Assembly: GCA_038087875.1 (NCBI GenBank)
Contig: CM075991.1
Coordinates: 5,394,001-5,458,000, forward strand
DNA: 64,000 nt
Direction of reading: 5' to 3'
Source of the DNA: Malacoraja senta
Lineage: Eukaryota
The notes under the pieces are model-generated. The model made no database searches. It worked only from the letters and a program-made list of their open reading frames with translations, and was not told the origin of the DNA. The translations under genes and the position numbers were made by a program. Positions within the stretch are counted from its first letter, which is position 1; every line of letters begins with the position of its first letter. Shown piece by piece: positions 1-64,000 of this stretch.

Positions 1-104
1 CTAAGTAGACCGTGAGTTTTTTTTCTCCAGAGACTGGAAATTAAACATACCAATGCCTCAATCAGTCAATAGGCTTGTTTTAAAGCCACCATTAAAACTG
101 TAGG

Positions 105-199
105 TGGACACAAAATGCTGGAGTAACTCAGCGGGACAGGCAGCATCTCTGGAGAGAAGGAATGGGTAACGTTTCGGGTCGAGACCCTTCTTCAGACTG
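105..199 (-). mobile_element. Penelope-like pLTR-derived short repeat with an intact minimal hammerhead core (representative of at least 20 copies in the window)
   Basis: The minus strand reads CTGAAGA-AGGGTCTCGACCC-GAAAC-GTT (168-195). The same repeat is joined to a GIY-YIG C-terminus at 28055-28580. Confidence 0.75.
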
Positions 200-499
200 T
201 AGGGCCTGTTTCCACGCTATCTGACTCTATTATCTTATTGCTGTTTGTGGGAATTTGGTTACCTGGATGTTCATTTCATTGCTGTAGATGGGATTCGGCT
301 ACACTCAAATTTAACACTTCATTTCCCACAAGAATGACTACATTTTCCTTCTCCGGCTGCAAAGACTTTGGAATGCAGAAGTCAGTGATGGAATTAATAT
401 GCAACTTCTTTCTTCTAATTCAAAGATGCATAAAATAATCATTATATTTTCTACTGCTGACTGCAACAACTCTTCAAATTTCTATATAGTTATATAGTT

Positions 500-842
500 A
501 TAGATTCATAGAGTCTTACAGCGTGGAAACAGGCCCTTTGGCCCAACTTGCCGACCAACATGTCCCATCTACCCTGGTCTCACCTGCCTGCGTTTGCCCC
601 ATATCCCTCCAAACCTATCCTATTCATGTACCTGTGTTAATGTTTCTTAAACGTTGCGCTAACACCTGCCTTAACTACCTCCTCCAGCAACTTGTCCATA
701 CACTCATCACCCTTTGTGTAAAAAAGGTAACCCTCATGTTCCTATTAAATCTTTCCCCCCTCACCTTATATCTATGGTTCTTGATTCCCCTACTCTGGGC
801 AAGAGATTCTGTGCGTTTACCAAATTTATTCCTCTCATGATT
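500..842 (-). mobile_element. CR1 LINE 3' fragment
   Basis: CR1 ORF2 end and 3' UTR, similar to the copies at 59245-59690 and 35725-35990. Confidence 0.75.
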
Positions 843-1591
843 TTACTTTGGGATTTCCTGTGGTCACAGAAGACAGATTTAAAAAGCATGTCTTTCTGTT
901 TTACTAGATTCAATGGATACAAAATGGAAGGTTAAAAAAATAAAATAGAAATTTAGGCAGTACAATCCAAAGTGTTTCAAGTTGCCTTTTACAAAAATCA
1001 TGCTTTTCTCCAAAGGCAGCTACATAATTCTGAAGATAAGTAATACATTAGTTGCTTTATTTCCAGCATTCAGCTTAACAAAATTCTCAACATCCAGCTT
1101 GTAGAATGTCAATTATCACTTCAGTGTGAGTCATGCAACATTCACTTTTTCTTTGTCAGTGACCATTTAGCTACATTACATAACATACATCTAAATCTCT
1201 CATGTTATTTTTAAAGTATAATGGGTGCAAGAGCTTGTGCAAGCAAAAGCACATCTTGAGGTTCTAATGCACTGCAATTGTTGTTCAGTTCCAATATGTA
1301 ATCATATACTCATGTTGCACTGTCATTGTGGATAGTTCAAGGCTTAGTATTCACTGTATAAATTGACTAGCTCATGCAACAATGATCGTTCTCTCTGATA
1401 GGCTACAAACTGTTAATGTACTCTGTTTGTTTCAGTTGCCATAATCAAGTCTTAAATTAGTTTGCCATGAGCAAATAATCTGTCTCCTCGAAAATAATTT
1501 GCCAATGATGAGGGATTCATATTGTGAACATTTCTATTGTTAGATGGCTCTTTCCCTATGGGCATATTTTAAGATTTTATAGGTAATGTTA

Positions 1592-1888
1592 AGCCCCTGT
1601 CCCACGATGCGAGTTTACCCAAGAGCTCTCCCGCGTAAAAAAAAAATCAAACTCGTGGTACTTCATCACGAGTATTTTTTTACTCTTGGAAATTTTTCAC
1701 AAACTGTTGAAAAAACTTCACGAGTTACCGCGTTTCCCGAGTACCTGCCGTTAGCATTACGAGCCGCTACGGGACATCCACGAGCTCCGACGTACCCGCT
1801 ATGTACATTCTACGTACCTACCGCGAGTTTGATTTTTTTTAAAACTCGGGAGAGTTCTTGGGTAAAGTCGTATCGTGGGACAGGCCCT
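1592..1888. mobile_element. PIF/Harbinger-like MITE
   Basis: About 65 bp imperfect terminal inverted repeats (AGCCCCTGTCCCACGAT... / ...ATCGTGGGACAGGCCCT), with TTA on both sides (1589-1591, 1889-1891). Confidence 0.8.
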
Positions 1889-2614
1889 TTATCCCTTCAG
1901 TAAGAAAAGGATTTTTTCAGTGAATCAGGAACGATGCAGCCAGCTGACAGGCACAAAGGTCACTGGTAGTAAGCATAATGTTTCCTCAACCATATGTTTA
2001 TTGACAGTTGGCTATTCCAGAGTTGAGCACAAGATCGAGGTTGACTCTCCACAACCATCCGAGGTGCCAGCTTCTGGATGATAGAAAGGATCCCGAGCAC
2101 AATTTATAAATAGTGCAAGAGCGTTTAAATCAGCGTCCCTACTAACAATTGTCCCTCGAAAAATTCCTACGGCAAGTTACCTGGATGTTCATTCCATTGA
2201 TATGAATGGCAGCTGGCTATGATCAGAGTTGACACTTCATTTAGATTAGTTTAGTTTAGGGATACAGCGTGGAAACTGGCCCTTAGTCCCAACAAGTCCG
2301 CACCCACCAACGATCCACCTGCACATCAGCTCTATCCTAGAGGGCCGTTAACACTCTATCTGGAAGGAAGTAAATCATCTCCCGAAGCACATGAACAAGC
2401 ATTCTAAGACCAAGCAACCATATCTCGCATTTGTCTGTCCCCAATCGCAGATTCTATACCCAATACCCTTGTTTCCTCCAGCTTTTCTCCAACCATTCTA
2501 AGTTTGTGAATGTGACAAGAATGGCGCCTTGCCTCCTTGTCACCAGGTAGTTCATGTGCCCTTTCCACACTGCCCACACCTCCTCATTTTATCCAGTGCA
2601 GCACATGTACCTAC

Positions 2615-2676
2615 CTACATCTGCTTCAGTACTCTTCTTCATATCCTTGTGGAGCTTCTTAATCTGATCTTCTAAC
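2615..2676 (-). CDS. BIN3: Bridging integrator 3, coding exon 4 (62 nt)
   Basis: ttag|G TTA GAA GAT ... GCA GAT GTA G|gtaggt translates to (Q)LEDQIKKLHKDMKKSTEADV, matching human BIN3 QLEEQTRRLQKDMKKSTDADL. Phase is compatible with exon 3. Confidence 0.93.
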
Positions 2677-3104
2677 CTAAATGCAAAATCAGAATGAGTC
2701 TCAGATTAGCATTTCACATCAAAAAAAGGCCAGTAATCTGTGCTGCCACAAAGAATTCAGATGTTAAATATTTCATCACAATCTAACAAATTAGATGTTT
2801 TACACAATTCAACAATGTCTGTTGTTATAGGAATCTAACATCTCATCTTCCATGGCTCCCAGACGTAAGCCACATAGAACGGAGAATGCAACATGCAGTC
2901 TGCTCAGGAACGTACATGCTACATTAGCCTCTGTTCAACCACCATTTCATGCAGCATCTGTGGATCTTGCAATACAATATCTTTCGTTGCTGAGGCTACC
3001 ATGTCAACTCCTAACAGATGAGATCCCATGGCAAGACGACTAGCATTTTCGTGTTGACTACCAACTCTGCCTAGTCCTTCATGGGTACTGACCTCGCCAC
3101 CATT

Positions 3105-3465
3105 GAGGGCAGCCAGCATCATCAAGGACCCACACTACTTTGACCGCATTCTCATTTCACTGCTGTCATCAGGAAGAATGTATGGGAGCCTGAAAACTGC
3201 AACGTCAAGGTTCATGAACAGCTTCTTTCCACCAACCATCAAGTTATTGGACACTACAAATTCCAACTGAACTTGATTGCACTGGGCACTTGGGGCCTTG
3301 ATTTTGTTTTTTTGTTTTTGCACTATATCATTTAAAAAATCTATTGAACTTATTGTTTATTTCAGTATCTATTGAGTACTATGTTTACATACCTGTTGTG
3401 CTGCTGCAAGTAAGATTTTCTTGTTCCATTTTGGGACCAATGACAATAAAACACTCTTGACTCTC
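3105..3465 (+). mobile_element. Rex1/Babar-like LINE 3' fragment
   Basis: AASIIKDP..H / LPSGR / SRF.NSFFP-like ORF2 end, followed by a ...GACAATAAA-CTCTTGA tail. Confidence 0.75.
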
Positions 3466-3614
3466 AACCAGTTTTCTGGCACAGAATTGCCCAAAATGGA
3501 CCTGAACAGAGGCATTCTTAAATGTTCCAGAATGGGCTAGGTGGATGCAACCGGGAACCGAGACAACCTAGCTCAGTGCCATGGTGCAACCCAAACCATG
3601 GCACCCATTGTAGA

Positions 3615-4078
3615 TCAAGTGTCAAGAGTGTTTTGTCATATGTTCCGAAACGGAAGAATGAAATTCTTTATTGCAGTGGCACGACAGATATGTAAATCTA
3701 GTGTTCTGTAAAACCCATAATTACCAACAAATATAAAATAATATCATCAAGTCTTTATAGTTCAGAGCCTATTTTGGAGGTTGTAGTATTTAATAGCCTG
3801 ATGGTTATAGGGAAGAAGCGACTCCTGAACCTGGATGTTACAGTTTTCGAGCTCCCATACATCCCGATGGCAGGAGTGAAATGAAAGTGTGGCCAGGGTG
3901 GAATGGGTCTCTGATGAAGCTGGCTGCCTTTTTGAGGCAGTGACTCTTGTAGATCCCTTCGATGGTGGGGACATCGGTACCCATGATGGACTGGGCAGTG
4001 TTCCACCACTTTTTGCAATCTTCTTCGATCCTGGCCATTCGAGTTGCCCAACCAGGTCGTGATGCAACCAGTCAAGAC
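3615..4078 (-). mobile_element. Rex1/Babar-like LINE 3' fragment
   Basis: ORFs 3755-4138 and 3838-4038 read TAQSIMGTDVPTIEGIY..CLKKAASFIRDPFHPGH and SRFR..FFP.TIRLLN. Confidence 0.8.
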
Positions 4079-4274
4079 GAGTTGCCACCAACTAAATTCA
4101 GTGGCAGGTACCATGAACAACACCTGATCGATCATCAAGAATGCTCATGACTTGCCGAAGAAGAAATGCAAGCACCAGATAAACAATGTTAACAGTCAAA
4201 CATCATGCTGGCACAAAACAAAAATAAAGATTGTATCTTATCAATATGTGCTCAGCTTTAAATATTGTACTTAC

Positions 4275-4315
4275 TGTTGGAGCTTGCCATATTCTCGTTC
4301 AAAATCTCTCTCTAC
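4275..4315 (-). CDS. BIN3: Bridging integrator 3, coding exon 3 (41 nt)
   Basis: tacag|GTAGAGAGAGATTTTGAACGAGAATATGGCAAGCTCCAACA|gtaagt translates to VERDFEREYGKLQQ, identical to the human BIN3 segment as recalled. Confidence 0.95.
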
Positions 4316-5204
4316 CTGTAAATTTAAATGGGGAAATAATTGTCAATTAGACGACAATAGATGTAAAAGACTCAATGACATGGATGAACTGGAAAATATC
4401 TACAAAATCTAAGTTTATAAACTGGATTGGTTAGCATTTGTAACTTTAAATGATAAGAAATGATCCTTGGGCGTATCAATTGTTGATCTTAAGACTAAAG
4501 CAGACATTTGAGCCACTGAGTCCCAGCGGTTCTTTCTGAGACCATTCCAGTTAGTTTCATTGCAAATTTCTATTTCTTTTTCTTCAAGTATTTATCAAAC
4601 CCCCTTTTGAAGGTTTCTGCTAAATGTATTTCCACCAGCCTAACAGACAGTAGATTCCTAATTCTCACTATTTCATACCGAGATCAAAAACACCTAACCT
4701 TGAATTACTGCATTCCATGCAGAGCATCCAACTTCAATATTCTACCGTTGACTGACAATCACTCATCAGCTGTCAGGATACAACACACGCCACTTTGAGG
4801 TTATAGGATACTTCTAGGAAAAGAAGAATGTCAGGATCATATCTATACTGTTGGAACAAACCATCAATCTGATTTTCCCCTCCATACATCCTTTCCACCC
4901 AACTGCGATGGTAACCTATTTGCAAGAATCACAAAGTGATTTCTCCATCTCCATTGTTCTCCTCAAATAATGCCACATTTCACGACTGCTTTCAAGTCTT
5001 TTACCTTAAACAAGCACTTCCTGCCACCAACAGATGACAGGGGCCTCAACAGTGTCTTTCCTATCTTAAAGAAATTTATACTCTTCACTTCTCAGTCCCC
5101 TCCACTTTAGAGATACAGGCAGGAAACGTCTTTGGAATGTGGGAGGAAACTGGAGCACCCGGAGAAAACCCACGTGGACACGGGGAGAATGACACTCCCT
5201 CTTA

Positions 5205-6865
5205 AGGAGGGTGACCAGGGCTGGGAGCTAAACACGTATGGGTATTCGGGGAGCTAAACACGTGGGGGTATTCAATATTCAGGAAGGATAGACAGAAAGG
5301 AAGAGGTGGGGTGGCATTGCTGGTTAAAGAGGAGATTAATGCAATAACAAGGAGAGACATTAGCTTGGATGCTATTGAATCGGTACGAGTAGAATTGCGA
5401 AATAGCCAAGGGCAGAAAACACTTGTTGGAGTTGTATACAGACCACCAAACCGCAGTAGGGAGGTTGGACATAACATCAAGCAGGAAATTAGGGATGCAT
5501 GTAGCAAAGGTACAGCAGTTATCATGGGTGACTTTAATCTACATATAGATTGTGCCAACCAAATTGGTAGCAGCGCTGAGGAGGATTTCCTGGAATGTAT
5601 ACGGGATGTTTTTTTTTAAAACCAATATGTAGAAGAACCGAATAAAGGGCAGGCCATCCTAGACTGGATATTGTGTAATGAGAATTCTTAAGGGGTTGGA
5701 CAGGCTAGATGCAGGAAGATTGTTCCCGATGTTGGGGAAGTCCAGGACAAGGGGTCACAGTTTAAGGATAAAGGGGAAATCCTTTAGGACCGAGATGAAA
5801 AAAAAAAAATTCACACAGAGAGTGGTGAATCTCTGGAACTCTCTGCCACAGAAGGTAGTTGAGGCCAGTTTAGCCTGGGAGCTCCAAACCGGCGCGGCCT
5901 TGTCGGCTTCGGAAGCCGCGGACTCCGGTAAGGAAGCGGCCGTTCCAGGTGGCCCAGCCGCTGAGTGGACTCTCCCGACGCCGGGGCAACAGCACCCGGC
6001 GAGAACGGCCAGGAACATCGGGCCTCCGTAGAGGCAATAGCGGAGGCCTCAATAGGCTTGACTTTGGGAGAACTGGGGATGGGGACTGGACATTGTACCT
6101 TCCCCCACAGTGGTAACCATCCAGTGGGGGGATGATTTTTGTGTGTTAGTGATTATTTTAGTCTGTGTCCAAGATGGCTACCGGAAGGGAGAGTGTACGC
6201 TGGCGCGGTTTAGCTGCCGCTGCTCTCTCTTCACATTGTGTTTCTGATTTTTTGTTTTTGTTTTTGGATCGAATTCTGTCTTTAATTTGTGTATTCGTGA
6301 TGTCTTTACTATTTATTTTACTCCGATTATATGTTTTTTTACTTGTTAAATACTGTAAGGTGTCCTTGAGACTCTTGAAAGTCGCCCATAAATAAAATTT
6401 ATTATTATTATTATTAGTTCATTGGCTATATTTAAGAGGGAGTTAGATGTGGCCCTTGTGGCTAAAGGGATCAGGGGGTATGGAGAGAAGGCAGGTACAG
6501 GATACTGAGTTGGATGATCAGCCATGATCATATTGAATGGCGGTGCAGGCTTGAAGGGCCGAATGGCCAACTCCTGCACCTATTTTCTATGTTTCTATGA
6601 GAAAGGATTGGTTAGTGATCTTATTGTGCAGAGCCACTTGGATAACAGTGACCATAATATGGTGGAATTCTATATTAGGATGGAGAGTGACATGGTCCTG
6701 AACTTACAGAAAGGAGACTTTGGAGGTTTGAGACAGGAATTGGCTAGGATAGACTGGCGAATTATGCTTAAAGGGTTGACGGTGGACATGCAATTGAAAA
6801 GATTGAAAGATTGCATGGATGAATTCCCAAAATAAAACCGGGAAGGCGGCTCAACCGTGGCTAAA
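5205..6865 (+). mobile_element. Nested CR1 complex: a CR1 endonuclease fragment interrupted by a CR1 3' fragment (5685-6596), itself interrupted by an L2-tailed element (5871-6415)
   Basis: APE motifs VGVVYRPP, IMGDFN and SDHN. TSD ATGAGAA at 5678-5684 and 6597-6603. TSD AGTT at 5867-5870 and 6416-6419. Confidence 0.85.
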
Positions 6866-8021
6866 TAGAAACCAATAGAAAATCATTACAAAGAACTCCA
6901 ATGCGTGGTTTTATCAGATTGTGTATGTAAAAATGGGAGTTTAAATTAAAAAGTCAAATAGAGAGACAAATTATGACTTTATAGAGTGCTCAACAAAAGC
7001 AGGACATCAATGTATGCATGGTCAAAATACGTAGGTGGCAACATACAATGCATGTGGAGCTGAAGCCTTGACTAAGTTGTTTCTAGTCACTGTACTTTGG
7101 TTCTTCATAATACTGTATTAATCAGAACTTTTAATTAATTTATCTCATCACACTGAAGCAAATGATCTTGTGTCCTCAATGGAAAAGTATTCTAAAAGGA
7201 AGACAAAAGACAATACTAAGGAATTATTTAACGATTTATGAGATGCAACAGAACTGAAAACAGCTCATGGGAGTGCTCAAGGTGCAAAAAAAATCTCACA
7301 TACCCTAATTCATCTTTCATTAAAACATTTTGAATCTTGCTTGAACCCTGCAAAACAGCCCTGAGTCCAAGCTTAAACTATGCATATAACTGGATGGAAT
7401 CACATGCTAAATTTGCAAGAACATTCTGAATCTCTGTGGTAAAAGTGTTCCTTCTTGGTTTAATACTTCACTCCAGTGAAACAATGCCATCACAGCTTTA
7501 CTGTGGCCCATTCAGCACCAGGACTGGCATTAAAAGGAACAATTTTCATTCCAGCCTAGATGATTCAGATGACACTATTTGACCTGCCCAACACTCAGAT
7601 TGGTGAATCATTCACAGTGTTGAGGATTGGGCATTCACAGTGATTAGCACGGCACTAACAATAATCGCCAATTCTATCTACTGCGACATTTACAAATGCC
7701 ATAAATATAATTACAGCTGACAATATGGACAACATGATAATTGAGAGACAAAGTGGGATATACAGAGCCCTGACAATAAATAATTACAGTGATAGCTCAA
7801 GATATTATTGTAAAATCATGAAGAGTTTTGACAGGGGAGAAAGGGAGAAATTGTTTCTAGTGGCAGAAGAGTTGGTAATCAGAGAATAAAGATTTAAGAC
7901 AATTGGAAAAACAGGATAGCAGAAGAACATTTTTTTTTCACGCGCATGTAATCTGTATGTGTGATGATCTGCAATATTTGAAAGGTGAAAACAAATTCAG
8001 TTGTAAATTCCATATATCATA

Positions 8022-9699
8022 TCTATATTATTTTAAAACTCTGATCTTGGATATTTGTGTACTTGTTTGTGCCTTGTGTGTTTGATTCTCTTTTTCTTTG
8101 ATTCACATCTCCTCGAAAACCCGATGCGCAAATGGTGAACTTTTTACATATTCCGGCAGAGATTTACCTCATGATTTAGAAAATCGCCTCATCTGAAAAT
8201 TTGATTCATTATTATTTCCCCAGTTTTTTACTAAAATTGTTCACCAATCTGAGATCTTTTTAAAATCTAACGAGCTGAAGACGTCACAATGCTTCTGCTC
8301 CTCGCGGCCAGCTGCGCAGAGTTTTCAACGCGCAGCCTGCTGGCCAGTTTTCCACGAGCTGCGGGTTACGTGGCCCAGCTGCCCTCCCCTCTCCCCAAGG
8401 CTCTGGATTGAAGCCGCTAAACACGTGCTCAAGTCGTGCTGCTCGCTCCGATGGGCTCCTTGAAGTTCCACAACATGGCGGCGGCGGTCGTTATCGCAGT
8501 GCGGGGAAGCGCGGTGGGAAAGTGGCCGTGGCGGCCGTCACAAGGGACCACCTCCTCTCCGTCTCCCCCGCCCGATCGTCTGTCACGCTGGTGGGCGGGC
8601 TTCCCCTCCCGGAAGCTACGATCGGCCAGCCCTCCACTGCTTTTGACAGTCCTCAGATCGCTCCGGGCCTGGCACCTGGTGGGGACGCTGCCACCCACCC
8701 GCGAGCTGCAGCCCCACTCCCCTCCTCTCTCTCCCCTCCCTCCCTCTCTCCCCACCTCTCTCTCTCCCCCTCTCTCTATCTCCCCCCTCCCTCTCTCTCC
8801 CCCATCTCTCTCTCCACACCTCTCCCCCACACTCCCTCCACCACCCTCCCTCCCCTCCCTCCCCTCTCCCCCTTACCCTCCCCTCTCCCCCTTACCCTCC
8901 CCCTACCTCTCCCCCTCACTACCCCCCCCCTGATCTTGTATGTGTGTATATGTGTTTTTACATCTTCGCAAAAAAACTACTTGGTAACGATAAAATATTT
9001 ACATATTCCGGTTGACATTTTTCCCGTCGACTCCAAAATCACCTTATCTGAAAATTTCATGCTATATTTCTCGACATTACTGAAAATGTTTACAAATATC
9101 AAAAGACTTTGAATTTAAACAAGCAGCTCTTGCTGATGACATCACAATGGTCTGCTCGGTGCCGCCTCATGCACAGAATTGTCCATGTGCTTCAAGTGAT
9201 GTCACCCTCGACCCCTCCCCCCCCCGGTTATTCAAAACCCGCGGTCTTCAGGTCCATGCCCGCGGCCTCGCCCTCGCCCAGCACCACACCCGCCTGCCGT
9301 CTCGCTCCTCCCTCTCTGCCCCCCCCTCTCTGCCCCCTCCTCCCTCTCCCTCTCTGCCCCCCCTCCCCCCCCTCCCCCTTTGTCTCCAACCTCCCTAGGG
9401 AGTGGTGAGTATTGGGATTTATGGTTGAGTGGTGGAGTATTGCGTTAGGGAACCAGCCCTCCCCTGTGATGCCACGCATCCCCCCCTAACCCTCAAACTC
9501 TACCACCCTCCCTCTCTACCCCCTCCCCCCTCTCTAGCCACGCCTGCGCAGTCGGGGGCTATGTGTGAGTGGATAGGGCGGGGGATGGGCTAAAAGGAGC
9601 GAATAAATAATATTAGTATAATATCAAGGGGGGGGGAAGTGTGGTTAGTGTGTGTGTGTGTGTGGGGGGGTGTGTGGTTAGTGTGTGTGTGTGTGTGAT
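8022..9699 (+). mobile_element. Helitron-like non-autonomous element, 3' end lost, with a CpG-rich insert
   Basis: Starts A|TCTATATTATTTTAAAACTCTGATCTTG, like the 5' end of the 20330-20987 element. Segment 9425-9470 matches the subterminal region of the copies at about 20375-20405 and 55130-55172. Internal diverged duplication (8043-8290 vs 8931-9148). Confidence 0.6.
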
Positions 9700-10596
9700 G
9701 CCAGACGGAAACCACTCCTCAGTAAAAGGCACATGACAGCCCGTTTGGAGTATGCCAAACGGCACCTAAAGGATTCTCAGACCATGAGGAACAAGATTCT
9801 CTGTTACGATGAAACCAAGATTTAACTCTTTAGCCTGAATGTCAAGCGTCACGTCTGGAGGAAACCAGGCACCGCTCATGACCTGGCCAATTCCTTACCT
9901 ATGGTGAAGCATGGTGGTGGCAGCATCATGCTGTGGGGATGTTTTTCAGTGGCAGGAACTGGGAGACTATTCAGGATCGAGGGAAAGATGAACGGAGCAA
10001 AGTACATAGAGATCCTTGATGAAAACCTGCTCCAGAGCGTTCTGAACCTCAGACTGGGGCGGAGGTTCAACTTCCAACAGGGCAAAGACCCTAAGCACAC
10101 AGCCAAGACAACGCAGGAGTGGCTTTGTGACCAGTCTGTGAATGTCCTTGAGTGGCCCAACCAGAGCCCGGACTTGAACCCGATCGAACATTTCTGGAGG
10201 GACCTAAAAAATAGCTGTGCATCGATACTCCCCATCCAACCTGACAGAGCTTGAGAGGATCTGCAGAAAAGAATAGGAGAAATTACCCAAATACAGGTGT
10301 GCCAAGCTTGTAGAATCATACCCAAGAAGACTGGAGGCTGTAATCGCTGCCAAAGTTGCCTCAACAAAGTACTGAGTAAAGGGTCTGAATACTTATGTAA
10401 ATGTGATATTTCAGTTATTTCTTTTTAATATATGGCAAAATTTCTAAACACCTATTTTCACTTTTTTATTATGGGTATTGTGTGTAGATTGATGGTAAAA
10501 AAATGTTTTAATGAATTTAATCCATTTTAGAATAAGGCTGTAATGTAACAAAATGTGGAAAAATTGAAGGGATCTGAATACGTTCTGAATCCACTG
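9700..10596 (+). mobile_element. Tc1/mariner DD34E transposon, 5'-truncated and inactive
   Basis: VKHGGGSIMLWGCF...WPNQSPDLNPIEH. The second catalytic Asp is mutated (FQQGKDPKH) and there is a stop after DETKI. The right TIR ends CACTG|TA at 10596. Confidence 0.92.
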
Positions 10597-10598
10597 TA

Positions 10599-10785
10599 TG
10601 TATAAACACTGCTGTAATTTCTACATGGTGAAACCAAAAGGTATAAATATGGCCTTCATTAAAATCTGACAATGTGCTCTTTAACTACATGTGATTATTT
10701 TCTATTACAAATCTCAAATTGTGGAGTACAGAGGCTAATAAAGAAATGATGGGTCTTTGTCCCAAACAATATGGAAGGCATTCTA
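10599..10785 (+). mobile_element. Right terminus of a second Tc1-like element
   Basis: Ends GTCCCAAACAATATGGAAGGCA, resembling a decayed Tc1 TIR. Confidence 0.45.
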
Positions 10786-11329
10786 CAAAGTACTGGGGCT
10801 GACTATGGGACTATGTGCTGTAGCAAAGCAAGTTAATTTTCTCCCATATATTTTGGGTAACAGCAGTTTAAAACTAATATATTCAGACTTGCTCACAAAA
10901 AACTCACAAAAATTCATGTGAACTCGAGAACTCAAGACTCTCAAACGAAGGTCACCCACAAAATGTGAACTGCGGGCTTCGATGCAATCAGCTATCTCAA
11001 AGCACTTTTAGAGGCATTGAAATATTTCTGGTTAGTCACTGTTGTACACTTTATTGTTGTACGAAAGCCTGCCACAACAAAACGGCTTTTGAGAAATGGG
11101 GTGCTCTTTACTCAGCATGTATATTATGGCACAGAAATCTTTTCGAGGGATTTAATGCTCAGATAGTTTTGCCCCAAGGGAGGGAACCAGAGCAGTACAT
11201 CAATAAGTGGAGGGGATGATGTTAAGATGGAGGTTATGACATGCAAGTCGTGCAAGAAAGGGATAAGCAGTAAGACTAATGGGCTGAATGGCATTATTTC
11301 AATGCAAGGAGAGTTATGTGCAAAGCGGA

Positions 11330-12205
11330 TAAACTTCGAGCCTGGATCAGTGCATGGAAATATAATGCTGCAAAGGATACAGCAGGATATAGACCATTTA
11401 CATGTAAGGGCAGAGATATGGCAGATTAATCCAGGCAAGTGTGAGGCGTTGCACCTTGCAAGGTCAAACATGCAGAGAAAGTATACAGTTATCGTCAGGA
11501 CTCTTAACAACATGTACTTGGCTACAAGTCCGTAATTGCTGAAAGTAGAAACCACAAGTGGTAAAGGAGGAGGATAAAGTGGTAGAGAAGGAGGATAGTG
11601 TGTGTTGCCTTCATCCGTTAGGGCATTGAGTATGAGAGTCCGAGTCATTTGCAGATTTATAAAACTTTGGTTAGGCAGTATTTGGAATATTGCCTGCAGT
11701 TCTTGTTGCCCCATTACAGGAAGCATGAGGAGGCTAGGGAGAGGTGCAGAAAGGCTTATTAGAACGTTGCCTGGAAAAGAGGGTACTGGCTATATGGGGA
11801 GGGTTGGACAAACTTGATAGTTTTCTCTGGAGCTGTGAAGAAGAGAGACCTGATAGAAGTCTATAAAATTATGGAAGGCATGGATAGAGAGACAGACAAA
11901 ACTCTTTTCCCAGGTGGAATTCTGTAAATGTCTAATGCAAGAGCATAACTTTAAGATGAGGGGAAAAATTAACGGATATTTGCAGCGCAAGGTTTTTTTT
12001 AAACTTGAGATTGGGAGGTTCCTGGAACATACTGCCAGAGATGTGGGGGGAGCAGATATGATTGTGGTGTTTAAGAGGTATTTAGATGGGCACATAAATA
12101 TATATGGGAATAGAGGGCAGGTAGAACAGATTGGTTTAATTCGTCATCGTGTTCAGCACAGACATCATGACCATAAGGCCCGTTCTTGTTCTGTACTGTC
12201 TACGC
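11330..12205 (+). mobile_element. Decayed CR1 LINE 3' portion
   Basis: IQQDIDHL..AEIWQINPGKCEALHL, followed by a frameshifted CR1 C-terminus. Confidence 0.75.
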
Positions 12206-12444
12206 TCCTGATCATCATCTGAAGGGTCCAGACCTTTACCTCTTCAGACTTCTGCTTTTCAGGGAAATGAGAAAAATCAGATTGGATTGATTTACGGTGC
12301 AAATTGAATCACAGGTGATAGATTCAGAGTGTGTACACTCACAAGAGGACAGAGACAGAAAGATGATAAAGGGGGGGGAGGAGAAAGAGAAAATGGGTGA
12401 GGTGGGGAGCAGAAAGAAGAGGGAGGACAGGGGAGCAAGAGGGG

Positions 12445-12448
<4 letters not shown>

Positions 12449-12506
<58 letters not shown>
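12449..12506. repeat. (GA)n microsatellite
   Basis: Direct observation. Confidence 0.95.
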
Positions 12507-12508
<2 letters not shown>

Positions 12509-12626
12509 CATACCAGAAACAGGGAGAGAGCACTGACCCCCTGAAACAGGCAGCATGCCAGGGATGTGTAGGAAGCTTGGGCCGGGAGAGCAGAGAATTA
12601 AGCAGGATGGAGGAATGAGGAAACAA

Positions 12627-12826
12627 NNNNNNNNNNNNNNNNNNNNNNNNNNNNNNNNNNNNNNNNNNNNNNNNNNNNNNNNNNNNNNNNNNNNNNNNNN
12701 NNNNNNNNNNNNNNNNNNNNNNNNNNNNNNNNNNNNNNNNNNNNNNNNNNNNNNNNNNNNNNNNNNNNNNNNNNNNNNNNNNNNNNNNNNNNNNNNNNNN
12801 NNNNNNNNNNNNNNNNNNNNNNNNNN
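12627..12826. other. Assembly gap (200 N)
   Basis: Run of N; the true size is unknown. Confidence 0.99.
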
Positions 12827-14487
12827 CTGCCATTTACTCTATGTGTTCTGCCAGCATTTGATACGCCATAGCGCATTACCTCACACATGCCTGGATTATT
12901 AATTATGGCAAGAAAAGTGATTTAAAAACATGTAGACTGCATCCTTTAATGGCCTAAGCATGGAATACAAGAACTGGGATGTTATCAAAACCGCATGCCA
13001 CATTATGGACATGCACCTGAATTGACAAGGCATAAAAGGCGACAGACCTAGGACTGGTAAATGGGATTAGTACAGATGTGCAATGGTTGGCATGAATATG
13101 GCAAGCCAAAGGACCTAGTATATCCAACATTAATTGGGCTATAGCTTCAGCACTGGGTATGACTCGAATCACCGTATTGTAGGAAAGTTGTAATTGCATT
13201 GAGAAGGTGCAGAGAAGATTGACAAAGTGTTGTTAGGAGAAAAAATATACCTATGAGAATAAACTGGATGCACATCAGCTGTTTTCTTGAAACTTTTAAT
13301 TGACCTGCATAAAATTAGGAGTGGACGAGGCAGATTTAATAGAAAGGTCCCGTAGATTACAGGTGAAAGCTTACAGATAATGCTGGGAGGAAATGTAATG
13401 AGAAAGATTGAAGGAAATGTATCAATACTACAGCCTTACTAATGGGAGGCTGTTCAATCTACCGTAGCCACACTATAGAACTACGATCACCCAAACTCAG
13501 CAACTGCACAATACATACGATGCTTGTATTTGCTCACTTGGTATCAGAGCTCCATCAACATCAAATCAGTCAGCTGAAGCGTACCAGAGGGTCTTTTGCA
13601 CAACATATACAGGTTAAAGATCCTCAACCAATCTACCCCTGCTTTACAACACTGCCTCTGAAATACAGATGCAGTCTTGAAACATGGAGAAGAGTCTTTT
13701 ACCCAGCGTAGGGGAATTAAGAAGCAGGAGACATAGGTTTAAGCTGAGAGAAGAAACTAATAGGTATCTGAGGGGTAACCTTTTCACCCAGAGGGTTGTG
13801 GATACATGGAACAAGCTGCCACAGAGGCAGGTAGGATAACTGCATTTAAAAGGCATTTGGACAGTACATGAATAAGAAAGGTTTAGGGAGATATGGTCCG
13901 AACACAAGAAGGTGGGACCAGGGTAGATGGGGCATTTTGGGCAAGTTGGGCCTGTTTCCATCCTGTTTGACTCTATATCATCTATGGCCTCATTGGCCAC
14001 CTTACAACCCTCAGACTGGACTGGTAGTAAATTACCCTTAAACCCGATGGACTATTTCAGAAGAAGATACAGGAAGGATGTATTACTCTTAGTAGAAGGC
14101 TCAAAAATAAAGAACCCAAACGTCTGATGCAAGGATGAAACAGGAGATGAGGAAAACCATTTTCACCCAAAGGATAGTGAGGTTGTGAAGTCACTATCTG
14201 AAAGGATGGTAGAAGCAAGAACAATACATACATTTAAAGAGTAATTGGATGTGTACTAAAAAAGCTACAACCAACTGAGATACAGACCAATTGATGGAAG
14301 GTAGGAACAGGCCAGGGAACCCTTTACTGACCGGCACAGATGTGACAAACTAAAAGGCATCCAGTGTTGTAAATTTTCTGTAATTTTCTAGGTTTGAATT
14401 TACGTGCCATTCTGCTGACACAACAAAGCTCATGTCAGTGATGACAGAAAAGACATAACCCCCATTCAAAATCCACATTTATAGCCT

Positions 14488-14745
14488 TATCTTCTTGGCT
14501 AGCTCCTCAGGATCAAGGATGACTTATTTGCACTCTGGTAGATGGGCTATGACGTGGTTATCAAGGACAAAGTGCGCAGCCTCTTCCATAGATAGGGCAG
14601 GCTTTGGCCGACAGAGGTGGGCAGGTGGTGAGGTGGACCACTACACATATGGAGCGGAGCCTTTGTGCATCCAGGCTTCATTGTCTTGAAATTCTCAATA
14701 CTGTCCCAATGCTCCTTCTCCACTTTGAGCACTCATGGCATCCGT
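14488..14745 (-). mobile_element. RTE-like LINE 3' fragment
   Basis: Minus-strand tail AGTCATCCTTGATCCTGAGGAG..CCAAGAAG. A related copy lies at 48585-49010. Confidence 0.5.
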
Positions 14746-15654
14746 AAGACAAAGGTCCTCGATCAACTTGGCCCCTGATAATAAAGGGTCAAGCTGACAC
14801 CTTTCAGAACATGGACCTCTCTCTATATCTTGGGTTCCATTTCAAGAAAGATAGAAAAAAAGATGATATTCACCAATGCCTTCAATGTTGATTGGCGTTT
14901 GAACATTAAAACCACAGACTTGGCACAATCCTCAGTCTATCAGACAACAGCGATCCCTGCTCTATTAAAATTATTATCTGAAACCTGGATTTCCGAGAGC
15001 AGGCATCTCAAGGTGCCGAAAACAAAATGCCAGTGATACTTAATGCACTATTACAGGCAACACCTCAAACATCAAAAGTAGAAAACAATATATCTTCCTC
15101 TTTCTTCACATACGATGAATATGTCCACTAATCAAGTTAACAACATCCATTTGGTTGTTCTGCATAGTCCTTGTGGGGTAATTCCAATGTAGGTTAAAGT
15201 ATACGTTTGTGAACTGTTGTCCAAACAATTCAAAATGTTTGTTTAGTTCTTGGACAATCTCATCAAATTACCTTGCAAATGAGAGCATTATTACTATTGA
15301 CAGTAAGAAATGATGTACAGACCACTCCACTAAGACTGCACCTCATCTTCAGAAGTGCTTTCCCCAAGATCCGAGGGGTTAGTCAATGGTTCAATTGTAC
15401 TTTATTGTCACATGTACCCAAGTACAATGAATACTACACATTAGGCACAATCATATTAAGTATGAGAGCAGTCACCACATTTTTGGTGCCATCCTGTAAC
15501 CTTCAAAATCTTTTTTTTGGGGGTACATGTTGGAGTCTTAACTTGGCCATAAAAGCCCATTGTCCTGGCCCCTCTTCCAACCCGCCGAGCAAAGTAAAGC
15601 ACTGTCCCTCCCTTCCTAAAGTATCGTGCCCCCCTCCACGTCATTGTAATACAC

Positions 15655-15722
15655 TGTCCCTGTCCCCTGTCCCCTGTCCCCTGTCCCCTGTCCCCTGTCC
15701 CCTGTCCCCTGTCCCGTCCCCT
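15655..15722. repeat. (TGTCCCC)n heptamer tandem repeat
   Basis: Seven perfect units from 15661, plus partial units. Confidence 0.95.
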
Positions 15723-16109
15723 CTAGGGAGTCTGCGCCTTCCTCTTCCTCTTTCCGCCCCCCCCCCCATCCTAAACGCAGAACCCAGCTGGAGGCCCTGA
15801 GTTAAGGACACGCCCTCTGATATATCTTCCCTCCCTTACGACTCTCCCCCCACCCCGAGTCTACCACCCGCCCTACACTGTAAACCCCTCGCCACTACTA
15901 CCCCTCCCAGCATGAAGCGAGGGACGGCCCTTCTCTTCGCTTCTATCCCCTCACCCCCCACCTCGGGCCGGGACAGCGGCTCCGCTCTCCCCTCGCACAG
16001 TTAGACTACCCGGCCCGTGTCGCTTCTCGTCCCCACCACCCCTCGGCTCGTCCCAGCCGGGCCTGGCCTGGCCTGACCGGACCGGACCGGACTCACCAGC
16101 TCATCCTGC

Positions 16110-16144
<35 letters not shown>

Positions 16145-16290
16145 CCCGCCGCTCCGCCCCCCCGCCCGTCGCTGCCGTCAGCGCGTCACCCGCGGACGGG
16201 GTCAGAGGGCACAGGGTCGCCGCCGATGACGCGCCGGGCCCCAGTTGCCATGGCAGCCGCTCCATCCGTGCTCAGCATCAGCCCTGGTTC
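15700..16290 (-). promoter_or_regulatory. BIN3 CpG island and promoter, with GC boxes, CRE half-sites and an X-box-like palindrome
   Basis: High GC and CpG around exon 1. CCGCCCC at about 16154, TGACG at 16227, GTTGCCATGGCAGC at 16244-16257. Confidence 0.8.
16097..16104 (-). CDS. BIN3: Bridging integrator 3, coding part of exon 1 (8 nt)
   Basis: ggcaggATGAGCTG|gtgagt gives M-S-W(split), the BIN3 N-terminus. Canonical donor inside a CpG island. Confidence 0.88.
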
Positions 16291-16304
16291 TCCAACTAGT
16301 TTCA

Positions 16305-16930
16305 CCGAAGAAGGGTCTCGACCCCAAACGTCACCCACTCCCTCTCTCCAGAGATGCTGCCCGTCCCACTGAGTCACTCCAGCATTTTGTCCACACGGTT
16401 TAAATCAGCATCTGCAGTTCCTTCCTGCTAGTTTCACTGCCCTCCTGGTTAATTTTACTCCCTGTCACCTTCCACTTCTTCTTCTTTCGTGTGGCGTGCA
16501 CAGCCTAAAGTTGGAGGACAACTTGTTCTATTTGATCTTCTGTTTGTGCACGTCGAGTTGATTGCATTCGTCGAAACAGGGAAGGTTGCAATCTTCCACC
16601 CCACCTTCCTCTCAGCCAACGACGTTTTCCTTGATCAGCGTCTGTTTTGATCTGTCGTGTTCACACTTCACGCATCCACATGTCTCCAGTCTCCCTCTCC
16701 CCTCACTCTCAGTCTGAAGAAGGGTCTCGACGCGAAACTTCACCCATTCCTTCACTCCAGAGATGCTGCCTGTCCCGCTGAGTGTCTCCAGCATTTGTGT
16801 CTATCTCAAGTTTCCTTCTCCCCAGACCTTCCACTGAAGAAGGGTCTCGACATGAACCATCACCTATTCCTTCTCTCCAGAGATGCTGCCTGACCCGCTG
16901 AGTTACTCAGGCATTTTGTGTCTATCTTAA
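16305..16930 (+). mobile_element. Three tandem Penelope pLTR-derived units
   Basis: GAAGAAGGGTCTCGAC..AAAC..CACC..TCCAGAGATGCTGCC at about 16305, 16714 and 16834. Confidence 0.75.
16474..16602 (-). mobile_element. Short (GAA)n-tailed retroposon with an internally deleted HDV-like ribozyme head
   Basis: TSD (C)ACCTTCC at 16466-16473 and 16602-16609. Tail CACACGAAAGAAGAAGAAG. Head GGGGTGG AA GATTGCA ACC TTC CCT G TTTCGA CGAA TGCAATC. Confidence 0.75.
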
Positions 16931-17785
16931 GAGTTAATGGTGTTTTTTTCCTGGACTTGGCTCAGCTTCGTGCACCTCCAAAGCCGAAGAACCAAAGCGA
17001 TTTGTGGGAAATCATTTTATTCTTCCTCCGTGATCTACAGTGCGCTGAATGCAAAGGCACATGAATCGGAATCAAAGGGAACTTTTCAAAGGGAATTGGA
17101 TAAAGACTGGCTAAAGAAAGGGGTGTGTAGGAAGGAACTGCATATGCTGGTTTTCCAAAGATAGATGTACTGCAGCAAGTATCCCAATCAGTTGCCTGGA
17201 ACGGCAGTTCCAACACACAGGAACGGAAGAGGCTGCAGAGAGTGGTGGTCTCAGCCTGGTCCATCACCGTAACAGATGTCTCCACCTTCGAAAACATCTA
17301 CATGAGATGCTGCCTCAAAAAGGTGGCATCTGTCAACAAGGTTCCCAACCAATAGGTTAAGGTCCTCTTCTCGCTACTGCCTTCAAGCAAGAGGTACAGA
17401 AGCCCGAGGTCACACACCACCAGGTTCAGGAAGAGCTACCTTCCTACAACTATGGATAGGGAAGATTTAGAAAGATATGGGCCAAATGCAGGCAGGTGAA
17501 ATGGAGCATCTTGGTTGGCATGGGCAAGTGGCCTGTTTCCGTGCTGTTAATTGAATTGTTTAAATTAATTTAAACAATGAACCTGGATTAAACTAGAGTA
17601 CATTTCTGTTAATCTAGCACTGTGAAGGAACCGAGACTTGGGTGAGTGGAAAGGAGCAAGGGGTGGCCACGGCCTGGTCCATCACAAGTACTAACCTCCC
17701 ATCATCGAAGGGATCTATAGAAGGGATCTGCTTCAAAAAAGGCACTCATGTTTTTTTTTATTTAGTGAACTTTTTTGGTTTATGA

Positions 17786-18119
17786 TGGCGCAATGGGCTA
17801 AGTGTTCGGCTGGCAACCGGAAGGTAGCCGGTTCGAATCCTGCTTGGAGTGCATACTGTCGTTGTGTCCTTGGGCAAGACACTTCACCCACCTTTGCCTG
17901 CGTGTGAATGTGTATGAGTGATTGGTGGTGGTCGGAGGGGCCGTAGGTGCAGATTAGCAGCCACGCTTCCGTCAGTCTGCCCCAGGGCAGCTGTGGCTAC
18001 AGAAGTAGCTCACCACCACCGAGTGTGACTGAGGTGTGAATGAATAATGCGATGTAAAGTGCCTTGAGTATTAGAAAGGCGCTATATAAATCCCATCCAT
18101 TATTATTATTATTATTATC
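17786..18119 (+). mobile_element. tRNA-derived CORE-type SINE (AFC-like) with an L2-type tail
   Basis: A box TGGCGCAATGG, B box GGTTCGAATCC, CORE-like GTGTCCTTGGGCAAGACACTT, tail GTAAAGTGCCTTGAG..AAAGGCGCTATATAAAT(ATT)n. TSD TATGA. Confidence 0.85.
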
Positions 18120-18499
18120 TATGAGTTCTATACTTACAGACATGTTAGGCTGCTGCAAGTAAGAAATTCATTGCCAGAGGAGGTAGTTGAGGCTGGGACT
18201 ATCCCAACATTTAAGAAACTGTTAGACAGGTACATGGATAGAACAGGATTAGATGGCTATGGACCAAACACAGGCAGGTGGGACTAGTGTAGCTGGGACA
18301 TGTGTGGGAAAGTTGGGCCAAAAGGCCTGTTTCCACACTGTATCTCTATGACTCTAGGTGGGACTAGTGCAGATGGGACATGTTGGCCAGCGTGAGCAAG
18401 TTGGGCCAAAGGCTATGACATTATTGTTTCATTTTTGGTACATGTGACAATTAAACATTCTTGAGTTTTGGATTTACCATTGGAGAGAGAGTAAAACAG

Positions 18500-20095
18500 A
18501 TCCAAAATCACAGATGCTGGCACACTCCCAGAGATAGTGGCCAAGTGGAAGTGCGCTCCGAGACAGACAACAAACACACTCCCATGGTAATTGTGCAAAT
18601 GTTGACACATTCAGAAAGGGCAAAGCTCGATGACATATATCCAGAAACAGTTGTGAATACCAGTGAGAGAGAGAGATCATAAGTAACAGTAGACTTGCTA
18701 GATAAAGCGCAAACAGTGGCAAACGCCCAGAGAGAGGACAAACACTGGCACACTCTCGGGGGGAGGACAAACAATGGCGCACCCTCAGAGAGAAGTCAAA
18801 CACTGGCACAATCTCAGAAAGAGGACAAATACTGGCGGACACACAGAGGGAAGACAAACATGGTTGCACGCAAGAGGACAAACAATGGGGCACACCCAGA
18901 GGGAGGACAGACCAAAGGTACTAGAGGAGCCTCTAGTATCTTTGGGACAGACACTGGCACATGCATGGAGGGAGCACAGACTCTAGCGCACCCCAGAGGG
19001 AACATAGACACTAGCGCACCCCCAGAGGGAGGACAGACACTGGCACACTCCCAGAGGGATGACGAACACTGGCTCATTTCCCAGAGGGGAAACACAAATA
19101 CAATCCCCGAGATTGCAAATACCAGGACATTCAAAGGAAAAATGGTCACATTTCTGGCAAGTTCTCAGAAGGAGTCCCCCCCCCACAAATACTAACACAC
19201 TCCCATTTCATGAAAATACTGGCACATAATCATGGAATGGACAAAAGAATACTGACTCTGTAAGAGAAAACACACAGATACTGGCACACTCCCAGACTGT
19301 GACCACAAACACTGACACAATCCCAGATAAAGACCACAATTACTTGCACATTCATAGAGAGACCGCAAATACTAGAAGACTCCAAGAAAGACTGTGAATG
19401 TACATGTCCTTCCAGGAAGAGCACATAGGTTGATAAACGCTCAGCGGGTGTGTGTGAATGCCAAAACACTCCCGGAGGGTGTGAGTTAAAACAAACACTC
19501 CAAAGGTAATATGTAGGTACTGACACATTCCAGGAGAGGGTGCAAATATTAGCAATTCCAACAGTGATCCCGGAAGTACGGGCACACTGCCAGGAAAAGA
19601 CCACAACTATTCACATACACACATTGGAGGGACTGCAAATACTGAACACGCCCAGTGCAGATGTGTAAATAGTGACACACTCCCTTAAGATGTGCACAAG
19701 TACCGACTTACTCCAGAGAGTGGGCAGGTACTGGCACACTTCCACAGCGTGGGCATGTATGCTGCAACAGAGTGGATGACTACTGACATATTCGCAGAAA
19801 GGCAGCACAAATGCTGCCAAACATCTCAAAGCAGCCAATTGCCGACACATTTCCAAAGCAAGTGTTCAAATACTAACACACACTCAAATACTAACAAGCT
19901 CTCCTGGAAAGAACCCAACAAGACAATCGCACTTCTGGAGAGAAATTGCAAATACTATCACATTCCTGGTTGGACTGTAAATTAAGACAAACTGCTGGAG
20001 AGAATTCACACTGACTTACTGACTTACCTCATGGTGTGAAAGAATGCTGATATTCCTGGAGGGTGCGCATAAATGTTGACACACCCTTAGTATGT
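18500..20095. repeat. Decayed minisatellite array with a period of about 29 bp (resumes at about 21370-21490)
   Basis: Consecutive units such as CAGAGAGAGGACAAACACTGGCACACTCT, CGGGGGGAGGACAAACAATGGCGCACCCT and CAGAGAGAAGTCAAACACTGGCACAATCT. Confidence 0.8.
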
Positions 20096-20110
20096 GTGAA
20101 TAAATAAAGT

Positions 20111-20324
<214 letters not shown>

Positions 20325-20329
20325 ATGTA

Positions 20330-20987
20330 CCAGACTAAGTGGGACCCGTTGGGTCCCATGTTCACATGAACGGCTGGTCCCCCAATGCAATATTCCACCT
20401 CTCCTCTAATTCCAATATTGCTGGCCAGGGGGGAGGGGGGGGGGGTTCTGGAGCGCTAGTGTGGGTGTTATGGGCCGAAGGGACTGGTTTCCAGAGGGCT
20501 AGTATGGACATTGTGGGCCGAATGGATTCTTGGGCTGGCAGCTCAGTCACTCAGGCCTGGTGGGCTGGCAGCTCAGTCACTCAGACCTGATGGGCTGGCA
20601 GCTCAGTCACTCAGGCCTGGCCGAAGTGACAAAAAAAGTGATTCACAGCTTAGAATCCCAGTTGTGGCCTCTCCCTCGCGATCTTCCAGAGTGACTGACT
20701 CATGTCCAGGCATCCAGGGTTTTATAGTCCTGCCCCCCACAGAAGGAGCGTTATCTTCATCATGGTGATTGACAGGTGAGAGGACCAATCAGCTGATCTC
20801 AAGATTTTTTAAACATTCATAACTTTTTTCTTTTTCATCGATCTGAAAAATCCTCTGAGCTGCCTCAGCGGAGGAGGACTGTGAGTAAGATGGCCAAAAA
20901 TCATAGCGATATATGGTAGCATTTTTTCTAAAATCAATATACAGCGCAGACAGGAAGTGGTCAAGATGAGACTTTTAGTTATATAGA
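20330..20987 (-). mobile_element. Complete non-autonomous Helitron-like element
   Basis: Minus strand A|TCTATATAAC... hairpin GGGACCC-AAC-GGGTCCC (20341-20357) ...CTGG|T. Inserted at an AT site with no TSD. Contains 3 x 30-bp internal repeats. Confidence 0.82.
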
Positions 20988-21000
20988 TTAACACAAAAAG

Positions 21001-21325
21001 GGCAGCCACAGTGGCGCAGCGGTAGAATTGCTGTCTTACAGCACTTGCAGCGCTGGAGACCCGGGTTCAATCCCGACTACAGGTGCTGTCTGTGCGGAGT
21101 TTGTACATTGTCCCTGTGACCGCGTGTGTTTTCTCCAAGATCTTCGGTTTCGTCCCACACTCCAAAGAAGTACACGTATTGTATGTAGGTTAATTGGCAT
21201 GGTGTATGTGTAAATTGTCCCTAGTGTGTGTAGGATAGTGTTAATGTGGGGGGGATTGCTGGTCGGTACGGACTCGATGGGCCGAAGAGCCTGTTTCCGT
21301 ACTGTATATCTAAACTAAACTAAAC
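21001..21325 (+). mobile_element. HE1-like V-SINE, full length (other copies at about 23782-24091 -, 26350-26560 -, 26752-27010 -, 27065-27285 +, 28660-28960 -, 38848-39140 -, 54405-54732 -)
   Basis: tRNA head (GTGGCGCAGCGGTAG, GGTTCAATCCC), V-domain (GGAGTTTGTACATT..CCCACACTCCAAAGA), CR1-like tail GGGCCGAAG..CCTGTTTCC and (CTAAA)n. Confidence 0.85.
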
Positions 21326-22144
21326 ATGTGCATAACACATGTGTTTATATATGTATATATTAACAAGTGTTAATCTACTCCCAGAGTGGGCACAAATGCT
21401 GCCACACTTCCAGACAGACTGTGAAAATACACATTCTGGCAACTTACAATCTCCAGAACTTTTGTAAATGATAAATACACCTTCCGAGAAGTTTTATTAC
21501 ACAAAGCTGTTTTCTATGCATTTTGCAATGAAACAGGATAAAGGACGTTCATATATAACAAGTAGGATCAGGAGAAGACCATTCTGCCTTCATGCCTGCT
21601 TTGATATTCAATAAGAATTTAAATATTTCATTTCACTGCAGGTAAGAATTTCATTGTTCCATTTCAGCACATATGACAATAAAACACTGTTAACTCTCGC
21701 TTGAGATCATGAATGATCTTATGCTTCAGGGCTACTTTCCTGTGTTAATCCATGTCCCTTCATTTCCAGAGTCTCCAAACAAATCTCAATCTCTTTTTTT
21801 GAATATACTCAATGACCTTGGTGGGTATATAGAACAAGCTACTAGAGGAGATAGTTGTGGCAGGTGCTATAAAAGACACTTGGATAGGTACATGGATAGG
21901 ATATGGCCCAAATGCTAGTTAATGGGACTAGCGTAGATGGAGCATCTTGGTGGCATGAATGAGTTGGGACATTGGACCTGTTTCCTTGCTGAATGATTCT
22001 ATGATTCTATGGCACTGGTCACATAATCATTCATTACATTCATAATCACTACTCCCCACTCCCCACCTTTCATCAGTCGCTATCCCAGAAATTAATATGG
22101 TAAACCTTTGTGGTATCCTGACTATGTTAGAGGGTAGCTGAACA

Positions 22145-23192
22145 CAGTTCCAGCTCCATCTTTCAATTTGCTGATGACTCCACCGTCGTCATTAGCACCA
22201 TTGCTCTCAATGTCAGTAAGACCATGGAGTTGATTGTTGACTTTAGAAGAGGAAAGCACAGGAACCACAAATTGTCTTCATTGAGGAGGTCAGAGGTGGA
22301 GAGAGTCAATAACAGTTGCAGGGCATGCATTTCTCTGAAGGTCTGTTGTGGACCCAGCACATTGATGCGATCATTAAGAAAGCCCAACAACATCTCTATT
22401 TCCTCAGAAGATTGAGGAGATTCGGTATGTCAATGATTACTCTCTTGAACTTATATTGGTGTATGGTGGAGAACATATTTACTGGTTGCATCATGGCCTG
22501 GTTCGGCAACTTGAACCCCCAGGAACGAAGGGGATTAAAAAAGTAATGAACACTCACAGGGCATGGGTACTGTCCTCCCCACTATAGAAGAGATCGCTAA
22601 GAAGTGCTGCCTCAAAAAGGCAGCCAGCATGATCAAGGACCCACATCACTCTCTTATTTCACTCCTGCCATCAGCAAGAAAGTACAGGATTCTGAAAACT
22701 GTGACTTCCAGGTTCAGGAACAATTTCTTTCCAAGAACTATCTAGCTATTGAACACTACAAACACCAGCAAAACGTTGAACTACGAAATGTCTTGGTTGC
22801 ACTACGGACTTTGGACATTTGTGATGCACTGATATTGTTTTTTTTTTATTTATTGAACTTTTTTTTTGTTTGTTTATCATGTTATCTATTGAGCACTGTG
22901 TTTACGGACCTGTTGTGCTGCTGCCTGTCCCACTTGGGCGTCATTTGCGCGTCATTTACGCGACATCCTAAAAATTGGTTGGCGCGTCGTGATGTGCGCG
23001 TAAAACGAGCATGATGCACACATGGCGCGTGGTGAGGCGTGGTGGCATATGCAGTGACGCGCGGTAGCGCGCGGCCCCCCAGGATTTTGGGATGCTCAAT
23101 ATCCACGCTCGCCACCTGCGTGATGCGCAAATAACGCCCAAGTGGGACAGGCCACTTGGTACATTTGACAATTCAAACACTCTTGACTTGAC
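22145..23192 (+). mobile_element. Decayed Rex1/Babar-like LINE 3' portion
   Basis: FADD at 22167-22178, ELIVDFRR, KKAQQHLYFLRRLRRF, and a TCTTGACTTGAC tail. Confidence 0.85.
22923..23152. mobile_element. MITE related to the 1592-1888 element, inserted in the LINE tail
   Basis: TIRs GCCTGTCCCACTTGGGCGTCATTTGCGC / GCGCAAATAACGCCCAAGTGGGACAGGC. Confidence 0.75.
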
Positions 23193-26100
23193 TCACGTAC
23201 TAGGAGACAACTGCACTCTGAGATTCATTGTGCAAAACCACACTGTGGTTTCTCTGCCTCCTCTTTTTAAAAATTAATTAAGAAGTTCTTGTCATTCAAC
23301 TGAACTTCAATGACTCCAAATGAAGAGGTGAGGAGGTCACAGTTGCCATTATAAAGGGAGGCCCCCACTTTGTTTACCTGAAGAGTACCCACCCTGACAG
23401 GAATGTTAACGATGATAGATAATTGCAGGGTTTTCTTTTCAAACTTTCAGTAGTCATATTAAATGTGTGTAAGAGTTAAGGTTCAATCAGATTTTTTGGT
23501 GGTGTAGTGAATAAAAGTGAATAAGGAGGCGGTAAATTTTATTATAATTTTTGATGCTGTTTCTCTTCAGATTTTCCTTCATAACCTTTGCATCTCTAAC
23601 TCTTGCCCTCACATCAAAGCATTAAACTTGATGAGTGATGCTGATCACTGAGTCTACAGCAGATTGATCTAGCGTTCTTAATTCTATACAGATTTATATT
23701 GAAACGGAGACAGAAGCAGAGTGGGATATGCTTTGAGTGTCTAGAAATGATTCTGTTTCATGAGGATCATGAGGTGAGGCATTTAGTTTAGTTTTTAGTT
23801 TTGAGATTCAGTGCAGAAACAGGCCCTTCGGCCCACCGAGTCCGCACCGACCAGCCATCCCCGCACATTATCACTATCCTACGTACTAGGGACAATTTAC
23901 ACTTAAAGCAAGCCAATTAACTTACAAACATATATGTCTTTGGAATGTGGGAGGAAACCGAAGATCTTGGAGAAAACCTACGCGGTCACAGGGAGAACGT
24001 ACAAACTCCATACAGACAACACCCGTGGTTGGGATCGAACCCGGGTCTCCGGTGCTGCAAGGTGGCAACTCTACTGCTGCGCCACCGTGCCACATTTGAA
24101 ACATAAAATGGCAAACAATGTCCCAGCAAAATCATTTCAGGAAAGAAGTTTGTAAATCACAAGTCTATGGTGCAATGTCAAGGTTAGGAAGCCTGCATTT
24201 GAATATGATTGCTGTCAAAGCCTGACGACACATCCTGTCGGAAACGAGCAGTCAAACCTGATTTATGTTGTATCTTGGGAGGTGCTATCTGACCATTTAT
24301 TTCCATATTACAACAGTTCCCATATTTCACAAGCAATTCATTGTCCCATTTATTTTCCTCTATGAAAGTTGAACTTTGATAATGGTGGATTTTATTTTCC
24401 CACATCTTTCATTCCCACAGAGTCTTTTACCCAGAGTAGGGGAATCAAGAGCCAGAGAATATAGATTTAGATAGAGTGGAGGAAGATTTAATAGGAGCCT
24501 GAGGGGCAACTTTTTCACACAGATGGTGGTGGGTATGTAGAACTAGCTGCCAGTGGCGGTAAGTAGGAACTACAGATGGTGGATTACACCAAGGATAGAC
24601 ACAACATTCTGGAGTAACTCAGTGGGTAAGGCAACATCTCTGGAGAAAAGGAATAGGTGACGCTTTGAGTCTAGACGCTTCTTCAAAATGTGAGTCAGAG
24701 GCTCTCAGTCTGAAGAAGGGTTTCGACCCGTAACATCATGCGAGATGGTTGTCAGTTCAGAGAATTAAGCACAAAGCCCAGAGTGACATTTTGATGCAGT
24801 GCTGGAGGATTGTTGATGTAGACGAGGCACTAGATTGGTACGAGGTCTGCCCTATGCCGTATCCAGTGAGCATTCACTCAAAAGGGTGCAAAAACAAACT
24901 GCTGGAGGAATTTGGCAGGTCAGGCAGCATCTGTGGGGGGAATGGACAGACAATAATTTGGGTCGGGACCCTCCTTCAGACTGGTTGGAGTAGGGAGGAG
25001 ACTGGAAAAGAAAGGTGGGGGCAGGGTAGCTTGGTAAATAACACAGGTGGGGGGGGGGGTTGTTTGGAAGTTGGGTGGAGTAAGTGGCAATGGTCACAGG
25101 TAAAAAGGAGACTAAAAGGTCTTAGATAAGGGGAGAAAAGTCGCAGTGAACTGTAATGCCACTGAAAAGGATATGGCTGTAAGAAAGGAAGGGGAAAGAG
25201 TGGGGATAAAAGAGAAGTGGGGGACTCGATGGGAGATGAGTGTACAAAGAATGGGAAAGAAGGAAGGTGACGGAGGGGTGGGGGGGGTGAGAGATGGTGG
25301 GTGAAATGAGTTGGGAGAGACAACAGGAAGGAGAGGGGAGATATAGAGGTATTACTTGAAATCGAAAGGTGTGCAAGGCTGCTTTCCACATTTTTCCAAT
25401 CAACATATATCTATCAACTAACATAACAAAATCTCAAAAGACTAATCACTCATCAAACAAGGATCTCACAATCCTTGCTGTAACCAAAGTGAGAATCCCA
25501 TGCGCAAAACACAAAGTGCTGGAGAAACTCAGAGGGTCAGGCAGCATCTATGGAGGGATGGATAAACGATGTTTCAGGTCAGAACCCTTCTTTGGGCTGA
25601 CATTGTTCCCAACCTGAAATGTTGTCTTATCTATTCCCACTATGGATGCTGCCTGACCCGCTGAGTTTCTCCAGCACTTTGTCTTAGGCTCACAATTCCA
25701 ACATCTGCAGCCTCTTGCTTCTCCTAACCCTGTCATGCATTACAACATTTAAAAACCTTAACAGCTTGGAGATAACTGAAAATTATGATAGTACATCAAA
25801 ATAAATGCACATTTATTGTTAAGATACTTTTTACATCAACGTCATTGGGTTGCAATGTTGGAGGAGGCCATTCAGCCCAAGTGACCGTTTAACTCTCAAC
25901 CTCCTCCTAGCCTCTCTGTCAGCACATCCTCCCGTTCCTTTCTCATGAACTTCCTTTGATTCCCCTGAAATGCATTATTCTTGTTCACTTCAGCCTCTCC
26001 CTGTGTGATCAAGTGCTAGATATGTCCCACTCCCTAGTTTCTCTGGAATTCCCTGTTGGGTATATTAGTGACTCTCCTACATATCCACCCCCAGGTTTAA

Positions 26101-28054
26101 CCTGCACACACGTAGAAACATGCCTCCTCTACATTATTGGAACATCCTCAGTCAGCTCATTCCTCAGCCACCTCTGTCCCAGAGATTGTGCAAGGGTTCT
26201 TAATAGTTGCGGACACACCAAGGTGCGTTTATCCCCAGTGTGAAATTAATCCTAAATAAACAGTTGGCACAAGATGGTAGCTGCAAATCTGCTGTGGTTT
26301 ATGATAAGCTCGTGCTGTACCTGGCTGACTTAGGATCTGGTCTGAGGCCTTAGTTTAGTTTAGCTTAGACATACAGTGCGGAAACATGCCCTTCGGCCCA
26401 CCGAGTCTGCACCGACCAGCGATCCCTACACATTAACACTACCCTATACACACCAGGGACAATTTTACATTTATACATTTCTACCAAGCCAATTAACCTT
26501 CAAACCTGTATGTCTTTGGAGTGTGGGAGGAAACCGAAGATCCCGTAAAAAAGGTCACAGAGAGAACTTGACAGAAAGCAGGTCAGAGTGCATCACCAAA
26601 ACAGGTTAGGGCAGTAGTGTGGTAAGAAGGTTGGGCTCTCGGTGGGTGGGACTCAGATGATGCACTTCAGTACAGGATTGAATCAATTCAGTGTGCCACT
26701 GAGAGAAAACCATGCTGCTGGCAGCAAGCGAGAAAATCATAAAGGGGCTTCAGTTAGTTTAGTTTAGTTGAAAGATACAGCGTGGAAACAGGCGCTTCGG
26801 CCCACCAAATCTGCGCCAACCAATGATCACCCATACATTAATTATATCCTACACACTGGAGACAATTTACAGAAACCGATTAACCTACAAGGCTGCACAC
26901 CTTTGGGGTGTGGGATGAAACGGAGCATCCAGGAAAAAAATGATGTGGTCACAGGGTGAACGTACAAACTCTGCAGACAAAGCACCCGAGGTCAGGATCG
27001 AACCTGGTTCTAAGGCAGCAACTTCTGGAGAAAACGCTTGCAGTCACAGGGAGAACGGTTCTTGTCCGTACGGAGTTTGTACGTTCTCCCCGTGACCTGT
27101 GTGGGTTTTCCCCGAAGTCTTCGGTTTCCTCCCACACTCCAAAGACGTACAGGTTTATAGGTTAATTGGCTTGGTATAAATATAAATTGTCCATAGTGTG
27201 TGTAGGACAGTGTTAGTGTGCGTGGATCGCTGGTCGGTGCAGATTCAGTGGGCCAAAAACCCTGTTTCTGTGCTGTATCTCTAAAAACAAAAACAAAAAA
27301 ACAAAAAGCTTGCCTTGTATAAATACTATTTCAATAAGAAGGGACATTTATTCTTCTGTAAGTAAAACAAGTTATTTGAATCTTTTCTTAACATCAACTT
27401 ATAGGAAATGTTATCAGAGATATGTTTGGAATGCATTTCTAGGGCAACATGCAATTGGATGGGTGACTCATTAATTGGTGCTGTTGTTAGTATGGCTGAT
27501 TTAATGAGATGGTATTGAAGCCTGAAGGTATTTTCTAATGAAGAAAGCAAGCAAGAAATAGACAAATTATTGTCATTCCCAGATTGAGAGCAAGATTACC
27601 TCAGTACATGAAGCATAAATAACATGTTTTCATCTCCCTGCCATTGTGATCAGAGGAAAAAATATTAATCTTTCTTTAATAATTAAGCATGATTTTGTTT
27701 TAAATTAATTTCCTCAGAGCTCATATTTGCAATTCAAGAAATAAACAGCTTGTCTTGGTAAATGTGACTGTGAGATTGTTGGAACAGTTGTTTATAGTTA
27801 TTTGTTCGCATGATGCAACCATCACCAGCATTTAAGCCCATTTACCACTCATTATCTGTTGAACTGAGCGACTTGCTCCATCACTTCAAAGGGATATTAA
27901 GAGTCACTCAACAAAGGGCTCTGGAAATGCATAGAGTCTAGCTTCTGTAAGGATGGCTAATGTTGAGGGAAGCACGTTGGCACAATTAATGGAGCTGCCG
28001 TGTCACAGACACAGCAATCACGACCTCCAGTGCTGCCTTTGTGGTGCCTGGAAC

Positions 28055-28580
28055 AACCTGATCTTTCGGTTGCTAAACACTTTAATTCTCCATCCCATTC
28101 CCACACTGACCTTTCTGTCCTCAGTCTCCTCCATTGTCACATTGGAGGAACAGCATCTCATATTTTGCTCGGGCAGCTTACAGCCCAGTGGTATGACTAT
28201 TGATTTCTCTCACTTCAAGTATCCCCAGCATTCCCTCCCTCTCTAACCCTCCCCCACCCAAGTCTCACCAGTTTCTCATTTTCACCCAACGAACAGCTGT
28301 TTCCTTTATCATCGTTACTTGTTTGCATATCTTTCATTGAAGACAATGACAATAAAGTTGAATCAAATCGTCAAATCAATCTTTCATTCATTGTTCTTTA
28401 TCTCTCCACATCATCATCTCTCATTTCCCTTTTCCCTACCTGGTGTGAAGAAGGGTCTTGACCCGAAATGTCATCCGTTCCTTCTCTCCAGAGATGCTGC
28501 CTGTCCCCCTGCTGAGTTACTCCAGCTTTTTGTGTCTATCTTCGGTTTAATCCAGCATGTGTAGTTTCTTCCTACACATG
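28055..28580 (+). mobile_element. Penelope-like element 3' end: GIY-YIG C-terminus plus pLTR
   Basis: VAKHFNSPSHSHTDLSVL..LEEQHLIFC.GSLQPSGM.IDFS, followed by the hammerhead-bearing repeat at about 28445. Confidence 0.85.
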
Positions 28581-29029
28581 GTGTTTGCATCTACCCTCTG
28601 CATGGGTTCCTCCTTAGGCTCCTGCTTCCTCCCACCTCTCAAAGGTATGAGGGGTGTTTTGGAGATACAACGTGGGAGCATGCCCTTTGACCCAACGAGT
28701 ATGCGCTGACCAATGATCACCCGTACACTAGCTCTACGTTATCCCAGTTTCGCATCCTGCACACTATGGGCAATTTACAGATACCAATCAATCCACAAAC
28801 CTGCACATCTTTGGAATGTGGGAGGAAACCGGAGCACCTAGAGAAAACCCATGCAGTCACAGGCAGAATGTACAAACTCCATACAGACAACACCCGTAGT
28901 CAGGATTGAACTCAGGTCTCTGGCGCCGTAAGGCTGCAACTTTACCGCTGCGCCACTGGGCAGCCCTAGGGGGTAGGTGAATAGGCCACTGTAGGCGAAA
29001 AGGCCATTTTCTTTGCTGTATGCCTACTC

Positions 29030-29870
29030 CATCACTGATGGAGACGAGTCAGAGTATAGAAGTGAGATCGACCGACTGACCAAATGGTGCCAGCACAATA
29101 ACCTGGCCCTCAACACCAGCAAAACCAAGGAACTGATTGTGGACTTTGGAAGAAGTAGGATGGGGACCCACAGTCCCGTTTATATCAACTGGTCGATGGT
29201 GGAAAGGTTCAAGAGCTTCAAATTCCTGGGCGTGCATATTTCCGATGATCTCTCCTGGTCCCAGAACACTGATGCAATTATAAAGCAAGCACATCAGCGC
29301 CTCTACTTCCTGAGAAGATTACGGAGAGTCGGTATGTCGAGGAGGACTCTCTCTCGAACTTCTACAGGTGCACAGTGGAGAGCATGCTGACCGGTTGCAT
29401 CGTGGCTTGGTTCGGCAACTTGTGCTCCCAGGAGCGGAAAAGACTGCAAAAAGTTGTAAACACTGCCCAGTCCATCATTGGCTCTGACCTCCCTACCATT
29501 GAGGGGATCTACCACAGTCACTGCCTCAAAAAGACTGGCAGCATCATCAAGGACCAACACCATCCTGGCCACACACTCATCTCTCCACTGCCTTCAGGTG
29601 GAAGGTACAGGAGCCTGAAATCTGCAACAACCAGGTTCAGGAATAGCTACTTCCCCACAGCCATCAGACTATTAAACTCAAACAAAATCTGAACTTTATA
29701 TGTTTATTTATGTGTGTGTATATATATATTCAATTGTATTTGGACACAATGATCTGTTCTGTATTATTTATGTCTGCAATATTCTGTTGTGCTGAAAGCA
29801 AAGCAAGAATTTCATTGTCCTATCTGGGACACATGACAATAAACTCTCTTGAATCTTCAATCTTGAATCT
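29030..29870 (+). mobile_element. Rex1/Babar-like LINE 3' fragment, same family as 31932-34228
   Basis: ITDGDESEYR..WCQHNNLALNTSKTKELIVDF..., near-identical to the 707-aa ORF. (TCTTGAA)n tail. Confidence 0.9.
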
Positions 29871-30265
29871 CTAAACTAACCTAAACTTCCCCCGAAGAGT
29901 AGACACTTTGTACTGAAGGACCTATTTGCATGCTACATCTCTAATTTAAGCTACTATAAACTGAACTAGACTACATTTCCCCAAAGAGTGGATAAATTGA
30001 GCTGAAAGGCTTGAATCCAAGGGTACTTGATGGGAACGCAGGGAGAATGCAGTAGGAATAGTGTAAATGAGTGATTGATAGTGGGCACTAACTCAATGAA
30101 TTGAAGGGACTGCATTCTGCTGACTCTCCATAATTATGTGAGATCCTAAGACATAGGAGAAGAATTAGGCCATTCGGCCCATCGAGTTAGCTCTGCCATT
30201 CGATCATTCCTGATCTTTTTTTCTCACTCAATCCCATTCTCCTGCTTTCTCCCCATAACCTTTAA

Positions 30266-30461
30266 ACTTCTTCTTTCGTGTCCATCTTCCATGTTTCAAA
30301 TGTTGACATCGCTGTCATCGTCCGTCCTGAAAAGGACGCAAGCTTCCGGCGACAATCAGTGGGAGCCATCACTTGTTGCAATAGATGATGGTGGTCGCAA
30401 AATTAGCTCGGGATACTTCCAGTTTCCAGCCCCGCGACGTGGATGCTTCTGCCATGGGGCC
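30266..30461 (-). mobile_element. Short (GAA)n-tailed retroposon headed by an HDV-like ribozyme
   Basis: TSD CCATAACCTTTAA at 30253-30265 and 30460-30472, inside a CR1 tail. 3' end GGACACGAAAGAAGAAG. Confidence 0.85.
30397..30461 (-). ncRNA. HDV-like self-cleaving ribozyme candidate (65 nt)
   Basis: GGCCCC AUG GCAGAA GCA UCCACGU CGC GGGGCU GG AAACUGGAAGUAUCCCGAG CUAA UUUUGC. P1 with a G1-U wobble, P2, P3 (one A-C mismatch), P1.1 CC/GG, and C-U-A-A in J4/2. Confidence 0.75.
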
Positions 30462-31931
30462 ATAACCTTTAATACCCTTACTAATCAATCTACGCTTTAA
30501 AAATACCCGATGACCAAGCCTCCACAACTATCTGTGGCAATGAACTCCACAGATTCACCACCCTCTGGCTAAAGAAATACCTCCTCATCTACATTCTAAA
30601 GGTACGTTCTTTTATTCTGCTACTGGCAACATCCTCTCCTTTTTTTTTTTCACTTTAGTCTTTATTGCAACATCCTCTCCACACCACTTCTATCTAGGCC
30701 TATCATTTTTCGGTAAGTTTCAATGAAATCCCCCCCTTTTCTCCATATTTTTTTCTTGCTTCAAGAGGCTCCAATGAACCGGATGTTTTTTTACATGGTG
30801 GTTATCATTACTGAGTTTCAATTCCAAATGTATGTATTCACGTACCCAAATTCCTCTGCTGCTGTGGTGGGATTTGAATTTGGTCTTGGAGCAACCATGC
30901 AGAGTCCAGTATAATTGACCAGGAAGCTAACATATCCAGCATTCTATAAGCTACGAACCAGGTAAATATCCAGATGTTGTTTCCTCAGGCAGAAGAGTCT
31001 GGATCTTGAGTAAGGAGTCAGCCATTTAGGATTGGGGTGAGATTTCTTCACTCAGTTGAGAAAATTCCAAATCCTCTGCCAGGTTTTAGTTCAGTTTGTT
31101 TCATTTATCGTCACGTGTACTGAGATACAGTGAAAAGCATTTTGTTGCCTGCTATCCAGTCAGATGGAAGACTATAAGTGATTGCAATCGAGTCATCCAC
31201 AGTGTACAGATACAGGATAAAGGGAGTAATGTTTAGCATGCAATAAAGTCCAGTAAAGTAATTTAGGACATCCTGTTTGTTAAACGAGGATCCCAACCTG
31301 AAACATCACCTATCCATGTCCTCCAGAGATGCTGCCAGACCCGCTGAGTTAATCCAGCAGTTTGTGTCTTTTTTTTGTAAACCAGCAGCTGCTGTTCTTT
31401 GTTTTTCCTTATCCAGTAATGGTTAAGAATGACACTGATGTACAGTTTTCCTACATTATAGATCATTGTTACGAATTGGAGTAATGTGCAGTGGCAATGC
31501 ATGGTGTATGTATATGCAATACAAACGCAGAACTTTTTTGTGGCATCATATTGTTTGCATTGGAGCTTCTGTTCTAAAGTACTGCCATTGTAAATTGCTG
31601 GAGTGCTGTGTGGTGTAATGAATTAGAATGACACGTCACAATGCACTGGAGCGACAAGTTGTTGTATGCTGCACCAACAATGTAAGCACCCCAGGGTGCT
31701 AACAAAACTGCTAAACATGGTGCCACAATTCACAACTCAAGGCTCTGTCAAAGCTGGAAATTGAGATTAGGTACTTTCCTGTAGGGCGCAAGAAAAACTT
31801 CAACCCACACTTATTCCTGTTTGACAATTACGTATTTAACAATTCAGTGTCTGAATTCCCTTCAGCTGCAGTTAGTGTGTCTCAAGTGTTACCAGGGGGT
31901 CTGCTGTAGTCCAACAAGTCCTACTCATTCA

Positions 31932-34228
31932 AGTCAAGTCAAGTGAGTTTATTGTCATGTGTCCCTGGTAGGACAATGAAATTCTTGCTTTGCTTGAGCA
32001 CAACAGAACATAGTAGGCATTTACTACAAGGCATTCTATAAATATATACACAATGGTCAATATACTGATAACGTGCAAATAACAGTATTGGCTAGTAAAG
32101 TTCAGTGTTATGTCCGAGCCAGGTTTAATAGCCTGATGGCTGTGGGGAAGTAACTGTTCCTGAACCTGGTCGTTGCAGTCTTCAGGCTCCTGTACCTTCT
32201 ACCTGAAGGTAGTAGGGAGATGAGTGTGTGGCCAGGATGGTGTGGGTCCTTGATGATGCTGCCAGCCTTTTTGAGGCAGCGACTGTGGTAGATCCCCTCG
32301 ATGGAAGGGAGGTCAGAGCCGATGATGGACTGGGCAGTGTTTACTACTTTTTGTAGTCTTTTCCTCTCCAGGGCACTCAAGTTGCCGAACCAAGCCACGA
32401 TGCAACCGGTCAGCATGCTCTCTACTGTGCACCTGTAGAAATTAGAGAGAGTCCTCCTTGACAAACCGACTCTCCGTAATCTTCTCAGGAAGTAGAGGCG
32501 CTGATGTGCTTTCTTAATAATGGCATCATTGTTCTCGGACCAGGAAAGATCTTCAGAGATGTGCACGCCCAGGAATTTGAAGCTCTTGACCCTTTCAACC
32601 ATCAACCCATTGATATAAACGGGACTGTGGGTCCCCATCCTACTCCTTCCAAAGTCTACAATCAGTTCCTTGGTTTTGCTGGTGTTGAGGGCCAGGTTGT
32701 TGTGCTGGCACCATATGGACAGTTGCTCGATCTCTCTTCTATACTCTGACTCATCACCATCAGTGATACGTCCCACAACAGTGCTAATTGTTATCGAGTC
32801 TGACACATTTCCACCAATACGAACAGACTGTGGTCTGAGAGTGAGGAAGTCGAGGATCCAATTGCAGAGGGATGCGCAGAGACCCAGTTCTGCGAGTTTG
32901 GTAACCAGCTTGGAGGGGATGATTGTGTTAAATGCCGAGCTATAATCGATGAATAACAGCCTGACATATGAGTTTTTGTTGTCCAAGTGGTCCAGAGCGG
33001 AGTGGAGGGCCAGCGAGATCGCATCCACCGTTGATCTGTTGCGGCGGTAAGCGAACTGCAGTGGGTCCAGGTTTTTGTCGAGGTAGGAGTTGATCTGCGT
33101 CATGATCAACCTCTCAAAGCACTTCATCACCACAGGCGTTAGTGCCACAGGTCGATAGTCATTGAGGCACGTTACCTTACTCTTCTTGGGCACTGGTATA
33201 ATTGATGCCCTTTTGAAGCAGGTGGGGACCTCAGACCTCAGAAGTGAGAGGTTGAAAATGTCTGTAAAAACTCCAGCCAGTTGGTCCGCACAGGTTTTTA
33301 GAACGCGACCAGGTATACCATCAGGTCCAGGCGCTTTTCGAGGGTTCACCCCTCTGAAGGATTTCCTGACATCGGCCTCTGTGACTGAGACTGAAATACC
33401 GTCACAGCGAATGGGGGCTCGGCAAGGCACATCGGTGTTCTCCCTATCAAAGCGTGCGTAAAACGCATTGAGCTCATCAGGGAGTGATGTTTCGCCGACA
33501 TTCGAGCTGCCTCCAGATTTCGCCTTGTAAGAGGTGATTGCATTCAGGCCCTGCCACAGCCGCCGAACATCAGTCTCTTCCTCCAGTTTGGAGCAGAAGT
33601 CCCTTTTGGCCTTTTTGATGGCCTTACCAAGGTCGTATCTGGACTCCTTGTAGGCCACTGTATCATCAGATATGAATGCCCGGTGTCTGGACTTCAGAAG
33701 AGTGCGGATCTCAAAGTTCATCCAAGGTTTCTGATTGGGAAACGCTCGGAAGGTTTTGGTGGGGATGCAGTCCTCCACACACTTCTTAATGAAGTCTGTA
33801 ACGACTGTGCCGTATTCGTTCAGGTCCGTTGCCGAGTCCTTGAACATTGCCCAGTCTACAGACTCCAAACAGTCCTGGAGTTGTTCCTCTGCCCTCCCCC
33901 CCGACCAGCTCTGTACTGTCCTCACCTCTGGGGGTGTGCTCTTTAATTGCTGCCTGTAGGCAGGAAGAAGCAGCACCGCAGTATGGTCGGATTTACCGAA
34001 GTGAGGGCGAGGGATAGAGCGATAGGCATTCTTGATGGTGATGTAGCAGTGGTCGAGGGTGTTTGATCCTCTGGTGCAGCAGGAGACATGTTGGTGGAAG
34101 TTAGGGAGTGATTTCTTTAGGTTTGCCTTATTGAAGTCCCCGGCTATGGTGGTAAACACCTCGGGGTAAGACGTCTGATGTTTGTTGACCACGGCGTGCA
34201 GCTCCCCCAGTGCCAGACGGATGTCTGC
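31932..34228 (-). mobile_element. Young Rex1/Babar-like LINE, 5'-truncated, with an open ORF2 that lacks the RT catalytic core
   Basis: 707-aa ORF with IAGDFN, SDH, APGPDG, YRPVALT, DPLQFAYR, LFIDYSSAFN and KKAHQRLYFLRRL. (TTGAC)n tail. Candidate TSD CATTCA at 31926-31931 and 34229-34234. Confidence 0.93.
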
Positions 34229-37200
34229 CATTCATCGAGAAATGCTAACTTTTCACGAGGATCATACCCACCTAATTTCATATTACTGTCAGTTACAATA
34301 TTCCTCGAGAATATCCCAGAGCATTCTATGCTGTGAGTTTAAGAAAATTGTCTCCCCATCTTACCTTTATGTTGTCCTTTGTTTGCTGATGTTTCTTCAT
34401 CTCTCTCTCTCTCTTCCTTTCTCTTTCTCTCTCGTTCTTTCTCTCTCCCCTTTCTCTCCAACTCTCTCTCTTCTTTTTGCTCTCTCCTTTCTCTCCCACT
34501 CCCATTCTTCTCTCCTCTCTCTCTCTTGCTTTAGAGTATTTTATATAAACATACCAGCATACTCAGAGAACACAGAATAGGATATCAGAATAGTATAACC
34601 CAACATTTTCTCAGCGCATGTTAAAGCAGGAGGAAGAGACAGAAGGTTTAGTGAGGAATCTCAGCATGCAGCAATATTGTTTATTTTAATCACAATTATA
34701 AAATAATGTCTTGGATAGGTATTGAAGCCTTTAGTGAAGCAATGGAAATTTAAAACAAAAAGTTTAAATTATTTAATGATTACTGTCCAATAATGTTCTG
34801 AAGAGGTAGAGACAAAGTCTACAGTGAATTCCCAGAGTATTTTAAAACCAGTGTGAAGGAGAAACCTCTTTGATTAAATGGATTGAAAGTTAATAAATCC
34901 TCTGAGACAAATTAGAAATAGATTCCAGTGTGCAGCAGAAAGTCTTTAAGAAGGAACTGCAGATGCTGGAAAATCGAAAGTAGACAAAAGGACTGGAGAA
35001 ACTCAGCGGGTGCAGCAGCATCTATGGAGCGAAGGAAACAGGCAACGTTTCGGGCCGATTCATTGCCTATTTCCTTCGCTCCATAGATGCTGCTGCGCCC
35101 GCTGAGTTTCTCCAGTTCTTTTGTCTACCTGCAGAAGAAAGTCTCTGGACACTGGTGGTAAAGCACCGTGCAGGGACTCCACTGCAATGATAGCAATCAA
35201 TGAAACATTACAAGCAACCAGTAACACACTGCGCCAGTGACGTATGTGCACAGTTTAAAGGGCTTTGAGACATTCAGAGATCAGAATAAATGCTGCAAGT
35301 CTTGTTTTTTACTAACATCAGATGAGCATTTAAAAGAAAAGGAAATGTTAATACGCTCAATTAAAGGTTCCACAATACAATGACCTGAAAGCGGTAACTA
35401 ATCATGGAATTGCCACCATTGAATCCTTTGGGTAAGTTACTATTGACACAGACAATTTGTCCAATTATGTAGCCTAGTTCAACTGAGTAAAAGTCTTTCA
35501 AGGATTCACATTTTTCCATGTGAAAAATGAAAACCAACAAATCACGCAACCTCGGGGAAAAAAAAGTTAAAATGAAGAAACAGTCAACTGCAGGAAAACT
35601 GAGAGAGATGTGGTATTAATATGGGGAGGGACTGCAAATTATGTTTTGCAGTACTTTTTAAATTATGCAGATTAGCAACCATTTATCAGCTTGAAGGCAA
35701 CTACAACTGTGGTGAAGGAGGACACATTTTATAGGAATCTGAGGAGTAACTTTTTCACACAAAGGGTGGTGGGTGTATGGAACGAGCTGCCAGAGGAGGT
35801 CGTTGAGACAGGGACTTATGCAACGTTTAAGAAATGATTAGACAGGTATAGGGATGGGACACATTGAGGTTTAGAGGGATATGGGTCAAATGCAGGCAGG
35901 TGGGACTAGTGTAGATGGGACACATTGGTCGGTGTGGGCAAGTAGGGCCGAAGGGCCTGTTTCCATGCTGTATGACTCTATGACTATAACTGCTGTTTAT
36001 ATAACCAGTCATAACATGGTAAAATATATAAACCTGAAGTGTAATGAGAAGGAATTCCAGACCAAACTAGGGCATTACTCAAGTTCCCCAAATCAGATTT
36101 ATTTTTATGATGTAGTGAAGGTTCAAATCTGCACAGCTTTGTTCAAGAACTGAATAAATACATTATCTGCAAGTGGAACAGAATAATTACATTTCGGGAA
36201 AGATCAGAGGGAAGTTGGGACTTGCATGATTTGCTTTGAAAGAGACAGTACAGAATAAATGGGCCAAAGGGTCTCCTTCTTTGCTGTCATTCCCTTAAAG
36301 CTTGGTCAAATAGCGAGCTGTTGTGGAGGAAAGAGAAGCAGAGCACTTGAAAGATTTATGAAATGAACGCGAGGGGGCTTTGAGCTGACAAACTATTTAA
36401 TAACTTGCAGAAAGATTTAGTACCTGGGCAGGAAACTAGAAAATAAAAGGAAATAAAATGCAGAGTATTAGGTAAAACAGAACAAAACGCGGTTTTACAA
36501 TAAAGGAGATGAAGCTGGAGAGATAAATGAAGAAACATCGTTACTAGTGAGGAGAGCATGGACAAATCAAATTACAAATAGCCAGTTTGCAGAAGAGCGG
36601 AGTATGTTAATAGTATAATAAAGAGTATTTTGTGATACAAACCCAGATCAAACGTCCGGATCCGTTACAGTTTTGATCATTTGGTTTAAAAAATACTTAT
36701 GTTGGAGGGTGTAAGCCAAAGTACACCAGAATTGTCCCAAAGCCTGATGTGGATGTTCCATGAGGAAGAAACAGAGATATTTAACTCTGCAATCTAAAAG
36801 GAGACTCCTCCTTTAGACTTTAAATGACAATAGACTGGATGACTTAAATAAAGTTGGTGGGAAATAAATTTAAGAAAGCTATTAGGGGAAAGTATCCCAT
36901 GGAAAGCATAATTTCAGTAATCTGCCAAACAAAATATAGAAATCAAAGCTGTAAGTATTATTCACATTGGTGTGGATTATTTGTCCTTAATGCAAGAACC
37001 AACGTTAGGGTTGAAGCATCCTTCTCCCACTATTGCCATTGACGGAAGGGTTGAGAATCAGACAATACAAATGTAGCATGCTTGGTGAAAAGACCAAAAA
37101 TGATATGAGGTAACCTTTCCCATGTGTTGGGCATTCACCAAATCTCTGCCAAGCTCTTGATGTGTGTATTTTATTAGTTTATCAGTCTAGTTTATTGTCA

Positions 37201-37919
37201 TGTGTGCCGAGGTACAGTGAAAAGCTTTTTTGTTGCGTGCTATCTAGTCAGGGGAATGATTACAATCAAGCCATCCACAGATACAGGATAAAGGGAATAA
37301 CGTTTAGCCAGTAAATTCCAATTAAAGATAGTCCGAGGGTCTCCAAGAGGTGGATAGTAGCTCAGGATTGCTCTCTAGTTACAGATAGGATGGTTCAGTT
37401 GTCTGATTACAACAGGGAAGAAACTATCTCTGAATCTGGAGGTATGTCTTTCCATTTCCTGCATGGAGTATTCTTGCCACCATGGCTTGCAATAATAAAA
37501 CTCTGCTTTAATAAGACTAAATTTATGCTGTATCCACCACAATCTCAGCATATTCTTCATTATCTTTCTACCTGGCTTTCCTAAGGTAATTCAAATAACA
37601 ACAAATCGTATATAACTTTTACTATGTGCCAATTTATACATGCTTGAGCTCCACAATATGTTATGAAATTCAGTAAATAATTAAAGGCCTTTATGTTCAG
37701 CGTATGTTAAATTGTTCCACAGTATTATGAAACCAACTTTACATTGAGTGAATTTTTTTTAGTCCTCCTCTTGAAAACTAAATTTGAAACTCTCCTCTCG
37801 AGATTGCAGTTACTCTTCATCAGACATTTTAGTTAATTTTATGAGGCAATAAATAAGTCTTTAAAGTGAATGGTTAAGCAAAGGCTCACTACAATCCCAA
37901 GAATCAATTTTATCGGATC

Positions 37920-38088
37920 TTCTTCTTCTTCTTATCGAGTCCACACACAAGATTAGAAGTTGTTCAGCCAGAGCTGAACACACTTCTCGGCATCTGCACA
38001 ATGGTGTCTGTCTTGTCGCTTCTTGTGCGTGGTGGTGGAAAGATTGGTGGAAACGGGGCCGCGACGTGAACTCTCTTTCCTTGACCCC
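37920..38088 (-). mobile_element. Short (GAA)n-tailed retroposon headed by a minimal HDV-like ribozyme
   Basis: TSD CAATTTTA(TC/AA)GGATC at 37905-37919 and 38088-38102. Tail GGACTCGATAAGAAGAAGAAG. The body ends in a possible LINE ORF C-terminus (ADAEKCVQLWLNNF*). Confidence 0.85.
38037..38088 (-). ncRNA. Minimal HDV-like ribozyme candidate without P4 (52 nt)
   Basis: GGGGUC AA GGAAAGA GAG UUCACGU CGC GGCCCC G UUUCCA CCAA UCUUUCC. 6-bp P1, perfect 7-bp P2, P3 with one mismatch. Confidence 0.75.
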
Positions 38089-39759
38089 AATTTTAAAGGA
38101 TCATTGTCATTTGATAACAGGCGTAACAGGATGACAACAATTAGGATTAAAATTAAGCCATCAATTTCTGAAAATGATCTTTGGAAAATGACTTTTAAAC
38201 CATTTATTTGTATCATTGGTTTCTTTGGTTATATGTGGGAACAATTATTGCAAGTTTAGTTGAATTTTGGAGAAATACTTTGCTGGAAGTGTGAGCATAA
38301 TATTTAGAAACTCCAAACTCTCATCATATTTATTGACTTTGATGATACATAAATTCTTTTAAGTTATTTTATGGCAAGTTATTTTGTGGGTAAGTTATTT
38401 TATGGGAAGATTTAAAGTATACTAGTTGCAGGAAACTGTCAAACCATCACCATTCTTTCTCAACCAGGATAGCCACGGTGTTTTTCATTCATTTTTCTCC
38501 TGATTTCCATTGTATTGCAGGCAATCACTGTCCTCTCCCTCACCCACCGATCCTCTGCTTGCAAATGAAAACATGTTCTGCTGGTTTGAATAGGCATCAA
38601 CCTGAAACATAATTCTGTTTCTTTCTTCACTGATGCTGCCTGATTTACTGAGTGCGTCCAGCATTCTTTTCATGAGATTTCCAGCATCTACCACATTTTG
38701 CTTTTTATATTCTAATCCAATCCAGATTCAGGGACAGTTTCTTCCCAGCTGTTATCAAGAACTGAACCATCCTATCAACAACTAGAGAGCAGTCCTGAGC
38801 TACTACCTACCTTATTGGAGACACTCGGACTATCTTTATTCGGACTAGTTTAGTTTAGAGATACAGCATGGAAACAGGCCCTTCGGCCCACCAAGTCTGC
38901 AGCGACCAGCGTTCCTTGCACACTAACACCACCCTACGCAATAGGGACAATTTACAATTTTTACCAAAGCCAATTACCCTACTAACCTGTACATCTTTGG
39001 AGTGTGCGAGGAAATTAGAATACCCGGAGACAACCCACAAGGTCACAAGGAGAACGTACAGACAGCACCCATTGTCAAGATCGAACCTGGGTCTCCATCA
39101 CAGTAACACAGGAACTCTACTGCTGCGTCACCGTGCAGCCATGTGATTCTGGACTTTATCTTGCATTAAATGGTATTCCCTTTATCATGTATCTGTACAC
39201 TGTGGATGCTTCGATTATAATCATGTATAGCATTTCCCCTCGGTACACATGACAATGAACTAGACTACTTCATCCCACCTATCTGTGACATTTTCCTTTC
39301 CTGCAAAAACTCATCCAAATTTCTACTCATTGTATCCATTCTTCTTGCCTCAGCCTTTCCGGATGGGAGCCAGTTCACCACTCTCTGGGTGAGAAAGACA
39401 CTCTTGATTTGTTTAATTGAATTTACCACCATTTAATTTACTATCTTGAATTGATATCCTCTCGGTTGAATTCCCTCTCTCTTTCCCCTATTTCATAAAC
39501 TTTTTGGATCACCTTCTACCTGCTCTGACAAAGATTTGGATTGTTCATAATTTTCATAAAGTTAAATGTTTAATATTGAAATGAGCATGATATTGAATCA
39601 AAAAGTGCGAGTACTGAAAATCTTAAATAAAATGAGCAGGTTGGAAATATGAAAAATATCAATTGACCTGAAATGATAACTCTATTTCTCTCTTTACAGA
39701 TGTTTCCTTATCTGCTGAGTACTTCGAGCATTTTCTGATTTTATTGGGGACTCATAAAG

Positions 39760-40580
39760 AGACACAAGGAACTGCTGATGCTGGAATCTTGGGCAAAACA
39801 CAAAGTGCTGAAGGAGCTCAATAGGTCAGGCAGCATTTGTGGAGTGAAAAAGGTGAGGAACATTTTGGTTTGGGGTCCTTCTTCGGACTGGGCTGAGAGA
39901 AGGTTTAACTCCCCATCCCATTCCCACTGACCTTTCTGTCCTGGGCCTCCTCCACTGTCAGAGTGATGCCACACGCAAATTGGAGGAACAGCACCTCAAA
40001 TTTTGCTTGGGCAGCTTACAACCCAGCGGTATGAATATTGTTTTCACTAGTTTCAAGTAACCCTCGCATTCCCTCTCTCTCACTGTCCTTCCCCCACCCT
40101 AGTCATCCTGCTAGTTTTACTGTTCAGTTCAGTTCATTTTCAGTTCAGTTAATTGTCACATGTACCAAAGTACAGATAGCCCTTCATTCAGGGCCGTCTT
40201 AACAGCATTATAGGCCCCTGGGCAAAGCAGTGCACTGGGGCAGCTACACTTCCTGTTTCTTTATGCCGAATCAAATATGCCGTCATGCACTTGCGATGTT
40301 CTTCTCCGTTTTCATGTTCTACAATAACATTCTACAATACATAGATTAGCATGGGGCTCCTATGCTCGTGGGGCCCCAGTCAACTGCCCAGTGTGCCCAT
40401 GCGTTAAGATGGCCCTGCCTTCATTACCAGCTCTGATTTGTTCTGTACCTTTCCATATCTCTACTTGCCCTCACCCCTAACTCTCGGTCTAAAGAAGCGT
40501 CTCGACCATTCCTTTTCTCCATTCCTTTTCTCCAGAGATGCTGCCTGGCCCGCTGAGTTACTCCAACACTTTGTATCCAC
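39760..40580 (+). mobile_element. Penelope-like fragment: inverted pLTR, GIY-YIG C-terminus and pLTR, interrupted by a MITE
   Basis: FNSPSHSH..RKLEEQHLKFCLGSLQPSGMNI at 39904-40060, preceded by an inverted pLTR copy (39760-39890). Confidence 0.75.
40189..40417. mobile_element. hAT-type MITE
   Basis: 14-bp TIRs CAGGGCCGTCTTAA / TTAAGATGGCCCTG. 8-bp TSD CCTTCATT at 40181-40188 and 40418-40425. Confidence 0.9.
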
Positions 40581-40614
40581 CTTTGAGATGATGCACAGTC
40601 AGATATAGGCAAAC

Positions 40615-41140
40615 AGAGGTCTTGCCATAGAGGGAGTACAGAGAAGGTTCACCAGACTGATTCCTGGGATGTCAGGACTTTCATATGAGGAAAGACTGGA
40701 TAGACTTGGCTTGTACTCGTTGGAATTTAGAAGATTGAGGGGGGATCTTATAGAAACTTACAAAATTCTTAAGGGGTTGGACAGGCTAGATGCAGGAAGA
40801 TTGTTCCCGATGTTGGGGAAGTCCAGAACAAGGGGTCACAGTTTAAGGATAAAGGGGAAATCGTTTAGGACTGAGATGAGAAAAACATTTTTTACACAGA
40901 GAGTGGTAAATCTCTGGAATTCTCTGCCACAGAATGTAGTTGAGGCCAGTTCATTAGCTATATTTAAGAGGGAGTTAGATGTGGCCCTTGTGGCTAAAGA
41001 GATCAGGGGGTATGGAGAGAAAGCAGGTACAGGATACTGAGTTGGATGATCAGCCATGATCATATTGAATGGCGGTGCAGGCTCGAAGGGCCGAATGGCC
41101 TACTCCTGCACCTATTTTCTATGTTTCTATGTTTCTATGT
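40615..41140 (+). mobile_element. Young CR1 LINE 3' fragment
   Basis: Open ORF LSYEERLDRLGLYSLEFRRLRGDLIETYKI..FFTQRVVNLWNSLP with a (TTTCTATG)n tail. Near-identical to 5685-6596. Confidence 0.92.
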
Positions 41141-41199
41141 GTCTGAATTTGATGTCCTATAAAGTGAATGAAGCCACCAATAAAACACAAAGGAACTTT

Positions 41200-42832
41200 G
41201 CTCAGCAAACACAATATATTTACAGTATGTCTCAACATTTGCGCACAGTGCAAATGGTACAACAATGCATCAGCTATCTTCCAAATGCTTATACTTGAAA
41301 CTAAATTACAGTATTTGCATTACAATAGACAATAAGCCAATGAGAACATTGGTGGGTAATCACTATCTCTTCACAAATTCAAGCTTGTACCTTATTATAA
41401 GATACAATAAAATCTTAAAAATAAAGCCACAAAATATAATACATCTCTGTTCAAAATACTGTACTTTATGCAAAAATTTCCAGGAAAAAACATTTCTCAC
41501 AGGTTTCTCCTTAACTGTTAATATCAAACCACTTTGATCCCATGTCTGACAAATTTCCCCCCCACATGCAGACATTTAAACCGTAAAGAGCAAAAGGAAA
41601 CCATCTGCTATGAAAGAGAAGCCTACAACTTTTTTTATGCGAATGGTTCCCAAGAAAAATGCCATCGTGCAGTAAGTAACATGCTTTCATATTAATGACT
41701 GGGTGCCAAAATGCTCCCTTGTTAATGTGTGTAATAAAATGACAAAAAGGTAAGGGGGAAAAGTACCAACACAACAAAAGTTCTGATTGGACACGTGGTG
41801 AAGTGTTACATGGATGGCTCCTGTTCTCTCGTCAAAATTCCTCCCCGGAGCCAACCCCTCTCCTGCTGGTCATCTAAAACCGAGATGTACATACACAAAG
41901 TCAAAAATGACAGCGGCGTTTCAAAGGAGACTTCAGAACACAACACACGCGATCTGTCTGACGGCGGGTCTTTTACACAACAGTGAAGAAAACGTAAGTG
42001 CATCTTGACCTATTGATAGAAATATTTATATATTGTGTAATTATCTGTTAGGAGTTCACCGTGAACGTTGTCCGGCCACCAAATGCCAAAGGAGTCTTTG
42101 TTTGAAATGCATATTGAGTAAAGTGAGTGACCAGGGTCTGATCCCACTGAAAATGTAATGCTGAATTGTGCAGTCTGTACCAACGGTTTATAAACAGATT
42201 TCCGCGTCCACAAAGCATTGATGGCGAAGACGTAGAAACTGCAGGTTCACAAAAAGACACGAAGTGCTGGAGTAACTCAGCGGGTCATGCAGCATCTCTG
42301 GAGAACATGGATAGGCAATGTTTCGGGTCGGGACCCTTATTGAAGGTGAGCATGATGGAATATCAAAAGTCTGCTCAATAAAAGTCAACTATGTGTGTGT
42401 GGAATAGGGTCAGTGTAGTCCAATAGTAGTCATGTGCTTCAAATAACACATCGGAAGCGTCCAGAGGATCTTCTCACCGCGTTAAAGATCTGACGTTAAA
42501 CTTAATCTTCGACAATATTGTTACTGATGATATTTATCCCGCCGTCCTGCTTTCCAAAGCTGCGCCGAAATTGCGCTAAAACGTTTGCGGGAGGGGGGTG
42601 CGACTGGAACGGTGTACTCGTCAAAATTTGCGCAGAGTAGAACCGCCAGAGTTCGGCGGAACGTCCAGGAGAGACGGACCAGGTCGCATCTGACAACCAA
42701 CAGGCGGGGTTTGGGTGCAATTCACGTTGCGCCGCCAGGAAATTTGGCCCCCGGAGTAAAAGGTGCAAGAGCCCAATGCGTTAGCTTGAGTACAATTCAA
42801 CCTCTCGCGTTTTTGCGCATTGAGACAACAGT
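41200..42832 (-). other. EGR3: Probable EGR3 3' UTR (distal end approximate)
   Basis: Unique U-rich sequence downstream of the stop codon, ending near TGTAAATATATTG (41212-41224) with a GU-rich tract beyond. No canonical AATAAA was seen there. Confidence 0.55.
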
Positions 42833-43876
<1,044 letters not shown>

Positions 43877-44989
43877 CTACAAGAATATTTTGGAAAGATT
43901 AAAACAAGACATGGATACATTTTCTGAAGCAATGGACAATAACACCTGACCTTAAAGTTCAAACAAACTCCTTGCACTATTAAGCTGAACCATTATGATT
44001 TTTATTTTGTTAGCATTTGGCGGTAGTAAACCGCAACGGAGCCGGCACCATAAACAAGATGCCACAACGCCAAAGCCACCGCGCGTACGCGACTCAATGC
44101 TACCCGCTCATCACCTCCAGCCGAAGTGATCACAGTGCAGAGACGTGTAACTAATAAAGCCCTATATTTTATTTAGCAGGTAACTCCTCTCGTACAGAAT
44201 TAGCAGCGGGATACATTGGCAGAAAAACGCACGACATGTTATTGTACATGTTATTGTACATTAAAGCCGCTGCAATCTAATGGTGTTCAATATCTCACAA
44301 GGCAGGCTCTCTCGTAATATTGTTATACTGAGATATATTATGTTTAAATATAACGCGTTTGGTCGACAGTTGTAAAGTCATATTATAGTGAAGGCTTTAA
44401 TTAGTTCAGGGACTCCATTATACCAAGATACCAGAACTAATGTATTAACATAACATCTCTGTATAATGTCACTGGAACTATTTTAAAGCAGCGTGATGTA
44501 TGATGTGTAGATATTTATTAATTCCCTATTAATTACTTTATTCCAGAATACCAAATGTAATGTTAACTATATGAATATTGCTACAAATTTTGAGCACGGG
44601 GTGTTAAATTTACTACAGTGCATTTAACCAATTCTGCGCCATAGAGACGTCCAATATATCGGATAATTTGAGGCCACACAACTATTATATCTGGAACTAT
44701 CCATGAATATAATAATATAGCATTCCAGATTATGCCAAAACCCACCGGGCAGTCACTGTGGAGCGTAGTAATCATTGTGGCTCACACTGATTTCGCTTGG
44801 GCACAACATAGGTTACTTGCAATTATAGCTCTGCAGCTCAAGTTTAAGATATAATTACATATCTATAGATTAATATATTCACTATTAAATGCACCCGGGG
44901 GGAGGGGGGCTTTTAATGCATCCGCGTGCGCGTCAATATCACTTTATTTACATTGCTTTCGGATAAATCAAAACTGGAAGACTTCTTAC

Positions 44990-45152
44990 CTCCACCCATC
45001 TGATTGTAGGCGTTGCTTGATTCCGAGTTAAAAATGCTCATGGAGGTGGGCACGGCCGAAGAAATGTCATCCTCGGGGTAGATACTATCCTGCAGGTGGT
45101 TTAACAAACCGCTCATCGTCACCGGGATCTTCTCCACTATCTTCCCTGTCAT
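44990..45152 (-). CDS. EGR3: Early growth response 3, coding part of exon 1
   Basis: MTGKIVEKIPVTMSGLLNHLQDSIYPED...YNQMGG, donor GAG|gtaaga. 163 nt joins exon 2 in phase (G|AC = Asp); total 386 aa. Confidence 0.96.
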
Positions 45153-45435
45153 ATCAGAGCGCAAACAGCGGGGGTATCCTCTTCCAATAAATAAATAAAT
45201 AAGTCCCAGATCACCAGGAATGCATGTGTGTGTATAAATTCCTTCTTGAGATAATGAAATCCACCTGGCGCTAGAAAGATCTCCAAGCAGATGTCAGCTG
45301 CAGTCAGTGAAATAACATTGGAAACAATATATATACATATATATATATATTCTCTTCTCCTCCTGTCTCTGGTGTTTGCCTGTTGAAAGCTTGCAAAGCA
45401 ATACTGTACTGCCGGTGAAATATGGTCCAGCAGTG

Positions 45436-45515
45436 TATATATAGCGAGAAAGGAAAGCACCGTGACGTAGATGCCCTTACATGGACATGCGAGGAGTTAG
45501 CAGCGGTGACGCTGC
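45436..45515 (-). promoter_or_regulatory. EGR3 proximal promoter: TATA, CRE-like and CArG-like sites
   Basis: TATATATA 45436-45443, TGACGTAG 45463-45470, CCTTACATGG 45475-45484, TGACG 45507-45511. Confidence 0.8.
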
Positions 45516-45738
45516 GGGTGTGAGTCCGTTTCATGGAACATTGGGACTTGCTTGATTTGCAACAGTCAACTCGACCCCGCCGAACACGGAGCAACAGTGA
45601 AACTGACCACTGCACCGGCCAGAAGCAGCCCTCTTGCACCGCGCACTTTGATCTGACACATTTGCACTTTTATTTTTAAACTGCCTTTTATTTTTTTGTT
45701 GCCATTTTTTTTTGTGCACAGACCAGCGGACTGGAACT

Positions 45739-45937
45739 CCATATAAGGCAAACCGCCCGACGTCACGGCACTCCCCGTCCAAATTTGGCTCACTTTCCGG
45801 CGAGCGTGTCGTCCTCTCCCTGGAGTGGAAAATACTGTCTGATCGGAACCCACATCCTTAAAAAGTACCGACGTAATGGTTACTTCTGAGCCGCTAGCTT
45901 GGGTGAAATTGTCAAGTAGGAAAATAATTAAAAATAA
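45739..45937 (-). promoter_or_regulatory. EGR3 distal serum-response and calcium-response module
   Basis: Perfect CArG boxes CCATATAAGG (45739-45748) and CCAAATTTGG (45779-45788). CRE CGACGTCA (45758-45765), ETS TTCCGG (45795-45800), NFAT-type GGAAAA (45827, 45919), MEF2-type TTAAAAATAA (45928-45937). Confidence 0.8.
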
Positions 45938-46065
45938 GCCTTCATTCATCCACTTCCTGATATGAAAGTGAGAATTTGTTTTTCACTTGTTGTTTTCCGC
46001 ACCCCTCCCCCTGCCTTGCTTAGCACCAGAGCCATTTTGATTTCTTGTGGCGACATTTAGGATTA

Positions 46066-46134
46066 ATGTACATATACATATATATATATATGTATGTATA
46101 TGTACATATGTATATATATATATGTATGTATATG

Positions 46135-46172
<38 letters not shown>
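46066..46172. repeat. (TA/TG/CA) microsatellite upstream of EGR3
   Basis: Direct observation. Confidence 0.95.
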
Positions 46173-49100
46173 GCCTCTGGCACTGTGGCATTATGGCCCC
46201 GAGGGCGGGCACTCTGACAGTCAGTCTGATGGCTCAAGATACACATATCACCCAGCCCGCTGCATCGGCCGGATTCCCCTCTCTCCCCCTCCCCTCCCCA
46301 GTAGCCCGATAGCTCCAAGCCACCTCACGCCCTCTGTGAAATTGCCCTTTGTGTGCAGGGAGTGGATGCGTGAGTGGGATAACCATAGAGCTAGTGTGAT
46401 CGATGGGCGGTGTGGACTCGGTGGGCCAAAGGGTCTGTTTCCATGCTGTATCTTTCAATCAATTTGCAATTAATAAAGTGGCTATTTCACAAGCCTGTGC
46501 TTTTGGCACCATGCACAGTTCAATCTTATGGACAATTAATCTACACTGAAAACATGAAGATGCAATAATGTACATATTAAAACGTGCAAAGAGCTATAAA
46601 TATTGTATATTTTTTAACCATAAATACATGCATATGAAGAATAGATACAAATATACCAGGTGCAACATGTGATATTTATAGCTCATTTTGTCCTCTCCAA
46701 AATATCCTCCCGCCCATCAACTCTCGCATGGTCACTCAATGGTCACTCTCAATGGTCACTCACTCCACAGTTTCAAAAGATGCCACACAACCTTAACTGT
46801 TATCTTGTATTAAACAAAAAGGAAAATAGATTTCCACCTAATTGACTACATATCGGACAAGGTATCACTGTCTCCATAACCCCAACAACAACAGCAGCCG
46901 CGTTAAAGTCAAAGTGACCCGATGAGCAGGTTGATGCTGGCTGGTGGGATGACAGATGCTCGGCGAGCCTATATTTATATATATATACACACACAGTTGT
47001 CTTCGCAACGGCGATGAATTGAGGGTCCGTGCAAGTAGTGACTGTCCATACTGAAGCAGAGGAGTCCGTGTCCACTTTGTCCATGTGGCTGGACACATCC
47101 CGCGCCCACGCTGCTTCCATTGTCATTGATGAGGAGTGCAGTTACCTGGCGAGTTATACGCTCGCTGCACCGTGAACCACGACTGACTGAATGGATGACC
47201 CTTCGCTGACACTGGCTTCCACGCTGAGCTCAATCCAGTTGATAGGGATTAACACAGATAATCTGTCGGCCTGCTTTGGCTCCTGACTCTTAAAAGGGCC
47301 GCACGTGGAACTGCATCAGAAAAAGAAAATTTGTGGTGAAAACGTGAACATTTCGAATGAATGTTTTCATCAGAGTTGCATCATTGAAATGAAAGCAAAA
47401 CTGTGTGGAAAATCAGAGTGTTGGAAATATTCCGCAAACCAAGCAGCACCTGTGAAGAAAGTAAATGTTTCAAACAGGACCAAATGTTATCCACCTGTTA
47501 TAAAAAAAAGTTAGCTATAAAACTGCAGAGCACATCGTGTAGGATGGCCTGTGCCCATGAAATCATGATGGCCTGTGCCCGTGAATAATAAAAAGGAAGA
47601 ATGATCCTAAGATAGACACAAAAAGCTGGAGTAACTCAGCGGGACAGGCAGCATCTCTGGAGAGAAGGACTGGGTGACGTTTCAGGGTTCAGACCCTTCT
47701 TCAGACGCCTGATGCTGGAATGGTAGACTTGCCATTATAGAGTTCCAGTCATACAGTACAGAAACGGGCACTTCAGCCCAACTTGTCCATGCTGACCAAG
47801 ACGCCCCATCTAAGCTAGTTCCATTTATCTGCTTTTAGCCCATATACCACTAAACCTTTCCTATCCATGCACCTGTTTCAAATTTCCCAGTGTTTGTTTC
47901 CTAATTGAGAACATGTCCCTCTCCCACCCTCCTGTAAGTGGGTAGTTCGCAGGCCCAGTAACAGTGGAAGTCATCATCTACCCCAAATGCTTTACGAACC
48001 AAGTCAAGTCAAGTCACTTTTATTGATGTAGCACATTTAAAAAACAACTCTCGTTGGCCAAAGTGCTTTACATTGGTATAAGAATCGTATAAAAAACAAT
48101 AGTTTAAATACAAACATCACTACATACATCGCTCAGAGGACTTCAAGAAAGGCTTGGGTGTAGAGATGAGTTTTAAGTCTCGACTTAAAGGAGTCGATGG
48201 AGGGGGCAGTTCTGATGGGAAGAGGGATGCTGAACCAGGTGAATTGTCCTCAGCCTCGCTACTGCAGAGTCATAGAGTCATACAGCAGGAAAACAGGCCC
48301 TTGGGCCCAAATCACCATGTCAACCAAGATGCCCCATCTAAGGTAGTCCCACCTGCCCGCATTTGGCCCATATCCCTCTAAAACTCCAATGCATGTACCT
48401 GTCCAAGAGTCTGTTAAGTGTTGTTATTATACCTGCCTTGACTATCTCCTCTGGCAGCTCATTCCATATTCCCACCACAATCCACGTGAGAAAGATACCC
48501 CACGGGTTTCAGTTCAATGCAGCGTTAGCTTTCAAACAGTGCTGATCCCTGTTCACTATCCTCTGCTGCAGTGGTTTAAAATAAACCTCTTCTTCTTGGG
48601 CAGTCTCTCTTGCAGCTTCGGATGACTGAGGTGGCTGAAGAGTTCTCGTGTGGAGGTCACTGACTCTGTCTCTGGTGGTGTAGAAGGTGTTTAGCAGAGC
48701 AGGTGGACTAGCTGTGGGAGACTTTGTGCACTGCTTCCTCTAGTTCATAGCCCCATCTTTGCACCATCCTTAGGCCAGTGCTTTCCCGATGCCCCTTCAC
48801 CAATTTGGGGGAGTCATGGGCCAGGGATTCCCATGATCAGAGAACATGTTACCTTTACAGGGAGACTTTATGAACATTATTGAAACACCTGCTCTATCCT
48901 GCTGGGAATTTGAGAGCTGATAGCAGTGTGCCTGCATTAGGAGTCTAGTATATGCATGAAGTAGCCTCCCTACCAGAGCTGGTTTCATGCAGGCAGAACC
49001 TCAACGTTGACCTGGAAAAAAGTATGTTTGAAGAAGGGTCCCAACCTGAAATGTTGCCAGTCCATTCCCTCCACAGATGCCTCCTAACCCCCTGAATTCT

Positions 49101-49194
49101 TTGCACTTTGAGTTTTGCTGAAGATTCCAGCTATTGTACTGCCTTGTCTCCAAAAAACATTGCTTGCCTTGCCATTGCCACTGAAGAATTGTAT

Positions 49195-49520
49195 GCGGGA
49201 TCTCCCTATCGGTTTGCTCCTGGTATTAGCCAAGATGGCCATTTATGGGACCAGACAGCGGGCAGATGAGGGTTTTACCCGAGTCGACTAGCTGCCCCTC
49301 TTCCGGGCTTATGTCCATGTCTGCGTGTCCCTGGAGAGGAAACGTGTGGTGTCCACGGACACTTTGAAGGCCTTCCGTGAATACTGGTCGCTGCTGGGGG
49401 ATCGTGTATGTCGTGGATAAGGCTGACAATGTTGTAATTTGATGATCAATGTTGGCAAGCTGCACGAAAAGCAATTTTGAGTAATGTATTACTCTGGATA
49501 CTGTGAAGAGGTAATAAAAG
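49195..49520 (+). mobile_element. Tx1/L1-like LINE 3' end, decayed
   Basis: LAKMAIY..RQRA..LPLFRAYV..VSLER..VSTDTLKAFREYW, followed by AATAAA. Confidence 0.6.
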
Positions 49521-52500
49521 TTCCCTGTTAAGGAAGAAAAAGATGACAGAGATCTTCCCAGTGTGTGATGTACCTGGTGCAGGTAGACTGCATGTTCACA
49601 GCATGCCCAAGGGCAGCAACAGTGCTGCTCACTAGACCATGAGTAGCAGTCTGAAGAATGGTCACAAGCTGAAACGTCACCCATCCTTTATCTCCAGGTG
49701 TTGAGCTCCAAGTCAACATTAACACCCACTGAGTTACTCCATCATTTTGTGTCTATCTTCGGTGTAAACCGGCATCTGCAGTTCCTTCTCACACATTCAA
49801 ATTTGAGACCTCCCTTTCAAATGACAAAGGTCCAGGATTTTAGTGACCATGAAGTCGATGATGCTCACTGTACTTTCCTTCCATTCATCACATACTATAC
49901 ACTAGTGCACTAGAGAAACTATTTTAATTTTTAACTTTGGATCTGCCTGTCGTTGGACCAAACCCTTGCCTTTGGTCAGGATAGAGTGGACGTGGAGAGA
50001 ATGTTTACACAAGTGGGTGAGTCTAGGACCAGAGGGCACAGCCTCAGAATAAAAGGACTTACCTTCAGAAAGGAGATGAGGAGGAATTTCTTTAGTCGGA
50101 GGGTGGTGAATCTGTGGAATTCATTGCCACAGACGGCTGTGGGTACTTTAAAGGCGGAGATTGATAGGAGTACATCCAGCAGGTCGGGCAGCATCTCTGG
50201 AGAACGTGGATAAATAGGTGACATTTCGGGTCGGGACCCTTCACAGCCTGAAGAAGGATCTCGACCCGAAACGTCACCTGTGCATGTTCTCCAGAGACGC
50301 TGCCTGACCTGCTGAGGTACTGCAGCACTCTGTGTACCTTTGTGTATTAACCAGCATCTGCAGTTCCTTGTGTCAGCATACTCAGACAATGGTGTGAGAT
50401 TTCAGCAGGGGATATTCGGCCAATATTTACATATCAGTGATATACAGCATCGGTGAGTTAAGTCGAGTGAATTGCAACATCGCTCTCTGTGGCTACTTTC
50501 TCTGAGCAAATTGACTGCTATAATGACTTAACTTTCCAAAGAACTTAAACAGGTCGGTAGGAACGACGTGCACTGGAGGTCAGAAGAAGGGTCTCGACCC
50601 GAAACGTCACCTGTCCCTTTTCCCTGGAGATGCTGCCTGATTCGCTGAGTTAATTTTGCGTCCAACGGCGTGGACTTGAGCTGGGGACACTGGCGTTTGC
50701 GGCGGGTTGGAGTTGGGGATGTCCTCGCAGCGAGCGTGGAGCCAGCCTGCAGAGGGCAGCACGTCAAGCTAGACTTGACCACGCCGGTGTCTCGAAGGGG
50801 CGTTGTGCAGACTTCGCATCGCACGGCTTGGAAGCAGGGATTCCCCCGAATGACGTCTGTGCTTCCAATGCTCACAGGTCTGGGCAGGATTCAGATACCT
50901 GACCTCCCACGCACTGCAATGGAAAGGTCTCCCAGCGCGGCCCGACGGACTCTTTCTGATTCCCAATCTTAAAAGGGCAATAACAGGGGACTGCAGATGC
51001 TGCTTTATACCGAAGACACAAAATGCCCGAGTAACCCAGCGGGTCAGGAGAACAGAACACGGATGCGGGTCTGGACCCTTCTTCAAACTTCCCCAGGTTC
51101 TCCACGGATGCTGACTGACCCACCGAGTTACCCCAGCATTTTGCATCTTAAAAGGGCAACGCAGACCTCGGGAAGAACTGCAGATGCTGGTTTACACCGA
51201 TGATAGGCACAAAATGGTGGAGTAACTCAGGCAGGTCAGGCAGCATCTCTGGATAGAAAAGGGATGGGGGGGACGATTCGGGTCGAGAGACCCTTCTTCG
51301 GACGTCGAGGTTAATAAACAAAAAATCAAGCGAAATGGCAAGAATAAACAGCAAACCCATCGTTCGGGAAACAATGAGCAATCTGAGATTGTAGCGATGA
51401 TGTTGTCCCGGGGTGGCTTTTCCCGGGTGCGTTTTAAAGATATCGAATGATTTGCCTATAGGTATGACTGGGTAAGGTCAGCTGCATCAGCTCGTTTCCA
51501 GGTTGGTGCTGTCTAGAGTGAGATCTGATTATTCTGCAGATTCAAATTCAAAATGCTGTCGAGATTATGTGAGATTTCAGCGCGACCTACTAGGTGAACG
51601 GGTCGAGTCTGATATCACTCCTGTCTGGCGGCTTCGTTTTACAGATACTAATCTCCAGAAATCAATGGAGAATACACAATTATGAATCTTTTACCTGTCG
51701 AGTTACACTCTTCAAGATACAGTGTGAGCATGAGAACTGCGACGTGAGCAGCTGAGCCCTCTCCCCCCTTCTTCCCGCTGAGAGCTCTCAATCTCAGGAA
51801 TAAGACCCTCTCAGTCAGAAGAAGGGTCTCGACCCGAAACATCACCTGTTCCTTTTCTCCAGAGATGCTGCCTGTCCCGTTGAGTTACTCCAGCATTTTG
51901 TGTCTATCTTCATACTAACTAGTATAATTAAGTAACCCACCCCTATCGCTGTTGCACTGCACTGTATAATATATACTGACTGTATTCAGTCAGAACAAAC
52001 GCCTCACAGTGCTCGGTCAAGCTAAAGATCAGGATAATTAACCTTCGCAGACCAGTATATCAAACGTATTAATTATTATAACTAATTAGCAGCTAACTTC
52101 CATCAGCCATTGCACCTAACTCATATTGATCAGCATAACTATTTTGCAACGATTGGTATAATCAGTTTATATCAATTTATGCAACTATTTCACCAGTGAC
52201 CACAAGACTTATTCCAGTTAGTATAACCAGTAGACCAACTAGTACATGTTGGAAGGAACCGCAGATAGACACAAAATGCTGGAGTAACTCAGCATTCATA
52301 CACAAGGAACTGCAGATGCTGGTTTACACAAAATGCTGGAGAAACTCAGTGGGTCAGGCAGCATCTCTGGAGAAAAGGAATAGGTGACTTTTCGGGGTGA
52401 GTGAGGGCTCTCTCAATCTGAAGAATCAGACCCTCTCAGTCTGAAGAAGGGTCTCGACCCAAAACATCATCTATTCCTTTTCTCCAGAGATGCTGCCTGA

Positions 52501-52989
52501 CCCATTGAGTTACTGCAGCATTTTGTGTCTATCTACATACTAACCAATATTATCACCTCCTACTCATCAGTTTGATGAATTGGATGAGTGCAGTCATATT
52601 TCATGTGAAAGTTTTATTGATATTGGCCGAGGTGCAAGTCTGGGCTATTGTGTAGCAAAGCTTACTGAGAAAATCGAGACTATTTAAAAGGCAGAGGGCA
52701 CAAAAAGTACAGCAGCTTCCCCCTCATTAAAACAAGGGTAACCTTTTTTCCAGGAAATGGAATGGGAATAGCATAATCATTGAGTGGAGCAAATAAATGA
52801 TATGCATATTATAATCCTTAGTGACAGCAGTGTGAGCACCAGGTTTAATTGACAGGGAATTACCCAATTACCTCTAGACAGACAGGGAATAATACTGTAA
52901 CTACACAGCACTCTCATTTATAAGAATTTTGATGACATATTTAAATATTACCAATGCATAATTCCAAACCAGCATACTTTGCATAGCAG

Positions 52990-53640
52990 CACTCCTTCTA
53001 ATTTTCAGGATTGTGAAGATGGTGTGCTTATCTTCATTTGTCTGGGCATTTAGTATAAGAGTTAGGGAGTCAGGTTTCAGCTTTATAACACTTTGGTTCG
53101 GCCGTATTTGGGGTATTGTGTGCGTATTTCTGGTCGCCCCATTACAGGAAGAATGTGGAGGGTTTGGAAATGGTGGAGAAGAGGTTTTCCAGAATGCTGC
53201 CTGGATCAGAGGGTATTGGCTTAAAGGAGAGGTCGGACAAACTTGGATTGTTTTCTCTGGAACATCAGAGGCTGAGGGGAGACCTGATAGAAGTGCTTAA
53301 AATTATGTGAGGCATGTAAAGGGTGGGCAACCAGAACTTTATTCCCAGGGTGTAAATGTCAAAGGTTGGAGAGCATAGCTTTAAGGTGAGAGTGGGGCAA
53401 AATGTAGAGGAGATGTACGAGGCAAGTGTTTTTACACAGTGAGTTTTGGCGGTCTGGAACACACTTCCAGGGGTGGTGGTGGAGGCAGCCATGATAGTGG
53501 CATTTAAGAGGTTTTTAGATAGGCACACAGAAATGGAAGGACATGGATCACGTTCAGACAGAGGAAATCAGTTTAACTTGGCATTCATTGTGTTTGGCAC
53601 AGACATTGTGGACCGAAGGGCATGACAGTTCTATGTTTAT
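52990..53640 (+). mobile_element. Decayed CR1 3' fragment (further CR1 tails at about 13690-13985, 35725-35990, 49975-50170, 58040-58410, 58645-58930, 59245-59690, 60085-60595, 61190-62370)
   Basis: FWSPHYRKNVEGLEMVEKRFSRMLPG..LGLFSLEHQRLRGDLIEV. Confidence 0.8.
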
Positions 53641-54819
53641 GTTCCAATCAACCAAAGAACAGCTGGAGTGCAGAATTGATGAAAAATGATACAAAATGGT
53701 GACGATCTTGATTGGAGCGATAACAAATTGTTCAAAAGAACATATAAAGGGAGTCCTGTCAATGAGAGCCCTACTTCTGATCCTATGCAGCAGACACTGA
53801 CAAACAGACACAAAGTGCTGTAGTAACTCAGCAGGTCAGGCAGCATCTCTGGAGAAAAAGGATAGGTGACGTTTCGGGTCAAGATCCTCCTTCAGGTCTG
53901 AAAAGGTATCTCCACCTGAAACATCACCTATCCATGTTTTCCGGTGAAGCTGCCTGACCTGCTGAGTTACTCCAACACTTTATGTCCTTTTGTCCTTTAA
54001 CCAGCATCTGCAGTTCCTTGTTTCACCCATCCACTGACAAGACTGTTTGAACTTCTCAGTTCACTTTGCCAGGAAACACCCTTCACCTGTCAAGTGCACA
54101 ATTCCATCAGCATTGGTAATATTTGCAAACCATAATATCAAGGTGCATAGGAAGAGCCCATTTAGCTCTTCAGGACTGTGCTGGATCTTTGAAAGAGTGC
54201 GCATGTTTCTTCCCAATAGTCCAGTAAATGTTTCACTCTTAAGAATTTGAACAAACCACTTTAAAATTTGCAATGGAGTCTCCATTCACGACCTTTCATA
54301 TAGCAAAGTCATGAAAGAACATCATATTTCCAATCCTCCCCATTGGGCTTTCAGCAATTACCTTGAATTTCTGTCCTTGGGTTACCAACACCAATGCCAT
54401 TCCATTTAGTTTAGTTCAGTTTAGAGATACAGCATGGAAACAGGCCCGATGGTGGAATGAGTCCACGCCAACCATCAATCACCCATTCATACTAATTCTA
54501 CGTTATCCCACTTTCACATCCACTCCCTACACACTGGGGGCAGTTTACGGAGACCAATTAACCCACAAACCTGTATTTTGGGGGGATTTTGGAGGAAACA
54601 GGAGCACCAGGAGGAAACCCAGATGGCACAGGGAGAACATACAACCCTCACGAAGACAGCTCCCGAGGTCAGGGTCGAACCTGGGTTTCTGGCGTTGTAA
54701 GGCAGAGACTCTACCAGTTGCACCACCGTGCCACCAATAAATCTCTCCTGAAATTCTGTACTCCAAAGGGAACATTCTCAACTTCTACAATCTCTCCACA
54801 TTGTTGAAATCTCTCAAAT

Positions 54820-55203
54820 CTGCCTGGCCTCAGTGACTGAGCTGTCTGGCCTCAGTCACTGAGCTGCCTGGCCTCAGTGACTGAGCTGCCTGGCCTCAGT
54901 GACTGAGCTGCCTGGCCTCAGTGACTGAGCTGCCAGGCCACAGTGACTGAGCTGCCAGGCCACAGTGACTGAGCTGCCAGGCCTCAGTGACTGAGCTGCC
55001 AGCCTAAGAATCTATTCAGCCCACAATGTCCATACTAGCTCTCTGAAAACCGGTCCCTTCAGCACACAACACCCATGCTAGCGCTCCAGAAAACCCCCCA
55101 CCCACTGGCCAGCAATATTGGAATTGGTGGAGAGGTGGAATATTGCATTGGTGTCCAGCCCTCCCTTGTGAAGCTGGGACCCAACAGGTCCCACTTAGTC
55201 TAG
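54820..55203 (+). mobile_element. Helitron-like 3' end with an 8 x 22-bp minisatellite
   Basis: Hairpin TGGGACC-CAACA-GGTCCCA (55175-55193), then CTAG|T. The body is homologous to 20330-20620. Confidence 0.8.
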
Positions 55204-58200
55204 TCCTTCCAGTAAATCTCTCCAAGGCCATAGTCACTGAATCCGACCTATAATTTCATCACTGTTTGGTCCTACAGCCATTGAGTTGCTGATCTTTGTG
55301 AAGGCTTCAGATTATAAATACTGCTGTAATATCAAACAGAATAAGACATGGTAAAACTTTACTTTCCTATTCAAAATGTATCCTGTAGTGGGAACAAATA
55401 CAACCTTTAAATAACTAAAAATAGGTGAATCAACTGATACAATAAATTATGTGTACGATTTTTACACGATCTTTAAGTTTTAGATTATAAGCACTGGAAA
55501 TTTGTAGGCACAACAAGGAAACAGTTGCATTAAGCATCCCAGTGTAACCTCAAAGAAGGGAAAATAAGTCACAAATTCATCACAATTTCAAGCAACCAGG
55601 CCGGTCTCTGTGACAACAAACTATACACAATGTATGCAATTCCCTGCAATCAGCTGGAAATTATTTTTCAATAATCTTTGGCATGTCATCAGAAGGCAGT
55701 TCAAAGCCCTCCCAATATTTTACTGGTCTGTTTTTATATTACAGTGATTAAGACAGCAGCATTGGTGGCAATTAAGAACATAATTATATTCGCCAACCTG
55801 TTTGTACTTATTATATGAAACGAACATACAACAGGCACACTCATGTGGTGTCTTTAACATAATCAATGTGTTCCAATAATGCCTGTGAATTGCTGAAAGA
55901 TCTCATTTGCAGTCGAGCCGATCAAATAATAAGCTTGTCATTCATCTTCTGTTGATTTTATTCTTAAAACAAACAAACAAAAACTTTTATATTTCTCTTT
56001 CAGATTCTTTCCAGAGAGCTATACCGCCAATCATGCACTTTTTATGTGGATTTGCTACGAGCACTGTAGAAAATGCAGCTGCTTATTTGTGCACAGCAAG
56101 ATCCCACCAATCAGCAATGTGCTAACAAGCCATCTAACCTGCTTTAGCGACTTTGACAGAGAGCTCAGCATTGGCCCCCCACTCAGCCTCTGAGCACCAC
56201 AAGGATTCATTTCCTTACACAATAAAATGTAATGAAAAGGAACTGCAGGCGCTAGTTTATACCAAAAGATGGACACAAAACGCTGGAGTAACTCAGCGGG
56301 ATAGGCAGCATCTCTGGAGAAAATTAAGTTTCAGGTTGGGACGGCCAAAATATGCCATTGTATTTTATACATCTCAACCAAGAGCTGGCATTTCTCACAG
56401 TGGGTTCATTCAATTTTTTAACGCCTGACCCTTTGTGACAATTTCACATCGGCGCCAGCGCTTACCTGTTCGAGGATTTGAATATAGAGCTCACGAAATT
56501 CCACTTAGCAGTTCATCACACTGGCATTGAAACGATGCACTGGAGGAAGTCAATGGGTCCAGCAGCATCTGTAGTGGAAAGGAATGGTTTTCTCAGGTTG
56601 GAATCTGTGGGCTGAGTGTGCGGAGGGGGAGATAGCTGTGAGAGTCGTTCATAAAGTCTGAAGATGGGTCCAGAGCCAAAATGTCACCCATTACTTCTAT
56701 CCAGAGATGCTGCCTGCATGCTGAGTTAATCCAGCATTTTGTGTCTATCTTTGGTGTAAACCAGCATCTACAGTTCCTTCCTACACAGTCTTCATTTTAC
56801 CCCGGGCAATGACGGCTTGATCTTCATGACCAATGTCTTATAGAAATAATAAGCAATTTTCTTTCTGTATCCTCATCTGAACAATTTGTATTTGAATAAA
56901 TGGGATGACATTCTTCTATTTTTTGAAATAAATATTGCATAGAGTACACAACTTCCAAATCAGCAGATCCCTGGATGGCTAAGGTCAGTTTGCCAAAATA
57001 AAATCACGAATATACTCTCTGTTTTGCAAGAAGCGAAAATGCCTTTTTTTTATGGTAACTATGGTGAGGAAACTATGGGAACTCACATGCATTGACCGTG
57101 TGAGAATGGAACACCTTCAATGGCAGTGAATTGGCTCAGAGGATGCGTGTGATGCACCTGCAAAATAAACCTTTAAATGCTTTTCAAACTTTACTGCCAG
57201 AAAGAAGACATAACGGAATCAAGGGATGTGGGTGAAAAAGCAGGAACAGGGTACTGATTTTGGATGATCAGCCATGATCATATTGAATGGCGGTGCTGGC
57301 TCAAAGGGCTGAATGGCCTGCTCCTGCACGCATGTTCTATGTTTTTATGTTTCTATAATAGAATTTCTAACAACAGATATGGAAATGATAAATGATGGTA
57401 AACCTGCAGGACTTTTGCCTTCGTCTAAATCTCCTTAGTCAGTTGGCGGGTCCTTTGCTCATACATGTCCAGTGAAACATGTCCAGTGAAATTATTAGAC
57501 AATGTCCCTTTTGACTTGGATTCAATATCTGAAATGGAGACACAAATGCTGCAGATGTTGGAAACTTGATCAAAAAAACAAAGTGCAGGAGGAACTCAGG
57601 GGATTAAGCAGCATCTGTGGAGGGAATGGATAGATGTCAGGTCAGAACCCTTCTTCAAAGAAAAATCATGACATGAAACGTCATCTGTTCATTTCCATCC
57701 TGACCTGCGGAGCTCCTCCACCACTTTGTTTTTAACATAATATCTGAAATGTGGCTTCAATGGAAATCTTAAAATGGTTTCCTAATTCTTATACCCTTGA
57801 AAATTGTAACTTGAAGAGAAAGTTTTTATTCACAATGGAAGAACAGATCATTCTCTGTGACACAGGATCATCTTCGGCGACAAACTAGAAGAACAGATCT
57901 TGCTTGGAGACATAAGAGACCGTAGATGCTTAAATTTTGAGCTTCCTGAGCCACTGTGTATCTCTCAAACACAAGATGCTCTCTCTGTTAAAACAAGAAG
58001 TTCAAGGACTGCAAATGATAGTGTTGCACTCAAAGTCACTTACCGAATAGTGAGAGGCCTAGATAGAATGGACGTGGAGAGGATCTTTCCATTAGTGGGA
58101 GAATCTAGGTCCGGAGACCATACTCAGAATAAAAGGATGTACCTTTAGAATGGAGATAAGCAGGAATTTCTTTAGTCAGAGGGTGGTGAATCTGTGGGAT

Positions 58201-61200
58201 TCATTGCCACAGATGGCTGTGGAAGGCAAATCCATGGATATTTTTAAGGCAGAGATTGACAGATTCCTGATTCGTACAGGTGTCAGAGGTTATGGGGAGA
58301 AGGCAGGAGAAAGTGGTTAAGAAGGAAAGATGATCAGCCATGGTTGAATGGCGGAGCAGACCTGATGGGCCGAGTGGCCTAATTCAGCTCCTATAACGTA
58401 TGAACTAATGAAAGTCCTCCTGAAAGATGTGCCTGGCATAAGTAATATTTGGCCAATGATTCAAAAACAAAGTCTGTAATTTGGAGTTTTCAATAAACCT
58501 ATTAAACATGGAACTTCATGAAGGTATCCAAAGTATCCAACGAAGAGAGGTAAGATTTAATGGAAGCTGAATTTTGAAGTACAAGTGTTGAGTTTATTTC
58601 GCAGCGAAGGATTTCATCTTAACTTTCATCGTATACAAGAGAATATGGTTTTAAGGTGAGGGGGCAAAGTTTAAAGGAGATGTGCAGGGCAAAGTTTCTA
58701 CACAGAGGGTGATGAGCACCTGGAACGCACTGCCAAGGGTGGTGGTGCTGGTGGTGGTGGAGGCAGATACAATACTGGCATTTAAAAGACTTTGTATATG
58801 CAGAAATGAAGGAATATGGATCATGTCCAGGCAGGTAATAGTTAGTCTTGGCATCAGGTTCGGCATGGACATTGTAGACCGAAGGGCCTGTTCCTGTGCT
58901 GTACTGTTCTATGCTCTATGCTCTATGACTTGGCCCATCATAAATCAGCCTTTAAGCTATCTGCTAAAGCATATCAGAGCTTGGTGATTAGCATTCAGTT
59001 GATTGCCAGTACCACCAACATTTCATCTAACAGCTTAATTTGATTAATATCATCAACACTACTTAAGTGTACATCGGAGTGATTAATTCAGTGAGCGTCG
59101 ACGTGTTCAAGTACCATACACAATGAGCAAACACAGAAGCGACTGACTCTGCTCTGCTGCTAAAGTCAATGCAGCATGTTGGTCAGCTTCATACGTGCAG
59201 CTCCTCCACTGTCAGGTTGTATAACTCACTCAGTAAGTTCCCTAATAGTCATAGTCATAAAGTGATACAGTGTGGAAACAGGCCCTTCAGCCCAACTCGC
59301 CCATACCAGCCAACAATGTCCCAGCTACACTAGTCCCACTTGCCGGCGCTTGGTCCATATCCCTCCAAACCTGTCCAATCCATGTACCTGTCTAACTGTT
59401 TCTTAAAGGATGGGATCATCCCAGCCTCAGCTACCTGCTCTGGCAGCTTGTTCCATACACCCACCATCCTTTGTGTGGAAAATTGACCCCTTGGATTACT
59501 ATTAAATCTTTTCCCCTTCATCTTGAACCTATGTCCTCTGGTCCTCGATTCCCCTACTCTGGGCAAAAGACTCTGTGCATCTACCCGATCTATTCCTCTC
59601 ATGACTTTGTATACCTCTAAAAGATCTCCTCTCATCCTCCTGCGCTCCATGGAATAGAGACCCAGCCTACGCAACCGCCCTATAGCTCAACCCCCCCACA
59701 CTATTCACACGCATTGAAAAGGATTGCTTCAAGAAATGTTGAAACAAGGAACTGCATGTGCTGATTCACAAAAAGACATGTGCTGGACTGCTGGAGTAAC
59801 TCATCGAGTCAGGCAGCATCCCTGGAGGATATGGATAGGTGATGTTTCAGGTTGGGATCCTCATTTCTATAGCACCTTTATCAAACAGGATGTTGGAAAT
59901 CTGGAAGAGAGGAGGGGCAGTAATAGGTGAACACAGGTGAGTGTGGTGGGAAGGGGTGGGTGAGGGGGCGGGTGGGGGGGGGGTTGACAGGCAGATGCTT
60001 GGACAAGGGCCAGAGGTGGAAAATCAGATGGTGTGAGACAACAGGATTGAAGAGTTAAGAATTGTGAAGCCAGAGGAACATGGAGACAATAGACAATAAA
60101 CAATAGGTGCAGGAGTAGGCCATTCTGCTCTACGTGCCAGCACCGCCATTCAATGTGATCATGGCTGATCATCCCCAATCAGTATCCCGTTCCTGCCTTC
60201 TCCCCATTTCCCCTAACTCCACTATCTTTAAGAGCACCTATCTAGCTTGAAACTATCCAGAGAACCGGCCTCCACCGCCCTCTGAGGCAGAGAATTCCAC
60301 AGACTCACAGCTCTCTGTGAGAAAAAGTGTTTCCTCGTCTCCGTTCTAAATGGCTTACCCCTTATTCTTAAACTGTGTGTGGCCCCTGGTTCTGGACTCC
60401 CCCAACACCGGGAACATGTTTCCTGCCTCTAGCGTGTCCAAACACTTAATAATCTTATATCTTTCAATAAGATCCCCTCTAATCCTTCTAAACTCCAGAG
60501 TATACAAGCCCAGCCGTTCCATTCTCTCAGCATGACAGTTCCGCCATCCCGGGAATTAACCTCGTGAACCTACGCTGCACTCCCTCAATAGCAAAAGGAC
60601 AAATGTTCCCATTTATTGATATGAAAATATGTTTCTGGCTACTGGACTTTCACCATCAAATATTTTTGAAGAATGTGGGTTTCCCAGAGTGTGAGATCAT
60701 GTTAATTTCGCTCATTTCTTCTTCACTCTGGCTCCACAGTATCAGTGTTGAAATGAATGACTGATCTGACAAACTCGATTGTGTAATTATCCTCACAAAA
60801 AAGTGTTTGACAATTTCCTTTTATTCTGAGGGGATAAAAGAGACGCATCTCATTTTCAACACTGACATCCACCGAAAGTGATAGGATGATGTTGGAATTG
60901 AAATTGTTCACAAAACGTCATGAGAGGATCTCTCAATTATTTTTTACATGTGAGTTCCACCTCTTTAAAGTGGATTAAATTCTATCATTTAATGGAAGCA
61001 GTGACAGAATTGTGTAAAGACATTTACAGCTGCGTTTCACTGCTGGAACTCTCAACTCTTGCTTATTTATGCTTTTTGGCCCATTGAGTCCACGCCAGCT
61101 CCCAACATAGAAATTCCATATTCCACTGCTCTTTATTATTGCTCTTTGGCTCCCACTTATTTTCTCTCACATGGACATCAATAAACAATAGACAATAGAC

Positions 61201-61271
61201 AATAGGTGCAGGAGTAGGCCATTTGGCCCTTCGAGCCAGCACGGCCATTCAATGTGATCATGGCAGATCAT

Positions 61272-62132
61272 TAGAGAGAGAGATTAGAGAGATTCCTTTA
61301 TTTGTCATTCAGACCTTTCGGTCTGAACGAAATTTCGTTGCCTGCAGTCATACATATAATAATAAATGACAAAACACACAATAAACACAAATTAACATCC
61401 ACCACAGTGAGTTCACCAGGCACCTCCTCACTGTGATGGAGGCAAAAGTCTTAAAGTCTCTGTCTCTTCCCGCTTTCTTCTCCCTCTGCGCTGAGGCGAT
61501 CCAGGCTTCTGATGCTGTGGCCCCGCCGGGCGACGGTAAGCCAGTCCAGCGGCCGAATCCGTGCTCCGCGACGGGCCGGCTCAAACTCCGCGGCCCGGAG
61601 TGGTCGAAGCTGCCGAAGCTGCCGCCCTCCAGTCCAGCGGACGCAGCTGTAGTTGCGGGAACCCCAGAAAAACAGGTCACCAACCTGTGACCTGCGCGCT
61701 CCCGACGAGCCTCCGGATTCAGGTCGCCACCAGTGTCCTCGGTCGCCACCGCCGGAACGCCACCGCAGCCCCGAAGTTGGCCAGCCTCGCGCTGGTAAGT
61801 CCTGGCTCTGCCTCCGGAGCCTCGAGGTCGGTCGGTCGCTCGCAGTTGGAGTTGGAGGCCGGCAGCTCGCAGTTGGAGTTGGAGGCCGGCAGCTCCGCCA
61901 TTTTGGCCTCGGCGCAGACGGAGGCAGAGAAGGGGGACACGACAAGAAAAAGTTGCATTCCCCCGAAGGAAGAGACAAAAGTCATGTTTCACCCCCCCAC
62001 CCCCCCACCCCACACATACACAACCCAATATACTAAAATTTAACTGAAACAGGACAAAAGAAAACAACAAAAAAAGTAAAAACAGACGGACTGCAGGCGA
62101 GCCGCTGCTGTACGACAGCGCCGCCACTTCCG
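61272..62132 (-). mobile_element. Full-length GC-rich non-autonomous retroposon with a non-tRNA head (partial second copy at about 63465-63735)
   Basis: TSD GATCAT at 61266-61271 and 62133-62138, inside a CR1 tail. Head CGGAAGTGGCGGCGCTG. The tail hairpin TTCAGACC-GAAA-GGTCTGAA followed by TGACAAATAAA resembles the Rex1/Babar tails in this window. Confidence 0.75.
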
Positions 62133-62944
62133 GATCATCCCCAATCAGTACCCCGTTCCTGCCTTCGCCCCATATCCCCTGACTCCGCTATCTTTAAGAG
62201 CCCTATCTAGCTCTCTCTTGAAAGTATCCAGAGAACCGGCCTCCACCGCCCTCTGAGGCAGAGAATTCCACAGACTCACAACTCTCTGTGAGAAAAAGTG
62301 TTTCCTCGTCTCCGTTCTAAATGGCTCACCCCTTATTCTTAAACTGTGGCCCCTGGTTCTGGACTCCCCCAGAACATCAGTTCCCTTTGGAATCTTTTGT
62401 CACTCACCAACGCCAGGGGTAGTTTACAAGGTGAAATAACCTATCAACACGTCCATGCGATGTGGGAGGAAACCATGGGCTTAATGAAGGACCAGTCTCA
62501 CCCCGGTCACTCGCTCTTCTCCCCTCTCCCATCAGGAGGTACAGAACTTTGAAAACGCACACCTCCAGATTCAGGGACAGTTTCTTCCGAGCTGTGATCA
62601 GGCAACTGAACCATCCTATCACCAACTCGACAGCGGTCCTGACTTACCATCCACCTCATTTGAATTACCATGAGCAAGTGCTTGCAAAACAGTTGTCTAG
62701 TCTATGCTTGGGTCACACAGATATAAAACAGGCCACATTGGGAGATAAGTGGATTGTTTTTCAGTTGGTAATCAGTAAACAGTGGGTGCCTCAACAATCA
62801 GTCCTGAAGCCTCAAGTATTTGTGCATTATGGTTCAACCAGGCCTGCTGACAGACAATATATCAAGCATTATTCTCTGTCAGAAATGTTATGCAGAGTTC
62901 CAAATCTACAGATCACCATTCATTTCCATTCTAATATAATTCAG

Positions 62945-64000
62945 ATGACTAATAGGGTTGTCATAACAGGAGGTTTTAATTTTCCCAATATAGATGAGGA
63001 CAGCCTTAGCGCGAAGGGCTTCGATGGAGTGTAATATGTTAAGTGTGTTCAGGAAGTTTTCTCAAGTAATATGTAGAGGGCCTTACAAGGGAGAGGGCAA
63101 AGTTTGACCTACTCTTGGGGAAATGGGCAGGGCAAGTGACTGACGTGTCAGTCGACGAGCCTTTACGACCAGCGACTACAGTTCTGTTAGCTTTAAAATA
63201 GTTGTGGATAATGGACACAAGTTAAGGTTTCTAAATGGGAGCAAAGCTAACTTTAATGGGAAGGGTCTCAACCCGAAACATCATCCATTCCTTCTATCCA
63301 AAGATGCTGCCTGTCCCGTGAGTTCCTCCAGCATTTTGTGTCTATCTTAACTTTGATGGTATTGGACAGGAACTTGCAAAAGTTGATTGGAATCCGTTTT
63401 TGGTGGGGGAAAAGACATCTGGAAAATGGGATCTTTTAAAAGTGTGAAAGTGTGAGTGCAGATATATAGATAGATAGATAGAAGATAGAATGCCTTTATC
63501 GTCTTTCAAACAAACAGAGGTCTGAACGAATTTTCGTTCCCTGCAGTCATAACAGCAAAATAAACAACACACACAATTAGCACAGTTTCACACAAACATC
63601 CATCACAGTGAATCTCCAAACACCTCCTCACTGTGATGGAAGGCAAAAGTCTTATCTCTTCCCTGTTCTTTGTTCTTTTCCTGCGTCGAGGCGATCGAGG
63701 CTCTTGATGTTAAAGCCCCCGGCGGGCGATGGTGATCCTGTTAGAGTGATCCTGTTAGATTGAAGGGCAAGGTAGGGAAGAGTAAGGAACCCTGGATGAT
63801 GAGAGAAATTGAGGATCTGCTCAGGAACCAGAAAGACGCATGGATCAGGAATCGGCAACTGGAATCAAATGAATCCCTGGAGGAGTATAAGGAACTGTGG
63901 AGCAGACTTAGGAAGGAAATTAGGAGGGCAAAAAGGAAGCATGAAATAGCTCTTGCAGTTACGATTAAGAAGAATCTAAAGAGATGTTATATTTATATTA
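62945..64000 (+). mobile_element. Decayed CR1 endonuclease/linker fragment with nested insertions
   Basis: NRVVITGGFNFPNID, ..LKKEIRRAKRKHEIALA-like sequence; interrupted by a Penelope-derived repeat and the 63465-63735 element. Confidence 0.7.

Follow-up and report, generated by a model that had tools for sequence, protein, structure and literature searches.

What are the three short elements on the minus strand of this window (the whole 64,000-nucleotide stretch of Malacoraja senta DNA analyzed here), and where did the ribozyme-like fold at the 5′ end of each come from? The elements, designated A, B, and C, lie where the initial annotation had placed them, with the CG-A(A/T)-(AAG)n tails and target-site duplications (TSDs) that it described; perfect TSD cores span 8 to 13 bp. 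Its description of them as unrelated holds for the bodies, which are mutually unlike (pairwise scores were equalled by 351, 582, and 925 of 1000 shuffles), but not for the heads and tails. Its statement that tRNA A and B boxes are lacking applies to the B box in all families, while family B has one loose A-box-like match inside P2/P3. No tRNA gene was found in the five element loci scanned, and no Rfam 5S or tRNA match falls at the elements. Families A, B, and C are thus not tRNA- or 5S-derived SINEs, whose hallmark is a head of small-RNA origin with Pol III A and B boxes. Rfam miRNA matches within the window are simple repeats.

Copy A (16474..16602) represents a family whose full-length unit is ~137 nt. 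Its HDV-like head (16560..16602; 54 nt in the intact form) is P4-less, with a 7-bp P1 that includes G1-U, a single C-G pair as P1.1, and a 6-nt linker; G1 is at 16602 and the catalytic-position C at 16570. The body (16490..16559) folds as a stem-loop (z = −1.7; equally stable in 12 of 200 shuffles), and the terminal motif CACGAA with its (AAG)n tail (16475..16489) resembles Vingi-type LINE ends. The TSD (16466..16476, partner 16602-16612) is 11 bp with one mismatch, of which 8 bp are perfect. Copy B (30266..30461) has a head with P4 (30396..30461), a 6-bp P1, and two C-G P1.1 pairs (G1 at 30461, catalytic-position C at 30406). A Vingi-type ORF start follows (30304..30369), with ATG at 30369, ~22 codons of the endonuclease N-terminus, and a break near 30303, beyond which the 3′ end (30267..30303) comprises ~25 nt, then GGACACGAA and (AAG)n. 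Its TSD (30253..30265, partner 30460-30472) is a perfect 13 bp, two of them common to the element's first GG. Copy C (37919..38088) has a P4-less head of 52 nt (38037..38088) with a 6-bp P1, G1 at 38088, and the catalytic-position C at 38047. It includes the last codons of a Vingi-type ORF, the stop (37955-37953), and a 3′ UTR (37938..37997), and it ends in CTCGAT plus (AAG)n (37919..37937), as read from the sequence. The perfect 8-bp core of its TSD (37905..37912, partner 38088-38095) extends to ~14 to 15 bp if two mismatches are allowed.

The HDV-like parse that had been proposed for each head applies to family-typical heads, which form a complete double pseudoknot, but fails for all three window copies, each of which is damaged. 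A strict HDV descriptor matched none of the three, even with two mismatches allowed in P1/P2 (shuffled sequences matched in 0 of 100 cases at up to one mismatch and 1 of 100 at two). Copy A cannot adopt the proposed parse because its core has an 11-nt deletion near 16580/16581 that takes away the whole of P3′ together with the 3′ half of L3 and some of P1′. Copy B has an A-C mismatch in P3 at 30444, and copy C has an A-G mismatch in P3 at 38072 along with C for U at 38055, by which G1-C replaces G1-U. At the family level, P3 and P1 pairing is restored, and intact heads match the descriptor perfectly. Family heads contain P1, P2, P3, and P1.1 nested in the right order as a double pseudoknot, a G1 wobble at the base of P1, a U-Y-C-N-C-G-Y loop L3, and a C-N-A-A J4/2 with the catalytic C. 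P4 is present in B and in LINE heads and absent from A and C, which have the 6-nt linker. Among distinct loci, 12 of 28 for A (from a head-blind sample), 7 of 18 for B, and 16 of 27 for C have every helix, L3, and the catalytic C undamaged; considered separately, the catalytic C is retained in 26 of 28, 18 of 18, and 27 of 27, respectively (71 of 73 distinct loci overall).

The helices change in letters and keep their pairing. Three differing P2 helices, each able to pair, were present as the initial annotation described, and P2 is paired at 7 of 7 positions with differing letters in eight of nine heads by script (the ninth is also 7/7 on separate parses). Across eight SINE and LINE heads, P1 and P3 are 97% paired, with both sides changed in 6 of 10 pairs; slid registers are only 45 to 65% paired, and none of 500 shuffles equalled the observed level, although shuffle controls on related sequences overstate significance. 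The proposed rule linking linker and loop (UCC with GG, UUC with G) is followed in A, B, C, and most LINE heads and broken in one LINE head, L116 (UCC with GU). From one family to another the helix letters change without constraint, yet pairing and the catalytic C persist, which indicates selection on RNA structure rather than on a DNA motif. These features support the family heads of A, B, and C as HDV-like ribozymes that are predicted to self-cleave.

Genome-wide, we counted ~7,160 A heads (at up to three mismatches), ~1,230 B heads, and ~2,340 C heads, together ~10,700. The expectation that 5′ ends fall at the predicted G1 was borne out by a head-blind search with the A body, in which each of 30 loci starts at the G1 position. 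Of 85 well-scored loci, 46 have a TSD that adjoins G1 exactly, and 70 have one that adjoins or overlaps the first Gs. Family TSDs are 11 to 12 bp long and mostly begin with A, and an upstream T stretch is not evident. In public contigs, loose ends are heaped at G1 relative to the neighboring listed positions (170 versus 27 and 14; 251 versus 41 and 38).

The initial annotation also postulated an Ingi/Vingi-like, GAA-tailed LINE as partner, and the candidate is specifically Vingi-type: APE plus RT, no RNase H, ~3.1 kb, and an (AAG)n tail. Searching with a head motif brought up complete APE-RT LINEs, 3.15 kb in length and lacking RNase H, among them L121, which measures 3,149 nt from G1 to tail, has APE and RT by Pfam, and shows no RNase H in its C-terminal pieces. 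The RT of the head-motif LINEs has 149 scored relatives in this genome. Autonomous elements with a similar head and tail, which had been suggested as the thing to look for, also occur: the genome holds Vingi-type LINEs with (AAG)n tails, one of them with an HDV-like head. That copy, on contig C8, is 3,202 nt long including five extra head repeats, has a 1014-aa frame with only ~255 aa past the RT match, and ends in GACACGAA-(AAG)n; Vingi-2_Gav is 3,128 nt. By eye, the Repbase 5′ ends of Vingi-2_Gav, Vingi-4_Crp, Vingi-1_BF, and Vingi-2_SPur have the same head (PMC5786205 supplement). The label "Vingi" as used here is based on architecture and head sequence rather than on an RT tree with named references, and LINE ends were read at the 3′ end for three families (of six 3′ windows sampled) and at the 5′ end for one; in the 5′ window of a LINE on C4794, the ORF start was seen and no head. 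In viral contigs, a search with the RT gave no relative. Two other sources of partners were rejected. For an Ingi-type partner sought through RNase H (PF00075), the three long-ORF matches sampled of 150 were endogenous-retrovirus pol followed by integrase. RT fragments in the window and its flanks were dropped as other LINE types, which we take to be Rex1/Babar-like or CR1-like.

Homology connects B and C to these LINEs at both ends. The ORF start in B matches that of L132 (score 83, 0 of 1000 shuffles) and L118 (1 of 1000 shuffles), and its final 17 nt match the end of the genomic Vingi-type LINE L128 letter for letter; four genomic loci with 70 to 80% protein identity to the B-type ORF start (C2459:48768, C1:387928341, C19:9674147, and C11:18950773) are candidate parents, and a pattern of B head plus unbroken ORF gave no matches. 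The ORF end and 3′ UTR of C are homologous to the genomic LINE ends L125 and L127 (0 of 1000 shuffles), and its head resembles LINE 5′ ends. For A and C, no exact parent LINE turned up, and comparing the SINE bodies with LINE termini as six-frame translations yielded little information, with two N-terminal references out of frame. As judged from these alignments, B and C arose from Vingi-type LINEs by internal deletion, an element kind already known, rather than independent SINEs that each gained a ribozyme. Family A shares the fold of the LINE 5′ end in differing letters and, at the 3′ end, only the terminal motif; its presumed Vingi ancestry is drawn solely from fold, tail, and TSD type. A chimera, made of a minimal HDV-like ribozyme of separate origin plus an unrelated hairpin body that captured a Vingi-type tail, is a somewhat unlikely account of A that would explain why its P1, P2, and P3 letters are unlike every Vingi head in hand and why no significant similarity links its body to the LINE ends compared. 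It accounts less readily for the L3, J1/2 length, J4/2, and P4-less build common to A and the LINE-derived C, and the LINE heads and ends compared were drawn from the small set of families described above.

The heads can also be compared with the mammalian CPEB3 ribozyme. Against the Rfam CPEB3 model RF00622 (cut-off, 35 bits), Vingi-type LINE heads score 52 to 63 bits (five of five at or above the cut-off) and the two intact B heads submitted score 35 to 37 bits. Two intact C heads reach 28 to 30 bits, two A heads give no match (a further point in favor of the chimera), and the window copies fall below the cut-off, with copy B at 28.4 bits. The L116 head is identical to CPEB3 at 35 of 37 positions from G1 to the P1.1 G. 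By eye, the Vingi-2_Gav head agrees with the Rfam consensus at 34 of 36 positions, then at the first four P4 letters and at 14 of 14 positions at the 3′ end, a likeness that points to Vingi as the CPEB3 donor. The single C-G P1.1 of the CPEB3 ribozyme is common to A, C, and most LINE heads. CPEB3 has one conserved intronic copy in mammals, in contrast to the heads here, which sit on thousands of mobile copies.

From these sequence comparisons, we lean modestly toward a single explanation: HDV-like ribozymes would be the standard Vingi 5′ end across animals, including the P4-less forms on more than 10,000 short copies here, and the CPEB3 ribozyme would have been domesticated from a Vingi 5′ end that remained in an intron before the mammalian radiation. 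Convergence of Vingi and CPEB3 on the same fast-folding solution, without common descent, seems unlikely to us, although there is precedent in the R2 and HDV ribozyme cores, which converge at 21 of 27 core nucleotides (PMC8256844). Of the 37 positions compared in metagenome heads, 25 were set by the head search motif, and the comparison covered the ribozyme itself; the Vingi-2_Gav match, however, comes from Repbase and is independent of the search motif. CPEB3 helix letters are exchangeable in mutagenesis (PMC9901934), and those of family A do differ. Moreover, the head motif has no matches in viral contigs and one in prokaryote genomes, itself a Vingi-type 5′ end.

How the short elements move can be proposed with more confidence: A, B, and C are probably non-autonomous retroposons dependent on Vingi-type LINEs, processed by a putative ribozyme mechanism. 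In each family, the element opens at G1 of an HDV-like fold and closes with a Vingi-type terminal motif plus (AAG)n. A copy would be transcribed inside a longer host Pol II RNA; its head, in the minimal P4-less version for A and C, would fold as a double pseudoknot and cut itself just 5′ of G1, leaving a uniform RNA 5′ end with a nuclease-resistant structure. The Vingi endonuclease/reverse transcriptase would then bind the 3′ end of the element RNA in trans, prime at a nick with 1 to 3 nt of homology to the AAG tail, and copy the RNA through to G1. B copies are present within longer read-through transcripts. The one raw RNA run (146 reads, ~6% of a poly(A) library), whose source organism was not among the best DNA carriers, speaks against the mechanism: its read starts do not accumulate at G1, and 31 of its reads extend upstream through that position. 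The run index lists no RNA carrier for family B.

The lack of cleaved 5′ ends among those 146 reads would suit a head that acts mainly as an internal Pol II promoter starting at or near G1, as Pr77 does in L1Tc/ingi, with a fold that may cleave or merely protect the 5′ end; the elements would then not be promoter-less, as the initial annotation took them to be. Such a promoter predicts 5′ ends at G1 equally well, the head of the sister clade is both promoter and ribozyme (PMC4035085), and a start at G1 is preserved in at least 23 distinct A loci whose core is deleted. We nevertheless consider this quite improbable as the main role of the head: pairing and the catalytic C persist while helix letters vary between families, and the deleted A copies show many different breakpoints on different body haplotypes, which fits damage at or after insertion and not the spread of a dead subfamily. 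An RTE-clade partner is extremely unlikely, for although RTE LINEs are the commonest source of two-ended short elements, some with HDV-like ribozymes (PMC5786205), the head, ORF-start, and ORF-end homologies all lead to Vingi-type LINEs, and the TSDs here lack the RTE signature of a TSD that starts with T ~10 nt downstream of a T stretch (PMC6007223, which notes variation among animal RTE LINEs).

Ribozyme processing by a Vingi-type partner, the reading we prefer, places these families among several described systems. Like the Vingi-1_EE families (Kojima 2011, cited in PMC5786205), they are short and ORF-less, keep both Vingi ends, and occur as several families per genome; the heads here differ in having the complete HDV-like fold, which lacks P4 in families A and C. 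Trypanosome RIME, NARTc, and SIDER elements with Pr77/L1TcRz are likewise short and internally deleted, with an HDV-like ribozyme cutting at +1 as predicted here, and Ingi is the sister clade of Vingi (PMC4035085). The present elements differ in sequence family, animal host, and (AAG)n tail, and promoter activity has been shown for Pr77. R2 SIDEs are also short, internally deleted elements headed by an HDV-like ribozyme (PMC3414825). The minimal ribozymes drz-Mtgn and theta are P4-less, as are those of A and C (52 to 54 nt), but come from metagenomes and phages, and PMC10879173 calls the origin of minimal forms undetermined; here such forms head vertebrate retroposons. Alligator SINE2-1_AMi (PMC5786205 supplement) has a Vingi 5′ end with the same fold and a terminal GGACACGAAA motif like that of B, but carries a tRNA head upstream of its Vingi part, which A, B, and C do not.

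In print outside Ruminski 2011, Webb 2009, Webb and Luptak 2011, Kojima 2011, patents, and Repbase, we found neither Vingi heads described as HDV-like ribozymes nor P4-less HDV-like forms heading vertebrate retroposons. Outside the same sources, we likewise found no match of a Vingi head to CPEB3 and no proposal of Vingi as donor, and the initial annotation did not mention this near identity. The CPEB3 ribozyme is linked to memory and is the best-studied human ribozyme. A paper on the resurrection of its ancestor contains no occurrence of "retro," "transpos," or "origin" (PMC8233481), and the general idea of ribozyme domestication from mobile elements has been published with the donor unnamed in the available text (PMC7761336). 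If correct, our reading would give the CPEB3 ribozyme a concrete origin and a named donor. Since Vingi-1_Acar UTRs are used in gene-writing platforms (PMC13708176), a self-cleaving 5′ end, if confirmed, would also affect the design of gene-writing templates. For the elements themselves, Vingi would join the ribozyme-headed LINE clades, minimal P4-less HDV-like ribozymes would be placed on vertebrate retroposons, and the A, B, and C heads would constitute a large set of natural variants, many of which might cut host pre-mRNA where they lie in sense within introns.

The three elements proposed in the initial annotation lie on the minus strand of the window at 16474 to 16602 (family A), 30266 to 30461 (B), and 37919 to 38088 (C), each with an (AAG)n tail and target site duplications (TSDs), and their bodies, described there as differing, are mutually unrelated on comparison. 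The claim that tRNA A/B boxes are lacking held for the B box, as neither a B box in the bodies nor a tRNA gene was found in A, B, or C. Each element is a single copy from a large family: patterns for the 5' head, of exact length and with up to 3 mismatches, matched the 1.94-Gb Malacoraja senta assembly 7,164 times for A, 1,230 for B, and 2,341 for C, and not once when reversed; diverged copies escape these counts, and duplicates in the assembly add to them. The minus strand of the window also carries a gene with three C2H2 zinc fingers (42833 to 45293), which from its translation we take to be of the EGR family, and an APE-RT LINE, presumably Rex1/Babar type, whose open frame spans 707 aa (32108 to 34231) and to which several shorter stretches of the window are related; a transposase fragment at 9826 to 10424 is, judging from its translation, presumably Tc1-like.

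The HDV-like parse put forward earlier applies to family-typical heads but not to the window copies: a strict HDV descriptor gave 0 matches within the window, copy A has an 11-nt deletion running through L3, P3', and P1', and copies B and C have one mismatch apiece in the 3-bp P3. All three copies are probably inactive as ribozymes because P3 is highly sensitive, single changes being poorly tolerated in CPEB3 and HDV (PMC9901934, available text). Family-typical heads run from a P1 with a G1-U wobble through a 2-nt J1/2, a 7-bp P2, a 3-bp P3, and a U-Y-C-A-C-G-U loop to G or GG; next, B has a P4 region, whereas A and C have a 6-nt linker, and C-N-A-A and P2' complete the head. They are intact throughout at 12/28 (A), 7/18 (B), and 16/27 (C) distinct loci, and the catalytic position is C in 71 of these 73; the B and C samples are the best 20 of 40 and best 30 of 40 matches to the window copies, and the A sample is 30 of 41 matches to a body query alone. 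All seven P2 positions pair although their letters vary between heads, as had been noticed in the window. Covariation, suggested as a check, is apparent in an alignment of eight heads, where P1 and P3 are 97.4% paired and both sides have changed in 6 of 10 pairs; slid registers reach only 45 to 65%, and 0 of 500 shuffles matched the pairing, a comparison that ignores kinship of the heads and is not a probability. Kept pairing, freely swapped letters, and an invariant loop and C are what selection on a working ribozyme would predict. Deletions of 9 to 15 nt, centered on the P3'/P1' strand and differing in their breakpoints (about nine in all), occur in 23 distinct A loci (window 16580/16581, L001 to L030, L105) retrieved with a deleted query, compared with 1/27 in a head-blind sample apart from the window copy; reverse transcriptase jumps across the folded core are a possible cause. 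On contig C1 near 97.2349 Mb (A locus L027, 1380 to 1680), an A copy lies in reverse inside an older variant of A, in which the 5' strand of P3 reads AGG rather than ACC, hinting at a second A subfamily with its own P3.

Element 5' boundaries coincide with G1, the predicted first nucleotide after cleavage, as the initial annotation had claimed. Of the loci retrieved with the final 64 nt of A, 30/30 start at the G1 position (28 with the whole core), and loose ends of B in contigs from two public runs of other samples pile up at G1 (170 versus 27 and 14; 251 versus 41 and 38). A TSD was well scored in 85 of 92 distinct loci, after four rows with no tail detected and four that matched only in part had been set aside; it adjoins G1 exactly in 46 of the 85, a figure that rises to 70 when TSDs adjoining or overlapping the leading Gs are counted. 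TSDs are mostly 11 to 12 bp, often with A first and T last. Across the three families the base before G1 is enriched in T (52/92) and depleted in G (8/92), which may reflect a nick preference; HDV-type ribozymes cleave poorly after G.

The suspected dependence on an Ingi/Vingi-like LINE gains support from pieces of Vingi-type ORFs in B and C. Such an ORF is represented in the 3' part of C by its final codons, stop codon, and UTR (0/1000 shuffles), and the B body holds the ORF start of L132, a LINE with a B-type head (score 83; 0/1000 shuffles); four genomic loci located by match agree with this start at 70 to 80%, past B's breakpoint. The ORF start in B and ORF end in C argue that both are two-ended deletion derivatives of Vingi-type LINEs, and A, where no homology to a LINE ORF start or end was found, is probably another. 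In the available supplement of Kojima 2018 (PMC5786205), the printed 5' ends of Vingi-2_Gav, Vingi-4_Crp, Vingi-1_BF, and Vingi-2_SPur have, by eye, the same fold as the A, B, and C heads and nearly the same letters as B; the 3' end of SINE2-1_AMi, which that supplement lists as unknown, is similar to the Vingi-type motif that terminates B and the LINEs read.

In a metagenome collection, a degenerate head motif found eight stretches representing four distinct insertions; endonuclease coding sequence lies downstream of the head in three of them and no ORF in the fourth. The complete LINE, 3,149 nt long, codes for APE and RT but not for RNase H, and its 3' terminus is GACACGAA followed by a trinucleotide repeat and then a TSD; its RT has 149 scored relatives in the Malacoraja senta genome at 54 to 67% identity. 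One of these relatives answers the search for autonomous LINEs sharing head and tail, also suggested earlier: it lies on contig C8, its frame runs to 1014 aa, its HDV-like head scores 52.6 bits, and it terminates in GACACGAA-(AAG)n. Eight LINE 3' windows were fetched, and the five 3' ends read from them represent three families, each with an (AAG) tail. In the head of this C8 LINE (L122, 937600 to 937890, minus strand), a 26-nt unit covering P1 to P3' and bounded by a self-complementary GATC common to P1 and P1' occurs six times in tandem, which looks like the product of repeated reverse transcriptase slippage at the pseudoknot. Vingi-type RT matches recur every 10 to 18 kb on small contigs C5101, C2327, C962, C5921, C2790, and C5863, which suggests amplification within large tandem repeats. 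A search for RNase H met endogenous-retrovirus pol frames of 1,180 to 1,338 aa (C1:135722182, C4:58812711, C3910:127532), with several 1,335-aa copies of the same score.

B travels within read-through RNA, since 31 of the 146 reads covering it in one raw poly(A) run, in both orientations, extend upstream beyond G1 into dissimilar flanks; no read-start pile-up at G1 was listed for B in that run, and cleavage was not in evidence there. HDV-like ribozymes cleave 5' of nucleotide +1 and in this way free the RNAs of R2 and of L1Tc/ingi from the transcripts that contain them (PMC4035085, available text). By analogy, the A, B, and C heads would cut 5' of G1 and free the element RNA from its co-transcript, and a Vingi protein would then copy it in trans. 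The main rival explanation, that the head is an internal promoter like Pr77, the promoter and ribozyme head of trypanosome L1Tc/ingi, is compatible with such self-cleavage.

The sole ribozyme family reported by Rfam for the heads is the mammalian CPEB3 ribozyme, at 52 to 63 bits for five LINE-type heads, 35 to 37 for intact B, 28 to 30 for C, and no score for A (cut-off, 35 bits). The LINE-type head L116 agrees with the CPEB3 consensus at 35/37 positions from G1, 25 of those 37 having been fixed by the search motif, and at 10/11 at the 3' end. By eye and independently of the motif, Vingi-2_Gav agrees at 34/36, then four P4 letters, and 14/14 at the 3' end; SINE2-1_AMi, also compared by eye, agrees within its Vingi part at 8/8 and 18/18 letters around P4. 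The matching positions are ones that can be exchanged, as family A shows. Descent is the simpler reading of this likeness and, on these alignments, quite probably the right one; convergence is less simple and appears unlikely. The head motif was absent from the viral contigs searched and had one match in prokaryote genomes, the eukaryote-type Vingi 5' end of L132 on a bacterial MAG contig, which is probably host DNA contamination.

In the literature searched, which did not extend to four primary papers with their supplements, patents, and Repbase that may contain parts of these findings, we found no published link between Vingi and a ribozyme, nor one between CPEB3 and Vingi; for HDV-like ribozyme retrotransposons in shark it turned up a single paper, on R2. 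The available text on CPEB3 origin names no donor. According to a review (PMC8256844, available text), CPEB3-related ribozymes have been reported from sea urchin, lamprey, and lancelet; these may be Vingi heads of the same kind that were not named as such. The weight of the finding lies in the predicted Vingi ribozyme, its P4-less forms, and the probable link to CPEB3.

Follow-up and report, generated by a model that had tools for sequence, protein, structure and literature searches.

The EGR3-BIN3 locus and the focal ribozyme

The window, i.e. the whole stretch of 64,000 nucleotides that was analysed, carries an EGR-family zinc-finger exon as an open reading frame on the minus strand (42833-43876), whose nearest named Atlas cluster is EGR3. 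Two further minus-strand exons, at about 16104 and 4309, were found with short motifs, and we take them to be BIN3-like. Between these genes lies an intergenic 196-bp element (30266-30461, minus), 12.4 kb past the EGR stop codon in the same sense; the first of the BIN3-like exons follows about 14 kb downstream. The original prediction had described a 196-bp insertion with an HDV-like ribozyme at its 5′ end, situated between EGR3 and BIN3 in the sense of EGR3, and position and boundaries agree with our analysis: the element ends in GAA repeats and is enclosed by a target-site duplication of 11 bp (13 bp when two matching G are counted), whose 5′ copy (30462-30472, minus) ends at ribozyme position -1 and whose 3′ copy occupies 30255-30265.

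All elements of an HDV-type ribozyme were found in the first 66 nucleotides of the insertion (30396-30461, minus), which make up a CPEB3-type motif with predicted cleavage 5′ of G1 at 30461. The fold was assigned without minimum-energy folding, which cannot represent the pseudoknot, and the minus-strand reading from 30461 given in the prediction matches the actual letters. P1, J1/2, the 5′ strand of P2, P3 and L3 together span 30428-30461. P1 (30461-30456 with 30433-30428) opens with a G1-U34 wobble and has six base pairs, one fewer than had been laid out; lengths of 6 or 7 bp are described as natural in the HDV-like class in the relevant part of PMC4908430. J1/2 measures 2 nt and the P2 strand 7 nt, P3 has 3 bp (30446-30444/30436-30434), and L3 is the 7-nt loop UCCACGU (30443-30437). 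The adjoining block (30407-30427) holds the GG of J1/4 (30427-30426), which forms a two-pair C-G P1.1 with L3, and a short P4 region; the wobble, P1.1 and short P4 are thus all present as predicted. J4/2 (C-U-A-A, with the putative catalytic C56 at 30406) and the 3′ strand of P2 complete the motif at 30396-30406.

In the majority sequence of the family all stems are paired, and C56 is kept in 66 of 70 aligned copies, so the pseudoknot is preserved in other copies, as the prediction demanded. The focal copy departs from this majority by four substitutions, A9G (30453), G18A (30444), C62U (30400) and U66G (30396). G18A produces the A-C mismatch in P3 that had been singled out as the one clear defect; the other three add to it, turning one P2 pair into G-U and breaking the terminal P2 pair. 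The mismatch had been ascribed to CpG decay of a former GCG. GCG is indeed the majority state: 21 of 27 top copies, 12 of 13 further 3′-anchored copies and 59 of 82 RNA reads carry G at position 18. Decay at this very site lost ground, since four of six parent-LINE copies also carry A18 and the focal change may therefore have been inherited from a sub-lineage. The A18 of the parent copies also suggests that some lineages spread despite the P3 mismatch. Judged by the mismatch and the changes in P2, the ribozyme of the focal copy is probably weakened, and the copy is probably an ordinary decaying insertion.

Compared with the Rfam model of the CPEB3 ribozyme (RF00622), the focal copy scored 28.4 bits (E 6.4e-5; best of six matches in a cmscan of 2 kb), under the cut-off of 35 bits, and at gathering level the whole 64-kb window gave zero Rfam matches. 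This score, together with the genome-wide recurrence of the family core, exceeds what chance would produce. The HDV_ribozyme model (RF00094) matched neither the focal motif nor any of the relatives scored. The proposed element-by-element likeness to the genomic HDV ribozyme therefore stands for the layout, i.e. the nested double pseudoknot, the G1-U wobble, the two-pair P1.1 and a catalytic C (putative here) in J4/2, and fails for the nearest match, which is the CPEB3 ribozyme. The 7-nt L3, the 6-bp P1 and the retroelement setting further distinguish the focal motif from the genomic HDV ribozyme. One LINE family (L231:2174-2260 and L229:2199-2285, both minus) has a P3/L3 of GCC-UCCUCGU-GGC, which differs by one base from the version of the genomic HDV core that the original prediction gives.

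A dispersed element made of the two ends of a LINE

A DNA search of the 1.94-Gb genome returned 2097 first-look candidates, and the 40 that were scored were 94–100% identical. An exact 19-mer of the family core occurred 435 times in the genome and its reversed control 0 times, an exact 3′ 15-mer 672 times (control 3) and an exact 22-mer 840 times (control 0). As the 22-mer is carried by 10 of 25 sampled copies, we estimate about 2,100 copies. Three of 30 inspected 15-mer matches belonged to an unrelated repeat and were removed before counting.

Most copies start at G1, and no upstream sequence is common to them. The 3′-anchored sample introduces no bias at the 5′ end; of its 27 true copies, 24 begin at G1 (three of these with internal deletions), the remaining three are 5′-truncated and none extends upstream; in the core-anchored sample the start is at G1 in 29 of 30. 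Target-site duplications flank 48 of 65 distinct copies, with a mode of 11–12 bp and 30 of them ending exactly at -1, compared with 0 of 65 for a control with mismatched (swapped) flanks. An intact ribozyme core was present in 9 of 25 sampled copies. The base at -1 was T in 43, C in 13, A in 8 and G in 1 of the 65 copies, and the duplications often begin with A; both may reflect an endonuclease preference. The element was also matched in 20 sequencing runs under six organism codes and in one unlabelled run, from 10 studies, with no RNA run listed among them. Viral contigs gave one pattern match, which had no ribozyme context, and no related LINE.

The parent LINE was reached by a pattern built from the element's coding stretch and a four-residue motif; the pattern led to one decayed LINE, then to a young family and from there to the parent. 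A parent copy of about 3.1 kb with its own duplication (L232, on G000:C11) matches nt 2-58, 85-157 and 158-193 of the element at 91, 90 and 92%, and the three segments, covering nearly its entire length, match parent copies at 86–95%. Six distinct LINE copies, L232 and five more, start with the same ribozyme. The element is composed of the LINE's first 83 nt, the end of its UTR with the first 21–22 codons, and its last 38 nt. In the focal copy (minus strand throughout), the ribozyme is followed by a remnant of the LINE 5′ UTR at 30370-30395, which lacks about 40–50 nt of the parent sequence near element nt 83-85, then by the parent start codon and those first codons at 30305-30369, and by the LINE 3′ end at 30266-30304 with the conserved GACACGA motif and the (GAA)n tail. 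Because the element aligns at about 90% with both ends of this LINE, it is a non-autonomous retroelement derived by internal deletion. Internal-deletion derivatives of Vingi LINEs are on record, e.g. those of Vingi-1_EE among the published entries.

The parent copies that we examined are broken and about 89–90% alike; an intact parent ORF was not encountered among 26 matches, of which part were translated. In a young sister LINE family the copies are 97–98% alike and have open frames of more than 1000 codons. Pfam identified endonuclease and reverse transcriptase (RT) domains in the LINE proteins, and no RNase H domain was matched in the proteins examined, which were two of 1001 and 986 aa from intact sister ORFs and the N-terminal 291 aa of the parent. 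In the part of PMC13708176 concerned, Vingi elements are defined as being about 3 kb long, with one ORF that encodes an APE endonuclease and an RT but lacks RNase H, and the LINE has this layout and size, being a single-ORF endonuclease/RT element of about 3.1 kb without an RNase H match. Moreover, comparison by eye revealed the same ribozyme motif in the 5′ ends of Vingi-2_Gav, Vingi-4_Crp, Vingi-1_BF and Vingi-2_SPur, as far as these regions are printed in the supplement of Kojima 2018 (PMC5786205). Homologues of the LINE protein were found in lancelet, sea urchin, fish, insects and Anolis. None of the database matches carries the name Vingi, and the label follows from the published 5′-end match, the size and the domain layout. 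In an endonuclease/RT tree, built with homologues of which none is named Vingi or Ingi, the LINE clusters with proteins of Anolis, lancelet, sea urchin and insects, and the RTE and Rex outgroups lie elsewhere. By its 5′ end, size and domain layout the parent LINE is best described as Vingi-type. The original prediction had not recognised the insertion as a high-copy, Vingi-derived retroelement.

Other origins were tried and rejected. An RTE parent had first been guessed from the (GAA)n tail; the three RTE families of the genome (PF20049 and protein search) have no end in common with the element. A SINE with a tRNA, 5S or 7SL head was discarded as well, the head being the LINE's own 5′ end and no such Rfam match being found. 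Two long head-to-tail pattern distances on contig C1 turned out to be a second copy and an inserted repeat rather than a LINE.

The element has two 3′ subfamilies. Subfamily B (e.g. L048) ends like the young intact LINE family (GACACGAAAAGAAG; 3′ ends L190-L201), so cross-mobilisation is possible. Two copies of the young LINE contain 4–6 tandem 26-nt repeats of the ribozyme 5′ half (L179:880-985 and L184:877-1035, reverse-complement coordinates), which perhaps arose from template jumping at the structured 5′ end. The protein of the parent copy L232 shares 72% identity with one from sea urchin (P0033) and 52% with that of the young sister family from the same genome, which hints at possible horizontal transfer.

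CPEB3-type ribozymes across families

Relatives of the focal copy exceed the RF00622 cut-off: intact sister copies scored 40.1 and 36.9 bits, the young sister LINE family 63.8 bits and a metagenome relative 55.6 bits. A genome-wide search with RF00622, in which 59 candidates were scored, gave 51 matches, 39 of them at or over the cut-off, and 14 control genomes gave none. Among the best 30 genome-wide matches, 19 were tied to 5′ ends of Vingi-type LINEs, six belonged to a second short family and five had no link. Families headed by the ribozyme number at least eight in this genome, and their structurally intact copies run into the hundreds.

The second short family (L373, L375, L379-L382; e.g. 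G000:C13:7158706) is 136–177 bp long, with duplications of 11–12 bp in five of six copies. Its head is a CPEB3-like ribozyme that lacks the P4 helix and scores 37–44 bits with RF00622; a parent LINE was not found. An older group of ribozyme heads (L364, L366, L368, L374, L377) combines a compensated P2 pair with a CPEB3-like P4 stem, whose majority sequence is CAGATTC/GAATCTG; no link was seen to any LINE examined.

The ribozyme was also sought with a structure descriptor in related metagenome LINEs (74 loci). The descriptor was positive in 8 of 19 usable 5′ windows, three of these being one family, and all positives lay 150–240 nt upstream of the ORF match. The other 11 windows were negative, several of them apparently truncated or degenerate. 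Elsewhere in 223 kb the descriptor had 0 further sense matches and one antisense match. Covariation was assessed over nine families: 166 of 170 cells are paired, with two-sided changes at 14 of 20 positions. Five of the nine families had been chosen by the pairing descriptor, which makes their share of this count circular; the remaining four, identified through homology and position, likewise show covariation in P1, P2 and P3. As a MAFFT alignment of 11 ribozymes was partly out of register, pairs were counted segment by segment. Invariant in these 11 ribozymes are G1, the core C, C and G, and the C-x-A-A of J4/2.

Among human self-cleaving RNAs, the CPEB3 ribozyme has been studied most closely, and a connection with memory has been reported for it. 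The family majority is identical to the mammalian ribozyme (RF00622) in P2, P3 and most of L3, and by eye 31 of 35 positions agree outside P1 and P4. Both have the G1-U wobble and a 2-nt J1/2, the intact sister copies lie above the Rfam cut-off, and the young sister LINE family shares with CPEB3 a single-pair P1.1 with U-U. The mammalian ribozyme occupies a single locus in intron 2 of CPEB3, whereas the motif described here heads a dispersed multi-copy retroelement in what is probably a non-mammalian chordate and is intergenic at the focal site. In the focal family, moreover, P1 has 6 bp and a different sequence, P1.1 consists of two pairs and P4 is short, and the focal copy falls under the cut-off. 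From these sequence comparisons, the ribozyme of the focal family appears as a homologue, not an orthologue, of the CPEB3 ribozyme.

Vingi LINEs and their derivatives (Vingi-2_Gav, Vingi-1_EE derivatives, SINE2-1_AMi) resemble the present families in the roughly 3.1-kb single-ORF endonuclease/RT design and the 5′ motif, as far as their published sequences extend. Outside P4, 46 of 48 printed positions agree between Vingi-2_Gav and the Rfam CPEB3 consensus, including 14 of 14 nt in P2 and 12 of 13 nt in P1, and the 7-bp P4 stem of CPEB3 recurs in SINE2-1_AMi (14 of 14 nt; all by eye, from the printed regions). SINE2-1_AMi, like the Vingi-type tails of the focal element, ends in GGACACGAAA and purines in the supplement of PMC5786205, and the ‘unknown 3′ region’ listed there is thus probably a Vingi tail.

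The core is common to all HDV-like ribozymes, the focal family is unlike CPEB3 in P1 and P1.1, and the comparison between CPEB3 and Vingi covers the ribozyme sequence itself; all this is compatible with convergence forced by the HDV fold, in which case the CPEB3 ribozyme would not derive from Vingi. We regard this as unlikely, since the identity reaches into P1, P2 and P4, stems that are free to vary, to judge by the other families. Furthermore, equally well-paired ribozymes of more distant families stay under the RF00622 cut-off. In the endonuclease/RT tree mentioned above (FastTree on projected alignments, with one RTE row excluded for low coverage), the four families scoring at least 34 bits form one clade with a support of 0.95, and the families with divergent ribozymes fall outside it. 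The mammalian CPEB3 ribozyme is thus, with good probability on this sequence evidence, a domesticated Vingi 5′ end, and one Vingi subclade would have carried the same ribozyme into sea urchins, lancelets, crocodilians and this genome.

That LINEs, and short elements derived from them, can be headed by ribozymes was already known; the listing in Kojima 2018 (PMC5786205) names six such clades, and Vingi is absent from it. Structurally related ribozymes have been noted in sea urchin, lancelet and lamprey (in a passage of PMC8256844), co-option of ribozymes from mobile elements has been suggested in general terms (in a passage of PMC7761336), and a human trace of Vingi is recorded as X12_LINE (in an entry of PMC5753468). 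In the passages of journal papers covered by our search, no link between the CPEB3 ribozyme and Vingi was found; Webb 2009, Ruminski 2011 and Kojima 2011 may describe some of the invertebrate members. The main novelty is the probable origin of the CPEB3 ribozyme, reported as not known beyond mammals, from a domesticated Vingi 5′ end. If this is true, CPEB3 gains from the Vingi families the outgroups that it has lacked, together with a natural collection of variants, one of them without P4. A named donor clade with young, near-intact members would make the origin of the CPEB3 ribozyme testable by outgroup comparison and dating, and would indicate which features, such as the U-U P1.1 and the ACGU loop, were inherited and which were selected in mammals.

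Proposed role of the ribozyme in retrotransposition

Taken together, our results make it highly probable that the focal bases are the head of a short, non-coding element derived from a Vingi-type LINE; the first 66 bases of this element would form a CPEB3-type self-cleaving ribozyme that frees the element RNA at its first base for copying by the LINE endonuclease and RT. The closest precedents are NARTc/L1Tc and RIME/ingi of trypanosomes (Pr77, L1TcRz), which likewise pair a short element made of a LINE's two ends with an HDV-like head; in those systems the head cuts at +1 and the duplications are 11–12 bp, according to the relevant part of PMC3383444. The present element differs from them in its animal host, a Vingi-type parent without RNase H, a (GAA)n tail in place of poly(A) and a CPEB3-type sequence, and activity is predicted here. 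From the fold and the covariation, a source copy would be transcribed by read-through or from an internal promoter and would then cleave itself at G1. By the precedent of L1Tc/NARTc and RTE, the LINE protein would bind the GACACGA-(GAA)n 3′ end and insert the RNA by target-primed reverse transcription. The focal copy itself would be a passive insertion.

Ribozyme activity might instead be ancestral, with the 5′ region of this family acting mainly as an internal promoter, a protein-binding site or an end-protecting fold and cleavage being weak or dispensable. This would suit the 6-bp P1, the weak P4 and the A18 in four of six parent copies, and in L1Tc the same 77 nt serve as promoter and ribozyme, as stated in a passage of PMC3383444. 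RNA reads also lack an end pile-up: none was seen in one raw RNA run that spans the element in both orientations and consists of single-cell reads, which are ill-suited to mapping 5′-OH ends and not assignable to the focal copy. We consider such a replacement function quite improbable, as the element's 5′ end lies exactly at G1 and the catalytic C, the G1-U pair, L3 and J4/2 are kept both within the family and across families.

Under the preferred reading, self-cleavage, the likely role by analogy is excision of the element RNA from host read-through transcripts; full-length 5′ ends could come from an internal promoter instead. Release from read-through transcripts with an exact 5′ end would correspond to what is described for L1Tc/NARTc in part of PMC3383444 and in a section of the review PMC6765202. 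A self-cleaving 5′ end would also matter for RNA design in gene-writing platforms, in which Vingi-1 UTRs are in use according to the part of PMC13708176 concerned, and the hundreds of intact copies could cut host transcripts as well.

The hint that the focal copy is connected with EGR3 read-through found no further backing: within the locus, nothing but orientation ties it to EGR3 or BIN3 function. That the host co-opted it to cut EGR3 read-through RNA and insulate BIN3 would fit its sense orientation and its place between the two genes, and is very improbable given that the family has about 2,100 copies dispersed in the genome, half of them expected in sense by chance, and that the focal one carries four ribozyme substitutions when 9 of 25 sampled copies have an intact core.

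The window contains further repeats. A 707-codon RT ORF (32108-34231, minus) and a fragment (28995-29692, plus) represent another LINE family, presumably Rex1/Babar-like, that is unrelated to the present finding. There is also a run of 200 N at about 12.6–12.8 kb. Finally, a hammerhead-type core motif, recognised by its pattern and comparable to those of Penelope-like elements, occurs in a common repeat at about 47704 and 195, both on the minus strand.
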